Below, in pieces: positions 1 to 64,000 of a DNA stretch of 64,000 bases; positions within the stretch are counted from its first letter, which is position 1, and every line of letters begins with the position of its first letter. The position numbers and the translations under genes were made by a program. This stretch comes from an uncultured bacterium. Lineage in GTDB: Bacteria; Verrucomicrobiota; Lentisphaeria; Victivallales; UBA1829. The notes beneath the pieces were generated by a model that saw only the letters and a program-made list of their open reading frames with translations, was not told the DNA's origin and ran no database searches. The DNA is taken from assembly GCA_902778895.1 (NCBI GenBank), contig CACYZF010000004.1:69821-133820 (forward strand). The letters run 5' to 3'.

Positions 1-1626
1 CACGAGCGGCGGCCGCGTGAACGTCTCCGGTTTTTCGGGATCGAGCGGCGGGATCACCTCTTTCGTGAGGACGTACTGGAGCCCGGCTCCGGAGGAGACC
101 TTTTCCACGGCCTCGTCGAAGGTCCAGTCCTTCGTCACGGCGGCGTAGGCGTCGGCGGTCTTCAGCGCCGTGATCAGGTCGGCGGGCGGGTTGATGGGGA
201 GATAACGGCTGATGCCGAGGGTGTTTTCCTTCTCCTCCATGGCGGCGATGTGGCAGAGCTCGATGCCGCCCATGGACCAGCCGGTGAGGACGATCCGCGG
301 GTCCTTGATCTTGCCGTCCTCGCGGAGGTCGGCGAGGATCTTCTGCAGCACGGTGCGCATCTTGGCGGCGTCGTGCGGGGTGTATCCGGGCAGCTTGCCG
401 TCGGTGGCGGTCATGAAGCGCCAGTTGAAGCCGTTGTCGACCAGGACGACGCTGTAGCCGGCGTTGTAGAACTCCTCGGCGGTGGCGAGGGCGGTCTGGC
501 TGTTGTAGATGCTGCCGATGCCGGGGATGACGATGGCGAGCTTTTCAGGGCGGACCTCGTTTTCGTCCTTCGGCTTCGGGGCCTCGAAGAATCCGTATCT
601 GAGGCGGGAGCGTTCGGGGTCGATGCCGACCGTGACCTTGCGCGTGTGGATCTTGTCCTCGAAGTCGGAGTTGAAGATAGAGAGGCGCGCGTACCACCAG
701 TCGTGGTCCTTCTGCGGCACGAAGTAGATCGCGCGGAGCGTGTCGATCACGGGGCCGAGCGAATGGTAGCCTTCCAGGACCTTGCGGCGGCCGTGGAGAG
801 TCTCCGGCATCGCGGTGCCCTGATCGGGCGGGAGTTCGGGCAGGCGCTCGTGGTAGACGTCCTTCGCGTAGTCGTAGTACCATTTGTCGAGCTGGAGTTC
901 GCGGTTCAGGAGCTGCATCATCACGTAGGTGCGGTACGGGTCGGCGGAGCCCTTGATTACGTTCACGAACTGCGGATGCATCGCCACGACGTTGTTGACG
1001 TACGCCCAGCTGGAGTAGGGCAGGTAGGTGCGGATGTCAAGCAGATAGTCGAAGATGCTGCCGATGTCGTCGCGGATGTTGATGTGTCTGCTGCCGGGGA
1101 TGATGAGGCGGCAGCCCGGGCCGATGCCCCAGGTGGCGAACATGCGGCCGAAATCGGCGTCGGTCTTGTAGATGTGGAACCAGTATTCGGCGGGGTCGAA
1201 GAGCCCGGCGATGCCGACGGTGGAGTTCAGCAGGAAACGCCCCGTCTCGGCGCCGGCGCATTCCCATTCGGCGCTGCCGAGCGAGGAAACGAGGCGGCCG
1301 GGGAACGCGAGGTTGTGGCAGGCGTTTTCGATGCACTGGATCACGGGGCGCGGCAGGATGCTGGACCAGATCCAGCCCAGCGGACGCGCGATGTAGTCCA
1401 TGATTACGCAGTCGACCTCGAACATGCTCCGGTTGAAGCCTTCGATCGGGTCGTGCCCGGAGAGCTCGCCGATCAGGCGCGAGGTCGGCCAGGGACCGGC
1501 GGGTTCCGCGATCGCCGTTTCGTCGGCGGGCGCTTCCTCCGGCGCGGAACTCCGGCAGGCGCCCAGGAGCAGCGCGAAAACGATCATGAATGCGGCTAGA
1601 AAATGGTTCCAGTGTTTCGATCTCAT
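1..1626 (-). CDS. MlaA/VacJ-family lipoprotein fused to a C-terminal alpha/beta-hydrolase (lipase-like) domain; partial, 3' end runs off the window
   Basis: Absent from the ORF track because no stop lies in the window. My own minus-strand translation starts at ATG 1626, with AAGGAG 7 nt upstream. It gives MRSKHWNHFLAAFMIVFALLLGAC (lipobox). MlaA blocks follow: DPIEGFNRSMF, RFLLNSTVGIAGLFDPA and FGRMFATWGIGPGCRLIIPG. GWSMGG (GxSxG nucleophile elbow) comes later. There is no in-frame stop down to position 1. Confidence 0.75.
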   Translation of the reverse strand, partial: MRSKHWNHFLAAFMIVFALLLGACRSSAPEEAPADETAIAEPAGPWPTSRLIGELSGHDPIEGFNRSMFEVDCVIMDYIARPLGWIWSSILPRPVIQCIENACHNLAFPGRLVSSLGSAEWECAGAETGRFLLNSTVGIAGLFDPAEYWFHIYKTDADFGRMFATWGIGPGCRLIIPGSRHINIRDDIGSIFDYLLDIRTYLPYSSWAYVNNVVAMHPQFVNVIKGSADPYRTYVMMQLLNRELQLDKWYYDYAKDVYHERLPELPPDQGTAMPETLHGRRKVLEGYHSLGPVIDTLRAIYFVPQKDHDWWYARLSIFNSDFEDKIHTRKVTVGIDPERSRLRYGFFEAPKPKDENEVRPEKLAIVIPGIGSIYNSQTALATAEEFYNAGYSVVLVDNGFNWRFMTATDGKLPGYTPHDAAKMRTVLQKILADLREDGKIKDPRIVLTGWSMGGIELCHIAAMEEKENTLGISRYLPINPPADLITALKTADAYAAVTKDWTFDEAVEKVSSGAGLQYVLTKEVIPPLDPEKPETFTRPPLV

Positions 1627-1707
1627 AACGGCGCTCCTTTCCTTGAGTGCGGGCGTATTTGTGCTGATGATTTGATTGCTGAATTGAGGCGGAGTTGATT
1701 CTCCGGA

Positions 1708-3201
1708 TTATTTCTTTTTCGGGTCTTTCTGTTCGGCGGCGGGCTCATCCGAGGGGCAGGCGCAGCCGATCCACTTGGCGCAGCCGGTCGGGTCGCAGCC
1801 GTCGAAGCAGAACGTGCAGAGCTTGCACTTCGGGAGTCCGATGGCCTCGACGAGCTGGTCGATGGTCTGGTATTTCAGGGTGGTGAGGCCGAGTTTCTGG
1901 CGGATCTTCTCGACCATGCGTTCATAGCGCGGGGTGCCCGCGGTGATGTATTCGCGCAGGACTTCCGGCGTAGGTTCGCCGCCCTCAAGCTCGGCGATGA
2001 TACGGCGCGCGGCGAGGTCCATCACGGAACGCGACCGCGAGAAGTTGAGGAAGAGGCAGGGGAACGCGAGCGGCGGGGAGGCGGAGCGCAGATGCACTTC
2101 CTTCGCGCCTCGTTCGAGCAGACGGCGCGTGACGTCGCGGAACTGCGTGCCGCGGACGATGGAGTCGTCGCAGAAGAGCAGGCGTTTCCCCTCGATCTGG
2201 TCCTGCACGGGGAGCAGCTTCATCTTCGCGATGAGGTTGCGGTGGGACTGCACCTGGGGCATGAAGCTACGGAGCCAGGTGGGCGTATATTTGACGAGGG
2301 CGCGCAGGTAGGGACGGCCCTTCTTGTTCGAGTAGCCGATGGCGTGCGCGACGCCGGAATCGGGCACGCCGCAGACGGAATCGACCTCGACGCCGTCGCG
2401 GGCGGCGATGCGCGCGCCGTTTTCGTAGCGGACGGTCTCGGTGTTGCGTCCCTCGTAGTCGGAGGAGGGATATCCGAAGTAGACCCAGAGGAACGAGCAG
2501 ATCTGCATGGTCTCCTCGGGGGCCTTCAGCTGCGTGACGGATTCGGCGTCGATCAGCACGATCTCGGCGGGGCCGAGGTCGCGCACGAACTCGTAGTCGA
2601 GGTTCGGGTACGCGGAGGTCTCCATGGAGACGGCCATCGCGCCGGCCCGCTTCGCGATGGAGACGGGCGTACGGCCGTAGCGGTCGCGGGCGGCGTAGAT
2701 CTTCCCGTCCGCCATGACGAGCATGGAGCAGGAGCCTTTGATGCGGTGCATGGCGTAGGCGATGCCGTCCTCGATGGTCTTCTGCGTGTTGATGAGCGAG
2801 GCGACGACTTCGGTCGGATTGTGCTCGCCGTTGCTGTGCTCGGCGAAGTGGATGTGGTGTTCCTTGATGGCCTGCCGGGTCAGCTCTTCGATATTGTTGA
2901 GCTTGCCGACGGTCACGATGCTGTACATGCCGAGGTGGGACGCGATCAGCAGCGGCTGATCGTCCATGTCGCTGATGACCCCGATGCCGCACTTCGCGCC
3001 GCGGAACTGTTCCAGGTCCGGCCCGAACTTGGACCGGAACATCTCGTTGGAGATATCGTGGATGGAACGGAGGATGGAACCGTAGGGATTGGTGACGGCC
3101 ATGCCGCCGCGGACCGTACCCAGATGCGAATGATAGTCGACCCCGTAGAAGAGGTCGTCTACGCAGTCACCGTTAGAGACAACGCCGAAAAAACCGCCCA
3201 T
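1708..3201 (-). CDS. amidophosphoribosyltransferase-like protein (class II amidotransferase fold plus PRTase domain), atypical N terminus
   Basis: 497-aa ORF. PRTase PRPP loop LLFCDDSIVRGTQ. PurF-like N-terminal region, but it starts MGGFFG instead of MCG. Cys-rich C-terminal tail. AAGGAG lies upstream of the ATG at 3201. Confidence 0.75.
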   Translation of the reverse strand: MGGFFGVVSNGDCVDDLFYGVDYHSHLGTVRGGMAVTNPYGSILRSIHDISNEMFRSKFGPDLEQFRGAKCGIGVISDMDDQPLLIASHLGMYSIVTVGKLNNIEELTRQAIKEHHIHFAEHSNGEHNPTEVVASLINTQKTIEDGIAYAMHRIKGSCSMLVMADGKIYAARDRYGRTPVSIAKRAGAMAVSMETSAYPNLDYEFVRDLGPAEIVLIDAESVTQLKAPEETMQICSFLWVYFGYPSSDYEGRNTETVRYENGARIAARDGVEVDSVCGVPDSGVAHAIGYSNKKGRPYLRALVKYTPTWLRSFMPQVQSHRNLIAKMKLLPVQDQIEGKRLLFCDDSIVRGTQFRDVTRRLLERGAKEVHLRSASPPLAFPCLFLNFSRSRSVMDLAARRIIAELEGGEPTPEVLREYITAGTPRYERMVEKIRQKLGLTTLKYQTIDQLVEAIGLPKCKLCTFCFDGCDPTGCAKWIGCACPSDEPAAEQKDPKKK

Positions 3202-3467
3202 AGCGAGCTGCTCCTTAGTTTGGGTTGGGAAAATGCCGTAGACTATAATATAGCATAAATCCGGCTAAAAACGAGCCGTTTTTTTTGAAAAAATGTCGTT
3301 CGGGCGCTTTTTTTTTGACGTTTTTCCCCGCGGCGCGGGTCCCGAAACGGCATTTCGGCGTTTTTTTTAAAAAAAACGGGAAAAATGAATGTTTCCGGCT
3401 TTCATAAATCGGGATTTGTGCTATTTTATTCTATTAGGCTTTAACGCAACGACGGAGAAGGATCGGA

Positions 3468-6464
3468 ATGGATTTGGATCAGGGTATGGAAGAACGCAGC
3501 GTGTGGAATTTCGGAAACTACCTCCGGACCGCATTGTTCCTGCTGTTCGCCTGCGCTATTTTATCACACAACAGAACGGACCTTGCCCTGCTGGAAGGCG
3601 GGATCGGCGGACATGAGATCTACCGCAACTGGATCGGATTCCTCGGCGCGCATACCGCCCGCATCATGTTTTACACGTTCGGGCTGGCGACCTATCCCGT
3701 CCTGCTGATCGTGTTCCTGCTGCTGCTCCGGCGGTTCATCCCCGGACTGCCGCGCAAAGGCACGCTGTGGTGGGCGTTGCCCGCTGCCCTGCTCGGGGTG
3801 TCCATGCTGTTCGCCATGTGGCCGCAGCAGTTCATCGCGGAAACGGACCGTCTCGGCATCGGCCGCATGGAACAGTCCCTGCTGGCGTTGTCCGGCGGCG
3901 TGGTCGGGGCGTCCCTGGCGGCGCCTCAGGCGTCCGCGTCGCTTGACGCCGGGCTGATCCGCCGTTATATCGGCGACGTCGGGACGATCCTTGTCGCGCT
4001 GGCGTTCCTGCTGCCGGCAATCGTTTTCCTGTTCATCCGCGACTGGCTCCCCGTTCTCAAGATCGCATTCAGGGCGGATCCGGGTCCTCAGGATGCGGCG
4101 GAGACGGAAGGACCGGAAGTGCAGCCCGTTCCTGCCGGACGCACCGGTAAAGTCTACACGCCCGGCAATCCCGAAGGCGAAGTCTGGAATCCGGCCGCGT
4201 CCGAACCGGAAATCCATCAATACGGCGACGATGAACCGGAGGAAGACGGCGAACCGGAAGACACCGCGGAAGAGAAGCCGTCCGGATTCAAAAACGCGCT
4301 CGGAAAATTCCTTGGTCTCCGCACGGCTCCCGCGAAAACCGGCGAACCGGAAACTGAAAGCGACGACGGCGATATCGTCGCGCCGCCGGTTCGGCCTCCG
4401 GCGCAGACCATGCAGAGGCCGGGCGCCGTGATCCGCGACCCGAACGAGGTCGTGGCGCCGCCTCAGAAACGCAGAAACGTCCAGCCCGCGCCGGGCACGA
4501 TCATCCGCGATCCGGACGAACTTGTCGTCACGCCTCGCCCGAGACCTGCTGCCGTCACGCCCGCTCCGGCTTCTGCGCCTCAACCTCAGCCCGTTCCTGT
4601 TCAGCCTGCCCCGGCCGTTGCTCCCGCGCCTCAGCCGCAGGAAGATGTCTATGACGAACCGGAAGAACCCGCCGCAGCAAACGACAATGACATCGAACTG
4701 GAAGCGGACATCGACGAAAAACCCGTTATCCCTGCTCCCGCGCCCAAAGCCGCGCCTCGCGAGATCCCGGTGCAGACGTTCGCGGAGAACAAAAAGAAAT
4801 TCGACCATGCTTCTCCGCCTCCCGCTCCGGCCGACGAACCGCCCCCGCCGCCTCCGGTCTACGAGGAATACCATCTGCCGAGCACGATGCTGCTGGAACG
4901 CCACGGCGACGCGATCGCCGAGGAGGACCAGGCGTATATCCGCGAGGCGAGCCTGAGCCTGGAAAAGACGCTGGAAAGCTTCGGCGTGAACGGATATGTG
5001 TCGAACATCACCGTCGGGCCGCGCGTTACGCAGTTCGAGATCGCGCTGAATCCCGGCGTCCGCGTGGAAAAGGTCACCAGCATTCAGAATAACATCGCCA
5101 TGGCGATGGAGGCGCAGAGCATCCGTATTCGTGCGCCGATACCCGGCAAGGACGCCGTCGGTATCGAAGTCCCGAACAAGGCGTCCAGCACGGTCTATTT
5201 GCGTCCGCTGCTGGAGTCCGCCACCTGGCGCGAATCCCATGCCGCGATCCCGATCCTGCTCGGTCGCGACATCGCGGGCTCCGTCTATCTGACCGACCTT
5301 TCCAAAGCGCCGCACCTGCTGATCGCCGGTTCCACCGGCTCCGGCAAGTCCGTCTGCATGAACACCCTCATCATGAGCCTGCTTTTCCGGTTCTCGCCGG
5401 ACGAGCTGAAGCTCATCATGGTCGATCCGAAGGTCGTGGAACTGGAGATGTACCGTCCGATCCCGCACCTCATCACGCCGGTCGTGAATGACCCGAAGAA
5501 AGTGCCGCTGGCGCTCCGCTGGGGCGTCAACGAGATGGAACGCCGTTACATGGTCCTCGCGAAGGTCAAGGCGAAGAACCTGGCCGCGTTCAACTCCCGT
5601 CCGCCGGATCCGCAGCCGGTCATCGACGACTACGGCGAGGTGGTCCCGCCGAAACTCCCGATCCTGATCATCATCATCGACGAGCTCGCCGACATCATGA
5701 TGACGGACGCGAAGAGCGACGTGGAGACCAGCATCTGCCGCATCGCGCAGAAGGGCCGTGCTGCGGGCGTTCACCTGGTCATCGCCACGCAGTCGCCCCG
5801 CAAGGAGGTCGTCACCGGCCTCATCAAGGCGAACATCCCCACCAAGATCGCGTTCCGCGTCAGCAACGGCATGGACAGCCGCGTGATTCTGGACGCCGTC
5901 GGCGCGGAAAAGCTGCTCGGCAACGGCGACATGCTGTTCAATCCGCCCGGCGCTGCCGTCCTCGAACGCATCCAGGGCGCGTACGTTTCCGACAACGAGA
6001 TCGCCAAGGTCATCGAGGAGGTCGCGGCGCAGCGTCCGCAGCTGTTCGACGATGGTATTTTCGCCGGCGCCGACGAAGAGGAAGATGACGAGGAAGACGC
6101 CAAAGGCCGCCGCGGCAAAGGAAAAGCAGCCAGGGGCGGTTTCCGCGATGGCGGAGGCTACGACGACGAACTGGACGACTACGACGAGGTCGACGGCATG
6201 GCGAATTCCGACATCATCAAGGCCGCTGCGGACAAGTATCTGGAGCCGACCGATCCGCCCATCATGGTGCGAGCGCTCGAGATCATCATCAACGAGCAGC
6301 AGGTCAGCACATCCTATCTTCAGCGCAGACTCGGCATCGGCTACAACAAGGCCGCCGATATTATTGATAAACTCGAACAGCGCCACGTGATCAGCGCCCC
6401 GCTTCCCGGCGGGCAGAAACGTACCATCCTGATCACGGACGGACTGGAAACGCCCAATGACTGA
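3468..6464 (+). CDS. ftsK: DNA translocase FtsK/SpoIIIE
   Basis: 998 aa. N-terminal TM helices and a roughly 300-aa Pro/Ala/Glu-rich linker. Motor domain with Walker A GSTGSGKS and IIIDELADIM. C-terminal gamma wHTH STSYLQRRLGIGYNKAADIIDKLE. Confidence 0.95.
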   Translation: MDLDQGMEERSVWNFGNYLRTALFLLFACAILSHNRTDLALLEGGIGGHEIYRNWIGFLGAHTARIMFYTFGLATYPVLLIVFLLLLRRFIPGLPRKGTLWWALPAALLGVSMLFAMWPQQFIAETDRLGIGRMEQSLLALSGGVVGASLAAPQASASLDAGLIRRYIGDVGTILVALAFLLPAIVFLFIRDWLPVLKIAFRADPGPQDAAETEGPEVQPVPAGRTGKVYTPGNPEGEVWNPAASEPEIHQYGDDEPEEDGEPEDTAEEKPSGFKNALGKFLGLRTAPAKTGEPETESDDGDIVAPPVRPPAQTMQRPGAVIRDPNEVVAPPQKRRNVQPAPGTIIRDPDELVVTPRPRPAAVTPAPASAPQPQPVPVQPAPAVAPAPQPQEDVYDEPEEPAAANDNDIELEADIDEKPVIPAPAPKAAPREIPVQTFAENKKKFDHASPPPAPADEPPPPPPVYEEYHLPSTMLLERHGDAIAEEDQAYIREASLSLEKTLESFGVNGYVSNITVGPRVTQFEIALNPGVRVEKVTSIQNNIAMAMEAQSIRIRAPIPGKDAVGIEVPNKASSTVYLRPLLESATWRESHAAIPILLGRDIAGSVYLTDLSKAPHLLIAGSTGSGKSVCMNTLIMSLLFRFSPDELKLIMVDPKVVELEMYRPIPHLITPVVNDPKKVPLALRWGVNEMERRYMVLAKVKAKNLAAFNSRPPDPQPVIDDYGEVVPPKLPILIIIIDELADIMMTDAKSDVETSICRIAQKGRAAGVHLVIATQSPRKEVVTGLIKANIPTKIAFRVSNGMDSRVILDAVGAEKLLGNGDMLFNPPGAAVLERIQGAYVSDNEIAKVIEEVAAQRPQLFDDGIFAGADEEEDDEEDAKGRRGKGKAARGGFRDGGGYDDELDDYDEVDGMANSDIIKAAADKYLEPTDPPIMVRALEIIINEQQVSTSYLQRRLGIGYNKAADIIDKLEQRHVISAPLPGGQKRTILITDGLETPND

Positions 6465-6475
6465 GGTATCGAAGC

Positions 6476-7459
6476 ATGATTGATCCAGAAGATCCCGCAG
6501 CAAAGAACGAACAGGAACTGAATCTCTTTTCCGATCAGCCCGTCCCGGAGAACTCCTCTGTGGAACCGGAATCCGGCGAACCGGCCGTGTCCGGCGAGAT
6601 CCCTGTGGAAGATCATACGGCCGTACAGGATATTCCCGCGGAGGAACCGGCGGAACAGCCTGTTCCGGAAACGGGGATTCCTGCGGACGATTCTCCGGTC
6701 GTCGCGCCTCCGCCCCCGCCGCGCAAGCAGCCCTCTCCTGCGCCCGCGCGTCCCGGCATCGTGTCTCCGCGCGCCGGGCGTGCCGCGTTCCCGCCTCCTT
6801 CCGGTTCGGCTGCAGCCGCGCAGACGCACAAACCGCTTCCGCATGCGCTCCAACCTGCTCAGACGCTGGGGCAGATGCTGACCGCGATCCGCAACGCGCG
6901 CGGGATGTCCCCGGAAGAAGTCGCGGCGCATACACGCATCCGTCTGGAGTATATCACCGAACTCGAATCCGGCGAGCTTCTTGAGAATCTGCCGCCCGTA
7001 TACGTTTCCGCATACGTCCGCAAGCTCATCGAGGTCTACGATCTCCCGAAGGCGGACAGCGACGTCCTGCTTGACAAACTGCGCGAGGAAACGCCGCAGG
7101 ATTCCGAGGAGCTTTCGGACAAGCTTCTGGAATCCGTGAACGAAGGCGCATTGGTGAACGAGGGCGAGAACAAACGCATCCGCAACATCACGATCGGCAT
7201 TTTCGTCGTCCTCGGCCTTGTCGCTGCCGCCCTGATCTGGCTGATCGTCCTCGTGATCGTCAAGTACGTCCGGACGTCCGAACCGGTCCCGGCACACGAT
7301 CCCGCCGCCGCGACGAGTACCGTCCAGCCTGCGGAGGAACCCGTTTCCCAGACGGTCCATGTGGACGAATCGGAGCTTGACGCCCTGATCGTGCCGGAAA
7401 CGCCGTCCATCTCCGTCCTGAAGATGAGCAAGGTCCCCGGCGTCCGCGAGTCGCTGTAA
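6476..7459 (+). CDS. RodZ-like helix-turn-helix membrane protein
   Basis: Pro-rich N terminus. XRE-type HTH (LGQMLTAIRNARGMSPEEVAAHTRIRLEYITELESG). One TM helix (ITIGIFVVLGLVAAALIWLIVLVIV). Confidence 0.6.
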   Translation: MIDPEDPAAKNEQELNLFSDQPVPENSSVEPESGEPAVSGEIPVEDHTAVQDIPAEEPAEQPVPETGIPADDSPVVAPPPPPRKQPSPAPARPGIVSPRAGRAAFPPPSGSAAAAQTHKPLPHALQPAQTLGQMLTAIRNARGMSPEEVAAHTRIRLEYITELESGELLENLPPVYVSAYVRKLIEVYDLPKADSDVLLDKLREETPQDSEELSDKLLESVNEGALVNEGENKRIRNITIGIFVVLGLVAAALIWLIVLVIVKYVRTSEPVPAHDPAAATSTVQPAEEPVSQTVHVDESELDALIVPETPSISVLKMSKVPGVRESL

Positions 7460-7483
7460 CGCCGGCAATCGATTTCAACAGAC

Positions 7484-7525
7484 AAAAAAAGCATGCCCGG
7501 TCAATCGGCCGGGCATGCTTGATTT
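7484..7525. terminator. bidirectional intrinsic terminator between convergent genes
   Basis: 10-bp GC-rich stem GCATGCCCGG (7491-7500) pairs with CCGGGCATGC (7509-7518). It is flanked by an A-run upstream and a T-rich tract downstream. Confidence 0.55.
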
Positions 7526-7554
7526 TCTTTACGGGAAAACCGTTTCAGCAGCGC

Positions 7555-8271
7555 TTATTTGCTGTTTTCAAGAAGCGTGTTGAGGGTTTTCTGGGCGGCT
7601 TCGAGCTTCAGCTGCAGATCAATCACGTCCTGCGCCAGATTGTCGCGTTTCACACTCATCGTATCCACTTCCTTCATGAGCTTGTTTCTGACGGCGCTGT
7701 TGTTCGAACTGGTTCTGATGCGGCCGACGCCCCACGGGGTATCAACGCCGACCCGCGAGTTGTTGAGGGTGGACACGAGCGCGCCGCGGTCTTCGGTGAC
7801 GGTATTTTCCGCATTTTCGAGCTTTTTCTTCGCTTCTTCGAGCTCAAGTTCGAGCTTGCGGACTTTCTGCTGCTGCTGGCTGATCCGTCTGTCCTTGTTG
7901 CGCTTGTCCTGTTCGAGCTTTTGCTGTTTTTCCCTGGCCTTCTGTTCTTCCTGCGCTTTTTTGTTGGCCTTTTTCTGGTCATCTATCTTTTTCTCATAAC
8001 GGGCGGACTTGACCGGATCGTAGCCGAAACGCTTCTGGATATCAGTCGGCATGTCGGAGAAGGGAATGAATGCGGCTCCGTCTTTGTATCCGAGCGTGAT
8101 TCCGTTCGGCTTCTTGTCGAGGATGACGGCATCCTCCAGAACTTTTCCGCTTCTCAGCGTGACGGTATGTTTTTCCTCCTTGGTTTTGGTGGAGGTATCC
8201 GCGGCGAACACGGCAGTACCGGCAAACAGGACAGCCGCCAGAATAGCAAAGTGTGCGGTATGGTTCATCAT
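7555..8271 (-). CDS. secreted Lys/Glu/Gln-rich coiled-coil protein, function unknown
   Basis: Signal peptide MMNHTAHFAILAAVLFAGTAVFA. Long charged heptad-like middle region. Its start overlaps the stop of the upstream gene by 4 nt. Confidence 0.6.
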   Translation of the reverse strand: MMNHTAHFAILAAVLFAGTAVFAADTSTKTKEEKHTVTLRSGKVLEDAVILDKKPNGITLGYKDGAAFIPFSDMPTDIQKRFGYDPVKSARYEKKIDDQKKANKKAQEEQKAREKQQKLEQDKRNKDRRISQQQQKVRKLELELEEAKKKLENAENTVTEDRGALVSTLNNSRVGVDTPWGVGRIRTSSNNSAVRNKLMKEVDTMSVKRDNLAQDVIDLQLKLEAAQKTLNTLLENSK

Positions 8272-9014
8272 TTGTCTCCTTCCACGGCACTGAATTTTAC
8301 GGGTTTCTGGAATACATAAGCCGGAATCTCGATGTTCGTTTCAAACGAGATCAGCGACAGCTTCGAGGCTCCGTCCGGAGTGAATCTGAACATTTCCGAA
8401 GGAAGCGTGACGCCGTCGAACGTACGGTAGTCGAAATACATCATCGTGTAGACGCCTTCTTCTCTGGCGACCTCGAACTGGCGGAGCAGGTCGGATTTCT
8501 TTCCGATCCAGAGTTTCGCCTTGATTTCCGGAGCGCGACGGAAGACCGCGCTGATGACGTCGCATTCCTCGCCGCAGGCGTCGTCGGTCTCTTCCTCAAG
8601 TTCGGCATCCTTGAAGAGGTCCTGGAAGTCCACGTGGAACGGGATCGTCTGAAGCAGGGCGCCATGCATTTCCATGATGTCGTCCGCCGTCATGTCGAAA
8701 ACTTCCCCGCGCAGGAACATCCAGCCGGATGTGCCGTCGCCGTTCAGGCAGAACACCGCGGAATCGGCGCCGTCCAGCACGTCGATGCGGACATTGCCCG
8801 GCGCCTGGTAACGGATCGTGGCGGTTCCGTCGTCGAATTCGTATTCGAACTGCGCTGTTTTGATATTGATCGCGGTTCTGTCGGTCGCTATGGCATCCTC
8901 GGCGTCGTCGAACACGCTGTCCGTGGTGTCATTGAAGAGACCGCATGCCGACAGGAACACGCCGGCGGTTACCGCCGCTGCCGCAAGCACGGCGCGGCAA
9001 ATCTGATGTTTCAT
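8268..9014 (-). CDS. lipoprotein, function unknown
   Basis: Lipobox VFLSAC after an N-terminal hydrophobic segment. Normal amino-acid composition, unlike the overlapping + strand ORF. Confidence 0.6.
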   Translation of the reverse strand: MKHQICRAVLAAAAVTAGVFLSACGLFNDTTDSVFDDAEDAIATDRTAINIKTAQFEYEFDDGTATIRYQAPGNVRIDVLDGADSAVFCLNGDGTSGWMFLRGEVFDMTADDIMEMHGALLQTIPFHVDFQDLFKDAELEEETDDACGEECDVISAVFRRAPEIKAKLWIGKKSDLLRQFEVAREEGVYTMMYFDYRTFDGVTLPSEMFRFTPDGASKLSLISFETNIEIPAYVFQKPVKFSAVEGDK

Positions 9015-9214
9015 AGTCTGCTCCTGATTTGCAGGTTGTTCCGGGCGGTCATCCGCTGTTGTTCAGCGGGAGCCCGCAACCGGATGTTTTATTTGTTCCA
9101 TAAATATATCATGGAAAAAAAGCATGTCAAGAGAAACAAGGAAAAAATAATTCAACATCGGGGAAGCAGAAATGTCACGCACGGGAAAGACAGGACTTCT
9201 CCGAATGGCGGAAA

Positions 9215-9757
9215 TCACTCGGAAAGTTTGATCCCGGTGAGTTTGGAAATCTGCCGGAGATATTCGTCTTTGTCCGGTACGCCGGGAATGGTGCCGAGAA
9301 TCTTCTTTCCGTCGGAGGCCAGGACGACCGTGCACGGATAGACGGCCGGGACGCTGAGCGATTTCCTCAGCGACCGATTGGCGGAGATCTGTTCCTCCGG
9401 CGCGTCGGTATTCACGAAATGCTGAACATACAGCCCGACCACGGCCGGACGGATTGATGCGGCATATTCTTTGGAACGGAGGATCGAGGATTCGAATTTT
9501 CTGCTTGCGGAACTCCAGTCCGGCCCGGTAAACAGGATGAGGATTGGCTTGTCGTCCTTCGCCGCCTCGGCGCGGGCGTCTTTCAGGCGGAGATGCCAGC
9601 CTGTTCCGGCGTTCTTCGCATCGGGAAGAATCCACCCGGATTCGTCGGCGTTCGGCGCGGGGTCGGCCGCGCGGAGTCCGGCGGACGCAAAGAACAGGGC
9701 CAGGACCGCGCAGGTTACGCGGAAAACGGGAAGGAACCGTGAAAAGGTGGATTTCAT
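9215..9757 (-). CDS. secreted thioredoxin-fold protein lacking the CxxC pair
   Basis: Start trimmed to MKSTFSRF, which is followed by a signal peptide. KPILILFTGPDWSSASRKF aligns to the DWCxWC active-site region of thioredoxin-family proteins, but both Cys are Ser. Confidence 0.55.
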   Translation of the reverse strand: MKSTFSRFLPVFRVTCAVLALFFASAGLRAADPAPNADESGWILPDAKNAGTGWHLRLKDARAEAAKDDKPILILFTGPDWSSASRKFESSILRSKEYAASIRPAVVGLYVQHFVNTDAPEEQISANRSLRKSLSVPAVYPCTVVLASDGKKILGTIPGVPDKDEYLRQISKLTGIKLSE

Positions 9758-9774
9758 AGGATACCCCGTAAAGA

Positions 9775-11181
9775 TCAGTTGGGAATAGCGAGGGAGCAGG
9801 GGCCGTTCTGGCAGCCGCCGCTGCATCCGAGCACCTCAATGAAATTGGCGTGCGACCTGCCGAACAGGAAAAGATGGAGCAGTTTCAGCGTCTGGGCGTT
9901 GATGCCGTCGATAAACTTCTCCTGAAGCTCAAGTTCGGGTTCGGATTCGAGCGCGGCGGCGAGCATGGCTCCCGTAGCGGCGCAGGTGCGCGAGAAATCG
10001 TGTTCCATCTCGTCCGGATCCTGCGGGATGTAGTCCTGCGGTTCCAGTTCGGCTCCGCCGAGCGCGATCAGGATCGCACCGAGCTCCTCAACCGTGATCA
10101 CGCGGTCCACGCCCGGGCAGGACAGGGATTCGTAGCGTTTGGCGATGCAGGGGCCGATGAAGATGTTGACTGCGTCGGGATAAAGCTCGCGGGCTTTCCT
10201 GCCGGCAAGTGCCATGGCGCTCGGTACGGACGAGAGGTAAGGTCGCATGGCCGGGAGATGGCGCCGGACAAGCTCGACGAACGCCGGACAGCTGGAATCG
10301 GCGACGAGTTTGCCGCCGAGTTTCATCTTACGGATGAACTCCTCCGCGGCCATGCCCGCCGCAGTCTCGGCGGCATCGGCGACCTCGAGGATCTCCGAGA
10401 AGCCGACCTTTTTCAGTGATTTGAACAGTTTTTCGCGTCCGCCGGGGAACTGGTTGAGCGTGGAGGGGGCGACGAGCGCGACGGCCTGACGGCCTTCGCT
10501 CAGGAGCTTCAGTACGGGCATGAACTCGGAACGCTGCATGACGGCGCCGTAGGGGCAGGCGCGGAAGCATTTGCCGCAGAATGTGCATTTCTTGAAGTCG
10601 ATCTCGGCGAATCCCTGTTCATTTTTTTTGATCGCGCCGACGGGGCAGGCGGCCTCGCAGGGGATCGGGAAACGTTTGATCGCGTTGTAGAGGCAGACGT
10701 CGATGAGGCATTTGCCGCATTGCACGCAGGAATCCTGGTTGATGAACGCCTTGCCGCGCATGATGTTGATGGCGTTGTTCGGGCAGACGTGGATGCAAGT
10801 CTGCGCAAAACAGTTGCGGCAGAGGCTCTGGACGACCTCGATTTTTGCGTCGGCGCAGCTGGAGCATCCGGAACGGGCGATCGTGAGGGGGCGTTCCGGC
10901 CGTTCGGAATCCGCAGAAACAAGTTCAAGATATTCGTGCGGGAACCGGCTGTCGTCGCCCTCGTCCTGTGCGTCGAATCCGAGGAGCGCCATGATGCGGC
11001 AGCGGAGCACTTCGCGGTCATGCGCCAGACAGCAGTGGAGCGGCTTGGATCCGGACGGCTTCACGTAGCAGGGGAGCTTGTCGATCGTATCCGGGAGCGT
11101 CCCTTTCTGAAACTCGCATGCGAGCCGGATCATGAGTTCGCGGCGCTGGCGTTCGGGACTGTTGGAATACTCCATGTTCAT
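9775..11181 (-). CDS. [FeFe]-hydrogenase-like Fe-S protein (4Fe-4S ferredoxin domains plus H-cluster-type domain)
   Basis: Start trimmed to MNMEYSN (ATGA overlap with the upstream stop, GGAGGAGG upstream). Several CxxCxxCxxxCP clusters. H-domain motif equivalents are SSCPAF (L1), GPCIAKRYE (L2) and LGCSGGCQNGPC (L3). Confidence 0.7.
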   Translation of the reverse strand: MNMEYSNSPERQRRELMIRLACEFQKGTLPDTIDKLPCYVKPSGSKPLHCCLAHDREVLRCRIMALLGFDAQDEGDDSRFPHEYLELVSADSERPERPLTIARSGCSSCADAKIEVVQSLCRNCFAQTCIHVCPNNAINIMRGKAFINQDSCVQCGKCLIDVCLYNAIKRFPIPCEAACPVGAIKKNEQGFAEIDFKKCTFCGKCFRACPYGAVMQRSEFMPVLKLLSEGRQAVALVAPSTLNQFPGGREKLFKSLKKVGFSEILEVADAAETAAGMAAEEFIRKMKLGGKLVADSSCPAFVELVRRHLPAMRPYLSSVPSAMALAGRKARELYPDAVNIFIGPCIAKRYESLSCPGVDRVITVEELGAILIALGGAELEPQDYIPQDPDEMEHDFSRTCAATGAMLAAALESEPELELQEKFIDGINAQTLKLLHLFLFGRSHANFIEVLGCSGGCQNGPCSLAIPN

Positions 11182-11453
11182 GCCTCCTCCTGCCGGTTCA
11201 TGATCTCGGTGATGGCCGCGCAGACCGATTCCAGCGTGGCGTTCTGGATGAGCTGGCCGTTGATGCGGGCGAACGGAGCCTTCGCGAGGTCCAGGCACCC
11301 GCAGTCCACGGGACACGGCGACACCATCAGTTCGATGTTCGGAAGCCATTTTTCAGGCAAATGCGCTCCGATGTTCAGGATTCGGGCATTCCCCAGCATG
11401 TAGCAGGTCATGCCGCAGAAGATTTCCACTTCGATTTTCGTGTCGTCGCTCAT
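11178..11453 (-). CDS. small thioredoxin-like [2Fe-2S] ferredoxin (NuoE-C-terminal type)
   Basis: Start trimmed to MSDDTKIEV, with GAAAAGGAA upstream. Cys pattern is FCGMTC...SPCPVDCGC. Translationally coupled to the hydrogenase-like gene. Confidence 0.55.
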   Translation of the reverse strand: MSDDTKIEVEIFCGMTCYMLGNARILNIGAHLPEKWLPNIELMVSPCPVDCGCLDLAKAPFARINGQLIQNATLESVCAAITEIMNRQEEA

Positions 11454-11905
11454 GTATGCAGTTCCTTTTCTCCGCGGGCCGGGCTGAAAGAATGGGCGCA
11501 GGCGGTTTTGGTGTCCTGTCCGTGTGAAAGAATAGCCGATACAGGAAAATACACGCTTTTTCCGTGATTTCAACCGCCGAGATAGTAAAAAATTGAAGAA
11601 AAGCGGAAAAATACGGAAAAATCCACCGGATAAACAGAAAATCTGATCTGTTTTTGCGAAATATTCGTATTTTTATGGGAAGCCATTCTTCCACGGAAAA
11701 AGGCTTTCCGCTTGCATTTTCCCCTTTCCGGGTGTATGGTATTTTCCTTCGTCCGCGGAAAGGACCGGGTGAATCGTGTGCGAATCACGAACTGTCGAGC
11801 AACCGTGAGCTGAGCTTGACTCCAGCGAGCCGGATCCCCGCTTTTCCGTGTTTTTTCTGCGCCGGATCGTCTCCGGCATTTGTGCCCGTCACGCAAAGAG
11901 GAAAA

Positions 11906-12748
11906 ATGAAACGTCATACCCGCCCGGTCCCGGGGAAACATGCCTGTCCCGTCGTGCGCCGGTTTACTCTGGTCGAACTTCTGGTCGTGATCGCGATCAT
12001 CGCGGTCCTTGCCGGACTGCTTCTGCCCGCGCTGTCGTCGTCGCGGGACCGTGCCCGGCTGGCGCTCTGCCTCGGCAACATCCGCGAAGTCACCCTGATG
12101 CACCTCCTTTATGTCGATGCGAGCGGCGGTTATTTCTGTCCCGCCTGGGATTCCTCGTTTGCGAGCTGGGAATCCTCCGCCGACCATCGCGGACCGGGCA
12201 TTCTCTCCCGTGTCGTGCCGGACTCCGGCGCGGCAAAAGGTCGCGTCTTCGAGTGTCCCGCCGCGAAAACCGCCCTCTACTCCAACCTTGCCTGGACTGC
12301 GCGTTACGCCGGTTACGGCATGAACAACCAGCTTTCCTTCAAAGACCCGTCCGCATCACCGCCGAACTACCGTCCCTGCCGTATCCAGACCGTGAAGACG
12401 CCGTCGCGTCTGGTCCTTCTCGCCGATTCCGCGTGTTTCCTCGCGGGGACCGACGGTCGTCCCGCGCCGACCGCGTACCTGTACAATCCGTCTTCGGGCA
12501 GGGGAGGTTATGCCGACTTCCGGCATTCCAAATCGTGCGCCGCGGCATTCGTGGACGGACACGCGTCATCCTGGCAGGCTTTCGCGCCGCGTCCGGCGGA
12601 TTCGTCCGGCTGGGAGGATCGCGTCGGCTACCTGTCTCCCGACGATTCCCTGTACGATCCCTTCTGGCGGGATCCCCCCGCCGAAGAGAAAGAAGCGGAG
12701 GACGTTCCGTCCGCCGGACCGTCCAATCCCCATTTTTTGGAAAGATAA
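11906..12748 (+). CDS. prepilin-type N-terminal cleavage/methylation domain protein, HX9DG (DUF1559-like) family
   Basis: Start trimmed to MKRH. RFTLVELLVVIAIIAVLAGLLLPAL is a type IV pilin-like leader. FRHSKSCAAAFVDGHA is the H-X9-DG motif. Confidence 0.8.
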   Translation: MKRHTRPVPGKHACPVVRRFTLVELLVVIAIIAVLAGLLLPALSSSRDRARLALCLGNIREVTLMHLLYVDASGGYFCPAWDSSFASWESSADHRGPGILSRVVPDSGAAKGRVFECPAAKTALYSNLAWTARYAGYGMNNQLSFKDPSASPPNYRPCRIQTVKTPSRLVLLADSACFLAGTDGRPAPTAYLYNPSSGRGGYADFRHSKSCAAAFVDGHASSWQAFAPRPADSSGWEDRVGYLSPDDSLYDPFWRDPPAEEKEAEDVPSAGPSNPHFLER

Positions 12749-12772
12749 AGACCTGAAGATTCCCTTTCCGGC

Positions 12773-12804
12773 TTGTTTATTCGGGAAAACGTGCTATATT
12801 ATAG
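12773..12804 (+). promoter_or_regulatory. sigma70-like promoter of the NuoE/F-type operon
   Basis: TTGTTT-N16-TATATTATAG, 65 nt upstream of the ATG at 12869. Confidence 0.4.
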
Positions 12805-12868
12805 TTTGCGCATAATACAAACAACCTGCACATTCTACCCACCCATCAACACACCCACAGGGGAAATC

Positions 12869-13324
12869 ATGAACAGTGCTTTTTCCTACCTCGGAGAAGT
12901 GGAACCCGACAAGGGCAACCTGATCAAGGGGCTCCAGCTCATCCAGACCCGCGAAGGATACGTCTCGAACGACGGAATCCTGGCGGCCGCCGAACATTTC
13001 GGCATCCCGGCCGCGGAAGTCGAGGGCGTCCTCACATTCTACGCCCAGTTCAAACGCACCAAACCCGGCAAGTACAAACTCAGCGTCTGCGACGGAACCG
13101 CCTGCCATATCAAGGGCTCCACGCAGATCCGCGCCTGGGTCTCCGCCGAACTCGGAATCGGCGACGGCGAGACCACCGAAGACGGCCTTTTCTCCATTGA
13201 AACGGTCGCGTGCCTCGGCTGCTGCTCCCTAGCACCCGTCCTCTCCATCAACGGACGCGTCTACGGCAAGCTCGACCGCAAGAGCCTGACTAAGATCCTC
13301 AACGAGTACAAAGCGAAAGGCTGA
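12869..13324 (+). CDS. NuoE/HydC-like [2Fe-2S] subunit
   Basis: Start trimmed to MNSAF. LTFYAQFKRTKPGKYKLSVCDGTACHIKG and VACLGCCSLAPV match the thioredoxin-like 2Fe-2S motif. Confidence 0.85.
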   Translation: MNSAFSYLGEVEPDKGNLIKGLQLIQTREGYVSNDGILAAAEHFGIPAAEVEGVLTFYAQFKRTKPGKYKLSVCDGTACHIKGSTQIRAWVSAELGIGDGETTEDGLFSIETVACLGCCSLAPVLSINGRVYGKLDRKSLTKILNEYKAKG

Positions 13325-13330
13325 TCCGCC

Positions 13331-15061
13331 ATGGCAGACATCAAACGCATTAAAGTCGGGACCGCCTCCTGCGGTCTGGCCGCCGGAGCGGGCGCCGTAC
13401 TCGAAGCCATCCGCAAGCAGGCCGGCAATATCCCCGTCAGCGAAACCGGCTGCATGGGCCACTGCTACGCCGAACCGATCGTCGAACTCGAACTCACCGA
13501 CGGCTCCAGCATTTTCTACGGCCGCGTGAAGGGCACCGACGAGGCCGCCGCCGCCATCCTCGCGCAGAGCGAAGAAGGCCGGTTCGTCTTCCCGGAGAAG
13601 CGCTCCAAGCTTGAAAAACTTCTTGTGACCCGCCTCGCCGGACACATCAACCCCGTCTCCCTCGACGAATACAAGGCGAACGGCGGTTTCTCCGCCCTCG
13701 AAAAAGTCCTGACCATGACCCCCGAACAGGTCGTCGACGCGGTCAAGGCCTCCGGCCTCCGCGGACGCGGCGGCGCGGGCTTCCCCACCGGCATGAAGTG
13801 GAGCTTCCTCGCGGCGAAGAAAGTCCCGGACAAAGTCCAGATCTGCAATGCCGACGAAGGCGACCCGGGCGCGTTCATGGACCGCTCCATGATGGAAAGC
13901 GTTCCCTACCAGGTCCTCGAAGGCATGCTCATCGGCGCGTATGCCACAGGTGCGACCCGCCTCTTCATCTACTGTCGCGCGGAATATCCGCTGGCCATCA
14001 AACACCTTACGATCGCCATCGACGAGATGAAGAAGGCTGGCCTCAACAAGCTCCCGGGCCGCGAAGCCCCGCTTGAGATCACGATCAAGGAAGGCGCGGG
14101 CGCGTTCGTCTGCGGCGAAGAGACTGCCATGATCCACTCGCTCGAAGGCAAGCGCGGCACCCCGCGTTTCCGTCCGCCGTTCCCCACGGACAGCGGCTGG
14201 AACACCCTCCCGACCGCCATCAACAACGTCGAGACGTTCGCGAACATCCCGATCATCTTCCAGATCGGCGCGGACGCCTACGCCGCCATCGGCACGGAAA
14301 AGAGCAAGGGCACCAAGATCTTCGCCCTCGCCGGCGACGTGAAGACCCCGGGCCTCGTCGAGGTCCCCATGGGCATCACGCTCGGCGAGATCGTGTACGA
14401 CATCGGCGGAGCCGAGCCCGGCACCGTGAAGGCCGTCCAGACCGGCGGTCCCTCCGGCGGCTGCATCCCGGCCTCCGAATTCGGCGTGAAGATCGACTAC
14501 GACTCCCTCGGCAAGCTCGGCGCGATCATGGGCTCCGGCGGACTCATCGTGATCGGCAACAACCGCTGCATGGTGGAGACCGCGCGCTACTTCCTGAACT
14601 TCACCCGCCGCGAATCCTGCGGCAAGTGCACGTTCTGCCGCGTCGGCACCACCCGTATGTACGAAGCGCTCGAACGCATCACCTCCGGCAAGGGCTCCAT
14701 GGATGACATCGCGTTCCTGGAGGACATCGCGCCGAAGATCAAGAAGGGCGCGCTCTGCGGCCTCGGCCAGACGGCCCCAAACCCCGCGCTCTCCACGCTG
14801 CGTTACTTCAAGAACGAATACCTCGCGCACGTTCAGGATCACGTCTGCGAAGCGCTCGCCTGCCCCGCGCTCGTCGACGTCGCCATCGACCCGGCCAAGT
14901 GCATCAAGTGCAAGCTCTGCGTGAAGACCTGCCCGGTCGGCGCGATCGACCCGGCCAACAACTTCTCGGTCGACAACGCCAAGTGCACCAAGTGCAACTC
15001 CTGCATCGAAGTCTGCCCGAAGAAGGCCGTCTCCCGCGTCCGCAAACAATCCGCAAACTGA
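13331..15061 (+). CDS. NuoF/HydB-like NAD(H)-binding FMN/Fe-S subunit
   Basis: GLRGRGGAGFPTGMKW, NADEGDPGAF, ESCGKCTFCR, and two C-terminal 4Fe-4S ferredoxin motifs. Confidence 0.9.
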   Translation: MADIKRIKVGTASCGLAAGAGAVLEAIRKQAGNIPVSETGCMGHCYAEPIVELELTDGSSIFYGRVKGTDEAAAAILAQSEEGRFVFPEKRSKLEKLLVTRLAGHINPVSLDEYKANGGFSALEKVLTMTPEQVVDAVKASGLRGRGGAGFPTGMKWSFLAAKKVPDKVQICNADEGDPGAFMDRSMMESVPYQVLEGMLIGAYATGATRLFIYCRAEYPLAIKHLTIAIDEMKKAGLNKLPGREAPLEITIKEGAGAFVCGEETAMIHSLEGKRGTPRFRPPFPTDSGWNTLPTAINNVETFANIPIIFQIGADAYAAIGTEKSKGTKIFALAGDVKTPGLVEVPMGITLGEIVYDIGGAEPGTVKAVQTGGPSGGCIPASEFGVKIDYDSLGKLGAIMGSGGLIVIGNNRCMVETARYFLNFTRRESCGKCTFCRVGTTRMYEALERITSGKGSMDDIAFLEDIAPKIKKGALCGLGQTAPNPALSTLRYFKNEYLAHVQDHVCEALACPALVDVAIDPAKCIKCKLCVKTCPVGAIDPANNFSVDNAKCTKCNSCIEVCPKKAVSRVRKQSAN

Positions 15062-15071
15062 GGTAACGCCC

Positions 15072-17108
15072 ATGTCAGATATCATCTTCAAAATCGACGG
15101 CCGCGAGGTCGCCGCTCAGCCGGGCGAGACCATCCTTCAGGCCGCCGCCCGCATCGGCGTGGAGATACCCACGCTCTGCTTCAACCAGAAAATCTCCAAG
15201 ACCACCAGCTGCTTCGTCTGCGTCGTGAAGGACTGCAAGACCGGGAAGTTCCTTCCCTCCTGCTCCGCCTGCCCGGCCCCCGGACAGGAGATCGACGCCT
15301 CCTCCGACGAGGTGAAGGACATGCGCCGCACCGCCCTCTCCCTGCTCGTCTCCGAGCACACCGGCGACTGCGAAGCGCCCTGCACACTCGCCTGCCCCGC
15401 CCACGCCACCGTCGAGGAATACGTCCGCGCCGGCCGCAACGGCGACTTCAGAAAGGCCCTTGAGATCATCAAGCAGCGCATCCCGCTGCCGATGTCCGTC
15501 GGCCGCGTCTGCCCCCGTTTCTGCGAGCGCGACTGCCGCCGCAACATCGGAGGTAAGCCCGTCTCCATCAACGACGTGAAGCGCCTCTCCGCCGACATGT
15601 ACTACGACACCTACATGGAAGACCTGCCCGCCCTCAACGGCAAGCGCGTCGCCATCGTCGGCGCGGGCCCCGCTGGCCTCTCCGCCGCGTACTACCTCCG
15701 CCTCCAGGGCGTCTCCTCGTTCCTCTTCGAACAGATGCCCGAAGCGGGCGGCATGCTCCGCTACGGCATCCCGGAATTCCGCCTCCCAAAGGACACGCTC
15801 CGCAAGGAACTCGCCCACTTCGGCAAGATGGGCGGCATTGAGATCCGCACTGGCCAGACCATGGGCGAGGACTTCACGATCGAACAGCTCGAACAGGATT
15901 TCGACGCCGTGATCCTGGCCGTCGGCTCCTGGGCCTCCAGCTCCATGCGCATTGACGGCGAAGAAGCCGCGCAGAAGGGCATCCGGTGGCTCGGCGACAT
16001 CGCCGGCAAGAACTGGAAGGACTGCCCGAATCCCGGACGCACTATCGTGGTCGGCGGCGGTAACACCGCCATCGACTGCGCGCGTACTGCGCTCCGTCTC
16101 GGCGGCGACGTGACCATCGTGTACCGCCGCACACGTAACGAGATGCCCGCGCAGGCCATCGAAGTTGACGAGGCCATGGAGGAAGGCGTCAAGTTCGAAT
16201 TCCTCACCGCGCCCGCCGCCCTCACGAAGAACGCCGACGGCTCCCTCGCGCTCTCCTGCGCCCGTATGCAACTCGGCGAGCCTGACGCCTCCGGACGCCG
16301 TTCCCCGGTTCTGATCCCCGGCTCCGAGTTCAAGCTCCAGGCCGACACCGTGATCTCCGCCATCGGCCAGCGCACCGTCGTGCCCGAAGGCTTCGCCGCC
16401 TCCAAGCGCGGCTTCGAGATCTCTGCCGACGATTTCTCCTGCTCCGGCAGAAAGAAAGTCTTCGCCGCGGGCGACTGCGTGTCCGGCCCCGCCACCGTCG
16501 TGGAAGCACTCGCCGCGGGCCGCAAGGCCGCGCTCTCCGTCGTTGATTTCCTGAACGGCGTCCCGCACAAGGCTCCGTATGAATTCAACGTCTCCCGCGG
16601 CCACTGGCGTTCCCTCGCGAAGGAAGACCTCGTCTACATCCGCCAGGTCTCCGACGCCGAGCGCATCCAGCCCGAATACATCCCGCTGGAGGAACGCAAG
16701 ACCACGTTCCACGAACTGTATCCGACGTTCACGCAGGAACAGGTCTCCGGCGAAGCCGACCGCTGCATCGAGTGCAGCTGCACCGGCAAGCACGACTGCC
16801 TGCTGAAGAAGCATTCGACCGCCTATGGCGTGAATCCCGACGCCTACAAGGGCACGAAACCCATCTCCGCCGTCGACGTCCGCCACAAGTACATCATCCA
16901 CGACAAGCAGAAATGCATCCGTTGCGGCACCTGCGTGAAAGTCTGCTCCGAAGTCATCAATAAGTCCCTTCTCGGTATGATGAAACGCGGATTCCACACC
17001 ATGGTCGACACGACCTTCGGGCAGGGACTCCCGGACTACTGCGTCGACTGCGGCGCATGCGTCAAGGAATGTCCCACCGGCGCGCTCGACTGGAAGAAGA
17101 AAGAGTAA
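15072..17108 (+). CDS. 2Fe-2S ferredoxin / GltD(NfnB)-like FAD-NAD(P) oxidoreductase / 4Fe-4S fusion subunit
   Basis: N-terminal plant-type 2Fe-2S region (IDGREVAAQPGETILQAA). Dinucleotide fold VAIVGAGPAGLSAAYYL and a second one, IVVGGGNTAIDCA. C-terminal CxxCxxC clusters. Confidence 0.8.
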   Translation: MSDIIFKIDGREVAAQPGETILQAAARIGVEIPTLCFNQKISKTTSCFVCVVKDCKTGKFLPSCSACPAPGQEIDASSDEVKDMRRTALSLLVSEHTGDCEAPCTLACPAHATVEEYVRAGRNGDFRKALEIIKQRIPLPMSVGRVCPRFCERDCRRNIGGKPVSINDVKRLSADMYYDTYMEDLPALNGKRVAIVGAGPAGLSAAYYLRLQGVSSFLFEQMPEAGGMLRYGIPEFRLPKDTLRKELAHFGKMGGIEIRTGQTMGEDFTIEQLEQDFDAVILAVGSWASSSMRIDGEEAAQKGIRWLGDIAGKNWKDCPNPGRTIVVGGGNTAIDCARTALRLGGDVTIVYRRTRNEMPAQAIEVDEAMEEGVKFEFLTAPAALTKNADGSLALSCARMQLGEPDASGRRSPVLIPGSEFKLQADTVISAIGQRTVVPEGFAASKRGFEISADDFSCSGRKKVFAAGDCVSGPATVVEALAAGRKAALSVVDFLNGVPHKAPYEFNVSRGHWRSLAKEDLVYIRQVSDAERIQPEYIPLEERKTTFHELYPTFTQEQVSGEADRCIECSCTGKHDCLLKKHSTAYGVNPDAYKGTKPISAVDVRHKYIIHDKQKCIRCGTCVKVCSEVINKSLLGMMKRGFHTMVDTTFGQGLPDYCVDCGACVKECPTGALDWKKKE

Positions 17109-17141
17109 GCGTCACAGCGCCTTACGCTGATTCCTTATCGC

Positions 17142-17173
17142 GGACCCGGACTCACCTCCGGGTCCGTTTTTTT
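17142..17173 (+). terminator. intrinsic terminator after the oxidoreductase operon
   Basis: GGACCCGGA (17142-17150) pairs with TCCGGGTCC (17157-17165), followed by T8. Confidence 0.6.
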
Positions 17174-17351
17174 GTGCTTTTTGGGCAAAGAAAAAGGCGT
17201 TCCACATTGTCTGTCAAAGCAAAAATAGATATGATTATATTTAATCATAATCTTCTCTTTGTTTATGTCGTGGATGTCGCATCATTTTTTGATAGACCGT
17301 TTTTTTTTCGAAAAAAATGCGTTTTTTCTTCGCGCGTATACGCGTACGCGC

Positions 17352-20103
<2,752 letters not shown>

Positions 20104-20133
20104 CATTTTCACACCGAAAGGAATCCACCAGCC

Positions 20134-21231
20134 ATGGCGGACAAAGAATCCAAGAAAGCCGCAGCGGCGGCAGCCGCGCCCGACCGCGATAAAAACCTGA
20201 ACGTGGCCCTCGCGCAGATCGAGAAGGAGTTCGGCAAGGGCTCCATCATGCGCCTCGGCGACAACCACACCGTCGACGTCCCGGTCATCAGCACCGGCGC
20301 TCTCTCGCTCGACATTGCGCTCGGCATCATGGGCCTGCCCCGCGGCCGCATCATCGAAATCTTCGGCCCCGAATCCTCCGGCAAGACCACGCTGTGCATG
20401 CACGTGATCGCGAACGCCCAGAAGGCGGGCGGCACCGCGGCGTTCATCGACGCCGAGCACGCCGTCGATCCGGCCTACGCCAAGCGCATCGGCGTGAACA
20501 TCGACAATCTGCTGATCTCCCAGCCCGACTGCGGCGAGGATGCGCTGAACATCGCCGAGATGCTCGTGCGCAGCAATGCCGTCGACGTGCTGGTCATCGA
20601 CTCCGTCGCCGCCCTCGTTCCGAAGAGCGAACTCGAAGGCAACATCGGCGACTCCTTCATGGGCCTCCAGGCCAGACTGATGTCCCAGGCGCTCCGCAAG
20701 CTCACGCCCGCCATCAGCCGCAGCCGCACCTGCTGCATCTTCACCAACCAGATCCGCGAGAAGATCGGCGTGATGTTCGGCAACCCCGAGACGACCACCG
20801 GCGGCAACGCCATGAAGTTCTACTGCTCCATCCGCCTCGACATCCGCCGCATCCAGGCCATCAAGAACGCCAACGGCGAATCCGTCGGCGCCCGCACGAA
20901 GGTCAAGGTCGTGAAGAACAAGCTCGCCGCGCCGTTCCGCGTCGCCGAGTTCGACATCAACTGGAACGAAGGCATTTCCCGCATCGGTTCCATCCTCGAC
21001 GTCGCGCTCGACATGGGCATCATCGAAAAACGCGGCTCCTGGTTCTCCTTCGGCAGCGAACAGCTCGCGCAGGGACGCGACGCCGTGAAGGCGCTCCTCA
21101 CCGAGAAGCCCGAGCTTGCCGACCAGATCTACCAGAAGATCAAGGAAAAACTCGCCGCCCAGAAGGCCGATGTTTCGGCCGAAGACGCCGCCGGCGCTCA
21201 GGCGGAAGCATCCGGCGAGGCGAATGCTTAA
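20134..21231 (+). CDS. recA: recombinase RecA
   Basis: [15 protein letters not shown], Walker [20 protein letters not shown]-like block, NALKFY-like block ([15 protein letters not shown]). Confidence 0.97.
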
Positions 21232-24082
21232 CCGTTTCCCATACAGCCGCCGGACTTCGAATCCGGCGGGATCTCTTCCCGGTTTCCATGCCGGGAGGAC
21301 GCTTTTTGTCTGCACGGCAGCCGGAACGCTCCTGTTGTGTTCCGGCATGACGCAGGCGGTCGCGCAGGATACGCCCGCCGCGGCCGCGGCAGAGAAACAG
21401 AAACCCTCGTATCCGGATAAAGAATCCGGCGACCGGGCGCGTACCGCGGGCGAATACGGCACGGCGGCGAGTTTCTACCGGCAGTATCGTGCGAAGGCGG
21501 AACAGAACGGCGACCAGGAAGCGCGCAAGGATGCATACGCCCGCGAACTGGACGCGCTGATCCTCGCGAATCTCGCCGATTCCGCGAAGAAGCTCCTGGA
21601 CGAATACCGCGCCGCTTTCCCGCAGCTGAACGCGAATTCCGTCAGTCTGTGGCAGGCGGAGATCTGTCTGCTTCAGCGTCGCGCCGACGAGGCGGACAAG
21701 ATTCTCCAGAGGCTGATTCCCGGCCTTGAAAAGCTTGATCCGAGCTATCTCCGTGCGCTCTCCTGCGCGGCGTTCGTCGCCGAGCTCAAGGGCGACCATG
21801 CCGCGGCCGCGAAGTGTTACGGCGAAATCGCGGGCAACAAGACGTTATTCGGGCGCAGGGCGTCGGAACGTCAGGTGTTGTCGCTTGCCGCGCTCGGCAA
21901 GTATGAGGACGCCTACGCCATCCTCAAATCCCTGCCCGAAGCCGAAAACATGCGCGACGTCGATGCGCTCAAGCTTCTGTCGTTCTACCTGAAACTTTCG
22001 GAGAAGGGCGCCGAGGCCATCTCGGACGACTGGAGCGGGATCAAATCCGTCTCCACCCCGCGCAAGGACAATTTTTTCTTCCTGGCGGCATGCCGCATCG
22101 GCGAGGAGTTCTCCAGGCGCGACGACTATGTCCGGGCTGCCGAGGCGTTCAACCTCGCCTATTCCTTCGCATCTGTCCGCGAGGACGCGTTCGACGCCAT
22201 GACGCGCCTGATCGGGGCGTTCCAGCGTCTGAAGGATAAGAAGACTGCCGCCGACCTGGCCTCGCGCATGCTGACGCTCTTTAAGGACTCCAAACTTTCC
22301 CCCGATTTCAAACTTCAGATCGCATCGGTCCTCTTCCAGGCGGGACGTCCCGACGACGCGCTGGACATCTGCCTCACCTGCATTTTCGATACGGCTCTTC
22401 CCGCCGCCGAACGCGAATCCGTCTATCGCAAACTCCTCGACATGATGCTGGCGGAAAAGGCGTTTCCGTCCGCCCGCAAGTTCGTGGAGGCGTTCGATAC
22501 GGTCCCGGCGAAGAAATCCGCCCGGGCGATGGACATGGCGGAGATCACATGGCGCGAGGGCAAGCCCGCCGAGGCAGCGAAGCTCTACCGCGCCATCGGC
22601 GATTCCTCCGCCGGACTCCGGTCCGAGGCCATGCTGAATGCCATGCGCTGTTCGCTGGAGGTCGGGCTTTATGCCGATCTGCTGGACGCCGCCGCCGCAC
22701 TCCGCAAGGCGGATTCCGAACACTTTGACCCGGAAGCTGTTTATCTTTCGGCTGTCGCGCAGGACAGGACCGGCGACGCCGCGGCCGCCGCGCAGAGTTA
22801 TCTGGACTATGAAAAGGCCGCTCCGAAGACGGTGGAAACGCAGGAACGCCGTGCTGCCGCCCTCTATGCCGCCGGACGCCTTCAGATCCGTCTCGGCGAG
22901 CCCGGCAAAGCTGTGGAATCCCTCCGCAGGCTCCGGCAGGATTACGGTTCGCTTCCGGCCGCGGAACCGGGCCGTTACTGGCTGATCCATGCCATGTACT
23001 CCTCCGGCGACGAGGTCGGCGCGGAACGCGAATCCTGGCGCTTCATCGAGGACGATCCCGAATCCGAATATGCCGGGGCGGCTCTGCTGCGTCTCGCGGA
23101 ACATTACCGCGGCATCGGGTCGGTCCAGCATGCGGAAAGCACGGTCGATCAGCTCCTGAACCAGGAGAAATACCCGAAGATCCGGGCCCGCGCCTCCTAC
23201 GAAAAAGCTCTGATCGCCTACCAGCGCGACGACCTCACGTCTGCGCTTTCCGCCCTGGACGCCATCGACGCGCTTTCCCCCGACGCCGCGCTGACGGGAG
23301 ACGTTCATTATCTTCGCGGCGACATCGCCCGCGCGTTCAGCGATTTCACGAAGGCCCGTGCAGAATACGAGGCCGCCGCAAAAGCTGTCCCCGGTTCCCT
23401 GCTGGAACAGGCCGCTCTCGGCTCGGCAGCGGACTGCGTCTATGCGCTTGCCACGGGCTCGGCCGTAGCGACGAAGCAGAAGGAAACGGCCTCCACGGTC
23501 TCCCAGACGGCGGCGAAGCCCGCACCGGCATCGCAGACCGATACGAAGCCTTCCGCCGCTGTACAGGCCGCCGGAACGCCAAAAACCGCCGACACGGCTA
23601 AATCCGAGGATACGCCAAAGACCGCCGCGCCGGAAGTCGTCTTCCCGTCCGCCGAAGCCTGCCGGTTGGCCGCCGGACAGTATCAGGCGCTCCTGAAGCT
23701 CAAGAACCTGCGTCCCGAATATGAGGCCATGGCTTATTACAAAGCCGGCCAGTCCCTCTGGAAAGCGGGCGACGAAAAGGAGGCGTTCGGCCTCTTCAAC
23801 AAGACGGTCTACCTGGTCCCGGCAGAGGATGCCGCGTCCAGGCCCGTCGAGGCTTTTTGGATCTTCCGCGCGGTCGACGCCCTCGAATCCCTCGCGCACA
23901 AGGATCCGTCCGTCTCCAACGTGGAATCCACCGTCGGCGCGCTCCGCTGGCTGGAGCAGACCGGCACGGTCGACCAGGCTTCGGTCCGCCAGCGGATCCG
24001 TGCCCTCCGCAAGAAACAATATCAGCCGCCGGTCCCGGCGGTCCCCAATACAACCACCAGTCCGGAGTCAACCAAATCATGA
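21224..24082 (+). CDS. secreted TPR-repeat protein
   Basis: Start placed at MLNRF, overlapping the recA stop by 8 nt; this start is uncertain. Signal-like [21 protein letters not shown]. Repeated Ala/Tyr/Leu TPR-like helices throughout. ATGA overlap with the next gene. Confidence 0.65.
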
Positions 24083-24726
24083 AATATCTGTCCATGCTTT
24101 TTCAGCAGGGCGGTCCCGTGCTTGCGCTGATCGCTCTCTGCGCGCTGATCGCCGCGTTCATCTTCATCTGGAAATGGTTCGAGTTCTACCGCGCCCAGAT
24201 GGACGTCAACGAGATCGTCACCGGCCTCACCAACGTACTCCGGCGCGACGGCATGATCGAGGCGATCACGCTGTGCGACAATTCGCCCGGTCCGGTCCCG
24301 CGCGTCCTCGCCAGCGCCATCCGCGCCTACAAGGAGGGAGACGACATCCGCGACGCCCTTGCCACCCAGACCCTGATCGAGGTGCCGCGCCTGGAATCGC
24401 GTCTCAACATCCTCGCCACGCTCGCCTATGTGATGCCACTGCTCGGCCTCCTCGGCACCGTGCTTGGTCTCGTGGATTCCTTCCAGACCATCACCGCCAA
24501 CCCGGACGCCGCGATCACGACCCTGCCCGAGCTCTCCAAGGGCGTCTACAAGGCGCTCCTCTGCACTGCCGCCGGACTCTCCGTCGCCATCCCGTGCCAC
24601 ATCGCCTACAACTACCTGGTCTCCCGCGTGCAGGATTTCTGCACGGACATGGAGAAAGCCTCCGCCGAGATCATGTATTTCTTCCGCCACCACAAAAAAG
24701 AGAACGGCGCCGACCATGCCGAATGA
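24079..24726 (+). CDS. MotA/TolQ/ExbB-family proton channel
   Basis: Start trimmed to MKYLSML. Three TM segments. Conserved LGLLGTVLGL and ALLCTAAGLSVAIP blocks. Confidence 0.85.
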   Translation: MKYLSMLFQQGGPVLALIALCALIAAFIFIWKWFEFYRAQMDVNEIVTGLTNVLRRDGMIEAITLCDNSPGPVPRVLASAIRAYKEGDDIRDALATQTLIEVPRLESRLNILATLAYVMPLLGLLGTVLGLVDSFQTITANPDAAITTLPELSKGVYKALLCTAAGLSVAIPCHIAYNYLVSRVQDFCTDMEKASAEIMYFFRHHKKENGADHAE

Positions 24727-25186
24727 AGCCCCGATCCAGGTAAAGACCAAGCTCAAGATATTCAGCGGCCTGCCCAGTCTGGTCCTGTATTTCTGTGTCT
24801 TTTTCATCCTGCTGGTGTTCTTCATGCTCAGCTCGAACTTCGTCCCGCTCCGCGGCGTCGAGGTCGAACTCCCCAGAAGCGGCGGCAGGTTCCTCTACAC
24901 CTCCCGCAACTACGTCGTGACCATCGACAAGGACAGCCGCATCTACTTCAACGATGCCGCCGTCTCCGGCGCGGCCGAGCTCAAACGCCAGCTTTCCGAG
25001 TCCCTGAACGCGCGCGGATTCCAGCCGGACAAGGAACGCGTCATCATCCGCTGCGACGTCCGTGCCCCGCTCACCGTCGTCGCCGAGATTCTGGCCGTCG
25101 CGGAGGAGCTGAACGTCAACGCCCTCTTCATGTCCGCCGGCCCCGCGCGCGGCCGGACGACCAGTTTCACCGAGCCTGAATCATGA
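24716..25186 (+). CDS. ExbD/TolR-family biopolymer transport protein
   Basis: Start trimmed to MPNEAP. A single N-terminal TM helix, then V(E)LP...I.ID..G.IYFN and IIRCD...PL..VV.IL patterns typical of ExbD. Confidence 0.8.
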   Translation: MPNEAPIQVKTKLKIFSGLPSLVLYFCVFFILLVFFMLSSNFVPLRGVEVELPRSGGRFLYTSRNYVVTIDKDSRIYFNDAAVSGAAELKRQLSESLNARGFQPDKERVIIRCDVRAPLTVVAEILAVAEELNVNALFMSAGPARGRTTSFTEPES

Positions 25187-25977
25187 CGGATGCCCCCGGA
25201 CAATTCCTGCTGCCCATCGACGAGTCGCTTCCGAAAGAACGCCTCCGTCGGTCCATGCTTCTGCTTGTCGGGGTTGCGGTTGTCCTGATCCATCTGCTTC
25301 TGGTCACCGTTTTTACACCGCTGAAACCGGATCCGGCTGGGGGCGCGGTCCCGCGCGCCGACCGGACCACGCTGTACGTTTCTTCGCGCGTCACGGATTC
25401 GGAGCCGCTTTTCGTGAAGATGGTTGACATGTTCGATCCGGTTTCGTTTCTGCATCCGCCGGAGGAATTCGGATTTTCCTTTTTCCGTACGTCCCAGGCT
25501 GAAACCGGCCCGGATGCTTCGTTCGATCTTCCGCTTCCGGCGATACTTTCCTCTGTGACGGCAGCTCCGGGGATTTCCCTGGCGGCGGTCAGCCGTCCGC
25601 TTCTCCCGGATGTCCCGGATTACGATCCCGAAACCGCTGCCGTCGCGGCTCCCGTCTATCCGTACTGGGCGGCGGACTCCGCTTCCGGCGTGGTTTTCCC
25701 GGTGTTTCGCCTCGGCTCCTCGGAGGAGCGCACCCTGCAGCGGCAGTGTCCCTCGGAACAATCCGTTTTCCTGATCAAAACTCCTGTCTTGCCCGATCTT
25801 CCTTATGAGGCGGTGCTGGAGAGATCATGCGGCGTCGCCGAACTTGATCTGACGGCGCGCGCCTGGCTCGACACGCTTCTGAATTCGTCCGACTGTCCCG
25901 CCGGACTGAAAACCGGCGGGTTCTGCCGGGTCGTCTGGTCCGCCGAATCCCTGCGGAAGGAGGTGCCCGTCCGATGA
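25183..25977 (+). CDS. TonB-like membrane-anchored protein (putative energy transducer)
   Basis: ATGA-coupled to the exbD-like gene. N-terminal TM helix (LLLVGVAVVLIHLLLV), Pro-rich middle, and a C-terminal SCGVAELDLTARAWL block that weakly resembles a TonB C-terminal domain. Confidence 0.4.
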   Translation: MTDAPGQFLLPIDESLPKERLRRSMLLLVGVAVVLIHLLLVTVFTPLKPDPAGGAVPRADRTTLYVSSRVTDSEPLFVKMVDMFDPVSFLHPPEEFGFSFFRTSQAETGPDASFDLPLPAILSSVTAAPGISLAAVSRPLLPDVPDYDPETAAVAAPVYPYWAADSASGVVFPVFRLGSSEERTLQRQCPSEQSVFLIKTPVLPDLPYEAVLERSCGVAELDLTARAWLDTLLNSSDCPAGLKTGGFCRVVWSAESLRKEVPVR

Positions 25978-26222
25978 TCCCGATCCCGCTCGACCGTATT
26001 TTCGTGTGGTACTTCGCCACCTGGTTTTTCGTGATCGCCCTGCTGTGGATTTGCGACGAACTCCGCAAACGCAAGAATACGAGCGACTCCGTTGTGAAGG
26101 ACCGCCTCTATCTCTGCGGCAAATGCAACCTTACGTTCCTCGCGCGCGACGACCGCGAACATATCGTCCGCTGTCCGCGCTGCCACGAGATGTGCTTCTT
26201 CCGTCAGAGCAAGCGCTTCTGA
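25974..26222 (+). CDS. small membrane protein with a C-terminal zinc ribbon
   Basis: ATGA-coupled. TM helix FVWYFATWFFVIALLWI. CGKC-X16-CPRC. Confidence 0.5.
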   Translation: MIPIPLDRIFVWYFATWFFVIALLWICDELRKRKNTSDSVVKDRLYLCGKCNLTFLARDDREHIVRCPRCHEMCFFRQSKRF

Positions 26223-26299
26223 GGAGGGCAAGCCCTCCACGGCGGTAGTGCCCGGCTGCGTTCGGACACACTGCAAGCAGTGCCGAAAAAGTGCCCGGG

Positions 26300-27802
26300 T
26301 TATTCCTCGTCCGGATTGGGGAACTGCACCAGATAGAACCGCATGTTGTGCAGGAAGTCCGGCGCGACCGTGATCCCCATGTGCGCCCCGCTCACGTGAA
26401 TGACGCCCTTCCAGCGTACCGGAGATTTCATTCTCGGTCCCCAGGCTCCCGGTCCATCGGGGTTCCGCAGGTCGGCCCGCGCGCTCACGGCGGATACTTT
26501 GCCGTCGCCGGAATCGTACCGGACCACGCGCAGATCGCCGTTTTCATCGACCAGCGCGAGCGAGGAGGTCGGCACGGAGTCTCCGATGAAGATCATCTGG
26601 AAGACGTCGGAATCCTTCGGATCGGGCGTCGAGAGCATGGATGCGATGCGTTTTGCCGAATTCAGGCATTTCTGAAGGTGTTCCAGCGCGATGTAACGGC
26701 GTTCCGTCGCCGTCTTCACGTCCGGCAGCAGCCACTGCAGATCGGCGTCGAAATCCGGGTTAGCGAGTCCCCAGTCGTACTGGATCCACGTGTTCAGGTC
26801 GTACAGGTCGACCGCCTCCCCGCGGGCGATGGATTCCTCGTCGGTCTTGCCCGGGACGGCTTTCCGCACGGCGGCGAACTGAGGGAACGGCATCATCTCG
26901 TAATAAGACGGGAAGGTTCCAATCACGGCGGCGGGGTAGAGCGGCGCGCCCGGCTGAAGCCTCAGACCGTTCACCAGCTCGACGACGGTGTCCAGATACC
27001 CGCTGTTCGGCGTCCCGATCTGAATGAGCTTGCCGACGTTTTTCGCGCCGGCCCAGGTGATCGCCGGATCCGGTGCGCCTTCCTCGGGCAGGGGCGTTTC
27101 CCCATAACGCATGTAATACCGTGCGATCAGCCCGCCCATGCTGTGTCCCATGAGGTCGAACCGGACGGGATCCGGCGAGGCGCCGTACCGGACGCGGTAT
27201 TCCTCGCTCAACCGGGCCTGTTTGGCGCGGATGAACTTGCCGAGCTCGATGGCGTTTTCCGCGATGCTCCGCCGCCAGTCGTAGTAAAACACGAAGAATG
27301 TCGGGCAACGTTCGTCTTCCAGGTGTTCCTTCGAGCCTTCCTGCACGTAGCCCGCCTGTTTGATCGTGTCCACCAGCGGCCCGTAGGCGGCCATGGAAAA
27401 CTGAAGTCCGATCAGGCTGACCGAGACGGAGTCCAGCAGGAACGACGCCCGCGTGTTGTTGGAGAGTTCGCGCAGAGGTCTTCCCCAGCTCATCGGCACG
27501 GACAGCAGTTTCAGGTTGTCGCGGCCCGGCAGCGTCGGCGAAAACGTCCCCCAGAACTCTTTTCCGGTCGCCGGATCTTCCAGGCGCGCGCCGAGCAGGC
27601 CGTGGATCAGGATCACGGGATTCCGGCGGACGCCCTCGTATGCCAGGGAGCGTTTCGTCGCCTGGCTGAAAATCGTTTCCGTGGGCGTCAGCGCCGACTG
27701 GTACGACCCTACCGCGTCAGGCTGGCATGCGTTCAGTACAAGCATGACAAGCAATCCCGTCGCCGCAGTCAGGATCATTCCGAATAAACGTGCTCGTTTC
27801 AT
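26300..27802 (-). CDS. LCAT/PGAP1-like alpha/beta-hydrolase lipoprotein (lipase/esterase)
   Basis: Lipobox VLNAC. PVILIHGLLG. Nucleophile elbow LMGHSMGGLIARYYM. Confidence 0.7.
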   Translation of the reverse strand: MKRARLFGMILTAATGLLVMLVLNACQPDAVGSYQSALTPTETIFSQATKRSLAYEGVRRNPVILIHGLLGARLEDPATGKEFWGTFSPTLPGRDNLKLLSVPMSWGRPLRELSNNTRASFLLDSVSVSLIGLQFSMAAYGPLVDTIKQAGYVQEGSKEHLEDERCPTFFVFYYDWRRSIAENAIELGKFIRAKQARLSEEYRVRYGASPDPVRFDLMGHSMGGLIARYYMRYGETPLPEEGAPDPAITWAGAKNVGKLIQIGTPNSGYLDTVVELVNGLRLQPGAPLYPAAVIGTFPSYYEMMPFPQFAAVRKAVPGKTDEESIARGEAVDLYDLNTWIQYDWGLANPDFDADLQWLLPDVKTATERRYIALEHLQKCLNSAKRIASMLSTPDPKDSDVFQMIFIGDSVPTSSLALVDENGDLRVVRYDSGDGKVSAVSARADLRNPDGPGAWGPRMKSPVRWKGVIHVSGAHMGITVAPDFLHNMRFYLVQFPNPDEE

Positions 27803-29487
27803 GGCATTTCACCTTCCGTTATTAGTTTCTGCTTGCCCAGCAAGCTCTGATAATCGCCGGATATCCGTTCCAGCGCGGTCAGATACGCTTCGATCTGTTC
27901 CCGCGTGCCGCAGATGCTCACGCAACCCGCCGTCCCGCCGCCTTCACACGGCATGTCCATCCGCCCGAACGCCAGGAACCCGCGGATCTGCAGATCGGTC
28001 ACGGGCGCGATGAAGACTTCCGCATGCCGCAGCACGGAGAGCCCGAACGTGCCGACGACATCGTGGAATTCCTTCGGCATGAGATATTTCGCGTAGTAGT
28101 AGAAGAGTGGATGGATCATCGAAAGGAGCTCGAGCATCTCGTAGGTCTCGCTGCACCGGTAGCGCGTTTTTTTCAGCCTGCGGTTGAACTCGCGCTGGAA
28201 CAGGATGAATCCGCCCATCTTTTCGATGTGCGTCATGTAGTCGGAGGGGCGGATGAACACCAGGCTCAGCTCGCGTTCGAACCGCTGCGGAGGCTTTCCT
28301 TCCGCGGACTGTCCCGGTTCCACATCGACTGGGAACAGCATCTTCGCGTCGTGCAGCTGAGGAGATTTTGCAAGTCCCCACAGGATCATGCCGGCGATCG
28401 TCGCCGGACCGCGCATTTCCGCCGTATACGCCATGTTGATCCGGCGGCGCAGCTCCAGCAGGCCGTCAAACCGGAAAAACGCCCGTGCGCGGAACAATCC
28501 CTTGTGCGGCGTTTCTTGGATCTCGACCTCGGCCGTGGGACTCCCCGGGGCGGGGAAACTCATCTTTCCAGCCTCGCCCCATTCCGTTTTCAGCTCGGTC
28601 AGGACTTCCTGCATCGCCATCCCGTCCACCGGGACATGGTGATACTGGATCCACAAATCCGTCTCGCCGAGCTGCGGATGGATCCGCACGAAGACGTTCA
28701 GCAGGCCCCAGCCCGGATGCCGGTATGCCGTCACGTCCGGCGTTTTCAGGCGTTCCGCATGGATTTCCGCCCCGGTTCCGTGTTTCGGCAGCGGCAGGAA
28801 CGTTACGCAGGACGCGTTCATCATACGCCGGAGCAGACGCACGGCCTCCATGCGCTTCGCGAGGTTGGCCGCGTTCAGATACAGCACACGGCGCTTGACG
28901 ATCCGGTACAGCTTCCGGGCGCGCGTCGGATCGGTCCCGCCGTTCAGGCGGTTGTGCGTTCGCACGAGGAGCGAAAGGAGCATGTCGATTTCTTTTCCCG
29001 ACAGCGCCGACGGCGGATACCGCGGGTCGAGCACGATCCGCGCGTTTTCCAGTGTGCCATCCGCCCGGAATTCCACTTCCAGCAGATCGGTTTCCGTCAG
29101 TCGGCGGCGGTGCACACGGAACGTCTTCTGCATAATGGCCCAGTGAAGTTCCCCGTGCGCCCGGAGGAACTCGGCGAACCGCGAGAGAAAACGTTCCTTC
29201 GCCTCGTCCATGTCCCGCGGCGGCGCATCGGCCGGGTACGGCGTCACGCGGAAGATGCCGAGCATGAATTTGGAGATGTCGCCCTTCAAAAAGATCCCGG
29301 TAGCCTTCCGCCAGCCGTTTTCGGTCGGCTTCGCGCCCAGCAGTTTGCACAGCTGCAGCAGCTTCAGGAAGATCAGAAAGAAGATCGCGTTGAGCGACCA
29401 CTCGTCGATCAGACGCGTCATGTGGAACGACACCCACCGACGGATCCGCGATCCGCTGTCTTTTCTGGTTACCGGTGTCTTTTTCAT
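27799..29487 (-). CDS. HHxxxDG-motif acyltransferase-like protein (condensation/CAT/WS-DGAT superfamily-like)
   Basis: 562 aa. N-terminal hydrophobic segment. IQYHHVPVDGMAM matches the catalytic HHxxxDG. Its stop overlaps the start of the downstream lipase gene (ATGA). Confidence 0.5.
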   Translation of the reverse strand: MKKTPVTRKDSGSRIRRWVSFHMTRLIDEWSLNAIFFLIFLKLLQLCKLLGAKPTENGWRKATGIFLKGDISKFMLGIFRVTPYPADAPPRDMDEAKERFLSRFAEFLRAHGELHWAIMQKTFRVHRRRLTETDLLEVEFRADGTLENARIVLDPRYPPSALSGKEIDMLLSLLVRTHNRLNGGTDPTRARKLYRIVKRRVLYLNAANLAKRMEAVRLLRRMMNASCVTFLPLPKHGTGAEIHAERLKTPDVTAYRHPGWGLLNVFVRIHPQLGETDLWIQYHHVPVDGMAMQEVLTELKTEWGEAGKMSFPAPGSPTAEVEIQETPHKGLFRARAFFRFDGLLELRRRINMAYTAEMRGPATIAGMILWGLAKSPQLHDAKMLFPVDVEPGQSAEGKPPQRFERELSLVFIRPSDYMTHIEKMGGFILFQREFNRRLKKTRYRCSETYEMLELLSMIHPLFYYYAKYLMPKEFHDVVGTFGLSVLRHAEVFIAPVTDLQIRGFLAFGRMDMPCEGGGTAGCVSICGTREQIEAYLTALERISGDYQSLLGKQKLITEGEMP

Positions 29488-29737
29488 GCTGGAGGGTCTC
29501 CCCGACGCTGTCAGATTTTCCGTTTGCGTCCGCCGCCGGAGTCCCAGTTCCGGCGATCCGTCTCAGAACACAATTCCAAACATTAATATACTGCCTTTTT
29601 TGCTTTGTTCAAGCCGTCTCCGGTTTTTTGTTGCGGACGAAACTTCTGCCGGGGAGAAATGAACTCCTTCCGGATATCCGGACAATGCACCATAAGAAAA
29701 CTTTCGCCTCAAAAAGCTTTTTTTGACAGAAATGCGC

Positions 29738-29770
29738 TTGATTTTTTCCAAAACCGGAGTATAGTATTAT
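29738..29770 (+). promoter_or_regulatory. sigma70-like promoter of tRNA-Arg
   Basis: TTGATT-N16-TATAGTATTAT, about 30 nt upstream of the tRNA 5' end. Confidence 0.4.
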
Positions 29771-29798
29771 CACACAATTTGATTTGTGTCCCAATTAT

Positions 29799-29880
<82 letters not shown>

Positions 29881-29890
29881 CACCTCAATT

Positions 29891-29940
29891 TCACCCGTTT
29901 TCATGTTCCATGATAGCGGGTGATTTTTTGTGTTTCGTGA
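29891..29940 (+). terminator. intrinsic terminator after tRNA-Arg (island-borne)
   Basis: TCACCCG (29891-29897) pairs with CGGGTGA (29927-29933), followed by T6. Confidence 0.5.
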
Positions 29941-29945
29941 CACGA

Positions 29946-29970
29946 ATTACGGAAAATTTACGGAAAAATT
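29946..29970. repeat. tandem TTACGGAAAA boxes, left arm of an inverted pair
   Basis: ATTACGGAAAATTTACGGAAAAATT has two boxes 11 bp apart. The inverted partner is at 30112-30136. Confidence 0.7.
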
Positions 29971-30111
29971 ATGCGACGCGTTGAGCGTAAAATCACATGT
30001 TTCCGGTTTCTTCCTGTCTGAATGAACCCTTTTCCGGAGATTCTCTGTCCTACGCCATCCGATTGCTGCGTAGTTCCCTTATCGACCGCATCGGGACGAC
30101 ACTTTCATCCG

Positions 30112-30136
30112 GATTTCCGTAATTTTTCCGTAATCT
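30112..30136. repeat. tandem TTACGGAAA boxes, right arm (inverted)
   Basis: GATTTCCGTAATTTTTCCGTAATC is the reverse complement of the left-arm motif. Confidence 0.7.
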
Positions 30137-30174
30137 GAACTGGACCTGAGGTGAAAGGCTGATGTAATCCAAGC

Positions 30175-31461
30175 TCACGGCTTCAATGCGGAGATCGGGA
30201 GGACATGAACACCGTCTGGACGCGTATAGCCCATGCTGCCACCCGTGATTACCATGAAAAGGCTCGGCTCTTCAAGTGGGCACTGCCGTTCCGTCTGGTT
30301 ATGTTTGCGGATCAGCTGCCTGATTTCCAACAGATGGCTTGCCCCCTCCTCAATCTCGGACGATCCGAGCTTAATCTCTATCAGGGCATAGCGACCGTTT
30401 TTCAGGTGGAGGACTGCATCGGCTTCCAGGCCGTATCTGTCGCGGTAATAGGAGAGCTTGCCGCCAAGCGCGGACGAGTAGACCTTCAGATCGCGCATGA
30501 CGAGACTTTCAAACAGGAAACCGAATGTCTTGAAGTCTTTCAGCAGGTATTCCGGCTTGCTCCCGAGCGCAGCGGCAGCTACGGATGGATCGCACATCCC
30601 GCGTTTCAGACCGGAACGCATCCCCGTTGAACTCCGAAGCGCCGGACACCAGGCGTCGATGTCCGAAATAACGAAAAGGTTTCGAAGAGCTTCAATGTAA
30701 GAGCTGATCGTCGGGGCAGAGACTTCCCGCACGGAAAGAACATCCTTCCGGATGGTGGATACCGTTGCCAGAGTGGAGATGTTGCGGGCATACGATTTCA
30801 GCAGGGCGGCGGCCAGTTGCGGGTCGCGGTTGACACCGTCGATTTTTGAAATGTCCACCTCGGCAACGTTGTTGATGTAATCTTCCGCAACAAACAGTTT
30901 TGCATCGTCCCCCCGAACTTGAAGCGAAGACGGCCAGCCGCCACGGCAAGTGGCAAAGATCAGCTCCTCGACAGAAAGTTTTCCCTTTGCGCCGTCAATG
31001 CTGTCAGCCGGATGCGCGAACATCTCCGCCAGGGAAACCTGTCCCGTGGATTCCTGCGATTCCCAAAGCGACATCGGCAGCATCTCCAGCCTTGAAATCC
31101 TGCCCGTCCCCGTGTGTTTTGTCTTGGAATCATCTTTCACGACGGAGCCCGTCAGGATGTAAAGACCTTTTTCCGAACTGCGGTCCACGGAAACGCGCAC
31201 GGCATCCCACAGGACCGGGGCAAGCTGCCATTCGTCAATCAGACGCGGCTTGTCGCCCTGAAGCAGCAGAGACGGCTTCGTATCCGCGAGTTTGAGGTAT
31301 CCTTCCTGAAGATCCGGATCCTGCATCTCAAGGACGCTGGCGGCCTTCTGTTTTGCGGTCGTCGTCTTGCCGCACCACTTCGGGCCGACAATCAGGGTCG
31401 CGCCTACAGAACGCAGGCGCAAATCAAGTTCAGAATCAAGAACACGCGGCAAATACTTCAT
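30175..31461 (-). CDS. AAA+ ATPase with C-terminal DUF4143-type domain
   Basis: Walker A GPKWCGKTT. PRLIDEWQ (Walker B region). Overall layout matches the COG1373 ATP-binding proteins often seen on mobile elements. AAGGAGG upstream of the ATG. Confidence 0.85.
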   Translation of the reverse strand: MKYLPRVLDSELDLRLRSVGATLIVGPKWCGKTTTAKQKAASVLEMQDPDLQEGYLKLADTKPSLLLQGDKPRLIDEWQLAPVLWDAVRVSVDRSSEKGLYILTGSVVKDDSKTKHTGTGRISRLEMLPMSLWESQESTGQVSLAEMFAHPADSIDGAKGKLSVEELIFATCRGGWPSSLQVRGDDAKLFVAEDYINNVAEVDISKIDGVNRDPQLAAALLKSYARNISTLATVSTIRKDVLSVREVSAPTISSYIEALRNLFVISDIDAWCPALRSSTGMRSGLKRGMCDPSVAAAALGSKPEYLLKDFKTFGFLFESLVMRDLKVYSSALGGKLSYYRDRYGLEADAVLHLKNGRYALIEIKLGSSEIEEGASHLLEIRQLIRKHNQTERQCPLEEPSLFMVITGGSMGYTRPDGVHVLPISALKP

Positions 31462-31485
31462 CGGGACCTCCTTGGATTTCGATAT

Positions 31486-31514
31486 AATATAGGCCGGATT
31501 CCGGCATTTGTCAA
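31486..31514 (-). promoter_or_regulatory. near-consensus sigma70 promoter of the island ATPase, with a palindromic operator in the spacer
   Basis: On the minus strand: TTGACA-N17-TATATT(ATA). The spacer contains the 13-bp palindrome GCCGGA-A-TCCGGC (31493-31505). Confidence 0.55.
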
Positions 31515-31521
31515 GCTGAAT

Positions 31522-31606
31522 TTTTATAACTTTGCGCTGTTTTGTTTTATGTTTTTGCGCAGTTCTGTTTTATATCTTTGCGCAAAATCATTTTATATCT
31601 TTGCGC
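31522..31606. repeat. four iteron-like direct repeats with an exact 23-bp period
   Basis: TTTTATA(A/G/T)(C/T)TTTGCGC starts at 31522, 31545, 31568 and 31591. Confidence 0.8.
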
Positions 31607-31663
31607 TGATTGTCCCGATGCTGCAGAAGAAACACAGGCGTGCTCCGAGAAAAAGATCCCGTC

Positions 31664-31871
31664 GTGGACAGGCTGGACAGCCTGGACAGCCACTGATCCT
31701 TACCCTATGGGAAACCCAGAATTACATGGTAGATGTTGCCCGGTGAAACAGGTTCTTCCACATGCGCACGCGCATGGGGAAATCCGGATAACAAGGATAG
31801 AAAAAGTGTTACAATCTGGGTTTCCTATGGACCGTAGGTAGATACCTGTCCAGCCTGTCCAGACTGTCCAG
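31664..31871. repeat. 206-bp three-tier palindromic element
   Basis: Outer tier: 3 x 9-bp (N)CTGGACAG arrays at 31665-31689, inverted at 31846-31870. Middle tier: GGAAACCCAGA boxes at 31710-31720 and 31815-31825. Centre: palindrome CATGCGCACGCGCATG at 31761-31776. All tiers share a centre near 31768. Confidence 0.8.
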
Positions 31872-32001
31872 TTGAGGTAGATCATGTTCAAGAACGTGTT
31901 TCAGTTTTCTTTTCCGGGACGACTATGGATTTTTCTTCTTTTTGACGTTTTCGCTTTATTGGAACCATGTGAAAGCGACCGTTCAAAACAAGGAGACGCA
32001 A

Positions 32002-32331
32002 ATGAAAGACATAACCCTGGAACTTATCAAAAACATTCTTGCCGTTGACGACACCGTAAGCAAGGACAAGGCGGATGACATTCTGTTTGCTTGTACCCAG
32101 GTCCGGACTGAGACACAAAAATGTCGTCACCTGATCAACGCTAAGGAAGCCATGAAAATCATTGGCGTGTCACGTCCGACGCTCAACGGGTACAGGAAAA
32201 AAGGATTCATTACCCAGGTCGTTCTGTCTCCTCGGAAGGTTCGATTCGACGAGGAAAACGTCAGGCATTTTGCGGAAAAGGGAATCCAAGGAACAAAAAC
32301 GGATTTCTGTAGCGTGGATAACACACTGTAA
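32002..32331 (+). CDS. excisionase/MerR-type helix-turn-helix DNA-binding protein
   Basis: Start trimmed to MKDITL, with AAGGAG upstream. INAKEAMKIIGVSRPTLNGYRKKGFI...RKVRF matches the Xis/AlpA-type HTH pattern. Confidence 0.65.
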   Translation: MKDITLELIKNILAVDDTVSKDKADDILFACTQVRTETQKCRHLINAKEAMKIIGVSRPTLNGYRKKGFITQVVLSPRKVRFDEENVRHFAEKGIQGTKTDFCSVDNTL

Positions 32332-33009
32332 AAAAAGCCGGAGCCAAGGCTTAAACTCCTTGAAAACTCCGGGATGCAATGCAGTCCCCGTTGGCATGGC
32401 TGCATCAGTTTTTCCATGCCGGGTTGTTTCGCCTCACGCTCAGGCGAAGATGGCGGCAGGGCGACCGTCCAGCCCGAACGCCCGGTTCAGGGCGAGATAG
32501 CTGTGGTCCACACGCTGAGGCGTGTACTTTTTTACGATCTCGGTTGTAAAGATAGACACATCGTCAGATGTCTGACGATGTGCAACTTTTAAAAGTAGAT
32601 TCAATATTATGTTCATATTTTGCTTCCATGCAGAACTGTAACACGATGATATGCAAGAATCACTCTAGTTTTTAAATTTCGATTATACTTCTGCATTGAT
32701 ATTACATCATACTTGCGCCTTTATGTCATATAGTTATGAAATTAAATTTTATACTTCATGTTGAAAATTCATTGTACAGTTCTGCACGATATGAATTGAT
32801 ATAATGAAATCAAGATAAATCATCTCTATTCTTTTACTTGTTTTGATTTCTATCATTAAACTGACGCGCTATGACATCGTTACATTCAGGACGCTGGCGA
32901 TCATTGCCGGAGAAACGCGGGTTCGAAGGTTGAGAATAATGGCAGGACGGGATATGAGGATAATCCGTCCCCTGTCATCTGTTTTTTTCGGAAAAGACGA
33001 GTTTTTTTC

Positions 33010-33037
33010 TTGATTTTCTAAAGAATCATGATATTTT
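33010..33037 (+). promoter_or_regulatory. candidate promoter of the flp operon
   Basis: TTGATT-N16-TATTTT inside the AT-rich spacer. A strong RBS, TAGGAGGT, lies 7 nt before the flp1 ATG. Confidence 0.35.
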
Positions 33038-33094
33038 ATATTGTGGATCTTATATTGTGCACAATAACCCAAAACTCTTATAGGAGGTTACGCT

Positions 33095-33346
33095 ATGAAG
33101 TTCAAGTCCCAGAAAAAACACGCCGTCATGATGGAATACGTCATCATCGCAGTCCTGATCGCAGCCGCGGTCGTCGTGGCCGTGATCATGTTCGGCAAGA
33201 ACGTTTCCAGCGAAATGAATGTGGCGACGAAGTCCATGTCCGATGCGAAGGGCGCGGCAACCGCTCAGAAAGACATCCAGACGCAGTCCGAGAAGGATAT
33301 CAAGGCTGCGAACGAACACGAAAAGGCCATGCACAACTACAAATAA
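33095..33346 (+). CDS. flp: Flp/Fap-type prepilin 1
   Basis: KKHA-VMMEYVIIAVLIAAAVVVAV is the Flp leader plus EY motif and hydrophobic helix. 83 aa. Confidence 0.75.
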   Translation: MKFKSQKKHAVMMEYVIIAVLIAAAVVVAVIMFGKNVSSEMNVATKSMSDAKGAATAQKDIQTQSEKDIKAANEHEKAMHNYK

Positions 33347-33358
33347 GCGAGGCTGATT

Positions 33359-33607
33359 ATGCTGACTGTTCGAAAAAGACATGCCGTGATGATGGAATAC
33401 GTCATCATCGCGGTCCTGATTGCCGCCGCGGTCGTCGTGGCCGTGATCATGTTCGGCAAGAACGTTTCCAGCGAAATGAACGTGGCGACGCGTTCCATGT
33501 CCAATGCGAAAGGCGCTGAAAACTACCAGAAGAATATTCAGACGCAGTCCGAGAAGGATATCAAGTCCGCGAACGAACACGAAAAGGCCATGCACAATTA
33601 CAAGTGA
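33359..33607 (+). CDS. flp: Flp/Fap-type prepilin 2 (tandem paralog)
   Basis: RKRHA-VMMEYVIIAVLIAAAVVVAV. Near-identical to flp1 apart from the leader and a few C-terminal residues. Confidence 0.75.
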   Translation: MLTVRKRHAVMMEYVIIAVLIAAAVVVAVIMFGKNVSSEMNVATRSMSNAKGAENYQKNIQTQSEKDIKSANEHEKAMHNYK

Positions 33608-33630
33608 GCGTTCGCTTTTTAACTCGATTC

Positions 33631-33673
33631 GGACAGGAATGACGCGAATGCCTTGTTCCTGTCCTTTTCTCTC
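33631..33673 (+). terminator. hairpin plus T-rich tract between the pilin genes and the assembly genes (attenuator-like)
   Basis: GGACAGGAA (33631-33639) pairs with TTCCTGTCC (33656-33664), followed by TTTTCTCTCTT. Confidence 0.5.
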
Positions 33674-33678
33674 TTGAC

Positions 33679-34236
33679 ATGAACGCGTCGAACCTGATTC
33701 TCATCAAGCTGGTCCTGGCGACGCCCTGGCTGATCTGGCTTTCGGTGTGTGATTGCAAACGGCATGAACTCCCGAACCGCCTGACATTCGGCGGAGCGGC
33801 AGTCATGGCCGCGGTCGCTCTCGCCGCGGGCATTGATTATCTGCTCGGGTCGCTCATCACGGCGTTTCTGTCCATGCTCTTCCTGCTGCTGCCGTTCTTT
33901 CTGCGTGCGGCCGGCGCGGGCGATGTGAAGATGCTGTTCGCGGCGGGGCTGACCGCCGGTCCTCCGGGCCCCGAAATGGTCAACTTGCTGGTTCTGATCT
34001 TCATGGTTTCGCTGGCCGGTCTGCTCCTGGCCGTGGTGATGCTGCTGATGAGGCGGGTGAACACGGCGCGTCTGAAGCATTATCTGCGCTGCCTGTTCGA
34101 TTTCCGGTACGACCGCGAGGCGGGACGGAAGGCGATGCCGCCGCCGGACACGGAGGCCTGCCGGGTGCCGTTCGGCGTGGCGATCGCGATCGGAGTGTGG
34201 AGCTATCTGCTGATGCAGTTCATCCATACGATTTGA
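33679..34236 (+). CDS. tadV: A24-family prepilin peptidase (TadV/CpaA type)
   Basis: Polytopic membrane protein. First catalytic Asp context is SVCDCKRHELPN, second is AAGAGDVKMLFAAG. Confidence 0.85.
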   Translation: MNASNLILIKLVLATPWLIWLSVCDCKRHELPNRLTFGGAAVMAAVALAAGIDYLLGSLITAFLSMLFLLLPFFLRAAGAGDVKMLFAAGLTAGPPGPEMVNLLVLIFMVSLAGLLLAVVMLLMRRVNTARLKHYLRCLFDFRYDREAGRKAMPPPDTEACRVPFGVAIAIGVWSYLLMQFIHTI

Positions 34237-34249
34237 ACGAGGTGCGGCA

Positions 34250-34915
34250 GTGGTCAAGCGAAAATCATTTCTGAGAGAACGCAAAGGCGCCGTCCTGCTG
34301 GAGTTCGTGCTCTGTTTCCCGATCCTGCTTGTGCTGTTCTTTTTCGCGATCCAGCTGGCGCAGATCATGATCACGTGGCAGGTGGTGCATTACGCCGCCT
34401 TCATGGGCGCGCGGTCGTCCATGGTCACCAACAATATCCAGCGTCAATCCCAGGCGGAGAAGGTCGTGAAGCGCATCCTCGCGGTCGTTTCCGCCTCGCC
34501 TGTCGCAAATGGCAAAGGCGGCAAGGACGACCGGACGAAAGACGAATACTGCAAGCTCGACGGCTGGGGCTATCTGCCCGACACGAAATATCTGGAGAAA
34601 CAGGTGTCCGTCGACATCCCGCTGGTGGACATCGACCCCTCCGGCGTGCGCTGCACGGTCAAGTTCAAGATGTTTCTGAACGTCCCGGTCGCGGGCCCTC
34701 TGATCGCGTTCTTCGCGAACCCGAACAAGAAGGAAAAGGACTGGCAGAAGAAGCTCGACAATCAGGCGTACGCCCTGAACCCCGCGCTGCTCGCGGACGA
34801 TCCGCAGACGATCGAGCCGGATAAAGACTTGAAGATCCCGTATATCGAACTCAGTTCCACGAGCGTGGTCAACATCCCGTACGGAACAAAAAAATACCCG
34901 CTGGACGTTTTCTGA
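34250..34915 (+). CDS. TadE-like pseudopilin
   Basis: GTG start. RERKG-AVLLEFVLCFPILLVLFFFAIQLA is the TadE N-terminal signature. Confidence 0.75.
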   Translation: MVKRKSFLRERKGAVLLEFVLCFPILLVLFFFAIQLAQIMITWQVVHYAAFMGARSSMVTNNIQRQSQAEKVVKRILAVVSASPVANGKGGKDDRTKDEYCKLDGWGYLPDTKYLEKQVSVDIPLVDIDPSGVRCTVKFKMFLNVPVAGPLIAFFANPNKKEKDWQKKLDNQAYALNPALLADDPQTIEPDKDLKIPYIELSSTSVVNIPYGTKKYPLDVF

Positions 34916-34917
34916 AC

Positions 34918-36663
34918 ATGACGAACACACTTCCGACAAGCGTATGGGGCGTATTCAAAGCCCGCAGCACCGAGCTGGCGAAGGGAAACTCCGGCGCGGC
35001 GCTCGCGATTACGCTCGCGTTCGTCATGCCGATTTACCTGATGGTGATCGGGATCTACGGCATCGGCGAAGTGGTGCGGAACAAGATCGAGATCCAGAAC
35101 GCGGCGGACGCGGCGGCATATTCCGCGGCGGTCGTGCAGGCGGACTACCTCAGCCGCATGGCGACGGTGAACAAGGCGATGGCCTGGACCTACGTGGACC
35201 TGCAGAAACGTTCGCTCGACCTGGCGATGGATACGTTCTGCGCTACGGTCTTCACCAATTTCTCCAAAGATTTAGCAATGTGCGTCTCGCAGAACAGCCC
35301 GTGCCACATGCATACGCCGGGTCTCAATTGGAACTGCGGAACTGACGAACTCGTCTATGACAGCGTTCTCAAATTCGCCGGAACGGGCGTCGGCCTCCCG
35401 CTTGTGGCAAAGGAGTTCAACGGACAGGGGATGCTGTCAAGATTCCTGCTCAACCAGACCTATCATATCGCCGTGGCGAACATCAAGGGGAAAGGCACCG
35501 TCAGCAATCTGCCGAAGGTGATGACATACAGCTACAACATCATCAAGATGACAAAGAAGCTCGTCAATCTGAGGGACGAATACCAGAAAAAGGTCAAGGA
35601 GACCGCCCAGCAGATCGCCATCGCGAACATGATGGAATGTAAGGACGATTATTATGTAAAAGTCCACATGGGCGACATCAATCTGAGCTTCCTCACCATG
35701 CCGGGGACCGACGAAAACGAACAGACTTTCATCGCGTTTGCCGACCCGACGCTGAAGAGTTTCAAGCCGAAGGACGTGTTCGGCCGGGGGACGGACGTCT
35801 GGGTGAAACAGAAATCGCCCGTCGGCTTCTGGCGCGTTTACAAGCAGCAGAAAAAAGTCCTGTATGCGGAATGGGACTGGTTTTGGACCAAGTGGCGTCA
35901 TGTTCAGATCCTGTGGTATCAGGCCCACCTGCCGCCTTTCGCGCGCGGCTCCGGCGGCTGGAAGCGCGGCCACCCAAAGATCAAGGGAACCGACTTTCCG
36001 CTCATCAAAGAGAATATGCCAATCGGCCTGGTCGTTACGCCCGCGATTCCGATCACGCTTCTGCCGACCTTCTTCGGCAAGAGCGGGACCATCACGGTCG
36101 CGATCGTGCGGAAAACGGCGAATCCGCTGGCGAAATTCGACGGTCTCTTCTCCAACGCACAGTCGCTGACCGCGTCCGGGATACTTTCCGCGTTCAATCC
36201 GAGCGTGGGGAACGGCAGCCGTCCCGAGTTCATGTGCGCCATCGCGACCGCCCGCGCGGGCTACAAGACATACAACAAGGACAAGGAAGCAAAGATGAAG
36301 AGCTCCGACTACAACGTCGGATATGTGAAGGAAAGCCGCGAAAAGGAATGGAACCTGGTGGAGACCGACTGGGACGGCGTGATGCTGCCCGTGAAGCACG
36401 CCTGGGACCAGTGCGCCGGGGTCGGGATGGCGCAGACATTTGTCCCGCTTCCCGGAAGCGGCAGCATCCTGAAAGACATCTTCACCGACCGGAAGGGCTG
36501 GGTCGATTCGAAGGGGAAAGCCGCCGACGAGAAAAAGCTGCCCGAATGGGATAAGCTGAAGCCGCCGGGGGGCCTGATCACCGAGGATAACAAGAACAGC
36601 GGCGGCAAGAACGCCGAACAGAAACTGGACTGGGACAAACTCCGTGACTACCTTGGACATTAA
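34918..36663 (+). CDS. TadG-like (Tad_N domain) pilus assembly protein
   Basis: GNSGAALAITLAFVMPIYLMVIGIYGIGEVVRNKIEIQNAADAAAYSAAV matches the TadG/Tad_N pattern. 581 aa. Confidence 0.7.
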   Translation: MTNTLPTSVWGVFKARSTELAKGNSGAALAITLAFVMPIYLMVIGIYGIGEVVRNKIEIQNAADAAAYSAAVVQADYLSRMATVNKAMAWTYVDLQKRSLDLAMDTFCATVFTNFSKDLAMCVSQNSPCHMHTPGLNWNCGTDELVYDSVLKFAGTGVGLPLVAKEFNGQGMLSRFLLNQTYHIAVANIKGKGTVSNLPKVMTYSYNIIKMTKKLVNLRDEYQKKVKETAQQIAIANMMECKDDYYVKVHMGDINLSFLTMPGTDENEQTFIAFADPTLKSFKPKDVFGRGTDVWVKQKSPVGFWRVYKQQKKVLYAEWDWFWTKWRHVQILWYQAHLPPFARGSGGWKRGHPKIKGTDFPLIKENMPIGLVVTPAIPITLLPTFFGKSGTITVAIVRKTANPLAKFDGLFSNAQSLTASGILSAFNPSVGNGSRPEFMCAIATARAGYKTYNKDKEAKMKSSDYNVGYVKESREKEWNLVETDWDGVMLPVKHAWDQCAGVGMAQTFVPLPGSGSILKDIFTDRKGWVDSKGKAADEKKLPEWDKLKPPGGLITEDNKNSGGKNAEQKLDWDKLRDYLGH

Positions 36664-37345
36664 GACGTTATTGAAATCCGGGCGGGGATCGGTCCTGATG
36701 GAATTCGTGCTGGTTCTGCCGGTTTATATCGCGGTCATGGGCGGCACCCTGTGGATCGGGATGAAGTCGCTGGACGCGATCAATCTGCGTTCGGCTGACC
36801 ACTGGTCGGTCTGGAGCGAGGGCAACCGGTTCCAAATGCGTACGCCCGCCATGGTCGCGCTGCGGGACATGTTCCCGCGTTCCACGCTGGCCACGACGAA
36901 CGCGGCGCGGCGTCTGGAGGCGGAACACAGCTATCTGCAGTTCATCGCGTCGAAGACCACGATCATGGAGACTCGTCCGGACTATATCTCGAACTGGATG
37001 GACATGCCGTACACGATGAGCGGCCAATCGAAATCGCCATGGCAAATCATCCCGGAGCTCTCGATGTCCTCGTCCCGCTTCGGCAACAAGTACACGCAGT
37101 GCATTGTCATGCGCACGAAGGCGTCCAAAACCGCGAAACGCCACTGGCATTCGAGCCTGATCGCCGACAGGGGCATCTGGAAATTCGAGGGAAACGAGGA
37201 CAAGTATCCCTCCAAGTGGGAACTGAAGCTGATGGACAAAATCAAATACAAGGACGACAAGAAGGAAGAAGAAAAGGAACCGAAGAAGATCGACTTCTAC
37301 GAACGCTATGACACATATGAAGACTGGAGCGAGCCGGAGAAATGA
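36644..37345 (+). CDS. TadE-like pseudopilin 2
   Basis: GRG-SVLMEFVLVLPVYIAVMGG. GTG start overlaps the previous gene by 20 nt, so the start is uncertain. Confidence 0.65.
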   Translation: MTTLDIKTLLKSGRGSVLMEFVLVLPVYIAVMGGTLWIGMKSLDAINLRSADHWSVWSEGNRFQMRTPAMVALRDMFPRSTLATTNAARRLEAEHSYLQFIASKTTIMETRPDYISNWMDMPYTMSGQSKSPWQIIPELSMSSSRFGNKYTQCIVMRTKASKTAKRHWHSSLIADRGIWKFEGNEDKYPSKWELKLMDKIKYKDDKKEEEKEPKKIDFYERYDTYEDWSEPEK

Positions 37346-37788
37346 AGCGTCTGATGCCGTTCTTTCTGGTCTTCCTGCTGGTCTTCCTTTGCGGCACCGG
37401 ATTTCTGATGCTGAAAAGCGTGACCGCGAAGCCGGAGCCGCCCCGTCCGCAACAGCGAATAACGGAGCCCGTCAAGGGCGTCCTTCCCGCGCTGAATCTG
37501 CAGGACGAATCGAAGACCGCGCCGGGGACGGACAGCTGGGAATTCGAGGGACAGGTCAACTCGAATTACATTTCGACCAGAACGAAGTTCAGCGCGGCGC
37601 TGCTGCATGACGGCTGGAAGCCGGAGCGGCAGATCACGCTGGACGACAAGCTGTCTCCGCGCGTCCTGCTGACGTTTCAGAAGGGCGACCTGGAACTGAC
37701 CTTGATGCTGTGGAAAATTGATACCGGTACGACCGGTTTTACGTATCGGAGGGATCGAATCATCAACCCCGGAGTGGAACTTCAATGA
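37342..37788 (+). CDS. signal-anchored protein, function unknown
   Basis: ATGA-coupled on both sides. N-terminal MKRLMPFFLVFLLVFLCGTGFLML. No recognisable motif. Confidence 0.5.
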   Translation: MKRLMPFFLVFLLVFLCGTGFLMLKSVTAKPEPPRPQQRITEPVKGVLPALNLQDESKTAPGTDSWEFEGQVNSNYISTRTKFSAALLHDGWKPERQITLDDKLSPRVLLTFQKGDLELTLMLWKIDTGTTGFTYRRDRIINPGVELQ

Positions 37789-38861
37789 ACGAAAAAGACG
37801 CATCGTTTCTTGTCCTGTTTCTGGCGCCCGTCAAGGACTATCTGGCGGACGACAAGGTCTCGGAAATCCTGATCAACGGCCCGAACCAGATCTATATCGA
37901 GCGCGGCGGCAAACTTGAGGAGACCGAGGCGAAATTCGCCAGCGAGGCGCAGCTGAAGGCCGCCGCCGTGAACATCGCGAAATCGGTGGACCGTCAGCTG
38001 GACGAGATGCACCCCGACCTGGACGCCCGTCTCCCGGACGGTTCCCGCGTCCACGCCACGATCCCGCCCATCAGCCGCTGCGGCACGATCATCTCCATCC
38101 GCAAGTTCAAAAAGGATATGCTTACGCTGGAAAAACTCGAGGGATTCGGCAGCGTGCCGCATGAGGGCGTGCTGCTCCTGAACGCCATCGTGAAGTTGAG
38201 AAAGAACACCATCGTCTCCGGCGGAACATCCTCCGGCAAGACGTCCGTCCTGAACGCACTGAGCGGGCTGATCCCGGACAAGGACCGCATCCTCGTGCTG
38301 GAAGACGCCAGCGAGCTTCAGCTTCAGCAGCGGCACTGCGTCTACTTCGAGACACGCAAGCCGGACAAGAACGGACAGGGCGAGTTCTCCATCCGCGACC
38401 TCGTGATCGCGTCCCTGCGTCTGCGTCCCGACCGCCTGGTCATCGGCGAAATCCGCGGCGGCGAGGCGCTCGACCTGCTGCAGGCGATGAACACCGGCCA
38501 CTCCGGCTCCATGTCGACCATCCACGCGAACACCCCGGTGGATGCCCTGAGCCGTATGGAAACATGCTCCATCATGAGCGGCATCGAAATGCCGCTGACC
38601 GCCATCCGCATGCAGGTGGCCTCCGCCATCAACTGCGTGGTTCACACCATGCGCCTGCCCGACGGTTCCCGCAAGATCGTGGAGATCGCCGAGATCCTGC
38701 CGCTGGAACACGGCGAATACCGCACGCGCACGCTGATGAAGTGGCACACGGATTCGCTCGCGCCGGACGGGACCGTCTCCGGACGCTTCATCCTCGGCGA
38801 AAAGCCTTCGTTCGCCGACGACGCGAAGATCATGGGCATCGAGCTTCCGGACTATCCATGA
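37785..38861 (+). CDS. CpaF/TadA/VirB11-family secretion ATPase (short form, no FHA)
   Basis: Walker A GGTSSGKTS. Asp box ILVLEDASEL. Walker B RPDRLVIGEIRGGEA. His box GHSGSMSTIHAN. Confidence 0.9.
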   Translation: MNEKDASFLVLFLAPVKDYLADDKVSEILINGPNQIYIERGGKLEETEAKFASEAQLKAAAVNIAKSVDRQLDEMHPDLDARLPDGSRVHATIPPISRCGTIISIRKFKKDMLTLEKLEGFGSVPHEGVLLLNAIVKLRKNTIVSGGTSSGKTSVLNALSGLIPDKDRILVLEDASELQLQQRHCVYFETRKPDKNGQGEFSIRDLVIASLRLRPDRLVIGEIRGGEALDLLQAMNTGHSGSMSTIHANTPVDALSRMETCSIMSGIEMPLTAIRMQVASAINCVVHTMRLPDGSRKIVEIAEILPLEHGEYRTRTLMKWHTDSLAPDGTVSGRFILGEKPSFADDAKIMGIELPDYP

Positions 38862-39757
38862 CGGGAAACGGGTCCGGCAGCGCATTTTTCTCCGGCGAAA
38901 TCGTCTGCGGCAGCGTTCTTCAGCAGCTTCTCCGCGTACGGGAAAACAGCCGGGAGATCTGGCTGGCGTACGATACCGGCCTCAAGACCCATGTCATCCT
39001 CAAATTTATCCGTGAGGATGATCGAGGCGCGGAGCATCTTCCCGAACTTGCGGATTTCCTTATGCGGACGAAAAGCCCGTCGCTGATCCGTGTTCTGGAA
39101 GCACCGCAAAAAGTTGCCGGATACATCGTCGAAAAACAGGAGTATGCCGTCGGCGGCTCGCTGACATCAAGACTAAAACACTCGGGCAGGCTTCCCCTCG
39201 CGCAGACCGTCTATGTCATGCGGGAGGTGCTTCTTGCATTACAGGAGCTCCATACGAACGGGATCATTCACCGCGACATCAAGCCCGGCAACATCCTGAT
39301 CGCGTCGGACGGCGAGATCAAGGTGGGGGATTTCGGGATCGCGCGTCCGGTGCGGTTTTCGGAGAAAGGCCCCGATGTCTTCGGCACGCCGTCCGCCATG
39401 TCGCCCGAACAGACGCTCGACACGACGAAAGTCGATTGCCGCACGGATTTCTTCAGCCTGTCGTCCGTGATATATGAACTCCTGACATGGCGTCCGCGAT
39501 TTCCGCACGGGACACTGCTGGAAACGGGTGCGCTTGTCAGGAAAAGCCGTCCGGAGGACCTGGTGCGGGATTTGCAGCCGTTTGCAACGACGGACCTGTG
39601 TCATCTGCTGGGCTGGATGGCGGAACCGGACCCGGTGAAGCGGCCCCCGACAGCCGGGATCATTCTGGAAGAGCTTGACAGGCTTCGGCTGCCCTGCGAG
39701 CCATTGTCAGGAGAGCGGAAAACGCCGGAACAGCAGAGCCCGCCGGAACGAGCTTGA
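38858..39757 (+). CDS. Hanks-type Ser/Thr protein kinase
   Basis: Start trimmed to MTGNG (ATGA overlap with the ATPase stop). VILKFI Lys, catalytic loop HRDIKPGNIL, DFGIA, GTPSAMSPE. Confidence 0.9.
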   Translation: MTGNGSGSAFFSGEIVCGSVLQQLLRVRENSREIWLAYDTGLKTHVILKFIREDDRGAEHLPELADFLMRTKSPSLIRVLEAPQKVAGYIVEKQEYAVGGSLTSRLKHSGRLPLAQTVYVMREVLLALQELHTNGIIHRDIKPGNILIASDGEIKVGDFGIARPVRFSEKGPDVFGTPSAMSPEQTLDTTKVDCRTDFFSLSSVIYELLTWRPRFPHGTLLETGALVRKSRPEDLVRDLQPFATTDLCHLLGWMAEPDPVKRPPTAGIILEELDRLRLPCEPLSGERKTPEQQSPPERA

Positions 39758-40534
39758 ATCCTCCAGAAACGCGGGCGTTTTTCCTTTCGCCAGCGTTTTG
39801 ATCTCGCGGTCGGACAAGCGGAGCAGAACGGGTTCCGGGCGCAGATGGAGTTCGCGCAGTTTCTTCGCGGCGGACCGAATCCGCAGATGCAGCTGGATTT
39901 CCCGCAGAAGAACCGCAAGCGGGATCAGCAGAAACACCGGATGCAGAGCAGCGAACGTCAGCCCGCCGAAGAACAGAACCGGTATCTCCCATCTGCGGAA
40001 CAGATTCCCGGCCAGACGGCGGAACCGTGATTTGTGAACCTGGCAGGGGAAATACTCCTCATACACCGATACGGGATACGCGATCCGCAGAGCATGGACC
40101 ATTTCGTGGGCGAGCGTTTCGGCGGCATCGTAGCCGTGGTGGCGGCTTTTATTCAGGAATGCACCGGACAGGAAGACGATAGGGATGATCTTCTCCAGGA
40201 TGAGCGTCACCCCGGCGGAAAAACGTCCGGTCTCCCCGCTGGAACAGGATACGGGAATCCAGCGGGGGCTCGCGCCGTACAGGCCGGAAACCGTCCGCTC
40301 CGCCTCCTCGCGGATGCCGCCGGGCAGCGGACGCGCATCGGCAGGCGGCTCATAATCCCATTCCGTGCACATGGCCGCCAGACGCTTCTGAAATTCTTCC
40401 GGCGATTCCTGCGGAGCGACCAGCAGCCCTTGCTCATCCAGACCGCACAACTGGTCCGCAATCGCGGGAAAGCCGTCTTCCGGGCCGTTTAAGGCCGCAT
40501 TCAGCGCTTGGATGTCCGGCAAGTCAAGTTTCAC
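39707..40534 (-). CDS. membrane protein with a HExxH zinc-metalloprotease motif
   Basis: GTG start overlaps the flp3 stop. LAHEMVHAL. C-terminal hydrophobic helices (IPVLFFGGLTFAALHPVFLLIPLAVLL). The 3' end overlaps the kinase gene by 51 nt, convergently. Confidence 0.55.
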   Translation of the reverse strand: MKLDLPDIQALNAALNGPEDGFPAIADQLCGLDEQGLLVAPQESPEEFQKRLAAMCTEWDYEPPADARPLPGGIREEAERTVSGLYGASPRWIPVSCSSGETGRFSAGVTLILEKIIPIVFLSGAFLNKSRHHGYDAAETLAHEMVHALRIAYPVSVYEEYFPCQVHKSRFRRLAGNLFRRWEIPVLFFGGLTFAALHPVFLLIPLAVLLREIQLHLRIRSAAKKLRELHLRPEPVLLRLSDREIKTLAKGKTPAFLEDSSSFRRALLFRRFPLS

Positions 40535-40725
40535 GGGATCGGCAGGGAAATGACGGTTACGATGCGCTGGTACATGGATACCACAGCCTTGCCGACCGTG
40601 CCGAACCCGCCGGAAAACAGTTTGTTGGAATAGACGGCCGCGGACGCTCCGAAAACGAGCGGAAGGATCGAACAGACGAGGAGCACGTATTCCAGCAGAA
40701 CGCCGTGTTTTTTCCGAATTCTCAT
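40531..40725 (-). CDS. flp: Flp-type prepilin 3 (divergent)
   Basis: MRIRKKHG-VLLEYVLLVCSILPLVFG. 64 aa. ATGA-coupled to the upstream FHA gene. Confidence 0.65.
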   Translation of the reverse strand: MRIRKKHGVLLEYVLLVCSILPLVFGASAAVYSNKLFSGGFGTVGKAVVSMYQRIVTVISLPIP

Positions 40726-43112
40726 AAATTCAGACTCCTGACCCAGTTGAAGATCGGATCGCCCGGGATGCCGTTTTTGATCACATAATCCTTGATCTCC
40801 ACCGCCTTCTTTTCATCCATCGGATCGTACGAGTAGACGAAGGTTTGCTGTTCCAGACGGAAATTACGCCATTCCTCGCCGAACGCCTGCATCTGCGCCG
40901 GGATTTCCGGTCCGGGCGGCGCGAAGAAGAAGTACGCGGTCTTCGCGAGGAAATACTGCCGGTTGTTCTTGTGGCGGGCAGCGATATTCAGACATGCCTG
41001 GAGAACGACTTCCCTCGTTTTCAGGATCGCCTGATAATAATCCCTTGTTTCTTCGATTTTACCATGGAGGATCCATTCGTTTTGCGGGAGATTGAGCCAG
41101 ACAAGCGCTTCGGCAACCATGCGATACATATCCTTGAGCCGAATGCACAGCGGGACATACTGGATATCAGGGATCAGGTCGGTCGCGTAAATGTTGTTTG
41201 TGGAATGGACCGTCTGTTGAAGGACCTCGTAGAAATAACGTTCTCCGAAGAGTTTTTCGTACTCCTCCGATATAACTCTTGATCCGACGGGGAAAACACT
41301 TGGAAGCGAGATCACCTGTTCGATCAAAGCCTCATTGGAGAACAGCACGATCTCTTCCGGGAGCTTGCCCAAAACCAGATTGTATGGCGCAAGCGTCTCC
41401 TGCAGACCCTGCCATTGGGTCCGGACGCGCATCTGAGCCTGAAGACGATCCTCCATGTGTTCCCGAAGTTTGAAAAGCTGTGGAATCTTGATGCATTCGT
41501 CCAAAGAAATCAGGCGTATGGTGCGAATGTCGTCCATGCGCAGGTCGAACAGCATTTGATCGTTTTCATCCAGCGCTTCGATGTTGTCCCGGATTGTCCC
41601 TATCCTGACGGACAGTTCCCGCATATAGATCCTGAGAATACCGGAAATGTTCTGATTTTCACGCTTCAGATAGTCGATAAAAGCGTCCATCTGCTTCAAA
41701 TCCCTGATAACGGACACGTTGTCCAAACTCGATTCGATCTCCTTCAGCATGGTATTGTCATGCTCCAGTTCCGTCAGCAAATGGAGAATTTCCTGATAAA
41801 GCGGTTTCAGATAGTCCGGAACCGCGCTTGTTTCGATTTCCCCGTTATGATCGAAATCTTCCGACAAGCCGTTTTTCAGTTCATCTATCAGTTTTTCCTT
41901 CACAGGCTTCATTTCTTTCCATTTTTCCTTCAGATTGGCAACTGTCGTGTCCAAAGTCGTCACCATATTGTGCATAGACACCAGGACATCCAGCAGATAC
42001 TTTTCATGTGCGACCTGATTCTGGATGACGATCGTCTCAGGATCCGCCTGATTCCATGCGTCCGGATCTTCAAGTCCAAGTTTTCCGTAACTTTCCGCCG
42101 CATGTTTCCATTTACTGTCTTTCAAATCGTTCCGGAACTCAAGAAGCGCCTTGTAGGAATTCTCATAGTTCGGGATATTGGTGGAATAATCGCGGTATTG
42201 TTTTTCATAGCGCTGGAACCCTTTGGAGTCCGGCATTTTGGTCAGAACGCGCTCAGCCGCGCCGTAATCGTTCTTCCTGAGATAAAAATCAATGACGTCG
42301 ATCACCGTTTCGGTTGCCGGAAGCGACATGTAGTAAAGCCCGAAGCAGCCCGCGGCAACGAACAGGGTCAGCACGAGAATCAAAATCTTTTTTCCGAAGT
42401 GGGTCCGTGTATGAACGACGTTCCGGTCGAGGAACGCATAATCGAAACAGGCGATGGAAATATCGTCCAAATCCATCAGCATGCGCTCCTGCCGCTTCAG
42501 TCTTTCCCCGTTGACGAACGTGCCGTTGGAACTGCTCAAATCCTTTAGCCAGGTCTCTCCGTTTTCGGCGATGCGGATCTCCGCATGGCGTCTGGAGACC
42601 ACGTCGGATTTCAGGACCAGGTCGTTGTCGGAGGCGGAACCGATCCGGAACGGACTCTTCTCCAGCCGGATTATTTCTCCGTCCTTGTCGCCGCCGTGTA
42701 CTTCCAGACGATGCACATCGCAGGGGATGCGTTCGGATTTGGACGTGATCCTGACAAAGACTTCGGAATCCCCGATGGAGGCCCGGTCGTTCTTTTTCAG
42801 GACGGCGGAGGAAACGCTTTCTCCATGGACGTGAATACGGTTGTTCTCGCACGCGGTCAGTTTCACGCCGTTCTGAACGACATGCAGTTTCGCATGGTGT
42901 TCTCCGCACGATTGGTCCGTCTCCGGTATGACCAGATCGTTATCCTGCGCCCGTCCGATGGTCAGCGTTTTGTCCGGATCGTTGATCAGGACCGTCTGAA
43001 ACAGTTTGCCGCGGCAACGGAATTCAAGAGAATAACCGACCGTCCGCCTCCGGCTCGTACGGGCGTTATCTTCCGAAGTATTCGAACTAGTTTTTGATTT
43101 TGAAAAAGCCAT
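40722..43112 (-). CDS. double-FHA, single-pass membrane protein with a large uncharacterised C-terminal region
   Basis: FHA1 is TIGRAQDNDLVIPE...HAKL...NRIHVHGE. FHA2 is FRIGSASDNDLVLKSDVVSRRHAEI...SSNGTFVNGERL. TM helix ILILVLTLFVAAGCFGLYYM. About 520 aa follow with no motif I recognise. Confidence 0.8.
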   Translation of the reverse strand: MAFSKSKTSSNTSEDNARTSRRRTVGYSLEFRCRGKLFQTVLINDPDKTLTIGRAQDNDLVIPETDQSCGEHHAKLHVVQNGVKLTACENNRIHVHGESVSSAVLKKNDRASIGDSEVFVRITSKSERIPCDVHRLEVHGGDKDGEIIRLEKSPFRIGSASDNDLVLKSDVVSRRHAEIRIAENGETWLKDLSSSNGTFVNGERLKRQERMLMDLDDISIACFDYAFLDRNVVHTRTHFGKKILILVLTLFVAAGCFGLYYMSLPATETVIDVIDFYLRKNDYGAAERVLTKMPDSKGFQRYEKQYRDYSTNIPNYENSYKALLEFRNDLKDSKWKHAAESYGKLGLEDPDAWNQADPETIVIQNQVAHEKYLLDVLVSMHNMVTTLDTTVANLKEKWKEMKPVKEKLIDELKNGLSEDFDHNGEIETSAVPDYLKPLYQEILHLLTELEHDNTMLKEIESSLDNVSVIRDLKQMDAFIDYLKRENQNISGILRIYMRELSVRIGTIRDNIEALDENDQMLFDLRMDDIRTIRLISLDECIKIPQLFKLREHMEDRLQAQMRVRTQWQGLQETLAPYNLVLGKLPEEIVLFSNEALIEQVISLPSVFPVGSRVISEEYEKLFGERYFYEVLQQTVHSTNNIYATDLIPDIQYVPLCIRLKDMYRMVAEALVWLNLPQNEWILHGKIEETRDYYQAILKTREVVLQACLNIAARHKNNRQYFLAKTAYFFFAPPGPEIPAQMQAFGEEWRNFRLEQQTFVYSYDPMDEKKAVEIKDYVIKNGIPGDPIFNWVRSLNL

Positions 43113-44590
43113 TATTCGTCAAGCGTCCAGATGTTTTGCATGATTCTGAGATGCCGATAGTCATCGGGCGACGGAAATTTTGAAAGACATATATTGACCA
43201 CATCCCTCATCATGAGCCAGTTTTCACTTTGTTCATAATGCTGGTATGCCAGACACGCCTGCGCGTACCAAAGTGCCTGCCGTTCCCGGAAATCCTGCAG
43301 AAGCCCCAGGGCGTCTTCCATCATTTCCTCATCGTTTGCCTTTCCTGCGAGGGAAAGCAGGAGAGCGAACTTCTGCTTGATCTCCGTCCAGTCGGTGATC
43401 GCGACATTGACCATCATTTTGGACAGCAGGGTGCGGTACAGTTCCGTTTTGGAAACGCCTTCCGGAATGGTCTCCGGGATTTCCCAGTAACTGTTCGCGG
43501 CATCCGGGGAAGCAACGAAACAGCCATAATTGGTCAGGACTTTTTCCGCGCGCCAGTAGTGCTGAACCGGGACTTCGCGCGTAAAAATGATCTCTTTGTC
43601 GTGGTAACGCAAATAGCTGACAAACCCCTGCCACTGGAAATCGTTGTCATTCCGTTTGTATCCCATGGTCTGATAAGGGATGCCGCAAGTCGAGATGGAA
43701 TAGAACTTGTCTTCCGGAAGCTTGAGGAATGTGAAGCCGTGATTCTCTTCCGCATCCTTCTTCCAGTCGCTGAAACTATCCTTGCGGGAAACGACAAAAC
43801 CATCGGGAACATCGTTCACCACAAGTTTCAGGTGGAACACGACATCCAGATGCTTGCCCAGCAAAGTCATCACCTCGCAGTTCGTTTCCGTTTTCTCGAC
43901 CTTTGTCTGGGAACACTCCGGATAATAGATCATGAAATTTCCCTTGGGCGGCAGCTCGATGCGGAATTCCCCGTCGTTGAAAACTCCGGTCACTTCACCC
44001 GGCCAGGTCACGGGATTTTCCAGCTCCAATTCGGAATAGAGGAAACCGCCTCCGATCACCGCAAGCAGCAGAATGACCGCAAAGGCAAACGTAAACTTCC
44101 TGCGGCTGGTCTGCTTCTGAGAAAAACGCCTCAGATCGTCAAGTTCCTCCTCGGAGGCGTAACGGGTCTTATCTTCTTTTTTTTCTCCGCTTTCCGCTCC
44201 GCCGTCGACCGTGCCGTCTTCCGTCGTCTCGTCGTCATCGGGTGAGAAAGGCGAAGACATCACCACCGGGATCGTACCGTCTTCTTCCTCGATGCTGAAA
44301 AACAGCTTCTTCCCGAGACGCACGGCCATTCCGGGCTTCAGTTCCGTCTCCATGCCGGGTTCCAGCTGTTTGTCGTCGACGAACACGGATTCGGCATAGG
44401 ATTTGAGGACAAGCGCGGAATCGGACTCCCGGACAAACAGGAATGCATGCTGAATCGCGATGTCCTCTCCGCCCGGACGGATTCCCGCCGTTTGCGATTT
44501 TCCGATCATGACCCCTTCGGCCGGCACGACGAAGGACCTGCCGGAGAGCTCGCCGCCTGTGAAGAGGATCTTGTAATATTTTGATTCCAT
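43112..44590 (-). CDS. FHA-domain single-pass membrane protein with an uncharacterised C-terminal domain
   Basis: N-terminal FHA-like domain (VMIGKSQTAGIRPGGEDIAIQHAFL...VFVDDKQL), acidic linker, TM helix FAFAVILLLAVIGGGFLY, then about 300 aa of unknown function. Confidence 0.7.
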   Translation of the reverse strand: MESKYYKILFTGGELSGRSFVVPAEGVMIGKSQTAGIRPGGEDIAIQHAFLFVRESDSALVLKSYAESVFVDDKQLEPGMETELKPGMAVRLGKKLFFSIEEEDGTIPVVMSSPFSPDDDETTEDGTVDGGAESGEKKEDKTRYASEEELDDLRRFSQKQTSRRKFTFAFAVILLLAVIGGGFLYSELELENPVTWPGEVTGVFNDGEFRIELPPKGNFMIYYPECSQTKVEKTETNCEVMTLLGKHLDVVFHLKLVVNDVPDGFVVSRKDSFSDWKKDAEENHGFTFLKLPEDKFYSISTCGIPYQTMGYKRNDNDFQWQGFVSYLRYHDKEIIFTREVPVQHYWRAEKVLTNYGCFVASPDAANSYWEIPETIPEGVSKTELYRTLLSKMMVNVAITDWTEIKQKFALLLSLAGKANDEEMMEDALGLLQDFRERQALWYAQACLAYQHYEQSENWLMMRDVVNICLSKFPSPDDYRHLRIMQNIWTLDE

Positions 44591-44604
44591 TTCGTCACCT
44601 CACC

Positions 44605-45510
44605 TCAGAACAAAGGAACGCCCGATTCTTTCATTTTCAGAAAGACCGGCGTAAGGATGATAATGAACACTGCCGGAAGGATGAAAAGCGCCATCGGAAG
44701 CAACATCAGGGACGGCGCACGCTGAGCTTTGCATTCGGCGATCGAGAACCGCAGTTTGCGCATTTCCTCGCTCTGGATATCCATCGTATCCGCCAGGGAC
44801 GCGCCGAGTTCCGTGCCCATCACCACGGCCGACGCGAACGATGTGAACTCCTTGATCTGAATCCGGTCCGCCATGTTCTGGAGCGCGGCCGTGCGGATGA
44901 CGCCGAGTTCCATTTCCCTGAGCATGGTCCGGTATTCATCCGTCAGCGGGCCTTTGACCCCCAAATTCACATAGAACCGGATCGCCGCGGTGAAATCCAG
45001 ACCGCCGCGCATCGCGGATGAAATCAGGTCGATGGAAAAAGGAATCGCCTGAAGGATTTTCGTCTTGCGTTCCTGGACCAGATTGCCAACCGCGATGCCG
45101 GGAAGGAACCAGCCGATGAACACGCCGATCAGCGCCGCGACCGGGATGGCTCCCCGCTGATCCGGAGGGACCACCATCCATGTCCCCATGGCAAACGCCG
45201 CGCCCATCGCCAAAACCAGAAAAATCCGGGCTTCATAGACGAACGCGGGAGCGAGGTCAAGGCCCGCATACTGAAGCTTTTTCCGCATTGCGCGGCATTG
45301 CGCGGGGAAGAGCTTATAGATCAGACTGCCGAACCCGAGCGCGTCCATGATGGCGACGGGTGTGGCGCAGAGCCGGAAGACCGATGGCGTTTCATCATCC
45401 TCTTCCTTCTTTTTGCGCGAGGCGGGAGTGTTGTCCGTGAAGAGAACATATCCCATGACCGGCAGAAGCACCACCAGGAACGTTATCAGATAAATGACCG
45501 TACGATTCAT
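44605..45510 (-). CDS. tadC: TadC-like platform protein (T2SS-F domain)
   Basis: AIPFSIDLISSAMRGGLDFTAAI and C-terminal TM helices typical of the T2SSF family. Confidence 0.8.
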   Translation of the reverse strand: MNRTVIYLITFLVVLLPVMGYVLFTDNTPASRKKKEEDDETPSVFRLCATPVAIMDALGFGSLIYKLFPAQCRAMRKKLQYAGLDLAPAFVYEARIFLVLAMGAAFAMGTWMVVPPDQRGAIPVAALIGVFIGWFLPGIAVGNLVQERKTKILQAIPFSIDLISSAMRGGLDFTAAIRFYVNLGVKGPLTDEYRTMLREMELGVIRTAALQNMADRIQIKEFTSFASAVVMGTELGASLADTMDIQSEEMRKLRFSIAECKAQRAPSLMLLPMALFILPAVFIIILTPVFLKMKESGVPLF

Positions 45511-45511
45511 A

Positions 45512-46408
45512 TTACACCTTCACATCCACGATTGCACGGATCACGAAGTATCCGATCGTTTCCAGCGTCAGCATGACCCCGATGGCGCACCATCCGATCA
45601 GCGTTTTCACCATCGGCATCATCAGATCGTTGTTGATGACGAACAGGAGCACGAACGCCAGAAGCGGCGCGAGAGACATGGCAAGCGCTTCGAACCGCCC
45701 CTGCGCCGTCAGCGCCTTCAGCTTCTGTTGAAACTCAATTCGGCCGCGGATCGTTTGCGTAATGCGCTGGAGGACATCCGCCAGGCTTCCGCCGGACTGC
45801 AACGTCAGACGGATCGAAATGATCAGGAGCTGAAGGTCTTCGCACGGCAGGCGGTCGTACATGCGCTGAAGCGCATCCGGCAGCTCCACGCCGAGACGGT
45901 ATTCCTTCAGCACGACGTCGAGTTCTTCTTTCAGGGTACCCTCGCTCCGGCGGGCGAAGACTTCCAGCGCCTGGGGCAAGGCCTGTCCTGCGCGCAGGCC
46001 GCTGGTCAATCCCATGGAGAGATCAAGGATGCTGCCTTCGAAGTCGAGGGCGCGTTTCTTCACTTTCCGGGAGTAATACAGGAGCGGAGCCGCGTACCCG
46101 ATGCCGAGCGCGATCAAACTGACGGGAACCAGCACATAAAACATGTAAACCTTGCAGAAAAGCAGGATCGAAACGATGACCGCCATCAGGAGAATCCCGA
46201 TGGAGAACTGGATCTGCAGCAGGACCTGGGGAGAAACGAAATACCCGATGTCGTTGCGATGTCCGCCGAGGTTCCTGTCTTTGACTTTATGGTCGAAATG
46301 CTCCATGCCGACCTGCTGGACCAGGCCGACGGACAGAAAGATCAGGAGAAACACCGCGGCGAAGACCAGCAGGTAAATCCCGTATTTGCTCAGGAATGAC
46401 GAATTCAT
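45512..46408 (-). CDS. tadB: TadB-like platform protein (T2SS-F domain)
   Basis: LDLSMGLTSGLRAGQALPQALEVFARR. N- and C-terminal TM helices. Confidence 0.8.
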   Translation of the reverse strand: MNSSFLSKYGIYLLVFAAVFLLIFLSVGLVQQVGMEHFDHKVKDRNLGGHRNDIGYFVSPQVLLQIQFSIGILLMAVIVSILLFCKVYMFYVLVPVSLIALGIGYAAPLLYYSRKVKKRALDFEGSILDLSMGLTSGLRAGQALPQALEVFARRSEGTLKEELDVVLKEYRLGVELPDALQRMYDRLPCEDLQLLIISIRLTLQSGGSLADVLQRITQTIRGRIEFQQKLKALTAQGRFEALAMSLAPLLAFVLLFVINNDLMMPMVKTLIGWCAIGVMLTLETIGYFVIRAIVDVKV

Positions 46409-46414
46409 GGTGAC

Positions 46415-48124
46415 TCAGTTCTCCGGTACGAATACGGACATGTCCAGCTGAAGGTCGCCGGACTGCCGGAGTTCATCGATGAAACGCGGGATGTTGCCGG
46501 TCGCCGTATGATGTCCGAGGACATGGAATTTTTCATCGAATCCCTCCTGCTCGAACGTGAAGATGTCCTGCATCAGGATGATGCCGTTTTCGCGGCCCGT
46601 GACCTCGCTGATCTTTACGATCTTGCGGGATCCGTCCGGCAGGCGCGTCTGCTGAACGATCAGGTGGATCGCCGATGCGATCTGTTCCCGGATCGCGGCG
46701 GACGGCAGTTCGAATCCTGCCATCATGACCATATTTTCCAGGCGGGACAGCGCGTCGCGCGGCGTATTGGCATGGCAGGTCGTCATGGAGCCGTCGTGGC
46801 CCGTGTTCATCGCCTGAAGCATATCCAGCGCTTCAGGGCCGCGGCATTCCCCGACGATGATCCGGTCGGGACGCATGCGCAGCGTGTTGATGACGAGGTC
46901 GCGGATCGTGATCCGCCCCTGTCCTTCCACGTTGGCGGGACGAGCCTCAAGGCGGCAGAGGTTCTCATGCGTAAGCTTCAGTTCTGCCGAGTCTTCGACC
47001 GTGATGATGCGTTCCTTTTCGGGGATGAACAGCGAAAGGATGTTCAGGAGCGTCGTCTTGCCGGATCCCGTGCCGCCGGAGACCAGGATATTTCTGCGGG
47101 CGCGGACCGCCTCCTTCAGAAAAAGCGTCATGGCGTGCGTCAGGCTTCCGAACTTCTCCAGGTCGTCCGAGGTCAGCTTCTTCGACGGGAATTTGCGGAT
47201 CGTGACTAGGGAACCGTCGAGCGCGAGCGGGGGAATGACCGCGTTCACGCGGGAACCGTCCTTAAGTCGGGCGTCGACCATCGGGGACGCCGCGTCGATA
47301 TGACGTCCCAGCGGCTCCACGATTCGCTGGATGATCGACTGCAGATGCGCCTCGCTATGGAATTTGGACGGAGTCCGGTACTGCAGACCTTTGCTTTCGA
47401 TGAAAATGTGCTCCGGACCGTTGATCATGATCTCGGAAATGGACGCATCGCGCAGAAGCGGGGAAAGAGGACCGAGGCCGATCAGATTGTCCATCAGCGT
47501 TTGTCTGAGCAGGTCGATGTTTACTTCCGGGGGGATTTCGTGACGGATTTCACGGAGAACCTGATCCACCGCGCTTTCCACCTGCGGACGCATGGAAGCG
47601 TTCGAAAGGTTGTTCTGCGTTTCGTTGTTCACATTGAGCAGTTCCAGAACACGTGTCTGGACACGCTTCGACAGCTGCATCATTTTTTCGGTGAAGAGGC
47701 TCTGCTGTTCCTTCTGCGCCGAATAGATGGGAAGGGTGTGTCCTGATCCGGGTATGGAATCCGGGAGCGGACCCGACGGCATCGAGGCAGAAGAGGAAGC
47801 ATTGTTCCGCAGTGAAACCGCCATGTCAGTCGCGGCTGCCCCCGAACTCGGCTGGACCATGAACTCGAAATCGGAAATGCTCAGGACGTCGCCTGCGATC
47901 AGCTCCGTCTTCTCCTTGACGGGAACGCCGTTTATCCGCGTCCCCGCGTGGCTTTCCAGGTCGCGGACGAACACCTTGCCGTCCTGTTCCGTGATCTCGG
48001 CATGGCGGCGCGACACATGCTTGTCCGGGATTCGGATGTCGGCGTCCTCGTGCCGGCCGATGATCAGACAGCAGCCGGTAGGAAGTTCGATGGAGCGTTT
48101 TTCGTTTTTGAATATAAGCTTCAT
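46415..48124 (-). CDS. cpaF: FHA-domain / CpaF (TadA) ATPase fusion
   Basis: Start trimmed to MKLIFKNEK. FHA is LIIGRHEDADIRIPDKHVSRRHAEI...HAGTRINGV. ATPase has Walker A GGTGSGKTT, IITVEDSAEL, RPDRIIVGECRGPEA and GHDGSMTTCHAN. Confidence 0.9.
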   Translation of the reverse strand: MKLIFKNEKRSIELPTGCCLIIGRHEDADIRIPDKHVSRRHAEITEQDGKVFVRDLESHAGTRINGVPVKEKTELIAGDVLSISDFEFMVQPSSGAAATDMAVSLRNNASSSASMPSGPLPDSIPGSGHTLPIYSAQKEQQSLFTEKMMQLSKRVQTRVLELLNVNNETQNNLSNASMRPQVESAVDQVLREIRHEIPPEVNIDLLRQTLMDNLIGLGPLSPLLRDASISEIMINGPEHIFIESKGLQYRTPSKFHSEAHLQSIIQRIVEPLGRHIDAASPMVDARLKDGSRVNAVIPPLALDGSLVTIRKFPSKKLTSDDLEKFGSLTHAMTLFLKEAVRARRNILVSGGTGSGKTTLLNILSLFIPEKERIITVEDSAELKLTHENLCRLEARPANVEGQGRITIRDLVINTLRMRPDRIIVGECRGPEALDMLQAMNTGHDGSMTTCHANTPRDALSRLENMVMMAGFELPSAAIREQIASAIHLIVQQTRLPDGSRKIVKISEVTGRENGIILMQDIFTFEQEGFDEKFHVLGHHTATGNIPRFIDELRQSGDLQLDMSVFVPEN

Positions 48125-48131
48125 GGACAGA

Positions 48132-49802
48132 TTACCACGTGAACATTCTTTCAAACCACGTTTTCTGTTCGTTTTCCTGGACTTTGAGATTTTCCGCATT
48201 GACCCGTTCGGAAACCTCCTGCTCCAGCGTGGCGTTTTCTTCGGACGGACGCGTCTCCATCTTAAAGTTCTGATCCATCAGTTCCGGCGACACCAGGATC
48301 AGCATCTGGAGTTCTTCGCCCTTGTCTTCTTCGGACGACGCGAACCAGTTGATAACCGGAATATGCCGGAGGAACGCATAACCGGACGGTCCTTCATGAG
48401 AAAAAGTCAGCTCCTTCTGTCCCGCGATGACGGCTGTTTTTCCGAGCGGACAGATCAGCGTCGTCTTGGTTTTGCTCTTGCTCTGGACATAGTCGTCGCC
48501 GTCCCGGACCGGAGGCAGACTCCGTTCCAGATCCAGATTCAGCTTGACCGTATTGTCTTCCTGAAGGAATGCCTGGGCCTTGTATTTCAGTCCGTACTCG
48601 ATCTCCTTCATGTCGGCGGTATCCCGTCCGTACACCTTGACCTGGCGCGTGCCGCCGTTTTCATACGTGGATTCGTCGCCGTTGTTCGTGAGCGTGATGT
48701 GTCCCGCGTCGCGGAAATCGGCGATCCCGTTCTGTCCGAAGAACACCAGAGCCCCCTTCAGATTCGTTTCGAGCGTAATCGAGCCGCCTGCATGCTGGCT
48801 GCCATGGCTGTCGATCGCGTCCTTTGCGCCGCCGTACAGCGCCTTGAACCAGCCAACGACGTCCCACGTCAGGACCGTGCCGTCCGCATTGGCGTTTCCA
48901 AGACGTTCCAGCTGTTTTCTAGTCACGCCGACGAAGACGACTCCGAGGTCGACCTGGGATGGCACGATTCTCAAGTCGGTTTTGAGGCTGGCATTGTTGC
49001 CGTTCCACTCCGGATCCAGCCAGCGTTGCGCCGAGAGGATGGATTCGACCGTTTTAATGCCGTCTTCGGAGTACAGATATCCACGCACGGTCAGGACGGT
49101 CCCGGTAAGGTTCATGGACAGCTTGCCGGGTGCTTCCGGACCGGATTGTTCCTCCACGGGGAATCCGGCGTCCGTCAGCTGTTTTTTCAAATCGGCGATC
49201 AGTTTCGTATCCGGGACAAAAGCAACGTAGCTGTTGCATCTGCTTTCATAGGACTGCAGGATGCGGCGGAAATAATCCCAGTGGACGGGCTGCGTAATGA
49301 TGCCGCGGAGAACAAGCCCCCCGTCGTACATCTGCAGGGTGACTTCCGGAAGCTCCTCCAGAAGACGACTCATTTCCTGATACGTCTGAAGCGTCGAGTT
49401 ATATACCGTGATATGAAAACTCTTCTCGATGCCTCCGGCATGGACCGTGATGACGGCACGGCCGGGCGAAACCCCGGACACCTCGAACGTGTTGGCGTTG
49501 ACATGCTCGATCTTGACGTTGGACGAATCCGATTTGCAGGATTCGATGGTGAACGGCATGCTCAGTACGCGTTTTTCCCCGACGGTGATGGAGATCTGTT
49601 CCTGCATCGGATCGTTCCCGTTTTCGTTCTGCGAACCGAGCGCCTGAGTGATCGCCTTCACGATATCTTCCTGAGATACCTGAACTTCGTTTGCCTGGGA
49701 CTGACCCGGGGCGCCGGACGGCTGCTGAGCCGTCTGGCCCATGCCGGGAAGTGTCAGAAGAATGCCTGCCAGCAGAAGGAATGCTGTCGTAATTCTTTTC
49801 AT
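48132..49802 (-). CDS. cpaC: secretin (CpaC/RcpA type)
   Basis: Signal peptide. C-terminal secretin block GKTAVIAGQKELTFSHEGPSGYAFLRHIPVINWFASS...LILVSPELM. Confidence 0.85.
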   Translation of the reverse strand: MKRITTAFLLLAGILLTLPGMGQTAQQPSGAPGQSQANEVQVSQEDIVKAITQALGSQNENGNDPMQEQISITVGEKRVLSMPFTIESCKSDSSNVKIEHVNANTFEVSGVSPGRAVITVHAGGIEKSFHITVYNSTLQTYQEMSRLLEELPEVTLQMYDGGLVLRGIITQPVHWDYFRRILQSYESRCNSYVAFVPDTKLIADLKKQLTDAGFPVEEQSGPEAPGKLSMNLTGTVLTVRGYLYSEDGIKTVESILSAQRWLDPEWNGNNASLKTDLRIVPSQVDLGVVFVGVTRKQLERLGNANADGTVLTWDVVGWFKALYGGAKDAIDSHGSQHAGGSITLETNLKGALVFFGQNGIADFRDAGHITLTNNGDESTYENGGTRQVKVYGRDTADMKEIEYGLKYKAQAFLQEDNTVKLNLDLERSLPPVRDGDDYVQSKSKTKTTLICPLGKTAVIAGQKELTFSHEGPSGYAFLRHIPVINWFASSEEDKGEELQMLILVSPELMDQNFKMETRPSEENATLEQEVSERVNAENLKVQENEQKTWFERMFTW

Positions 49803-49815
49803 GGTTTACCGCCGT

Positions 49816-50634
49816 TTATTTCGTGGAGTTTGCAGTTTCGTTCGAGAGCAGCGCCGTATCCAGGTCGGAACGCACGGCTTCGAACGTTTTCGAGTTCACG
49901 GCCCCGATTTCCGAACGATTCCGTGCGGACGGATCGTTTCTTCTGCGGAGAATCGGGAAAAGTTCCGCTTCATGCTGTGCCGCCAGCAGGATTGTCGCCT
50001 GCCGGGGAGGAAGGGATACGTAGATCGTGGCGGTCGCACTGCCCGGCTCGCGGAAAAGGCCGTTGCTGTTATCGAGCCCGATCACCTCAATGCAGGGGAA
50101 CAGGATAACGGTTTCGCGTTCCTCCTTCACGTCCGCCTTCATAGCCGCTTCCGGATCCTTGAGCAGCTCTTCCGAGGTCGCTTTCGGGTGTTCGACGTTG
50201 GTGTGTGCATAAAGTGCCGCGATCGCTATTTCGTCCTGCGGACGCAGCATTTTTACAAGGGTCGGATCGGAAAACGTCACCGGGACCAGCCATTGGCCGG
50301 TGGTGACGCAGTCCGCCAGGGAGATGTTCAGCTGAATGTCATCGAACATGACGTAGCTGCCGCGTTTGATCGCACGCGGGATCTTCTGGCCGTAGGTCAG
50401 GCTGACGCTGTCCCAGAGAATCGCGGATTGCGGGACCGCCGATTCCGGCAGGTTTTTGAACGAGCACGCGCCCGGCATGAGCTCTTCTCCCGCTTCAAGA
50501 TCGCGGGCTGCGACCACAACGGATATCTGTGGCTCCTGTTCGGTGTCCTGGTTTTTGACAAGGACGTTGCTCACCATGTAAACGGCTGCAAGTCCCAGGA
50601 GGACGGCTACGATCAGCGGAATGACATTCTTCAT
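49816..50634 (-). CDS. cpaB: CpaB/RcpC-like pilus assembly protein (SAF domain)
   Basis: N-terminal anchor IPLIVAVLLGLAAVYMV. VVVAARDLEAGEEL SAF-type motif. GAGG RBS. Confidence 0.8.
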   Translation of the reverse strand: MKNVIPLIVAVLLGLAAVYMVSNVLVKNQDTEQEPQISVVVAARDLEAGEELMPGACSFKNLPESAVPQSAILWDSVSLTYGQKIPRAIKRGSYVMFDDIQLNISLADCVTTGQWLVPVTFSDPTLVKMLRPQDEIAIAALYAHTNVEHPKATSEELLKDPEAAMKADVKEERETVILFPCIEVIGLDNSNGLFREPGSATATIYVSLPPRQATILLAAQHEAELFPILRRRNDPSARNRSEIGAVNSKTFEAVRSDLDTALLSNETANSTK

Positions 50635-50798
50635 TGAGATTACCTCATTTCACCTTATATTGAAGTGTTTTGTCTGAATCCGGTCCGGAATGTCCCCGGA
50701 ACAGGCCGGGAGCATGTCTTTGTTTCGGCTATCCTGCGCAGATTCCAGCTCTTTTCCTGATATCAAATATGCGCAAAAAGTCTACTTGACTAATATCT

Positions 50799-50827
50799 AA
50801 TATACATCTTTTTTATCTTTTTTTCAA
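50799..50827 (-). promoter_or_regulatory. candidate promoter of the cpaB-to-HExxH operon
   Basis: Minus strand TTGAAA-N17-TATATT, about 165 nt upstream of the cpaB ATG. Confidence 0.35.
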
Positions 50828-50969
50828 CCCCGGACGTGTTTTTTTAAATAAATAGTTACTTGCATCTCTAGAAAGCAAAAATACTCGGCTCGTGTAAACG
50901 TCTGGCTGATGTCACGAGAAGCAGGCGCTCCACTGTCCGGAATACAATAGTGAATTCACTACTGTCCGG

Positions 50970-51251
50970 TTAAAATATAGGAGCATAATTTGCAAATAGA
51001 TCGAGTTGTTCAGGAGCATTCCAGTCGGGAGGTTTCTTCAGGGTATCTCTGTTCAGATTGAGGACTTCGACCAGAGCGAAGTCTGGCATGAGCGTATCGC
51101 GGAGGCGGTTTGCCAGTTCCGTGATGCCGTATTTGCATTTGCCAGTGAACTTGATGTAGGAGAGCAACAGGTAGAGGATGAGCGCTACCCAGATTTGTGT
51201 CATGACGGCGTTCTTTGAGGTGCCGAGGAAGCTTTTGATTTTGAGGTTCTG
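50970..51251 (-). pseudogene. 3'-terminal fragment of an IS4-family DDE transposase gene
   Basis: The frame opens right after a stop at 51252-51254. It reads QNLKIKSFLGTSKNAVMTQIWVALILYLLLSYI..., which resembles the conserved C terminus of IS4-family transposases. No upstream catalytic region is present. Confidence 0.65.
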
Positions 51252-51355
51252 CTAATCCGTGATGATACTATATCATGATTTCTGACGATTGCAAGGCAAA
51301 AAGTCCCTAAAATGTCCCTAAAAACCACGTTCTTTCTCTATTTTGTACACAATAA

Positions 51356-51412
51356 CGTCTGACTACGGATCAGAAGGTTTTTGGTTCAAATCCCTCCTGG
51401 TGCACCATTTTG
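51356..51412 (+). repeat. attR-side direct repeat (displaced, degenerate 3' half of tRNA-Arg)
   Basis: 52/57 identical to 29824-29880. There is no 5' half, and the T stem is disrupted (GGG to TTT). Confidence 0.8.
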
Positions 51413-51421
51413 AATTGTTTG

Positions 51422-51461
51422 GACCGCAAGAGTTTATGAAACTCCTGCGGTTCTTTTTTTT
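51422..51461 (+). terminator. intrinsic terminator following the displaced tRNA 3' end
   Basis: ACCGCAAGAGT pairs with ACTCCTGCGGT, followed by TCTTTTTTTT. Confidence 0.55.
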
Positions 51462-51556
51462 GTCTCGAAACATCCCTTCCGTCTCCCCCATTATCAGGAT
51501 TTGTGACGGAACCGTCTTATCGGATTTCGGGGGATTTGACGTTCCGCCCGGCCAGC

Positions 51557-52855
51557 TCAGTTGGAGGGGTTGATCGAGCTCGGAAGGCGTTCCGTGCGGA
51601 TCGGGAGCAGATACAGCGCGGTCAGGAAATTGACCGCGGCGACGAGCGCGAGCACGCCGACCGTGGAGAGCAGCCCGTATGCCATGAGCTGTGCCGTAAC
51701 GACCGTGCCGAGCGCGATCGCAAACGAGTTCACGATGTTGTTCGCGGCGACGGCGCGCGCGACCTGCTGCGGATCGGCTTTGTGCTGGAGCAGGGCGTTC
51801 AGCGGGACGGAGTAGAATCCGCCGCATGCCGCGAGGAGCACCAGGTCGGCGGCGATCCGCCAGGACGCGGGGAACCGGAAGAACTCGAACACGGAGAAAA
51901 GCGTTTCGGGGTCGGCCGGCGCGTGCGTCCACGACCGCGCCGCAAAGAACAGGTCGAACGTGAAGAACGCCATGAGGACAAGCGCGGGCGAAACGAGCGG
52001 CATCACGGGGCGGCGGCGTCCCGCGGTCTGGCACAGCACGGACCCGATCGCCACGCCCGCCGAGAAGAGCAGATAGAGGACCGGAACGAGGTGCGATGTG
52101 GCGTTCAGCACGTCCTTGCAGAACCCGGCCAGCAGTGACACGTACAGCGCCGCCGTCATCCAGAACGTCGAGAGCCCGAGCACGCAGTGCGTCAGGACGC
52201 TGTCCCTGAACACGGCCCGCAGGACATCCCACGAGGCGCGGATCAGGTTCGGGTCGATACGCAGCGAGGGGGATTCCGGTTTCATCTCCGGGATGAGGAA
52301 CGCGCCGCAGAGTCCGAGGACCGCCATGAGCAGGATCACCGCGCCGGTCACGAGTCCGCCGTGCGGGACCGTGATGAGGTAGTTTCCGAGCACCGCGCCG
52401 AAGATGACCGCCACATAAGTTCCGGCGTTCACGTAGGCGTTGCCGCGCAGCAGTTCGTGTTGCTCCAGCATCTGCGGGATATAGGCGTATTTGAGCGGGC
52501 TGAACAGCGCGGACTGCGTGCCCATGAAGAACAGTAGCGCGAGGAGCGGCCAGATGCTCCCGCGGATGAACGCGAAGAAGACCGGGACCATGAGCACGAA
52601 CTCCATGATCTTGCAGGCGCGGAAGAGCTTGTGGCGCGGGAACTTGTCGGCGAGCTGGCCCGCGGTGGCGGAGAACGGGAAATACGGGAGCATGAGAAGT
52701 GCCATGGCCGCAAAGGTAAGGGCGTTCGCCTTGCCGGACGAGTAGCCGGACTGGTAGGAGATCATGATGATCAGCGCGCTGCGGAACAAATTGTCGTTGA
52801 ACGCGCCGAAGAAGAACGTCAGAAAGAACGGGAAGAATCTGCGTGAGAAAAACAT
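51557..52855 (-). CDS. MFS transporter, LplT-like (lysophospholipid transporter family)
   Basis: FLTFFFGAFNDNLFRSALIIM N-terminal signature. About 12 hydrophobic segments. Confidence 0.75.
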   Translation of the reverse strand: MFFSRRFFPFFLTFFFGAFNDNLFRSALIIMISYQSGYSSGKANALTFAAMALLMLPYFPFSATAGQLADKFPRHKLFRACKIMEFVLMVPVFFAFIRGSIWPLLALLFFMGTQSALFSPLKYAYIPQMLEQHELLRGNAYVNAGTYVAVIFGAVLGNYLITVPHGGLVTGAVILLMAVLGLCGAFLIPEMKPESPSLRIDPNLIRASWDVLRAVFRDSVLTHCVLGLSTFWMTAALYVSLLAGFCKDVLNATSHLVPVLYLLFSAGVAIGSVLCQTAGRRRPVMPLVSPALVLMAFFTFDLFFAARSWTHAPADPETLFSVFEFFRFPASWRIAADLVLLAACGGFYSVPLNALLQHKADPQQVARAVAANNIVNSFAIALGTVVTAQLMAYGLLSTVGVLALVAAVNFLTALYLLPIRTERLPSSINPSN

Positions 52856-52894
52856 GTCGGTTCGGGTCGGGGTGAAAGGTTTTATGCCGGATAT

Positions 52895-52922
52895 AATATA
52901 AAACCTGACGGCCGAATGTCAA
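52895..52922 (-). promoter_or_regulatory. sigma70-like promoter of the MFS gene
   Basis: Minus strand TTGACA-N16-TATATT(ATA), 40 nt upstream of the ATG. Confidence 0.5.
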
Positions 52923-53101
52923 GCGGCGGGACGATTTCCTGTGGATCTCTTCACGGTGCGGCTTGGGCAACGATTCGCGGCGCGCGTCTTTTTGTCTTTT
53001 TTTACGCAATCAAACTTGAAAAATCGTCCGGGTACGGCTATCTTATTATTTTCAAAACGGTTTTTACTTTTTTATTAACGATAACGAAACAGGTTTTGAT
53101 T

Positions 53102-54022
53102 ATGGCGAATTATGATGTCAAGGACGTGAACGGCGTTGAACACCTTAGACTTGAGGAATCCGACGTCGCCGCTCTCGTCGAGTCCGATCAGGTTACGGGC
53201 ACCTGCCCCATGAAGAAATCCCCTATGCCGTCCTGGTCCACCGCCGCGAAATTCGATTTCCTCACCAACCTCCTCGACGAACAGCGCAAGCGTCTCGCGA
53301 TGAACGCCGCGCAGGCCCGCGACGTCAGCTTTTTCTCCCAGCAGGAACTCACGGACCAGCAGAAGATCGCGCTTGCCGAAGAGGAAAAGTTCGTGGCGAA
53401 ACCGGCCGCTCCGGTTGCCCGCCTCAAAGCGTTCTTCATCGATTTCGTCTTTGCTCTGTTCAAAGCCGTCCCCGTCGAACTCGCCGCCATCGCCGCGGTC
53501 TATCTGCTCGCCGTGGCAGGCGCATCTTCCCTGCCGTCGCCGACGCAGGCGCTGGTAGCAGCGGCGGCAGCACACGGCGAACATCTTCGTGTCTCAAAAA
53601 ATGTGCCGGCCACGTTCGCCCAGCTCGACAAGGAAGCCGGATACCATGCCGGTTCATTCTACCTTTCTGAAGAAGCCGCGAAGGATAATTACATCTGCCT
53701 CTCCGCCAAAAAAGGCAAGGCCGTCTGGATCAAGGCTGCCACCGCCGGACGCATCGCAGTCGGCGCCGCGCTCCTTTTCTTCGCGTGGGAATTCGTCATG
53801 CTCGGCTGGGGACTCTGCGCCCACGGCGCGACGCGCGGCATGAGGAAGAACGGCCTGATTCTCAACAACGCCAGGGACGTCCGCGTCGAACTGAACGGCT
53901 TCCAGGTGTTCATGTCTGTCCTGCTGACGCTTACGACCTATGCTTTCGCCTGGATCTTCGTGCTGGCGATCAAGCGTTCCCCCGCCGAACTCGTCTCGTT
54001 CACGCGCTGCACCGCGGAATGA
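53102..54022 (+). CDS. membrane protein, function unknown (possibly RDD-like)
   Basis: Start trimmed to MANYD. Soluble N-terminal region, then RLKAFFIDFVFALF and several TM helices. Confidence 0.5.
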   Translation: MANYDVKDVNGVEHLRLEESDVAALVESDQVTGTCPMKKSPMPSWSTAAKFDFLTNLLDEQRKRLAMNAAQARDVSFFSQQELTDQQKIALAEEEKFVAKPAAPVARLKAFFIDFVFALFKAVPVELAAIAAVYLLAVAGASSLPSPTQALVAAAAAHGEHLRVSKNVPATFAQLDKEAGYHAGSFYLSEEAAKDNYICLSAKKGKAVWIKAATAGRIAVGAALLFFAWEFVMLGWGLCAHGATRGMRKNGLILNNARDVRVELNGFQVFMSVLLTLTTYAFAWIFVLAIKRSPAELVSFTRCTAE

Positions 54023-54080
54023 CAGTCGGATTCACCAGAAATCAATCCGAACTTATTCCAGCAGGAATCTCCTCAGCAAC

Positions 54081-55175
54081 ATGAGCCGCCCCCGCATCAT
54101 CGCGTTTTACCTGCCGCAGTTCTACCCGACGCCCATCAACGACAAATGGTATGGCGAAGGGTTTACGGAGTGGACCAGCGTCCGTAATGCGAAACCGCTC
54201 TTCCGCGGACACGACCAGCCGCGCGTGCCGGCCGATCTGGGCTATTACGACCTGCGCGACGCATCCGTGCGCGAGGCACAGGCCGAACTTGCGCGCGAGG
54301 CCGGGGTCGAAGGCTTCTGCTACTATCACTACTGGTTCTCGAAGGACCACCAGGAGCTCACGATCCCGTTCGACGAGGTCATCCGCCTGAAAAAACCCGA
54401 TTTCCCGTTCTGCCTCTGCTGGGCCAACCAGTCCTGGTATTCCAAATTCTGGAACAAGACCGAGGAATGCGAACCGAAGCTGGTTGCCGAACAGATTTAC
54501 GACGATCCGGCGGGAAACGAGAAGCATTTCTACTCCCTGCTTGAGGCGTTCCGCGACCCGCGCTACATCCGCGTCGAGGGCCGCACGCTCTTCATGATCT
54601 ACCGTCCGACGGAGTTCCCCGGCGTGCGCGATTTCATGGCGCAGTGGCAGGCGCTCGCGGAGAAAAACGGTCTGCCGCCGTTCTATTTCATCGGGCAGGG
54701 CGGCAGAAGGACCGCCGCGGAGGAAGTCCTGGAGCTCGGCCTCGACGGCGCGAACATCGTGCATAAGTTCGACGTCAAAAAGCACCCCGTGCTGCGCCAG
54801 GTCAAGCATTATTGCAAGTTCCGCCACATCCCGTTCCATGTCGATTACGAGCAGGTCATGCACGATTTCTTCGACCCGGAGGCGCCGGAGGCGCTTTCCC
54901 CGAAATACTATCCGGCGCTGATCCCGAACTGGGACCATTCGCCCCGCAGCGGCTGGAGAGGCACCGTCTACACCGGCTCCACCCCGGAGACGTTCCGGAA
55001 GCACGCGGAGAAGGTCATCTACAGCTGTCGCGGCAAGGACCACGAGCACAATCTGATCTTTCTGAAGTCCTGGAACGAATGGGGCGAAGGGAATTACATG
55101 GAGCCGGACACCCGCTACGGCAAGGGCTTCATCCGTGCGCTCCGCAGCATCCTGGACGGAATGGAAGAGGACTGA
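54081..55175 (+). CDS. WbsX-family (GH99-like domain) glycan biosynthesis protein
   Basis: Start trimmed to MSRPR. IIAFYLPQFYPTPINDKWYGEGFTEWT and FLKSWNEWGEGNYMEP are hallmarks of the family. Confidence 0.75.
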   Translation: MSRPRIIAFYLPQFYPTPINDKWYGEGFTEWTSVRNAKPLFRGHDQPRVPADLGYYDLRDASVREAQAELAREAGVEGFCYYHYWFSKDHQELTIPFDEVIRLKKPDFPFCLCWANQSWYSKFWNKTEECEPKLVAEQIYDDPAGNEKHFYSLLEAFRDPRYIRVEGRTLFMIYRPTEFPGVRDFMAQWQALAEKNGLPPFYFIGQGGRRTAAEEVLELGLDGANIVHKFDVKKHPVLRQVKHYCKFRHIPFHVDYEQVMHDFFDPEAPEALSPKYYPALIPNWDHSPRSGWRGTVYTGSTPETFRKHAEKVIYSCRGKDHEHNLIFLKSWNEWGEGNYMEPDTRYGKGFIRALRSILDGMEED

Positions 55176-55349
55176 GTTCCAGCCCTTCCCTGTTTGTAAC
55201 CCCCTATTTTTCAATGCCTGCGGCCGTCGCCGTCATCTTTCCCCGTACCCGGGAGATATGCGAATACCCTGCCCGATTAATGGGGGCATGGGGGGAATCA
55301 ATGCATTCGGCAAAAACGGAGAAAATACCCGAAACGCGGGCATAAAAAA

Positions 55350-55439
55350 TGGCGGAGAGAGTGGGATTTGAACCCACGATAGAGTTGCCCCTATACAGCA
55401 TTTCCAATGCTGCGCCTTCGACCACTCGGCCATCTCTCC
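55350..55439 (-). tRNA. tRNA-Ser (anticodon GGA)
   Basis: Reverse complement is GGAGAGATGGCCGAGTGGTCGAAGGCGCAGCATTGGAAATGCTG, then a long variable arm, then GGGTTCAAATCCCACTCTCTCCGCCA. Anticodon loop is TTGGAAA. Confidence 0.9.
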
Positions 55440-55457
55440 GCAGATAAGATAAGATAT

Positions 55458-55486
55458 AATATAGCATGCGCCCGCGGCGAATGCAA
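55458..55486 (-). promoter_or_regulatory. sigma70-like promoter of tRNA-Ser
   Basis: Minus strand TTGCAT-N17-TATATT(ATA), ending about 18 nt before the tRNA 5' end. Confidence 0.5.
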
Positions 55487-55613
55487 ACAGAAAACCCGTT
55501 TTTTTGAGAAAAAACAAAGAATCCGCCGGGAGGTTCCGGGCGGATTCGGGAATGCGTTCAACGTCTGGATCCCGTGCGTTTGCGGCAGGCGGAATCCTTT
55601 CAGTAGTGGAAAC

Positions 55614-56057
55614 TTAGAGCTTGCTCGTGATCTTGGTCAGAGCATCGAGCATGGCGGTGCGTTCGGCCGGAGTCAGCCCGTTCAGGAGCTTTTCGCAGAG
55701 GCCCTCGACGCGCTTGATGCTTTCGTCGAGCAGGGTCTGTCCGTGCGGCGTGAGCGTGATTTGGACCGCGCGGCGGTCTTCGGGATTCTGCACTCGCTGG
55801 AGGAAATCCTTTTTCACGAGGGATTCGACGAGCTCGGACACGGTCGCCGGCGCAAGTTTCATGGATTCCGCAAGTTCTTTCAGCGTAATGCCATTCGGTT
55901 TTTCTTCGGTCAGGCGGCATACCAGCGCCATGGTCTGGTGCTGGCGGATGCTGACGTCGATAGAGGCCAGATTTCCGATGGTGTCGACCGATTCACGGAA
56001 CGCGTTATAAAGACTCGAAACAGCTTTTCTGAGGATTGCGGGATCGGAATTTGCCAT
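55614..56057 (-). CDS. MarR-family transcriptional regulator
   Basis: wHTH region LKELAESMKLAPATVSELVESLVKKDFLQRVQNPEDRRAVQITLTPHG. Confidence 0.85.
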   Translation of the reverse strand: MANSDPAILRKAVSSLYNAFRESVDTIGNLASIDVSIRQHQTMALVCRLTEEKPNGITLKELAESMKLAPATVSELVESLVKKDFLQRVQNPEDRRAVQITLTPHGQTLLDESIKRVEGLCEKLLNGLTPAERTAMLDALTKITSKL

Positions 56058-56096
56058 GTTTTTGAACTCCGTTTTGCGGGTTGACGGATGTAGTTA

Positions 56097-56131
56097 TGCA
56101 ATAATATACATCCAGTCAAATATTATTGCAA
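56097..56131 (-). promoter_or_regulatory. marR promoter with an overlapping inverted-repeat operator
   Basis: Minus strand TTGCAA-N17-TATATT. Inverted repeat TGCAATAATAT (56097-56107) / ATATTATTGCA (56120-56130) spans the -10 and -35 elements. Confidence 0.5.
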
Positions 56132-56484
56132 ATCGAAACAATCATTTTTTCTGAAAAATAAGATAAAGTTGAGCATTTCGGAAGACAAATACAGACAATC
56201 CGGCATCGAAAAATGTGTCTTGCTGACACTCTGTCATGAAAAATCAGGAAAGCTTTGCGGTAAAGAACCCTTTCCTTCTGGAAGGTTTAGGCTGGTATCT
56301 GACACCGGAATCGGGACAACTATAAAAACGCGCTGTCATGATAAAATCAGAAAGAAGTTCCCGCCAGGTCTATCTTATTGCGGACGGGAATCCTCCGAAA
56401 AAAACAATGGGGAACCATTTGACTTTCCGCGTCAGCGATGCTATATTCCTGAAAGAGCAATCTTATTCCTTTCAAAGGTCTTTT

Positions 56485-57285
56485 ATGCTGAAACGTCTTG
56501 TCATTTTCTTCTTCATTGCCGCCGTACTGGGCATATTCCCGGTGCTTCTTTCCGCGCAGGAAAAAGCCTCGTCCACGGCGAAATGCGCCCATTGCCGGAA
56601 GGAGAAATTCGTGTCGGTCCAGGCGAAAAACGCCACCGGAAAACTGGTTCCGCTCTGCTACGAGTGCGCGATGCTCCCCCGGTGCGATTACTGCCAGCTG
56701 CCGTCCGAAGTGAAAACCGACGGAGGGGACCAGCTCTGCCGGGACTGTGCCAAGGATTGTATCAAGGATAAAACCGAGGCGGAAAAGGTCATGAAGGACG
56801 TCCGGCAGGTGCTGAACACAAAGTTCAAGATGACCACCAAACATAAGATCATCTACGAGATCGGGAACCGGAAGGACCTCAATCTGGAGGCCGACGGCGA
56901 ACACAACGAGCTTGGCTGGTTTGACCCGAAGACGATCCGCAACAAGCCTCAGTACACGATCCGGATTCTGACCGGACTTCCGCGCGACGTGTTCCGTTCG
57001 GTCGGGGCGCACGAGCTGGCGCACGACTGGATGAGCGAGGAACTCCCTCATCTCATGGACAAACCGGAGATACGTGAAGGCTTCGCCGAATTCGTCGCAT
57101 GGTCATTCTCGAAAGCCGAAGGGAACAAGCGTATGATGGAGTATACCGAACGCCGCACTGACGACGTGTACGGCGGCGGATTCCGCAAAGTCAGCGCGAT
57201 GATGGGCGATGCGAAGACCGCCCCCGAGTGGAAAGCCGTTCTGCTGAAGGAGTTTCCGCTGAAGGGGCGGAAATCCGGCAAGTGA
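56485..57285 (+). CDS. secreted DA1-like zinc peptidase with N-terminal CxxC zinc-ribbon modules
   Basis: Start trimmed to MLKRLVIFFF (signal or anchor). CAHC...CYEC, CDYC...CRDC. ILTGLPRDVFRSVGAHELAHDWM, EGFAEFVAW and DDVYGGGFRKV match DA1-like peptidase blocks. Confidence 0.65.
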   Translation: MLKRLVIFFFIAAVLGIFPVLLSAQEKASSTAKCAHCRKEKFVSVQAKNATGKLVPLCYECAMLPRCDYCQLPSEVKTDGGDQLCRDCAKDCIKDKTEAEKVMKDVRQVLNTKFKMTTKHKIIYEIGNRKDLNLEADGEHNELGWFDPKTIRNKPQYTIRILTGLPRDVFRSVGAHELAHDWMSEELPHLMDKPEIREGFAEFVAWSFSKAEGNKRMMEYTERRTDDVYGGGFRKVSAMMGDAKTAPEWKAVLLKEFPLKGRKSGK

Positions 57286-57410
57286 CAGGCCCTGTCTCCT
57301 GTCCCATTTTCTTAAAAATCTAAAAAAAACATGCCGGACATTTGACATTCGTCGCTCTCTGTGCTATATTCTTGTCTGTTATGAACTGACAACGGAGTTT
57401 CAGAAGCACC

Positions 57411-58427
57411 ATGATGTACCGTTTTTTCACACTGTTTCTGACCTTGTTCCTTTCTGTTCTGCTCAGCGGCGGTCTGTTCGCGGCGCGGAATGTCATGACC
57501 TGCGACTGGTGCGGCAAGAAGATTGCGTCCAACGCGTCGTTCCTGCGGTCCGAGGACAAGAATTTCTGCAGTGAAAAGTGTTTCAACCAGTACGCCGAAT
57601 CGCTGCGCCCGGTCTGCGACGTCTGCGGCAAACGCTTCAAGGAAGGTTTCACCAGCAACGGCAAAAACTACTGCTCGAAAGCCTGTCTGGAGACCACATT
57701 CCGCGAGTGCGTCCACTGCCACCGGCGCGAACCGAAGGGGATCATCCTCGGCACCAGCATCTTCCTCTGCGACTATTGCAGGGAGCTCCCGGCGTGTTCC
57801 AGCTGCCAGATGCCGCTGGACAAGTTTGCCAAGGACCTCGGCGACGGCCGCAAGCTGTGCCGCGAATGCGCCCGCGACGCCATCTTCACGCAGTCCGAGG
57901 CGGAAAAGATCATGACCGAACTCCGCCAGACGCTTGCCGACAAGTTCAAGATGGGCACGGATCACACGATCAAGTTCGATCTCTGCACCCGCGAAGAGCT
58001 CAAAAAGGAATCCTCCGGCGACGGCGAACGCGAGCTCGGGCTCTTCATCTTCCACCGGAATACGCTCACGTTCTTCAACCGCCCCATACGCAACAAGGAC
58101 GAATTCCGCATTCTGATCCTGAGAGGACAGCCGCCGGATTTCTTCCGCGGAGTCGGGGCGCATGAACTGGCGCACGACTGGATGCAGGAGAACCTGCCGC
58201 ACATCGACGATCCGCAGATACGCGAAGGGTTCGCCGAGTTCGTCTCCTGGATGTACACCAAGTCCGCGAAGCTGGACCGCGTCCCGTGGCGCATTGAGCA
58301 GAATACGGACTCCGTCTACGGCGACGGATTCCGCAAGGTGCGCGACCTGATGGGCAATGCGAAGACGGCCTCCGAGTGGAAAAGGATCCTGCTGGACGTC
58401 TGTCCCGCGCCCGCCGAGGCGAAATAA
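57411..58427 (+). CDS. secreted DA1-like zinc peptidase paralog with four CxxC modules
   Basis: Signal-like N terminus. CDWC..FCSEKC and CDVC..YCSKAC (TRASH/FCS-like). CVHC..CDYC and CSSC..CREC (LIM-like). GAHELAHDWM, EGFAEFVSW and DSVYGDGFRKV. Confidence 0.65.
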   Translation: MMYRFFTLFLTLFLSVLLSGGLFAARNVMTCDWCGKKIASNASFLRSEDKNFCSEKCFNQYAESLRPVCDVCGKRFKEGFTSNGKNYCSKACLETTFRECVHCHRREPKGIILGTSIFLCDYCRELPACSSCQMPLDKFAKDLGDGRKLCRECARDAIFTQSEAEKIMTELRQTLADKFKMGTDHTIKFDLCTREELKKESSGDGERELGLFIFHRNTLTFFNRPIRNKDEFRILILRGQPPDFFRGVGAHELAHDWMQENLPHIDDPQIREGFAEFVSWMYTKSAKLDRVPWRIEQNTDSVYGDGFRKVRDLMGNAKTASEWKRILLDVCPAPAEAK

Positions 58428-58445
58428 CAGGGCTGGGGCGCCGAT

Positions 58446-59351
58446 ATGACGAAGATTCTGCCTGTTTTCGTGGTGTTTGCCGTACTTATCATCTTCCCCG
58501 TTTTCATCTTCTGGCTGCTGGTCCGCGCCATCCGCGGCCGGGTGCGCTGGTGGGGCATCGTGATCCTGCTCTCCATCCTGACCTGCTACTGCACGACACT
58601 GGTCGGCATCGCCGGGATGCTCATCGGCGGAAACGCCACCGGGTCCGCCGCGCTGGAACGGCATTATTGCGAACAGTTCTGCGAGGCGCTGAAACAGACG
58701 GAGACGCTCCCCGAGGCGATTGCGCGCATGGATGCCGCCGCCGCGACCGACGAATACCAAATCCATGAACCGGACAAGAATCTCCGGTTCCGCTATGTCT
58801 GGCTGCTGGGCGGCTGTTTCCTCTTCGCGGGCGCGAACCTGATGATGTTCGGCCCCGGACGCCGCGAAAAACGCCATCCCGCCGACTGCATCATGATGAT
58901 CCTGGCGGCGCTGGTCGTCTTCCTGACCGGGATCTGGCAGATCGCCTGGGGCAACGGTTATGCTTATCAGGCCTCGGCATACCGCCGTCTGCTCACTGAA
59001 TGGCATAAGACGATCCCGCCGGACGCGGCGCTTGCATCGAATGCGGAGCTCGCGGCATGGCTTTCCGTCGAGGTAAAGGTAGGACGTGTGAGGCTTCGTG
59101 ATCTTTCAAAACGCATCTGCGCGATTTCCGCCGAACTGGAAGGATCGTCGGATTTGCCGGAACTGCCGGAGCCGGACGAAACGGAAAAGCCGGAGGAGGA
59201 AGCCGCCCCGGCGGACGCCGGAACGGGGCCGGGCGTCGCCATCATCGGCGGCGCGGACGGTCCGACGGCGGTCTTTATCGGTACCGAACTCCTCAAGCGG
59301 CAGAGCGGCATCCCGGCGGAAAGCGCGGATTCGGGGACGGAAACCTTATGA
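58446..59351 (+). CDS. polytopic membrane protein, function unknown
   Basis: Four or more hydrophobic helices. Acidic Pro-rich tail ending in GVAIIGGADGPTAVFIG. Confidence 0.5.
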   Translation: MTKILPVFVVFAVLIIFPVFIFWLLVRAIRGRVRWWGIVILLSILTCYCTTLVGIAGMLIGGNATGSAALERHYCEQFCEALKQTETLPEAIARMDAAAATDEYQIHEPDKNLRFRYVWLLGGCFLFAGANLMMFGPGRREKRHPADCIMMILAALVVFLTGIWQIAWGNGYAYQASAYRRLLTEWHKTIPPDAALASNAELAAWLSVEVKVGRVRLRDLSKRICAISAELEGSSDLPELPEPDETEKPEEEAAPADAGTGPGVAIIGGADGPTAVFIGTELLKRQSGIPAESADSGTETL

Positions 59352-59935
59352 CATACGATTTCCTGAGAAACGGCGACAACAAGCTCAACGAGGGCGCTTC
59401 TGGGGATCTGCTGCGGCACGTGGAGTCCGCGCTCGGCATTCCAGTCCCCCGCGTCTGGAAAGAGTTTCTGGCATTTTCAAACGGTGCGGTCCTTTCGGAC
59501 GAGATCCGGCTTTTCCCCGCACGGTGGGATCCGGCGAAATACGATTCGGAGGACGAGGACGACGATCCGGAAGAGGACCTGATCTCGGCGAATCAGGAAC
59601 AGGACGAGCTTCAGGGCTTGGATGAAGATGTCCTGATCATCGGACGGTATTTCGACAGCGATCTCTTCTGTTATCGCGGGAAAGATATGGGGAAAGACGA
59701 TCCGCCGATCTACTTTTTCAATCACGAGGAATGTGAGCTGGAAAAGGATTCGGATAACGCCCTTGAATTTCTACGCAAATACAACGTCCGGTTTCGTCCG
59801 GAAAGCATTCGGAAGGAAAAACGCGCCCTCTTCCTCAAACAGGCGCTTGCCGTGATCGAAGTGCTCCTGATCGTGGCAGGCATCCTGGCGCTTGTGACCG
59901 GGCTCGCATGGCTCCTCGCGTTTGAGAAGCACTGA
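59348..59935 (+). CDS. SMI1/KNR4 (SUKH-1) family protein with a C-terminal TM helix
   Basis: ATGA-coupled. LRHVESALGIPVPRVWKEFLAFSNGAVL is a SUKH-type N-terminal pattern. C-terminal AVIEVLLIVAGILALVTGLAWLL. Confidence 0.6.
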   Translation: MTYDFLRNGDNKLNEGASGDLLRHVESALGIPVPRVWKEFLAFSNGAVLSDEIRLFPARWDPAKYDSEDEDDDPEEDLISANQEQDELQGLDEDVLIIGRYFDSDLFCYRGKDMGKDDPPIYFFNHEECELEKDSDNALEFLRKYNVRFRPESIRKEKRALFLKQALAVIEVLLIVAGILALVTGLAWLLAFEKH

Positions 59936-59956
59936 CGAGGCGGGCGCGAACTGAGT

Positions 59957-61102
59957 TTACGACAGACGGTTTTTGAAGTCGTCGTAGCCGAACGACTTGA
60001 TCAGTTTGAAATCGCCGGTGTCCGGGTCGAACGTCGCGATGGAGGGCAGCGCGAGGCCGTTGAACGTGTTCGTCTTTACCATGGTGTACAGCGCCATGTC
60101 CAGAAACTCCACGCGGTCGCCAACGTTCAGCGGCGCGGGGAACGAATAATCCCCGATCACGTCGCCCGCGAGGCAGGAATGCCCCGCCAGACGGTATTCG
60201 TACGGATGCACGCCCGGTTCCGCGGCGCCGTTCACTGGCGGCGTGTACGGCATTTCGATCACGTCCGGCATGTGCGCCTCCGCCGACACGTCCAGCACCG
60301 CGATTTCGCCATCGTTGTGCACGATGTCCAGCACGGTTCCGAAAAGCGAACCGGCGTTCAGCACGACCGCCTCGCCGGGCTCCAGATATACGGTCAGGTG
60401 CGGATACCGCGCGCGGAACTCGGTCAGGATGCGCACGAGGCGTTCGATGTCGTAGCCGGGGCGCGTGATGTGGTGTCCGCCGCCGAAGTTCACCCACTGC
60501 ATGCCGCCCAGCAGATCGCCGAACCGCGCCTCGACCGCCTCCATGGTGCGTTCCAGCGCGTCCGAATCCTGTTCGCACAGCGTGTGGAAATGCAGCCCGC
60601 TGATGCCGTCCAGCGACTCTCCGGCGAACGCAGCCCGCTTGATGCCGAGGCGCGATTTCGGCGCGCACGGCGAATAGATTTCGCGCACCGCCTCGCCGTG
60701 TTCCGGGTTCACGCGCAGGCCGAACCGCACGCGGTCTGCCGCCTCCGCCGTCAGGACGTGGAACCGCCGCCACTGGCTGAACGAGTTGAACACGACCGTG
60801 GTGCAGTACCGGAGCATCTTGCGCAGGTCGGATTCCGAGTAGGCCGCCGCGAATCCGTGCGTTTCCTTGCCGAACTCCTCATGGCCGAGACGCGCCTCGT
60901 GCGGCGAGCTCGCGCAGGTACCGTCCAGAACCGCGCTGATCATCGGGTACACGGCGAACATGGAGAACGCCTTCTGCGCGAGCAGGATCTTCACCCCGGC
61001 GCGCTGCCGGACATCGTTCAGGATTTCCAGGTTGCGGCGCAGGGCGGCGAGGTCGACGACGAAACACGGGGTCGGGGGGATCTTCGGGTCAAGGTTTTTC
61101 AT
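59957..61102 (-). CDS. nspC: carboxynorspermidine/carboxyspermidine decarboxylase
   Basis: TPCFVVDLAALRRNLEIL, LLAQKAFSMFAVYPMI, LDGTCASSPHEARLG, FNSFSQ. Length is about 380 aa. Confidence 0.85.
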   Translation of the reverse strand: MKNLDPKIPPTPCFVVDLAALRRNLEILNDVRQRAGVKILLAQKAFSMFAVYPMISAVLDGTCASSPHEARLGHEEFGKETHGFAAAYSESDLRKMLRYCTTVVFNSFSQWRRFHVLTAEAADRVRFGLRVNPEHGEAVREIYSPCAPKSRLGIKRAAFAGESLDGISGLHFHTLCEQDSDALERTMEAVEARFGDLLGGMQWVNFGGGHHITRPGYDIERLVRILTEFRARYPHLTVYLEPGEAVVLNAGSLFGTVLDIVHNDGEIAVLDVSAEAHMPDVIEMPYTPPVNGAAEPGVHPYEYRLAGHSCLAGDVIGDYSFPAPLNVGDRVEFLDMALYTMVKTNTFNGLALPSIATFDPDTGDFKLIKSFGYDDFKNRLS

Positions 61103-61220
61103 GGGGGACGCTATGCCGGGTTCGGGAAGAGTTCAAATTGTAAATGAAACAAGATACACCGTCTCCGCCGGAAAAGCAAGCGCTCTGCGGCGTTTCGGGC
61201 ATCTTTTTTTCCGTTTCAGC

Positions 61221-61254
61221 TTGCTTTTTTCCGGATTCGGCGGTAAAGTATTAT
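61221..61254 (+). promoter_or_regulatory. candidate promoter of tRNA-Pro
   Basis: TTGCTT-N17-TAAAGT(ATTAT), about 20 nt upstream of the tRNA. Confidence 0.4.
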
Positions 61255-61273
61255 TTCCTCATTTTCGGAACGT

Positions 61274-61350
61274 CGGGGTATAGCTCAGTCTGGTAGAGCG
61301 CGTGCTTTGGGAGCATGAGGTCGCAGGTTCGAGTCCTGTTGCCCCGACCA
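61274..61350 (+). tRNA. tRNA-Pro (anticodon TGG)
   Basis: CGGGGTATAGCTCAGTCTGGTAGAGCGCGTGCTTTGGGAGCATGAGGTCGCAGGTTCGAGTCCTGTTGCCCCGACCA. Anticodon loop is TTTGGGA. Acceptor stem is fully paired (one G:U). Confidence 0.9.
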
Positions 61351-61391
61351 TTTTTTTGCCCTCATGTCCGGCGTTTTGAGGTATAATATCC

Positions 61392-61943
61392 TCAGCCCCG
61401 GATTTCGCGGATGCGGGCAATCAGACGCGCTGCGTATTCCTTCGCCTTTGCCTTCTGACGGGCGATCCCCGCCGCATCGGCGGCGTAGCTCATGCCGTTC
61501 ACCCACATCGCCCCCATATACTCCATTCCGCACACTTTTGCGATGGATTCGAACGCCGCGACGAAATCGTGAATGTCGCCGATGGACCCCGCGCCGCCCG
61601 TGTACGCCGCCTCGGGTGCGCCGGTCGTGACCGATACCAGCAGCTTCTTTCCGCCGAGCTTCGCGCCTGTCCCGTGCGCGAATCCGTGCACGAACACCTC
61701 GTCCAGCCACATCTTCATGAACCATGGCATGGCGTACCAGTGGAACGGAAACTGCCAGACGATGAAATCGGCTCCGGCCAGCGCGGCCTGTTCCGCGGCG
61801 ACGTCGAACGTTCCGCCCGGCGCGACCTCGCACAGTTTGCGGATCGTCAGATCGGGCAGGGCGGCGGCGACTTCCTCCAGAATCGTGGCGTTCGCGACGG
61901 ATTGCGAAAGGTCCGGATGACCGGCGATGAGCAGAGTTTTCAT
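61392..61943 (-). CDS. flavodoxin-like-fold NAD(P)H oxidoreductase (KefF/YwrO-type)
   Basis: MKTLLIAGHPDLSQS, ADFIVWQFPFHWYAMPWFMKMWLDEV. Confidence 0.8.
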   Translation of the reverse strand: MKTLLIAGHPDLSQSVANATILEEVAAALPDLTIRKLCEVAPGGTFDVAAEQAALAGADFIVWQFPFHWYAMPWFMKMWLDEVFVHGFAHGTGAKLGGKKLLVSVTTGAPEAAYTGGAGSIGDIHDFVAAFESIAKVCGMEYMGAMWVNGMSYAADAAGIARQKAKAKEYAARLIARIREIRG

Positions 61944-62250
61944 GGCTTCTCCTTCTGTTCAAGCTTTTCCGAAAAAGTCAGGTTGTCGGGACAGTGCGTC
62001 CCCCATGCCTTACAGTATCACCGTTTCCTGAATTGTCAAGCCGCGGAACACGTTTTCTCCGCAGACCGGGATCGTTTCCCCTTCCGCAAAACATGCCGTC
62101 CAACCATCATTTTATCTGATTTTGTTTAACAAAAATCCGGCTTCCGGCTTGATTTCGCGCGCTTGCGTGATATAGTACAGCAACGGACAATATAAAATTG
62201 CCCGTCACGCTCGTTTTACCCTCAAACCCTCAAATACAGGAAAGAGCAAC

Positions 62251-63597
62251 ATGAATTTCACGAAAACGATCCTCGCGGCTGCCCTCATGCTGTCCGCCGG
62301 AGCTCTGGCCTACGCCCAGAACCCCATCATCAACAGCGCGTACTGCGCCGACCCGTCCGCGCACGTCTTCAACGGCCGCGTGTACGTCTACCCCTCGCAC
62401 GACATCCCCGCGCCGTATGACTTCAGCCGCAAGGACTGGTTCTGCATGGCCGACTACCACGTGTATTCCTCCGACAACCTCGTCGACTGGGTCGACCACG
62501 GCGTGATCGTGGACCAGAACTACGTCCCGTGGGTGAACCGCCACTCCTACAGCATGTGGGCCCCGGACTGCAACGTGAAGGACGGCAAGTATTACTTCTA
62601 CTTTCCCGCCGACAACCGCATCGGCCTCGCCACCGCCGACACCCCGTACGGCCCGTTCCGCTGCGAAGAACAGCCCATCCAGGGCGCGGGCGGCATCGAC
62701 CCCTGCATCTTCATCGACGATGACGGCGCGTGCTACCTCATCTGGTCCGGCCAGGGCATGCGCATCGCGAAGCTGAAGGACAACATGAAGGAATTCGACG
62801 GTGAAGCGAAGACCATCCAGCACGACACCCCGAACCGCGGCCTCAAGGAAGGCCCGTTCATGTTCAAGCGCAACGGCATCTACTACTTCACGTTCCCCTG
62901 GGTCGACGAAAACCACGAATGCCTCTGCTACTGCACCGGCGACAGTCCGTGGGGCCCGTTCAAGTACCAGGGCAAGATCATGGAGCAGAATCCGCAGTGC
63001 TGGACCAACCACCACTCCGTGATCGAGTTCAAGGGCAAATGGTACCTCTTCTACCACCACAACGACTACTCCCCGAACTTCGACAAGAACCGCTCCGTCT
63101 GCGTCGACGAGATCACGTTCAACGACGACGGTTCCATCAACCTCGTGACCCCCACCAAGCGCGGCGTCGGCGTCACCAAGGCCACCAGCAAGATCGAGCT
63201 TGACCGCTACTCCAAGATCGCCGACCAGAACCACGCCTGGATCGAATTCCTCCGCACCGAATCCCCGTTCGAAGGCTGGAAGACCGTCTTCCGCAACAAC
63301 GACAGCTCCCGCAATCCGATCTGGGTCGAATACGACCGCGTCGATTTCGGCGAAAAGGAGCTTGATTCCGTGCTCGTCCGCGTTCAGTCCAATGTCGGCG
63401 GCACGATCGAGATCCACGCCGATTCCCTCCAGGGCCCGGTCATCGCCACCGTCGACATCCCCGGCAAGGGTGGCGGCGAATGGCAGGAGATCAAGTCCCC
63501 CGTCACCTCGCAGATGAAAGGCACCCACGACCTCGTCGTGAACATGCGCAGCGGCCTCCTGATGTACATCGACTGGATCAAGTTCATCGAGAAGTGA
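62251..63597 (+). CDS. secreted glycoside hydrolase family 43 enzyme with a C-terminal CBM6-like module
   Basis: Signal peptide. NPIINSAYCADPSAHVFNGRVYVY, WAPDCNVKDGKYYFYF, EGPFMFKRNGIYYFTF. C-terminal beta-sandwich-like region ends in IDWIKF. Confidence 0.85.
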   Translation: MNFTKTILAAALMLSAGALAYAQNPIINSAYCADPSAHVFNGRVYVYPSHDIPAPYDFSRKDWFCMADYHVYSSDNLVDWVDHGVIVDQNYVPWVNRHSYSMWAPDCNVKDGKYYFYFPADNRIGLATADTPYGPFRCEEQPIQGAGGIDPCIFIDDDGACYLIWSGQGMRIAKLKDNMKEFDGEAKTIQHDTPNRGLKEGPFMFKRNGIYYFTFPWVDENHECLCYCTGDSPWGPFKYQGKIMEQNPQCWTNHHSVIEFKGKWYLFYHHNDYSPNFDKNRSVCVDEITFNDDGSINLVTPTKRGVGVTKATSKIELDRYSKIADQNHAWIEFLRTESPFEGWKTVFRNNDSSRNPIWVEYDRVDFGEKELDSVLVRVQSNVGGTIEIHADSLQGPVIATVDIPGKGGGEWQEIKSPVTSQMKGTHDLVVNMRSGLLMYIDWIKFIEK

Positions 63598-63693
63598 TCG
63601 GAACTCTATTCCAGCTCGTCTGAGCAAAAGAATACTCCGGGTCGGGTTGATATCCGGCCCGGAGTTTTTGTATCTGTCAAAAAGGGATTTGAA

Positions 63694-64000
63694 TTAGGGG
63701 AAATAGTAGGTCGGGAGCATGCCGTACGACCTGAGCAGCCCCAGGATCAGCAGGTGCAGCGGGTAATAGACGTAGAAGAACCACTTCATGAACGCGTTGA
63801 ACGTCGGGTTCGGGCCGCGTTTGCCGTTGTACAGCGCCAGGATCGGGATCGACAGCACCACGGAGAGATCCACGAACGCGTACGTCACGTTGACAGGCGG
63901 GAACAGGAATCCGAACACGCCCACGTAGAAGATCAGCCACAGCGTCTGCTTCAGCCAGTGCCCGCGGTTCGTCCCGAAGCTCAGCACCACCACCGACGCC
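63694..64000 (-). CDS. TraX-family membrane protein, partial (5' end beyond the window)
   Basis: C-terminal FMKWFFYVYYPLHLLILGLL resembles the TraX family tail. The frame stays open to the window edge. Confidence 0.5.
   Translation of the reverse strand, partial: ASVVVLSFGTNRGHWLKQTLWLIFYVGVFGFLFPPVNVTYAFVDLSVVLSIPILALYNGKRGPNPTFNAFMKWFFYVYYPLHLLILGLLRSYGMLPTYYFP

Follow-up and report, generated by a model that had tools for sequence, protein, structure and literature searches.

The window analysed here, a 64,000-nucleotide stretch of DNA from a rumen Victivallales bacterium, carries an 18-gene locus for a Tad-type pilus machine. A preliminary description of this DNA had proposed two convergent operons of mostly coupled genes, and coordinates and strands agree with that proposal: one operon occupies positions 33095–39757 of the plus strand, the other runs from 50634 to 39707 on the minus strand, and the two overlap each other by 51 bp. 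None of the 18 reading frames is disrupted, and they are tightly coupled, with neighbouring genes spaced by 1–14 nt or overlapping by 1–20 nt; the sole larger gap, of 71 nt, separates the second prepilin gene from that of the prepilin peptidase.

The plus-strand operon opens with the prepilins Flp1 (83 aa; 33095–33346) and Flp2 (82 aa; 33359–33607), followed by an A24 prepilin peptidase of the TadV/CpaA type (33679–34236; Pfam Peptidase_A24, 2.5e-13), a TadE-like pseudopilin with the leader RKG/AVLLEF (34250–34915; Pfam TadE, 1.2e-9), a 581-aa TadG-like large minor pilin (34918–36663; Pfam Tad, 1.9e-6) and a second TadE-like pseudopilin (36644–37345; Pfam TadE, 1.9e-4), whose start was assigned to a GTG because its leader, KSGRG/SVLMEF, would otherwise be lost. 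Next come a 148-aa membrane-anchored protein (37342–37788), a relative of which sits immediately ahead of the PP2C gene in a Kiritimatiellae locus, a short CpaF-type ATPase of 358 aa termed ATPase2 (37785–38861; Pfam T2SSE, 4e-52), and a soluble Hanks-type Ser/Thr kinase of 299 aa (38858–39757; Pfam Pkinase, 1.5e-31), whose start overlaps the ATPase2 stop by 4 nt.

The minus-strand operon encodes, in order of transcription, a 272-aa CpaB/RcpC-like protein (49816–50634; Pfam SAF; TIGR03177 CpaB at 73.5 bits against a curated cut-off of 71), a 556-aa secretin (48132–49802; Pfam Secretin, 4.6e-10), a 569-aa FHA-CpaF motor ATPase (46415–48124; Pfam T2SSE, 3.7e-63, and FHA, 6e-18), TadB-type (45512–46408; Pfam T2SSF, 8.7e-16) and TadC-type (44605–45510; Pfam T2SSF, 6.3e-14) platform proteins, a 492-aa FHA-TM protein (43112–44590), a 796-aa FHA-FHA-TM protein (40722–43112), the Flp-like prepilin Flp3 (64 aa; 40531–40725) and the expected HExxH membrane protein (275 aa; 39707–40534). 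In the latter, the motif ETLAHEMxHA is conserved across the alignment (26 of 26 sequences), where its His, Glu and His never vary, and 7 of 15 members weakly match SprT-like zinc proteases.

Comparisons against Pfam, NCBIfam, PDB and AlphaFold/Foldseek bear out the previously drawn-up Tad/Flp parts list, and a Pfam scan of the open reading frames upheld the kinase call and most of the FHA and Tad calls. The three Flp prepilins stand by virtue of a leader, KK[HR][AGS]V[ML][ML]EY, and a hydrophobic helix conserved in 13–29 orthologues, whereas their Pfam support is below the gathering score for Flp1 and Flp2 (Flp_Fap, 7e-4 and 1e-3) and nil for Flp3. In sampled relatives, a small gene of 64–75 aa likewise lies downstream of the FHA-FHA gene, adjacent to it in most; two short genes intervene in locus L043. 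TadZ, TadD and RcpB had been reported missing, and indeed no ParA/TadZ-like domain was detected among the 18 locus proteins, nor was TadD or RcpB found in the locus.

All four FHA domains noted earlier, distributed over three proteins, were recovered, three by Pfam and that of the 492-aa protein by AlphaFold/Foldseek. The 796-aa protein comprises FHA1 (residues 27–122), FHA2 (135–228), one transmembrane helix (239–263) and an all-helical C-terminal domain (267–793; AlphaFold model, pLDDT 83); Pfam matches FHA in two stretches (3.2e-27) and Yop-YscD_cpl twice (2.9e-21), and Foldseek and a family search support the assignment. The 492-aa protein consists of an FHA domain (1–104), a disordered linker, one transmembrane helix, a PsbP-like domain and a helical domain. 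Here the Pfam signal is weak, the best match being the YscD cytoplasmic domain (YscD_cpl, 1.3e-3), and the fold is upheld by AlphaFold (pLDDT 84) and by Foldseek matches to FHA domains (E 6e-7; TM-score 0.7–0.85, normalised to the target). Both proteins combine, in the AlphaFold/Foldseek analysis, an FHA fold with a single transmembrane helix and large C-terminal domains, and the parts beyond the helix are read as periplasmic. Foldseek returned no ring-building SctD-like motifs in these periplasmic domains.

The presence of two CpaF-type ATPases was confirmed by Pfam T2SSE and PDB CpaF matches for both. FHA-CpaF is built of an FHA domain, a disordered linker and then the CpaF core, and its best PDB match is solved CpaF (378 bits; next family, 144 bits). 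ATPase2, also closest to solved CpaF (294 bits; next family, 115 bits), consists of an N-terminal domain and the catalytic ATPase domain only—lacking the FHA domain, disordered linker and three-helix bundle—and has intact Walker A, Walker B, Asp box and His box. It is the best-conserved protein of the locus, with a mean identity of 86% to the Victivallis-like clade (Flp, 77%; FHA-CpaF, 72%; kinase, 39%; 796-aa protein, 37%). We placed both ATPases in a tree with CpaF/KilF references, as the preliminary description had suggested: ATPase2 forms a separate clade, FHA-CpaF groups weakly (59% bootstrap) with the class III representative of Achromobacter xylosoxidans, and direct KilF orthology is not supported. 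ATPase2 is present in all loci reaching its position except one (L026, a single species), and adjoins a kinase or PP2C gene wherever it was observed, that is, in the window clade and in locus L040.

No locus that extends to the position of the kinase lacks this gene. The kinase orthologues are only 35–40% identical overall, yet the catalytic residues are conserved: the VAIK Lys, HRD..N, DFG and SPE are kept in 21 sequences, DLG replacing DFG in five orthologues. The HRD/DFG/SPE core described at first as intact is confirmed. A Gly-rich loop occurs in 0 of 21 sequences; given this divergent N-lobe, the predicted kinase activity is not assured. Consistent with the earlier account, PP2C was found neither among the 18 proteins nor, by tblastn with PP2C proteins of related loci, anywhere in the window, and reversibility would therefore require a phosphatase encoded elsewhere.

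The locus lies on a tRNA island, as had been surmised. A tRNA-Arg(ACG) gene (29799–29875, plus strand; ARAGORN, Rfam and blastn) constitutes the integration site, and blastn revealed a 57-bp direct repeat covering its 3' 52–57 nt, the left copy (29824–29880, plus) being the tRNA-Arg 3' half and the right copy (51356–51412, plus) a displaced 3' fragment at the right end of the island. The copies are identical at 52 of 57 positions (E 7e-16) and enclose 21.5 kb; locus L002, from the same species, has this displaced fragment too. Pfam identified no integrase in the island. The product of a gene in its low-GC left arm (30175–31461, minus) is an AAA_14/DUF4143 ATPase (2.3e-29 and 8.9e-13) and not an integrase, and a small HTH_17 protein in the same arm (31942–32331, plus; 1.6e-5, 25.5 bits and hence under the Pfam gathering cut-off of 27) may, from the family name, be AlpA/excisionase-like.

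A search for the same gene order, likewise put forward in the preliminary description, returned the 18-gene arrangement in ~29 species of Victivallales and gut Opitutales, the order being kept in nearly all sufficiently long loci among 29 GTDB species loci. Judging by identities of 37–86% and conserved catalytic motifs, the locus proteins are under purifying selection. The convergent two-operon layout is, by comparison of gene orders, a derived inversion of a single operon that is collinear in L029 and L041–L044. Remoter relatives in Lentisphaerae and Kiritimatiellae retain a seven-gene core—CpaB, secretin, FHA-CpaF, TadB, TadC, a ~500-aa FHA-TM and a ~780-aa FHA-FHA-TM protein—usually together with PP2C, a kinase or both. 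The wider family counts 214 representatives (E<=1e-30), with ~130 of the best 150 listed being full length. Among six sampled Tad-context loci of this family, five have a PP2C gene, a kinase gene or both next to the core: L040 has a kinase, the core and PP2C, followed by a short ATPase that shares 65% identity with ATPase2; PP2C occurs in L041, L043 and the P0438 locus; and the kinase encoded in L044 is 1900 aa long and contains two kinase domains. L042 has neither within the 21.7 kb before its contig ends. Since kinase and PP2C genes recur beside the core in distant loci, linkage to Ser/Thr phospho-signalling is a trait of the family. This FHA-rich subfamily occurs in PVC bacteria, in Lentisphaeria/Victivallales, Kiritimatiellae and gut Opitutales.

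On balance, we lean towards reading the locus as an intact Tad/Flp-class (type IVc) pilus-like machine of an FHA-rich PVC subfamily that is phospho-gated and uses ATPase2 as a second motor; its interactions, phosphosites and filaments are predictions from the genes. The two FHA proteins that cross the membrane once, whose genes directly follow those of TadB/TadC, would form an inner-membrane/periplasmic scaffold that assumes the assembly-hub role of TadZ, perhaps that of TadD/RcpB too; by analogy, such a substitution for TadZ is plausible. The soluble kinase would phosphorylate cytoplasmic Thr sites, foremost the best candidate phosphosite, T142-R-Y-A-S of the 492-aa protein. This motif is conserved within the otherwise variable, disordered juxtamembrane linker, in the versions TRYAS, TRLAT, TQIAS and TVLVS, each then followed by EE..L[RK], at an overall identity of 22–24%. 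The FHA domain of FHA-CpaF—the only one in the window keeping both phosphate-binding residues, Arg and Ser—would read a phosphorylated Thr site such as T142, so that the main motor would dock at the platform, or become active there, in a phosphorylation-dependent way. ATPase2 would act as a minimal CpaF-like second motor on the shared platform, most likely in an opposing (retraction-like) or alternative step, after the model of PilB/PilT.

Gating through kinase, phospho-Thr and FHA domains had been inferred before, and it gains from the kinase motifs in 21 orthologues, the PP2C or kinase genes in five of six loci and the short ATPase beside kinase or PP2C. What weakens it, besides the missing Gly-rich loop, is that 0 of 4 window FHA domains have the full canonical pThr-binding residue set. 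The FHA domains may instead be phospho-independent structural modules, like those of SctD (YscD, MxiG, PrgH) or type VII EssC, with the kinase a pseudokinase or a regulator of a non-FHA target such as ATPase2 or pilin expression; we give this reading perhaps one chance in a handful or slightly better. A cytoplasmic FHA domain, MxiG-N, has been described for a ring protein of the T3SS inner membrane (PMC3162421), and the best Pfam match of the 492-aa protein, the kinase without Gly-rich loop and the window without PP2C fit as well. Of 143 family members, 141 are without the phosphate-binding Arg in FHA2 (two have it), and FHA1 and the 492-aa FHA have lost Ser and Asn in the window clade. In distant relatives, however, FHA1 is canonical, as is the FHA domain of the ~500-aa protein, and Arg, Ser and His are retained in FHA-CpaF throughout; the conserved Asn is missing from the window's FHA-CpaF and from all eight PVC FHA-CpaF proteins aligned. 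The retention of catalytic residues in 21 divergent kinase orthologues and the recurrence of PP2C/kinase genes beside the core in distant relatives further argue against the phospho-independent reading.

The output of the machine, phospho-gated or not, might be Kil-like contact-dependent killing or effector delivery rather than an adhesion pilus, a notion we regard as rather unlikely and that is compatible with phospho-gating. The FHA layout matches that of Kil, the window operon encodes the HExxH protease-like protein, and in L042 and L044 the pseudopilin operon includes genes for lipase-like and Peptidase_C92 proteins; against this, the lipase, amidase and toxin-immunity pair are absent from the window locus, which has the TadG missing from Kil, and the PVC clade does not fall beside KilF in the ATPase tree. 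It is doubtful, too, that ATPase2 does not oppose FHA-CpaF and instead joins it in mixed hexamers—heterohexamers have been proposed for type IV filament ATPases (PMC6711533)—or drives a second filament type (Flp1/Flp2 versus Flp3) from the shared platform. In the window clade the two pilin classes are indeed split, Flp3 going with the core operon and Flp1/Flp2 sharing the other with ATPase2, but the collinear relatives L041, L042, L043 and L044 hold both pilin types in a single operon, and in L040 no pilin genes adjoin the short ATPase and core. That the genes are no longer functional and are decaying as cargo left in a defunct island, as the missing integrase and the partly degenerate FHA domains and glycine-rich loop might suggest, is highly improbable in view of 18 intact, tightly coupled frames, an order kept in ~29 species at 37–86% identity, and intact catalytic motifs in the kinase and ATPase2.

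With respect to known systems, the locus shares with canonical Tad/Cpa (Aggregatibacter Tad, Caulobacter Cpa) the Flp prepilins, TadV/CpaA peptidase, TadE/TadF/TadG-type minor pilins, split TadB/TadC platform, CpaF/TadA ATPase, RcpA/CpaC secretin and RcpC/CpaB. It differs in that no TadZ/CpaE, TadD or RcpB was found, in the addition of two large FHA-TM proteins, a kinase and the HExxH protein, and in having two ATPases where canonical Tad has a single bifunctional one (PMC12019362; bioRxiv 10.1101/616128; PMC6711533). The 569-aa ATPase has the FHA-IDR-CpaF architecture of class III CpaF, which is described as mostly betaproteobacterial, with no partner kinase known (PMC12019362); the window FHA lacks the conserved Asn, and around this ATPase the locus adds another one, a kinase and more FHA proteins. 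The Pseudomonas aeruginosa H1-T6SS (PpkA, PppA, Fha1) offers an analogy of working principle, pairing a Hanks kinase with an FHA protein in a nanomachine locus and including an in-locus PP2C, as relatives of the window locus do; the machine type differs, however, PpkA is a receptor kinase rather than a bare soluble kinase domain, and the window lacks PP2C. In Chlamydia, also a PVC lineage, PknD phosphorylates CdsD, an SctD homologue with two FHA domains (PMC2765968). There, too, a kinase targets an FHA scaffold, and CdsD, like SctD proteins in general, has the outline of the window's FHA-TM proteins, with one or more cytoplasmic FHA domains, a single transmembrane helix and a large periplasmic part. 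The window machine is Tad-type rather than T3SS and its periplasmic domains, PsbP-like plus helical (492-aa) or all-helical (796-aa), show no ring-building motifs.

The closest described system is Kil, the Tad-like prey-killing apparatus of Myxococcus xanthus, with an FHA-ATPase and FHA proteins beside KilG/KilH (PMC8460266), in agreement with the preliminary description, which placed FHA domains on several Kil components; a phospho-cascade acting upstream of Kil has been put forward (PMC8460266; PMC12428579). Both have a motor ATPase with an N-terminal FHA fusion, several more FHA proteins, CpaB, a secretin, an A24 peptidase and short pilins. Matched by domain content, MXAN_4648 (FHA+TPR), MXAN_4649 (FHA, PrgH-like), KilH and KilG mirror the 796-aa protein, the 492-aa protein, TadC and TadB, and Kil also lacks RcpB/TadD (PMC8460266) and, in its gene table, a ParA-like gene. 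Kil differs in having one ATPase, two distant clusters reported without TadG and with no kinase or phosphatase reported in them, and a reported range restricted to predatory Deltaproteobacteria; the PVC ATPase clade is not sister to KilF, the 61% identity to KilF equalling that to Burkholderia gladioli CpaF. The earlier statement that no described system could be matched to this combination needs narrowing: the Kil layout and the FHA-CpaF class (PMC12019362) are known, and the undescribed part of the machine consists of the kinase or phosphatase encoded within the locus and the subfamily of the second ATPase. The locus belongs to an uncharacterised family through PVC bacteria that combines FHA domains, kinase/phosphatase genes and a second conserved ATPase.

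The window derives from a rumen Victivallales bacterium, and its 18-gene locus very probably encodes a complete and conserved Tad-class machine, belonging to an FHA-rich subfamily of PVC bacteria. As the preliminary description had proposed, its genes form two convergent, tightly packed operons, at 33095-39757 on the plus strand and 50634-39707 on the minus strand. Neighbouring genes in both operons either overlap by 1-20 nt or are separated by gaps of 1-14 nt, the sole exception being the 71 nt between the Flp2 and A24 peptidase genes. The plus-strand operon encodes Flp1 and Flp2 (82-83 aa), an A24 peptidase (185 aa; Peptidase_A24, 2.5e-13) devoid of a methyltransferase domain, a TadE-like pseudopilin at 34250 (Pfam TadE, 1.2e-9), a TadG-like protein (Pfam Tad, PF13400, 1.9e-6), a second TadE-like pseudopilin at 36644-37345 (Pfam TadE, 1.9e-4), a 148-aa protein without a Pfam match, a short CpaF-type ATPase of 358 aa (T2SSE, 4e-52; hereafter ATPase2) and a 299-aa kinase (Pkinase, 1.5e-31). 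On the minus strand lie a CpaB-like protein (SAF domain; TIGR03177 CpaB above the curated cut-off), a secretin (Pfam Secretin, 4.6e-10), a 569-aa FHA-CpaF (Pfam FHA and T2SSE), adjacent TadB and TadC (298 and 301 aa; T2SSF in each), a 492-aa protein with a weak Pfam match to the YscD cytoplasmic domain, a 796-aa protein with two FHA stretches (3.2e-27), Flp3 (64 aa, 40531-40725) and a 275-aa HExxH protein.

Pfam and TIGR models thus bear out most of the Tad/Flp parts list claimed earlier, namely the A24 peptidase, both TadE-like and the TadG-like pseudopilins, CpaB, secretin, TadB and TadC, but not the Flp prepilins: Flp1 and Flp2 stayed below the Flp_Fap gathering score (19-20 bits versus 32.2), and Flp3, which carries the same kind of leader and helix, matched no Pfam family. 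Among orthologues, the Flp leader [KR][KR][HR][AGS]V[ML][ML]EY and the subsequent hydrophobic helix are conserved. Class III leaders of Flp prepilins are expected to read G↓XXXXEY, followed by a hydrophobic helix. Aligned to the pseudopilin leader G↓[AS]VL[LM]EF, the Flp leaders (genes at 33095-33607 and 40531-40725) have His or Arg at the usual Gly(-1) in all orthologues. Judging from these leaders, either cleavage would be shifted by one residue, giving a small residue at -1 and Glu at +4, or the peptidase may tolerate a basic residue at -1. The leader of the second TadE-like pseudopilin, KSGRG↓SVLMEF, is retained only if translation starts at the GTG at 36644; the recorded 215-aa gene call in a locus of identical sequence (L001) starts later and loses it.

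Neither the 18 locus proteins nor the other island genes contain a ParA/MinD-type domain, in keeping with the reported lack of TadZ/CpaE. The same holds for TadD and RcpB, since the locus yielded no TPR lipoprotein or RcpB-like match, small lipoproteins being easily missed. The 275-aa protein has no Pfam match; its conserved ETLAHEMxHA motif and hydrophobic helices agree with its earlier designation as a HExxH membrane protein, and searches for related families and structures returned nothing significant, only weak SprT-like matches. Its gene converges on that of the kinase, the 3' ends overlapping by 51 bp (39707-39757) with no terminator-like site between them. A promoter and terminator scan gave counts not above chance; promoter-like sites at 50827-50799 (minus strand) and 33028-33056 (plus strand) are sensibly placed, yet we count them as no evidence.

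The locus resides on a tRNA island, as previously suggested. A tRNA-Arg(ACG) gene (29799-29875) marks one end; at the other, its 3' 52-57 nt recur as a direct repeat (29824-29880 versus 51356-51412, same orientation; 52/57 identical, E 7e-16). Such a repeated tRNA 3' end is the classical mark of integration at a tRNA gene. The island spans ~21.5 kb and comprises a low-GC left arm, the Tad locus and a 77-aa ORF. The left arm encodes an AAA_14/DUF4143 ATPase and a small HTH_17 protein; no integrase was found there or near the right repeat. GC content is 0.55 within the island and 0.59-0.62 outside, and because the Tad genes have a chromosome-like GC3, the island does not look compositionally foreign. 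L009 (Victivallales Tb.RUG.336), a locus with 97% identity, belongs to another MAG of the species group; its match ends at ~50956 and is followed by a GH115 gene, which sits where the window has the right repeat and an MFS gene. A rumen scaffold (L002), by comparison, has the right junction in common with the window, tRNA fragment included, implying that genomic context varies among close strains. With ~2 kb of flank examined around most loci, other species had no tRNA within ~2 kb of the locus, L031 excepted, and flanking genes were common only to very close pairs of loci. Further downstream in the window, a tRNA-Ser(GGA) gene (55350-55439, minus strand) is followed by a lower-GC stretch (~0.52) with ORFs lacking Pfam matches; the region 55350-57300 may be a second tRNA-associated insertion.

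To find the same gene order in genome databases, as had been recommended, we scanned GTDB species genomes with the 796-aa protein. This returned 29 loci, three of which are labelled in their records as Opitutales or Coraliomargarita sp. CAG:312 and the rest as Victivallales/Lentisphaeria, and nearly all those of sufficient length displayed the arrangement of the window. One conserved arm comprises CpaB, secretin, FHA-CpaF, TadB, TadC, the 492-aa and 796-aa FHA proteins, Flp3 and the HExxH protein; the other, convergent on it, comprises kinase, ATPase2, the 148-aa gene, TadE, TadG, TadE, A24 and two Flps. Departures from this scheme were the lack of ATPase2 in L026, where the kinase is present, and unrelated genes after the HExxH gene in L021, L027 and L030, where the pilin/ATPase2/kinase operon was expected. 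In L029, the pilin operon is collinear with the core (CpaB to the 796-aa protein), an arrangement that, from gene order, is the ancestral one. The collinearity of relatives and L029 indicates that the two convergent operons of the window are the product of an inversion.

Conservation differed markedly between components. Mean identities of the window proteins to their counterparts in the Victivallis-like clade were 86% for ATPase2, 76-77% for Flp1 and Flp2, 72% for FHA-CpaF and 62-66% for the minor pilins, A24 and TadB, declining to 49% for CpaB, 48% for the secretin, 44% for the HExxH protein, 43% for the 492-aa protein, 39% for the kinase and 37% for the 796-aa protein. One orthologue of the latter (L023, ~10400-10550) carries a 47-residue insertion containing X between its FHA domains, probably an assembly artefact.

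Four FHA domains had been assigned to three proteins, and all four were recovered, by Pfam or, for the 492-aa protein, from an AlphaFold model (pLDDT 84). In this model, residues 1-104 adopt an FHA fold that Foldseek matched to FHA domains including those of YscD and Chlamydia CT664 (E 6e-7 to 2e-5). A disordered acidic linker follows (107-144; pLDDT <50), then a long membrane-spanning helix, an alpha/beta domain resembling PsbP (2xb3 as best match, E 2e-5) and a helical domain. The 796-aa protein consists of FHA1, FHA2, a transmembrane helix and ~530 residues of helices; outside its FHA domains it had no PDB match. Each of the two proteins has a single hydrophobic transmembrane helix, and since their FHA domains are cytoplasmic (the topology being inferred), their C-terminal parts would be periplasmic.

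Are these domains equipped to bind phospho-threonine? For reference we aligned them to the GarA FHA fragment GR...SRRH...SLNGT; Foldseek matches to GarA and OdhI (~35% identity) supported the register. The domain of FHA-CpaF retains Arg, Ser and His and lacks Asn (Ala in the window, Thr, Gly, Ala or Tyr elsewhere), the latter missing from 8/8 aligned PVC FHA-CpaFs. FHA2 of the 796-aa protein retains Ser, His and Asn; its Arg is replaced by a Ser that is invariant in the clade, and only 2/143 family members have the Arg. FHA1 has Arg and His without Ser and Asn, and is fully canonical in the more distant loci L040 and L044. Only His persists in the FHA domain of the 492-aa protein, where Lys and Ala stand in for Arg and Ser and Asn is lost; most of the clade has the Arg, and L040-L044 read GR...SxxH. 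Given this partial loss of phospho-threonine-binding residues, the clade of the window represents a partly degenerate version of the family, with the FHA domain of FHA-CpaF as the best remaining candidate reader. As for what might be read, the linker of the 492-aa protein is unalignable but for one motif, kept at 22-24% overall identity and placed a few residues ahead of the membrane-spanning helix: TRYAS..EEL..LR in the window, and TRLAT, TQIAS and TVLVS in L040-L042. We infer that this Thr motif is the best candidate for a phospho-acceptor and FHA docking site.

The kinase had been described as having an intact HRD/DFG/SPE core. Across 21 orthologues, the VAIK Lys, HRD(I/V)KPxN, DFG and SPE motifs are indeed kept, except that DFG reads DLG in five, and the activation segment likewise retains a Gly-Thr. 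None of the 21 has a Gly-rich loop, its position reading LRVRExSExW, devoid of glycine. Alignments to the solved structures of PLK1, PknB, PknA and StkP mostly start at residues 80-115, with a few at ~34, which marks the N-lobe as atypical. The protein is predicted to be soluble, and its start codon and the ATPase2 stop codon overlap. As noted before, a PP2C phosphatase is missing: none of the 18 proteins has a PP2C domain, and PP2C proteins of related loci match nothing in the 64-kb window.

Both motors proved to be CpaF-type ATPases, as first annotated. Solved CpaF was the best match of each (294 bits for ATPase2, 378 bits for FHA-CpaF), and the next families, archaeal GspE2, FlaI and VirB11, reached at most 115 and 144 bits, respectively. 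Since ATPase2 aligns to CpaF residues 145-490, it has no FHA domain, disordered linker or three-helix bundle. All its catalytic boxes are preserved: Walker A (GGTSSGKT), the Asp box, Walker B (DRLVIGEIRG, including the catalytic Glu) and the His box. The ATPase phylogeny previously called for was computed by neighbour-joining (304 columns, 100 bootstraps, without an outgroup), with reference sequences copied out of the supermatrix that accompanies the Kil paper (PMC8460266). PVC FHA-CpaFs formed one clade at 100%; in this tree, whose deep nodes are unsupported, they are not sister to KilF of Myxococcus xanthus, Bdellovibrio or Bradymonas, and the only suggested neighbour is an Achromobacter FHA-CpaF (59%). 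The short ATPases (window clade plus L040) formed a second 100% clade on a long branch, the tree being unrooted and its deep nodes without support. In pairwise comparison, FHA-CpaF shares 61% identity with both KilF and Burkholderia gladioli CpaF and 52% with Caulobacter CpaF, whereas ATPase2 shares 49% with KilF and 44% with the Caulobacter protein. A recent origin by duplication of the neighbouring FHA-CpaF was rejected for ATPase2, given only 51% identity between the two and its grouping with the L040 short ATPase. Since ATPase2 is now the slowest-evolving protein of the locus, its divergence must be old. A homologue search with ATPase2 returned only orthologues of 85-99% identity.

From word-indexed searches, the 796-aa and 492-aa proteins had seemed to represent a family confined to Lentisphaeria, a view abandoned when an exhaustive HMMER search exposed the limited sensitivity of such searches. 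Using a 30-sequence profile of the 796-aa protein, this search retrieved 214 representatives at E<=1e-30; ~130 of the best 150 listed were full length (750-880 aa), and named members included Victivallaceae, Kiritimatiellae and 'Lentisphaerae bacterium ADurb.Bin242'. We sampled the genomic context of this wider family at six Tad-context loci, five of which harbour a Ser/Thr kinase, a PP2C or both. L040, close to the ADurb.Bin242 bacterium, encodes a 909-aa kinase with PEGA repeats, RcpC, secretin, FHA-CpaF, TadB, TadC, a 551-aa FHA protein, a 756-aa FHA-FHA protein, a PP2C and a 354-aa T2SSE protein that is 65% identical to ATPase2. In L041 (Kiritimatiellae) and L043, the core is followed by a small and a longer Flp-like gene, A24, TadE, TadG, further genes and a terminal PP2C gene; in the P0438 locus, PP2C lies immediately upstream of the core. 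L044 has an upstream 1900-aa kinase with two kinase domains, and up to the contig end L042 revealed neither kinase nor PP2C. Wherever the short ATPase gene was seen (window clade and L040), it sits beside a kinase or PP2C gene. The FHA-rich PVC subfamily thus shows genetic linkage both to Ser/Thr kinases and phosphatases and to a second subfamily of ATPases.

Several features of these relatives differ from the window. Where distant relatives encode a kinase next to the core, it is large and of receptor type (L040, 1-2481, 909 aa, with PEGA/CarboxypepD_reg repeats; L044, 1-1977), in contrast to the bare 299-aa domain of the window. Within the pseudopilin operon, L042 encodes a 949-aa lipase-like protein (18074-20923), and L044 has phospholipase-like and Peptidase_C92 genes at the same place (17811-19541 and 20712-21797); the lipase-like domains are of the Mbeg1-like, Phospholipase-like and Lipase_3 types. 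From their domains and position, these proteins are possible effectors or pilus-tip enzymes, a hint of Kil-like effector delivery in some relatives; the locus of the window has no lipase-like or C92 peptidase genes. A Kiritimatiellae MAG (L038, 302-9311) encodes a small FHA protein and a distant FHA-FHA-TM member that additionally carries a PEGA domain, both adjoining a 1303-aa TssM-like protein (IcmF-related_N). This is not a Tad locus, and the FHA-FHA-TM type of scaffold may serve another machine there.

How might such a machine operate? We propose that the two FHA-TM proteins form an inner-membrane and periplasmic scaffold that would replace the missing TadZ, and perhaps TadD/RcpB. The kinase would phosphorylate cytoplasmic Thr sites, for instance T142 of the 492-aa protein, and the FHA domain of FHA-CpaF would read the phospho-Thr, rendering motor docking or activation phosphorylation-dependent. 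Regulation of this kind through FHA domains we regard as somewhat better than an even prospect. Its main rival holds that the domains are structural and phospho-independent, as in SctD, the T3SS inner-membrane ring protein, and in EssC proteins. The likeness to SctD (YscD/PrgH/CdsD) extends to the FHA fold and the single transmembrane helix, and it ends at the membrane: ring-building periplasmic parts of SctD type were rejected by Foldseek, which gave no SctD match to the PsbP-like and helical region of the 492-aa protein or to the all-helical region of the 796-aa protein. Within the phospho-regulated scheme, ATPase2 would be a second motor acting on the same TadB/TadC platform. It is minimal in architecture and the best-conserved protein of the locus, and wherever seen its gene lies beside that of a signalling enzyme; this invites analogy to PilB/PilT, by which a role in retraction is possible, though less likely than not. 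Improbable as a whole, in our estimate, is the most far-reaching combination, whereby ATPase2 would be an independently evolved second motor for retraction or firing, its exchange with FHA-CpaF at TadB/TadC would be set by a kinase/phosphatase switch and read by FHA at the juxtamembrane Thr, and the PVC family would be a non-deltaproteobacterial counterpart of Kil delivering lipase and amidase effectors on contact in gut and rumen bacteria.

If true, the linkage of a second, conserved CpaF-like subfamily to one and the same platform would constitute another, independent instance of motors being duplicated and specialised, and a Tad locus with two motors would offer a natural system for studying how extension and retraction are divided between them. 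FHA-rich Tad-like machines do extend beyond predatory Deltaproteobacteria, being frequent among Victivallales, Kiritimatiellae and Opitutales of gut and rumen, the surface biology of which is, to our knowledge, essentially unstudied. Because the PVC family encodes a kinase or phosphatase in the locus together with one conserved candidate phospho-threonine, the partners are open to direct biochemistry. For Kil, the Tad-like prey-killing apparatus of M. xanthus, the cascade served by its many FHA proteins is not known (PMC8460266; PMC12428579).

The preliminary description could not match the combination of island location, dual ATPases and embedded kinase to a described system. For the in-locus kinase or PP2C combined with a second ATPase this stands: full-text literature searches found no paper on a Tad-type locus in which a Hanks kinase or PP2C is embedded alongside a second CpaF-like ATPase, nor any on Tad systems of Lentisphaerae. 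The FHA layout, however, is that of Kil, and FHA-CpaF is a recognised class III architecture, described as mostly betaproteobacterial (PMC12019362). Kil, reported as restricted to predatory Deltaproteobacteria, has an FHA-fused ATPase and an over-representation of FHA proteins, in line with the preliminary description, a single ATPase, and no TadG, RcpB or TadD (PMC8460266). The window likewise features an N-terminal FHA domain on one of its ATPases and several FHA proteins adjoining the platform genes. In gene order and domain architecture, the two levels at which they were compared, the Kil series MXAN_4648 (FHA+TPR), MXAN_4649 (FHA, PrgH-like), KilH and KilG (PMC8460266 Supplementary file 1) parallels the 796-aa protein, the 492-aa protein, TadC and TadB. 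Unlike Kil, the window has two ATPases and a TadG-like protein; canonical Tad pili, too, rely on one bifunctional ATPase (PMC12019362; bioRxiv 10.1101/616128; PMC6711533). Direct membership of the Kil clade was not supported by the ATPase, the one marker compared. According to a 2025 review, the FHA proteins of Kil are still candidate signalling parts with no known kinase (PMC12428579). The T6SS threonine-phosphorylation switch, in turn, resembles the present system in its working, by virtue of kinase and FHA domains in one locus, joined in relatives, yet not in the window, by PP2C. By analogy, then, the machine is one that would work like Kil and like the threonine-phosphorylation switch of the T6SS.

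Follow-up and report, generated by a model that had tools for sequence, protein, structure and literature searches.

A Tad pilus locus of an uncultured Victivallales bacterium encodes, in addition to a canonical FHA-fused CpaF motor, a second and shorter ATPase of the CpaF family (358 aa; positions 37785..38861, + strand, of the window, by which we mean the whole 64,000-nucleotide stretch of DNA analyzed here). From its sequence, we predict this protein to be a catalytically competent CpaF-family hexameric-type ATPase cut down to the NTD2-CTD core, and we cautiously favor, as probable, a role as auxiliary second ATPase of a Kil-like, phosphorylation-controlled Tad machine.

The short ATPase and the kinase that follows it (38858..39757, + strand) end a + strand operon that begins with an A24 prepilin peptidase (33679-34236; Pfam Peptidase_A24 2.5e-13) and continues with a TadE-like gene (34250-34915; Pfam TadE 1.2e-09), a TadG-like gene (34918-36663; Pfam Tad 1.9e-06), a further TadE-like gene (36644-37345; Pfam TadE 1.9e-04), and a gene for a 148-aa protein with an N-terminal hydrophobic segment (37342..37788). 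This last protein, whose gene has ATGA overlaps on both sides, matches no Pfam or NCBIfam family; conserved counterparts precede the short ATPase in three related loci (L001, L002, L020) and, weakly, in a fourth (L006). The operon converges on a - strand operon that holds the canonical long motor, FHA-CpaF (46415..48199; 594 aa in its longest open reading frame; Pfam T2SSE 3.7e-63 and FHA 6e-18), and that is headed by a CpaB-like SAF-domain protein (49816-50634; Pfam SAF 9.6e-05) and a secretin (48132-49802; Pfam Secretin 4.6e-10). Also on the - strand are the sole platform genes of the locus, TadB-like (45512-46408) and TadC-like (44605-45510; Pfam T2SSF 8.7e-16 and 6.3e-14, respectively), and those for a pair of FHA-headed proteins of 492 and 796 aa (40722..44590; Pfam FHA 3.2e-27, with a weak Yop-YscD_cpl match), the larger with two FHA stretches and the smaller FHA-like. 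The preliminary description of this DNA, in which a 358-aa ATPase and a 299-aa Ser/Thr kinase joined by an ATGA overlap closed a pilin/pseudopilin operon, thus agrees with the open reading frames and the gene order, and its account of the ATPase as a second, FHA-less secretion ATPase is borne out by the presence of FHA-CpaF in the same locus and by the intact motifs of the short protein.

By sequence comparison, the short protein is a CpaF-type ATPase and not a VirB11. It consists of NTD2 and CTD only (Pfam T2SSE, PF00437, 4e-52), and its best solved relative is Caulobacter CpaF (1.6e-86), with which it aligns over residues 145-490 of 501, nearly gaplessly in the NTD2-CTD core; archaeal GspE (3e-32), VirB11 (1e-29), and PilT (3e-09) follow. 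A structure model gave the same top match in Foldseek (CpaF 8rjf, TM 0.74), with FlaI, VirB11, and PilT in descending rank. All NCBIfam scores fall below the curated cut-offs: 300.7 bits against 373.15 for TIGR03819 (TadA family conjugal transfer-associated ATPase), 202.8 against 249.95 and 197.1 against 304.55 for the VirB11/TrbB models TIGR02788 and TIGR02782, and 57.6 against 319.1 for TIGR01420 (PilT/PilU). Within the locus, the short ATPase and FHA-CpaF are 48% identical over 340 aa (BLASTP).

In phylogenetic analysis, the short ATPases form a monophyletic group (support 98/99) on a stem of length 0.69. They are left out of the canonical CpaF clade (support 100), which unites the FHA-CpaFs of the phylum, among them that of this locus, with references from Alphaproteobacteria, Betaproteobacteria, Actinomycetota, and Chloroflexota. 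Five plasmid VirB11/TrbB sequences are split from the short clade by a 93/90 branch. As judged from these sequences, the short ATPase did not arise by recent copying of the locus CpaF but represents a deep clade of its own. The VirB11-like length and two-domain layout of the protein would fit a conjugative, type IV secretion ATPase unrelated to pili, a grouping that the preliminary description had raised; the family scores, the Foldseek ranking, and the position in the tree are all contrary to it, and the neighborhood holds no T4SS genes, with no VirB/Trb gene found anywhere within the window. We consider this reading refuted, together with that of a decaying copy of the locus CpaF, which is contradicted by the separate clade as well as by the sequence constraint described below.

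Members of the short clade occur in Lentisphaeria/Victivallales and in other lineages of the same GTDB phylum. Among 201 genomes of the phylum, 29 carry one and 61 carry the long CpaF alone, counts whose independence is overstated by the kinship among the genomes surveyed. A canonical long CpaF accompanies the short ATPase in at least 28 of the 29, as a rule on one contig and at a distance of 5-15 kb, and 25 of the 29 encode a homologue of the 796-aa partner of the paired FHA membrane proteins. In a wider search, meant to reach beyond the phylum, at least three of the 80 loci listed belonged to the short clade, the matches being mostly generic CpaFs.

The four secretion-ATPase boxes that had been noted in the 358-aa protein are not only all present but invariant in an alignment of 20 orthologues, despite identities of only 56-87%: Walker A (G-x-T-S-S-G-K-T), the Asp box (E-D-x-x-E-L-Q-L), Walker B (R-P-D-R...G-E), and the His box (N-T-G-H...H-A-N). 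Invariant residues include K152/T153, E173/D174/E177, D216, H239, and H247, along with the arginine finger R212 and the Walker B glutamate E222, which correspond to R347 and E357 of Caulobacter CpaF, and no inactivating change of the kind that the preliminary description might have missed was found in this alignment. The glycines of the platform-facing central loop are likewise kept (N-G-Q-G vs E-G-S-G; PMC11300603), while D208 of loop 8 is replaced by Asn in most members of the clade. Between relatives, the short ATPase is 82-87% identical, compared with 56-68% for TadB/C, 36-42% for the FHA proteins, and about 40% for the kinase. Such constraint, with an invariant catalytic set, argues against a decaying duplicate. 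Set beside Caulobacter CpaF/TadA (PDB 8rjf, 8rkd, 9e24), the short ATPase thus shares the core, the boxes, the arginine finger, the loop glycines, and the tad locus, but it lies outside the canonical clade and is additional to a canonical CpaF.

The short ATPase also differs from Caulobacter CpaF in what it lacks. With an alignment that begins at CpaF residue 145, it is without the disordered tail, the three-helix bundle, and the FHA domain, and the hinge glycines G147/G149 of the Caulobacter protein are F12/A14 here. The open frame reaches no more than 21 codons beyond the start (379 aa in all), the starts of orthologues fall within 3-7 residues of the same motif, many with an upstream GGAG-type ribosome-binding motif, and the structure model places just two short helices ahead of the NTD sheet. 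One orthologue (L011) bears a beta-rich N-terminal extension of ~130 residues, which has no Pfam FHA match at 1e-3. The upstream 148-aa protein was considered as a detached three-helix bundle and rejected, given its hydrophobic, signal- or anchor-like N-terminus and its lack of a family match. The three-helix bundle is counted in the minimum architecture of CpaF, 3HB-NTD-CAD, by a cryo-EM study (PMC12019362), and the short ATPase falls short of that architecture. A contact between the bundle and the CpaG/H platform has been predicted, and function is lost in Caulobacter and in FlaI when the bundle is deleted (PMC12019362, PMC11300603). Since Caulobacter CpaF lacking residues 1-146 is non-functional (PMC11300603), the short ATPase is the natural equivalent of a dead deletion mutant, and with bundle and hinge glycines gone, a conventional motor role is not assured.

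The kinase encoded downstream is a small, soluble Hanks-type Ser/Thr kinase of 299 aa (Pfam Pkinase 1.5e-31; 110.2 bits vs a cut-off of 31.7) with no C-terminal sensor or transmembrane part. It has the V-I-L-K lysine, H-R-D-I-K-P-G-N, D-F-G, and S-P-E motifs. The Gly-rich loop GxGxxG is absent from it (R-V-R-E-N-S-R-E-I-W stands in its place) and from all five small kinases, and one small-kinase orthologue reads D-L-G for D-F-G, so that the activity of the small kinase, as judged from sequence, is uncertain; the large kinases of other loci (L003, L004, L005, L007) retain G-x-G-G-M-G. The start at 38858 is backed by homology, conservation with relatives beginning at residues 1-10. A longer frame from the ATG at 38564 (397 aa) was rejected because its extra 98 residues overlap the ATPase out of frame and relatives conserve the protein from 38858 only. 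Matches of the kinase to PADLOC models PD-T4-6 and mad6 are of a generic kinase-domain kind, without cut-offs, and a defense-system reading was therefore set aside; PADLOC returned no meaningful match for the short ATPase, the 148-aa protein, or a 275-aa protein.

At the ATPase/kinase junction (CC-ATGA-CG around 38858), the ATPase stop TGA (38859-38861) overlaps the kinase ATG (38858), an arrangement shared by all five close relatives (window, L001, L002, L020, L029). The same overlap is used at the TadE/148-aa (37342) and 148-aa/ATPase (37785) junctions, implying that it characterizes the tail of the operon and does not single out the ATPase and the kinase. The "fixed stoichiometry" earlier attributed to the two products was for this reason an over-reading.

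The link between the ATPase and Ser/Thr signaling is, however, broader than that one overlap. Of 24 loci, 20 have a gene for a kinase, a PP2C phosphatase, or an FHA protein either next to the short ATPase or one gene off, and the link is kept through at least five gene orders: ATPase-small kinase; PP2C-ATPase-large kinase; kinase-ATPase-PP2C; ATPase-PP2C-fusion-kinase; and PP2C-kinase-like gene-ATPase. Pfam and home-built HMMs were used in this survey, as tblastn with the window kinase overlooks degenerate or partial kinases (e.g. the gene upstream of the ATPase in L016). The genome of the window has 12 kinases in 3.2 Mb, such that a kinase within 4 kb would be expected by chance for ~3% of genes, and a single PP2C, which lies on another contig.

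A neighborhood rich in kinase, PP2C, and FHA genes and not in platform genes, together with the loss of the platform-contacting bundle and hinge, would also suit a signaling or regulatory ATPase. The short ATPase would then belong to an autonomous ATPase-kinase(-phosphatase) module, as substrate, scaffold, or nucleotide-state sensor, that was recruited secondarily to Tad loci and acts on the FHA proteins or FHA-CpaF, not on TadB/C. Some loci are in keeping with such autonomy. No tad genes lie within 9-10 kb of the short ATPase at four or five orthologous loci (L005, L008, L018, L030, and partly L010), and N-short proteins of Bradymonadales and Archangiaceae, which are more distantly related, stand beside kinases without tad genes, suggesting that the ATPase-kinase unit might be autonomous. 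A kinase-domain protein is encoded immediately 3' of the 366-aa Bradymonadales relative, with no tad genes nearby; for the Archangiaceae relatives the kinase is 3-4 kb away and tad genes are absent, but Myxococcota are kinase-rich, and a kinase a few kb off is weak evidence there. Against a purely regulatory role stand the invariant catalytic set and central pore loop, which are expected of a working mechano-enzyme, and the regularity with which the long CpaF and the FHA pair occur in the same genomes. Moreover, 18 of the 23 informative orthologous loci are tad loci (with TadB/TadC, a Flp-processing peptidase, and pseudopilins); occurrence without tad genes, which the preliminary description had also raised, is thus mostly not seen, the four or five loci above being the exceptions. 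Taken together, we find a signaling ATPase of this kind unlikely.

Where the short ATPase lies within tad loci varies. In nine (window, L001-L004, L006, L007, L020, L029), it ends the prepilin peptidase-TadE-TadG-like operon, an arrangement that could point to an alternative-step motor, with the short ATPase powering assembly or priming of a minor-pilin (TadE/TadG-like) tip and FHA-CpaF polymerizing the major Flp pilin. In nine others, however, it comes after the genes for long CpaF, TadB, TadC, and the FHA pair, which means that the link to pseudopilin genes is not conserved. We know of no precedent for such a tip motor and regard it as very unlikely.

Tad systems are described as single-motor, and it is in type IVa pili that PilT-type retraction ATPases are minimal and two-domain while extension ATPases carry additional N-terminal domains. 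The present locus resembles the PilB/PilT arrangement in that one machine has two paralogous hexameric-type ATPases, one N-terminally extended and one minimal, but the short ATPase is related to CpaF and not to PilT, and any division of labor here is putative. By this analogy, the short ATPase could be, as the preliminary description suggested, a dedicated retraction motor in the role of PilT, with FHA-CpaF in that of PilB and the bifunctional CpaF split in two. In keeping with this are the minimal two-domain form, the retained catalytic residues and central-loop glycines, the long CpaF alongside in nearly every short-clade genome, and the observation that a second platform never comes with the short ATPase. 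Nonetheless, the argument is pure analogy, as is that for the alternative-substrate ATPase which the preliminary description offered beside it, and the likeness to PilT holds only at the superfamily level (57.6 bits vs 319.1). In Caulobacter, retraction is promoted by the N-terminal disordered region (PMC11300603), which is absent from the short ATPase. A dedicated retraction motor is, in our estimation, improbable.

Under the reading that we prefer, that of an auxiliary second ATPase, the short protein would share the single TadB/TadC platform or act on the FHA-CpaF hexamer, work sites proposed because the locus has one TadB/TadC pair only. The kinase/phosphatase state would decide which motor engages, the FHA-tethered long one or the FHA-less short one, and the step driven by the short ATPase could conceivably be retraction, priming, or an alternative mode. 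A more specific and more speculative version, which we put forward tentatively as doubtful, is that of a two-motor Tad (type IVc) machine in which the bundle-less CpaF paralogue would be a dedicated opposite-direction (retraction) motor and a Ser/Thr kinase/PP2C/FHA switch would select the long or the short motor on the single TadB/TadC platform, amounting to a convergent re-invention of PilB/PilT under phosphothreonine control.

In the type VI secretion system of Pseudomonas aeruginosa, the PpkA kinase, the PppA PP2C phosphatase, and Fha1 form a threonine-phosphorylation pathway that presumably gates assembly. Both there and here, Hanks kinase, PP2C, and FHA reader genes lie within envelope-nanomachine gene clusters (cited in PMC8460266); the differences are that the machine here is a Tad machine, that this locus has a kinase without a PP2C, and that the kinase domain is truncated, with no Gly-rich loop. 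Another related system is Kil, a Tad-like contact-killing apparatus of Myxococcus xanthus for which a phospho-signaling input has been proposed, the enzymes not being identified there (PMC8460266, PMC12075869). Common to both are a CpaF-type motor fused to FHA and several other proteins with FHA domains, but for Kil "a single ATPase" is described and no kinase is reported in its clusters, whereas two CpaF-type ATPases and a Hanks kinase are found here; the comparison implies no predatory role for a gut Victivallales bacterium. Bdellovibrio bacteriovorus likewise combines a Tad machine with additional TadA/CpaF paralogues, namely the extra copies tadA2 and tadA3, of which the function is unknown and tadA2 is dispensable (bioRxiv 10.64898/2026.07.08.737194), but these lie in separate loci (a duplicated rcpA-tadA module in one case, an isolated gene in the other), and neither kinase coupling nor bundle loss is reported for them. 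Our literature search on a second CpaF, cpaF2, or tadA2 returned only these paralogues and separate tad loci (Sinorhizobium), and we did not find the present architecture described.

How one CpaF both extends and retracts a filament is a question for the field (PMC12019362, PMC11300603), and the locus offers a conserved natural case of a Tad machine with two CpaF-type ATPases, one with an N-terminal FHA domain and region and the other equivalent to a natural 1-146 deletion. Comparison of both motors on one platform would directly test the roles of the three-helix bundle and the N-terminal region. The kinase, phosphatase, and FHA genes of such loci are candidates for the enzymes of a signaling step that has only been guessed for Myxococcus Kil, and a short motor near kinase, PP2C, and FHA genes provides a natural test case for the control of Tad pili. 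Because the Victivallales that carry it come from gut and rumen, the machine may be relevant to adhesion or to contact between cells in the gut.

ORF calls and Pfam matches resolve the window locus into two convergent operons. On the + strand, an A24 prepilin peptidase gene (33679-34236) is followed by TadE-like (34250-34915), TadG-like (34918-36663) and second TadE-like (36644-37345) genes, a gene for a 148-aa protein with a hydrophobic N-terminus (37342-37788), the 358-aa short ATPase gene (37785-38861) and the 299-aa kinase gene (38858-39757). The - strand operon encodes, in order, a CpaB-like protein, a secretin, the FHA-CpaF (46415-48199), TadB, TadC, an FHA-like protein of 492 aa, a protein of 796 aa that has two FHA stretches and a 275-aa protein. 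At their 3' ends, the kinase gene and the convergent 275-aa gene share 51 bp (39707-39757). The longest FHA-CpaF ORF starts at 48199 and the secretin ORF ends at 48132, an overlap of 68 nt; FHA-CpaF may in truth begin further downstream. Consistent with the translational coupling of ATPase and kinase proposed in the preliminary description, an ATGA overlap is present at 38858-38861, and the 4-nt overlap with a small kinase gene is kept in all five close relatives (the window, L001, L002, L020 and L029). Because the preceding junctions at 37342 and 37785 also overlap by ATGA, coupling belongs to the operon tail as a whole, and the fixed ATPase:kinase stoichiometry previously read from this overlap does not follow.

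Against solved structures, the short ATPase matched Caulobacter CpaF (1.6e-86), archaeal GspE (3e-32), VirB11 (1e-29) and PilT (3e-09), and a model made with AlphaFold from 20 orthologues (mean pLDDT 74) ranked CpaF first (8rjf, TM 0.74), then FlaI, VirB11 and PilT. It scored under the curated NCBIfam cut-offs of VirB11, TrbB and PilT, as well as that of TIGR03819, the actinobacterial TadA model. In a 40-row tree (IQ-TREE, LG+C20) rooted on five plasmid VirB11/TrbB sequences, the latter are separated by a 93/90 branch; with the scores below cut-off, this excludes a VirB11 identity. The protein is thus CpaF-like, not VirB11-like, closing a choice that the preliminary description had left open while correctly placing a second, FHA-less ATPase in a Tad locus beside that locus's own FHA-CpaF. 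The two motors are 48% identical over 340 residues, and a third CpaF of the genome (contig C6) is 49% identical to the short ATPase.

The short ATPase aligns essentially ungapped to residues 145-490 of Caulobacter CpaF (query + 135), and since the alignment starts only at residue 145, it lacks the disordered region (NTD0) as well as the three-helix bundle (NTD1). A start-codon artefact was ruled out, as only 21 codons are open upstream (a 379-aa frame); 19 of 20 orthologues start 3-7 residues before an S-F/Y-L-x-L-F-L-x-P-V motif, many with a GGAG-type motif upstream of the ATG. The minimum CpaF architecture is given as 3HB-NTD-CAD, with the three-helix bundle predicted to contact CpaG/H (PMC12019362), and a CpaF lacking residues 1-146 can still assemble in vitro yet fails to sustain function in vivo (PMC11300603). 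The short ATPase is the natural counterpart of this truncated CpaF. With residue roles taken from these two studies, hinge glycines G147/G149 correspond to F12/A14, loop-8 D208 to D73 (Asn in most of the clade), the central loop E331-G-S-G to N196-G-Q-G (glycines conserved), arginine finger R347 to R212 and Walker B E357 to E222. An alignment of 20 orthologues, which share 56-87% identity with the window protein, shows no variation in Walker A (G-x-T-S-S-G-K-T, with K152 and T153), in the Asp box (E173, D174, E177), at R212, D216 and E222, or in the His box (H239, H247). This upholds the earlier observation of four intact secretion-ATPase boxes free of inactivating changes. Between the window and L001, L002 and L020, the short ATPase is 82-87% identical, as against 56-68% for TadB and TadC, 36-42% for the FHA proteins and about 40% for the kinase. 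Pseudogene status was excluded. The short ATPase, judged from its sequence, is a CpaF paralogue that is intact catalytically and has neither bundle nor FHA domain.

In the 40-row tree, the 21 short sequences are monophyletic (98/99), with a stem 0.69 substitutions per site long, and the long FHA-CpaFs of the phylum group with reference CpaFs of Arthrobacter, Rhizobium and Pseudosulfitobacter (83/88). In a second tree (59 rows, quick search), the short clade falls outside the canonical CpaF clade (support 100) and joins one FHA-CpaF representative and N-terminally short Archangiaceae ATPases (support 94); further N-terminally short CpaF-like lineages, from Bradymonadales, Planctomycetaceae and metagenomic representatives, lie near the base. 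The trees thus separate the short clade from canonical CpaF and show that the short gene, rather than being a recent truncated copy of the neighboring motor, is part of an older, non-canonical assemblage; long branches and the quick search leave the deep branching order unsure. Some short-clade members (L011:8615-10078 in G158; library representatives P0129 and P0130) carry an N-terminal extension of 130-185 residues fused directly to NTD2, which in L011 is beta-rich with no Pfam FHA match. Nearby representatives (P0132-P0134, P0138, P0139; 53-56% identity) have Pfam FHA domains, and together with the extensions this hints at descent from an FHA-fused form. Heading the matches in the representative library are predicted proteins that each carry two to four CpaF-like ATPase cores in tandem (P0121, 1156 aa; P0122, 1605 aa; P0123-P0126; P0128), putative chains of covalently joined ATPases.

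Among 201 genomes sampled across the GTDB phylum, 90 have a CpaF-type match and 29 an orthologue of the short clade, taken at 55% identity or more and mostly with an open frame of 344-422 aa; these counts are descriptive rather than a test, the genomes being related to one another. At least 28 of the 29 also encode a long CpaF among the matches listed, in most cases on the contig of the short gene at a distance of 5-15 kb, and the other 61 CpaF-bearing genomes have long forms only. Homologues of the 796-aa FHA protein occur in 27 genomes, 25 of them short-clade. The short ATPase is inherited with a canonical FHA-CpaF Tad machine and the paired FHA proteins. The two other genomes of the window's genus (G151, G199) have neither the short ATPase nor the 796-aa FHA protein, copies 85-87% identical occur in other-family genomes (comparison set G002, G013, G022, G040, G115, G136), and the short-ATPase tree departs from taxonomy, placing G194, a genome of another part of the phylum, nearer than G184, which belongs to the window's order. 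These patterns fit a locus that is mobile and patchily inherited, and it looks to have moved horizontally. A possible partial duplication is seen in G160, where a 55-residue fragment 64% identical to the short-ATPase N-terminus (L008:5826-5990) precedes the full gene by 3 kb.

We compared 24 loci (the window, L001-L020, L029, L030 and L032), L009 being too short to judge. The short gene ends a peptidase/pseudopilin operon in nine and follows long CpaF, TadB, TadC and the FHA pair in another arrangement at nine; four or five have no tad genes within 9-10 kb of it. A small kinase lies directly downstream via ATGA at five loci. Elsewhere, a PP2C gene lies directly upstream and a large (785-830 aa) kinase directly downstream (L003, L007), a kinase directly upstream and PP2C downstream (L010), a PP2C-fusion protein and then a kinase downstream (L011, L030), one or two kinases at 1-3 kb (L004, L005), PP2C and a partial kinase-like gene directly upstream (L015, L016, L017, L019, L032), or an FHA protein or FHA-sigma54 activator adjoining (L012, L013, L014); no kinase, PP2C or FHA gene was seen near the short ATPase in L006, L008 or L018. 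With 12 kinases in the 3.2 Mb of the window's genome, a kinase within 4 kb is expected by chance for about 3% of genes. The association is kept through at least five gene orders, a persistent linkage of the short ATPase to Ser/Thr signaling genes. The L012 gene directly downstream (7054-8895, -) encodes an FHA/sigma-54 activator/HTH_8 regulator, a putative link from the short-ATPase module to transcriptional control. Elsewhere in the window's genome, a second Tad-type locus (C6:39192-44626) has its own FHA protein and an FHA-CpaF that shares 45% identity with the long motor of the window, with no short ATPase or nearby kinase. Contig C8 carries a further T2SSE-family ATPase (C8:221432-222250, open frame of 383 aa) that tblastn does not mark as CpaF-like; an FHA-domain ORF (C8:226852-227508) lies about 5 kb from it.

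The window kinase keeps the V-I-L-K lysine and the H-R-D-I-K-P-G-N, D-F-G and S-P-E motifs. It and its four close orthologues lack the Gly-rich loop and have nothing beyond the kinase domain at the C-terminus, and one small-kinase orthologue has D-L-G; kinases of the distant loci (544-830 aa) have a canonical G-x-G-G-M-G loop. Activity is thus plausible but uncertain, given the missing loop and the D-L-G, though the catalytic motifs are kept. PP2C is absent from the window locus and encoded just once in the genome, on contig C2.

A serious rival, if a rather improbable one, is that the ATPase and kinase form a signaling module in their own right. Loss of the platform-contacting bundle, the Archangiaceae relatives and an uncultured Bradymonadales locus (L036:9962-13187) all speak for it: there, the gene for an N-terminally short CpaF-like ATPase of 366 aa lies 83 nt upstream of one for a kinase-domain protein of 680 aa (Pfam 1.4e-11), the pair flanked by Obg GTPase and MoaA-like radical SAM genes with no tad genes within 10 kb. 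On balance, we lean modestly towards the short ATPase being an auxiliary second ATPase of a phospho-regulated Tad machine resembling Kil, the contact-killing apparatus of Myxococcus xanthus. Because TadB and TadC are encoded just once at the locus, the short ATPase would have to use the same platform as the long motor or target the long motor itself, and the kinase/phosphatase state might select between FHA-tethered and FHA-less ATPases. One version of this auxiliary role, the dedicated retraction motor suggested in the preliminary description, draws on the PilB/PilT analogy only, and we regard it as doubtful.

In the literature searched, Tad systems including Kil are described as single-motor, whereas this locus encodes two CpaF-type ATPases, and the only TadA paralogues reported are those of Bdellovibrio, which occupy separate loci, unlike a short ATPase within a Tad locus that has a canonical CpaF; no description of the short clade or its kinase linkage was found there. 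Through the short ATPase the role of the CpaF N-terminal domains becomes directly testable, as does, through this locus, phospho-control of Tad or Kil machines.

Follow-up and report, generated by a model that had tools for sequence, protein, structure and literature searches.

Related secretion and pilus systems

Two adjacent genes, here called geneA and geneB, encode proteins whose closest described counterparts are found in several trans-envelope machines. SctD (YscD/PrgH/CdsD), part of the T3SS inner-membrane ring, has an N-terminal cytoplasmic FHA fold, one TM helix and a large periplasmic domain, which contains three alpha-beta-beta-alpha-beta ring-building domains. Its FHA fold is used without the canonical pThr-binding residues. 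CdsD, the chlamydial SctD, has a pair of FHA domains and is phosphorylated by the kinase PknD. In the T6SS threonine-phosphorylation pathway (PpkA/PppA/Fha1 or TagH), a Hanks-type kinase and a PP2C phosphatase act with FHA proteins. GspL/GspM and PilM-PilN/PilO are likewise paired single-pass inner-membrane proteins encoded with platform and ATPase genes; in these systems, as in our pair, the cytoplasmic domain could anchor the ATPase and the periplasmic domain could extend to the secretin-associated ring.

Among Tad systems, TadZ/CpaE is the usual docking and localisation factor. The Kil Tad-like apparatus of Myxococcus xanthus includes a CpaF with an N-terminal FHA fusion, several additional FHA proteins without assigned function and a kinase-like gene (Seef et al. 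2021, PMC8460266). One of its FHA proteins, MXAN_4649, has a PrgH-like match and adjoins TadB/TadC homologs (PMC8460266, supplementary table). Kil genes lie in two clusters without TadG, and KilD is annotated as a cytoplasmic FHA and TPR protein (PMC8460266). Class III CpaF proteins, which consist of an FHA domain, a disordered region and an ATPase, occur mostly in Betaproteobacteria and are described without partner FHA membrane proteins (Yen et al. 2025, PMC12019362).

Organization of the locus

The window is a stretch of 64,000 nucleotides from a rumen Victivallales MAG (Lentisphaeria). Its tad-like locus consists of two convergent operons.

49816-50634 (-): CpaB/RcpC
48132-49802 (-): secretin
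46415-48199 (-): FHA-CpaF
45512-46408 (-): TadB
44605-45510 (-): TadC
44605..50634 (-): the above five genes, CpaB to TadC, upstream of geneA and geneB in one operon with them (profile matches)
43112..44590 (-): geneA, 492 aa, bitopic, with FHA fold, acidic disordered linker, TM helix and periplasmic domain (ORF, AlphaFold, Foldseek)
40722..43112 (-): geneB, 796 aa, bitopic, with FHA1, FHA2, TM helix and all-alpha periplasmic domain (ORF, Pfam, AlphaFold)
40531-40725 (-): Flp-type pilin, 64 aa, prepilin motif G/VLLEY
39707-40534 (-): membrane protein with HEMVH motif, 275 aa
39707..40725 (-): the above pilin and membrane protein, downstream of geneA and geneB in the same operon
33095..39757 (+): second, convergent operon, pilins to kinase; its first part encodes two Flp pilins, an A24 prepilin peptidase, TadE, a TadG-like protein, TadE and a 148-aa protein
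37785-38861 (+): second TadA-type ATPase, without FHA
38858-39757 (+): soluble Ser/Thr kinase, with HRD, DFG and catalytic Lys present

As the first-pass annotation had proposed, geneA and geneB share 1 nt of stop and start (TAATG) and are flanked by tadC and the gene for a third Flp-type pilin. Intergenic gaps in the upstream part of the operon are 1-14 nt, the exception being the longest CpaF ORF, which starts before the secretin gene has ended, and the downstream pilin and membrane protein genes each overlap their upstream neighbour by 4 nt. The window's CpaF has the class III architecture (PMC12019362). The window's kinase has neither a TM helix nor a sensor domain. No PP2C was present among the window proteins scanned; a PP2C phosphatase gene occurs in related loci L041, L043 and L044. 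A ParA/MinD-type gene for TadZ/CpaE was absent from every locus table and operon Pfam scan, and could lie elsewhere in the genome.

Domain architecture of geneA and geneB

The predicted domains and motifs of the two proteins are as follows.

44279..44590 (-): geneA residues 1-104, FHA-fold domain, degenerate in the window's lineage (AlphaFold, Foldseek, alignment)
44141..44170 (-): geneA residues 141-150, juxtamembrane motif K-T142-R-Y-A-S-E-E-E-L (family motif T-R-x-A-[ST]-P-E-E-[LIM])
44036..44095 (-): geneA residues ~166-185, TM helix, N-in/C-out (hydropathy 2.49)
43115..44023 (-): geneA residues 190-492, periplasmic domain (AlphaFold model)
42747..43037 (-): geneB residues 26-122, FHA1, degenerate in the window's lineage (AlphaFold, alignment)
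42429..42713 (-): geneB residues 134-228, FHA2 (Pfam, alignment)
42330..42386 (-): geneB residues 243-261, TM helix, N-in/C-out (only hydrophobic segment)
40725..42320 (-): geneB residues 265-796, periplasmic domain, all-alpha (AlphaFold)

The 492-aa protein had been described as an N-terminal FHA domain, an acidic linker, one TM helix and ~300 unassigned residues, and AlphaFold, Foldseek, hydropathy and database searches bear this out. In the AlphaFold model (pLDDT 84) the N-terminal domain resembles solved FHA domains (Foldseek E=1e-7), and Pfam gives only a weak Yop-YscD_cpl match (E=1.3e-3). The linker (105-146) is disordered and acidic (11 D/E vs 4 K/R). Thr142 alone is invariant within the cytoplasmic linker when 11 sequences from across the broad family are compared; the residue at +3 is Ala in most of them and Val, Tyr or Ile in three. 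Because Thr142 is invariant across the family, it is a candidate phospho-acceptor and geneA may be a kinase substrate. An invariant ENPxTWPGE motif opens the periplasmic domain, which is modelled as a beta-rich part (~206-354, ten strands and two helices) and a helical part (362-484). The C-terminal ~300 aa have no match in Pfam (even at E<=10), NCBIfam or PADLOC, a sequence-profile search of the PDB returned nothing (best E=0.09), and Foldseek gives only weak matches to the periplasmic part (SciW/DUF1795, phage lipoproteins).

The tandem FHA pair and single TM helix assigned to the 796-aa protein also hold, with an unassigned part of ~530 aa where about 520 had been estimated. Pfam FHA matches geneB with 95 bits in two stretches and Yop-YscD_cpl with 76 bits, and the AlphaFold pLDDT is 76.5. 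One TM helix near residue 240 is found in 72 of 82 full-length family representatives. Within the predicted periplasmic domain, the first helices are TPR-like, six are long (24-37 residues), and the globular region at the C-terminus is conserved and carries the motifs FGERYFYEVLQQTVHS and GIPGDP. The C-terminal ~530 aa match nothing in Pfam (even at E<=10), NCBIfam or PADLOC, and PDB sequence profiles give only low-scoring helical or coiled-coil proteins (best E=0.004). All top-50 Foldseek matches of geneB in the PDB are FHA domains (down to E=2.2e-3); the Foldseek matches include the FHA structures of YscD and CT664. Because the queries were full-length models and FHA matches dominate the output, a known periplasmic fold was possibly overlooked, especially in geneA. 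Neither C-terminal region matched a family of unrelated function.

Net charge changes from +5 before to -4 after the TM helix of geneA and from +3 to -3 across that of geneB. Both proteins are thus consistent with an N-in/C-out topology under the positive-inside rule, in agreement with the extracytoplasmic C-terminal domains suggested earlier.

Phosphate-binding residues of the FHA domains

A role for the pair as cytoplasmic pThr readers had also been proposed. The cytoplasmic side agrees with the charge distribution, but pThr reading is doubtful, as the geneA FHA domain, FHA1 and FHA2 are all incomplete. In the window organism, geneA has IGKS for IGRS and Ala45 at the Ser position, with His48 retained, whereas distant homologs retain GR...SxxH. 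Similarly, FHA1 of geneB has Gly70 at the Ser position and has lost the NG loop, whereas distant homologs have the canonical GR/SxxH/NG. In FHA2, G158, S173, H176, N196 and T198 are invariant, but Ser159 replaces the essential Arg in all family members compared. Only the FHA domain of CpaF, whose GR and SRxH are intact in 10 of 10 loci compared, is complete among the four in the window's lineage. Since three of four FHA domains lack the full phosphate-binding set and no PP2C was among the scanned proteins, phospho-control may be reduced in this lineage.

Conservation and distribution

Both genes are conserved at the protein level in >40 independent loci, and are therefore real genes and not chance ORFs. 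The order CpaB-secretin-FHA-CpaF-TadB-TadC-geneA-geneB is found in 33 of 33 close-family loci whose sequence extends over the flanks (from 32 species-representative genomes and 2 metagenome contigs, one contig having been fetched twice), including four Opitutales loci at 34-35% identity. Identical order occurs in seven of eight distant contexts, the eighth being truncated by a contig end. This constant association with tad genes supports the view that geneA and geneB are dedicated parts of the Tad machine, as the first-pass annotation anticipated in calling them novel components. The downstream pilin and HEMVH membrane protein are kept in the close family wherever the contig extends there, and the stop/start overlap of the pair is 1-4 nt in the window and several other loci.

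An exhaustive profile search with geneB found 114 family representatives (E<=1e-3), which align across the whole C-terminal domain and with few exceptions measure 750-840 aa. FHA was detected by Pfam in all 10 distant representatives tested, with two matched stretches in eight. The distant loci with full order (L040-L046) have geneB matches at E=1e-11 to 1e-28. For geneA, ~66 ortholog clusters are all 483-517 aa; homology reaches through the periplasmic domain in L040-L043 (E=1e-28 to 1e-36), and geneA was called in L044-L046 by size, position and FHA matches, and in L044 and L045 also by alignment. All named members of both families belong to three groups of PVC bacteria, Lentisphaeria, Kiritimatiellia and Opitutales; Chlamydiae, too, are PVC bacteria. 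The pair is a fixed, always-paired part of a kinase-linked Tad pilus cluster of gut and rumen PVC bacteria. In one Kiritimatiellae locus (L039), the neighbour of the geneB homolog is an IcmF-related (TssM-like) gene, and no tad gene appears before the contig ends. Locus L045 also contains genes for an RHS/YD-repeat protein and an FHA-sigma54 activator.

Comparison with known systems and possible functions

The pair shares with SctD its overall architecture and an FHA fold without canonical pThr-binding residues. However, SctD genes lie in a T3SS context and geneA and geneB in a Tad context, and the predicted periplasmic domains (all-alpha in geneB, ten-strand beta-rich plus helices in geneA) differ from those of SctD. 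Kil, to judge from its published description, is similar in its FHA proteins, but the window holds a single locus with two convergent operons, a TadG-like gene and a second ATPase, and all named carriers of the two gene families are PVC bacteria. By analogy with the T6SS pathway, kinase, PP2C (in related loci) and FHA genes inside a trans-envelope machine cluster suggest that assembly might be gated post-translationally. Yet TIGR03354 (TagH) reaches 47 bits where its cut-off is 120, via the FHA domain alone; PpkA is membrane-bound, unlike the window's kinase, and the window's FHA proteins are membrane-anchored with large periplasmic domains.

We propose that geneA and geneB are translated together and that their bitopic products are paired inner-membrane subunits of a Tad/Flp-type pilus machine, which would form a membrane scaffold surrounding the TadB/TadC platform. 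Their periplasmic domains would extend toward the CpaB/secretin part, and the motor would dock onto their FHA folds, as the T3SS sorting platform does onto the FHA-like domain of SctD; the scaffold would thereby assume the ATPase-docking role held elsewhere by TadZ. More speculatively, the kinase might phosphorylate Thr142 of geneA and the canonical FHA domain of CpaF could conceivably bind it, so that motor recruitment or activity would depend on phosphorylation. Taken whole, with docking and Thr142 steps included, this picture of integral scaffold subunits in a TadZ-less, phospho-regulated Tad-like machine has, in our estimate, an even chance of being correct.

The pair might instead be mainly a transmembrane sensor-transducer, in which the periplasmic domains would sense an envelope or contact cue and the FHA folds, with the kinase/phosphatase, would pass it on to turn the CpaF motor on or off, in the manner of the TagQRST-PpkA-PppA-Fha1 pathway that triggers the Pseudomonas H1-T6SS. 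Since the kinase is soluble, a periplasmic signal would need another protein to carry it inward; the PP2C genes of distant loci, the intact pThr-binding residues of FHA-CpaF, and the RHS/YD-repeat protein and FHA-sigma54 activator of L045 also point this way, and for Kil an FHA cascade triggered by contact has been proposed (PMC8460266). However, the position in a structural operon, the stop/start overlap and the one-to-one pairing with tadB/tadC in every locus suggest stoichiometric subunits, no match to a known sensor family such as PAS, Cache or 4HB_MCP was obtained for the periplasmic domains, and the pair's own FHA domains are degenerate in the window's lineage. We therefore regard a primarily sensory role as unlikely, if well worth keeping in mind; sensor-transducer and structural-subunit roles are mutually compatible. 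It is less probable still that the periplasmic domains are versions, too distant to be recognised, of the alignment proteins PilN/PilO or GspL/GspM, of the TPR pilotin TadD or of SctD ring-building domains, which would make geneA and geneB ordinary members of known families fused to FHA. Gene position and bitopic topology are as in GspL/GspM and PilN/PilO, geneB has TPR-like helices at the start of its periplasmic domain, and Yop-YscD_cpl matches the cytoplasmic domains. Yet Pfam models for T2SSM, PilN, PilO, GspL_C, Yop-YscD_ppl and TPR families give no match (E<=10), TIGR02500 (SctD) scores 22 bits, far under its cut-off of 86, and the PDB profile and Foldseek results given above yield no such component. 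The predicted folds also fit neither ferredoxin-like nor alpha-beta-beta-alpha-beta ring motifs, and geneA and geneB lack the actin-like cytoplasmic and ferredoxin-like periplasmic domains of GspL/GspM and PilM-PilN/PilO, show no sequence or profile similarity to them, and have periplasmic domains three to five times larger.

Acquisition of geneA and geneB as a separate module, horizontally transferred into an older tad operon, had been suggested from base composition. Their GC contents (52.9% and 50.9%) and GC3 (0.67 and 0.65) do differ from those of tadC, tadB, cpaF, secretin and cpaB (56-58%; GC3 0.71-0.78) and from the GC content of the kinase and second ATPase genes (59-62%), and the 3.9-kb segment, at 51.6% GC vs 58.7% for the window, ranks among the lowest 5% of sliding windows. 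A genuine contrast thus exists, though a smaller one than claimed, since tadB and cpaF had been put at about 60%. However, the pair holds the same position in Lentisphaeria, Opitutales (down to 34% identity) and Kiritimatiellia, as well as in still more distant contexts, neither repeats nor an integrase or tRNA were seen at the borders, and the genes overlap or abut their neighbours. Moreover, the GC dip is confined to the window's own lineage and, more weakly, its sister group, and is absent from other clades (e.g. L012, L014, L017, L031). Constant position and a lineage-confined dip leave separate acquisition unsupported, and we consider it highly improbable. The dip results from lower GC2 and lower GC3, and the GC2 part reflects amino-acid make-up, with more D, E, N and Y and less A.

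Gene content of the tad locus

Two FHA-fold membrane proteins, here called geneA (492 amino acids) and geneB (796 amino acids), are encoded by the sixth and seventh genes of a tightly packed nine-gene operon on the minus strand. These two uncharacterised families mark a TadZ-less subtype of Tad system that is linked to FHA domains and to a kinase. The first-pass annotation had described both ORFs correctly, including their lengths, their location between tadC and the gene for an Flp-type pilin, and the 1-base overlap of the geneA stop codon with the geneB start codon, read as TAATG.

Genes of the tad locus, with window coordinates
49816-50634, minus strand: CpaB/RcpC (operon gene 1)
48132-49802, minus strand: secretin (operon gene 2)
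46415-48199, minus strand: CpaF with an N-terminal FHA domain (operon gene 3)
45512-46408, minus strand: TadB (operon gene 4)
44605-45510, minus strand: TadC (operon gene 5)
43112-44590, minus strand: geneA, 492 aa (operon gene 6)
40722-43112, minus strand: geneB, 796 aa (operon gene 7)
40531-40725, minus strand: 64-aa Flp-type pilin with a G/VLLEY motif (operon gene 8)
39707-40534, minus strand: 275-aa membrane protein with a HEMVH motif (operon gene 9)
33095-39757, plus strand: convergent second operon (pilins, peptidase, TadE/TadG types, ATPase, kinase)
37785-38861, plus strand: second TadA/CpaF-type ATPase, 358 aa, without FHA domain and without disordered region

The convergent operon carries genes for two further Flp pilins, an A24 prepilin peptidase, TadE, a TadG-like protein, a second TadE, a 148-aa protein, and a soluble Ser/Thr-type kinase of 299 aa with HRD and DFG motifs. 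The locus encodes the Tad/Flp components pilins, A24 peptidase, TadA/CpaF, TadB, TadC, CpaB/RcpC, secretin, and TadE/TadG-type minor pilins, and G/xxxEY motifs are present in all three small pilins of the window. Neither of the window's two operons, nor any related locus, was found to contain a TadZ/CpaE (ParA/MinD-like) gene, and there is no PP2C phosphatase among the 40 window proteins scanned. The second ATPase adjoins the kinase in most loci. Conservation of this minimal ATPase beside the kinase points to a system with two motors, one fused to an FHA domain and one minimal.

The HEMVH motif of the 275-aa protein is of the HExxH, zinc-protease-like type; the protein also has two hydrophobic segments, and gave no match in Pfam or NCBIfam. 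Its gene was not recognised among the distant loci described below.

The remainder of the window is ordinary chromosome, with gyrB, recA, ftsK, hydrogenase, and glycoside hydrolase genes. At 56338-59935 on the plus strand, two adjacent proteins have weak DA1-like (peptidase-type) matches and are followed by a 301-aa protein without matches and then by a SUKH/SMI1-KNR4 family protein. SUKH/SMI1-KNR4 proteins are often the immunity proteins of polymorphic toxin systems.

Linkage to tad genes and taxonomic distribution

We mapped the 18 locus proteins of the window onto 38 close-family loci (34 from a genome scan and four from contig look-ups, with one contig present twice). The order CpaB-secretin-FHA-CpaF-TadB-TadC-geneA-geneB is found in all 33 loci that are long enough, including those of Opitutales. 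An Flp-like gene and the 275-aa gene come next, at the same position throughout the close family wherever the contig extends that far, and the second operon adjoins the first in most of these loci.

The same arrangement surrounds seven distant geneB homologs (L040-L046, E=1e-11 to 1e-28), of which one is from Kiritimatiellae; in every case the preceding gene encodes a protein of 508-575 aa. In L040-L043 this protein is a geneA homolog across the periplasmic domain (E=1e-28 to 1e-36), and in L044-L046 it was assigned to geneA by size, position, and FHA matches, with the L044 and L045 proteins also included in the alignment. PP2C phosphatases are encoded in three of the distant loci (L041, L043, and L044), and a large kinase in L043. 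The first-pass annotation had proposed that the two proteins are parts of the machine, and had named the linkage of their homologs to tad genes as a check. That proposal agrees with what we observe, namely a fixed pair in the tad operon in 33 of 33 close loci and in L040-L046, with the same order in every locus of sufficient length.

The sole exception is a locus from Kiritimatiellae (L039, 302-9311), in which the geneB homolog has 1028 aa and an extra C-terminal PEGA domain. It is preceded by a 285-aa FHA protein that matches geneA in the FHA and transmembrane part only, and further upstream are a 353-aa protein and a 1303-aa IcmF-related (TssM-like) protein. Because the contig ends two genes upstream, tad genes may or may not lie beyond.

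The window is closely matched by the rumen metagenome-assembled genome (MAG) of Victivallales bacterium Tb.RUG.336, with 99% identity over geneA. Word-index searches returned about 35 geneB clusters and 66 geneA clusters of uniform length, the few named ones being Lentisphaeria. A scan of GTDB species representatives yielded 34 loci. Four of these, at 34-35% identity, are from Opitutales (Candidatus Merdousia among them), and all the others are from Victivallales/Lentisphaeria. MAGs of Victivallis are among the carriers. When the geneB periplasmic domain served as the query of an exhaustive profile search, 114 representatives were recovered at E<=1e-3; their length is 750-840 aa in nearly all cases, and the match covers the whole domain from about residue 255. 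Among 82 full-length geneB representatives, 72 have a single transmembrane segment at about residue 240, and FHA domains were detected in each of the ten distant representatives tested, as two matched stretches in eight. Named members of the geneB family are Lentisphaeria, Victivallaceae, Kiritimatiellae, or plain "bacterium", currently annotated as "FHA domain-containing protein" and no more, and the named members of both families, like all named matches of the exhaustive search, are confined to PVC bacteria. In a long-read Lentisphaeria MAG chromosome (L037, CP091727.1), every gene of the locus is split into two or three ORFs, most likely as a result of long-read indel errors rather than pseudogenisation.

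Base composition

The first-pass annotation had reported a GC contrast between the pair and its neighbours, and suggested that the pair was acquired separately. The contrast is real in the window. GC content is 52.9% in geneA and 50.9% in geneB, compared with 56-58% in the five genes from CpaB to TadC, and the geneA-geneB segment falls within the lowest 5% of sliding windows. GC3 is likewise lower, at 0.67 and 0.65, respectively, versus 0.71-0.78, and GC2 is 0.36 and 0.33 versus 0.39-0.41, with TadB at 0.32. Across 14 orthologous loci, however, the dip is seen in the species of the window and, more weakly, in its sister group only; elsewhere the pair has the GC content of its neighbours. Since the dip is confined to this lineage and the position of the pair is fixed, separate or horizontal acquisition is ruled out as the cause. 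Lineage-specific drift in amino acids (more D, E, N, and Y, and less A) and in codon use fits the sequences better.

Within the window, GC content is lowest just outside the Flp genes, at 28900-33000, with a minimum of 44% at 32-33 kb. A DUF4143/AAA_14 ATPase is encoded there on the minus strand (30175-31461), and the 1.6 kb or so ahead of the first Flp gene (31.5-33.1 kb) holds short ORFs only.

Architecture of the two proteins

An FHA fold is found in geneA by structural modelling and in geneB by both Pfam and modelling. The AlphaFold model of geneA (26 homologs, pLDDT 84) begins with a beta-sandwich (residues 1-104) that matches solved FHA domains in Foldseek with E=1e-7 and TMt 0.75-0.86; in Pfam, this region gives a weak match to Yop-YscD_cpl (E=1.3e-3, 19.4 bits). 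An acidic, disordered stretch (105-146) leads to a transmembrane segment (166-184) inside a long helix, and beyond it the model has a ten-strand beta-rich domain with two helices (about 206-354) and a helical domain (362-484). geneB (AlphaFold model, pLDDT 76.5) has FHA domains at residues 26-122 and 134-228 (FHA1 and FHA2; Pfam PF00498, 95 bits, two stretches), and its model matches FHA structures in Foldseek with E=6e-5. A single transmembrane segment (243-261) precedes 530 residues that are modelled as all-alpha, with a TPR-like start, six helices of 24-37 residues, and a well-conserved globular end. In both proteins, the charge around the transmembrane segment is positive before and negative after it. 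This pattern predicts that the FHA domains face the cytoplasm and that the large domains lie in the periplasm.

The large C-terminal domains, which the first-pass annotation could not assign, have no firm match to a known family in searches of Pfam, NCBIfam, PADLOC, PDB sequence profiles, and Foldseek. Nothing was found in NCBIfam or PADLOC, and Pfam returned noise only, at E<=10 with three divergent members. A profile of the geneA domain gave nothing among all PDB sequences (best E=0.09), and that of geneB only low-scoring helical and coiled-coil matches (best E=0.004, domain residues ~100-250). When full-length geneB was compared with the PDB by Foldseek, all 50 matches listed were FHA domains, down to E=2.2e-3, so the periplasmic domain has no better match than this. 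The corresponding list for geneA holds one non-FHA match, to SciW, a DUF1795-type T6SS chaperone (E=4e-5, TMt 0.54, rmsd 9 A); this may be taken as a weak lead, and weaker matches could sit beneath the FHA ones. Viral structures matched by geneA were FHA proteins and, weakly, phage lipoproteins, and were uninformative. By profile comparison, the geneA and geneB periplasmic domains are unrelated (hhalign probability 2.8%), even though a similar W-x-x-F-R-x-x-Q-Q string occurs in geneA ~430-442 (LQDFRERQALWY) and in geneB ~745-756 (EEWRNFRLEQQ). As far as sequence searches can tell, both periplasmic domains are protein families absent from Pfam and NCBIfam, and are candidates for new components that span the envelope in a type IV filament machine.

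Phosphate-binding residues of the FHA domains

The two proteins were also proposed at first to read phosphothreonine (pThr). We compared 11 geneA and 19 geneB sequences from across the family, and the CpaF FHA domain in ten loci. In distant clades, the canonical G-R, S-x-x-H, and N-G residues are all present in the geneA FHA domain and in geneB FHA1. In the lineage of the window, however, none of the FHA domains of the pair has the full set of pThr-binding residues, which makes the proposal doubtful here. geneA has IGKS with G30-K31, Ala45 at the Ser position, the conserved His48, and no N-G. FHA1 of geneB has G53-R54, yet Gly70 replaces the Ser and the N-G loop is missing. In FHA2, Gly158, Ser173, His176, Asn196, and Thr198 are present in all 19 sequences, and the Arg position, Ser159 here, is never Arg. 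CpaF retains G-R and S-R-x-H in ten of ten loci, with an altered N-G loop (SHAGT). Given the losses in the pair, the CpaF motor alone has the Arg-Ser-His phosphate-binding core in this organism. In its residues the pair looks closer to FHA-fold scaffolds of the kind seen in SctD of the T3SS.

The sites of loss are geneA residues 30-48 (window 44447-44503) and geneB residues 53-73 (window 42894-42956), for comparison with L040-L045. The residues are lost in the Victivallales/Opitutales clade, in which we see the small soluble kinase and no PP2C in view; in distant clades, the residues are kept and PP2C occurs in the loci. On sequence grounds, loss of the FHA residues in one clade together with this kinase/PP2C split looks like lineage-specific rewiring of phospho-signalling.

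The cytoplasmic linker of geneA contains a single residue that is invariant in the 11 sequences, Thr142. It lies in a conserved motif (T-R-x-A-[ST]-P-E-E-[LIM], about 25 residues ahead of the membrane). Together, these features mark geneA as a plausible kinase substrate.

Resemblance to known systems

The closest architectural relative of the pair is SctD (YscD/PrgH/CdsD), which has an FHA fold, one transmembrane helix, and a periplasmic domain. Both proteins share the FHA-like domain, predicted to be cytoplasmic, and the single transmembrane helix, and geneB scores 75.9 bits with Yop-YscD_cpl (cut-off 33.2). However, the whole-protein SctD model TIGR02500 gives 22 bits (cut-off 86), and its match is confined to residues 49-105. 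The ring-building periplasmic domains of SctD are absent, with no Yop-YscD_ppl match at E<=10 and an unlike predicted secondary structure, and SctD belongs to T3SS gene clusters, whereas the pair is seen in Tad/Flp clusters. For GspL/GspM and PilN/PilO, with their ferredoxin-like periplasmic domain, neither Pfam at E<=10 nor the PDB profile search gave a match to the pair. The T6SS TagH/Fha model TIGR03354 gives 46.8 bits against a cut-off of 120, with the FHA domain alone matching.

At the level of the whole system, the closest relative is the Tad-like Kil apparatus of Myxococcus (PMC8460266). There, too, CpaF is fused to an FHA domain, and several further FHA proteins are encoded, among them a PrgH-like one beside the platform genes; the Kil accessory proteins include MXAN_3104, KilD, MXAN_4648, and MXAN_4649. 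An FHA-fused CpaF and several FHA accessory proteins are thus common to both. The FHA-CpaF architecture corresponds to "class III" of Yen et al. (PMC12019362). Literature searches on FHA-containing Tad systems in Lentisphaeria or other PVC bacteria brought up no description of either family or of such a system.

Possible functions

The constant, co-translated pair with its predicted N-in/C-out topology, the CpaF FHA domain with its predicted competence to bind pThr, the kinase or phosphatase, and the lack of TadZ together suggest that geneA and geneB could be inner-membrane scaffold subunits of the Tad machine, a proposal to which we give even chances. The pair would scaffold the inner membrane around TadB and TadC, with periplasmic domains extending towards CpaB and the secretin, and the cytoplasmic FHA-fold domains would dock or position the CpaF hexamer, as TadZ does elsewhere. 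A more speculative step is that the kinase might phosphorylate Thr142 of geneA for binding by the CpaF FHA domain, which would make motor engagement switchable; this step is considerably less likely than the scaffold itself. The main rival is that the pair acts chiefly as a transmembrane signal transducer, by analogy with the T6SS threonine-phosphorylation pathway. Signalling of this kind would be compatible with a scaffold.

To our knowledge, the known answers to how Tad motors are recruited and switched (TadZ/CpaE, polar landmark proteins) do not apply where CpaF is fused to an FHA domain. The question can be asked in the present loci with a gene set that is compact and very conserved, namely one FHA-CpaF, two FHA-fold membrane partners, a kinase (a phosphatase in other lineages), and an invariant threonine. 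The carriers, Victivallales, Kiritimatiellia, and Opitutales, are common in gut and rumen, and very little is known of their surface biology; given the likeness to the predatory Kil system, functions that depend on cell contact are conceivable. The broadest proposal would combine an 'FHA-Tad' subtype of the type IV filament superfamily, replacement of both TadZ and a PilMNO-like alignment complex by the pair, CpaF docking switched via phosphorylated Thr142, and contact-dependent effector delivery rather than simple adhesion. As a whole, we consider this combination unlikely.

In the distant locus L045 (12514-19670), a gene for a 1387-aa RHS/YD-repeat protein of the polymorphic-toxin type directly follows the geneB homolog, and after it come the genes for the second Tad ATPase and for an FHA-sigma54 activator. 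The RHS-type gene hints that some such Tad-like machines are tied to effector delivery and, with the Kil parallel, suggests that delivery could be contact-dependent in gut and rumen PVC bacteria.
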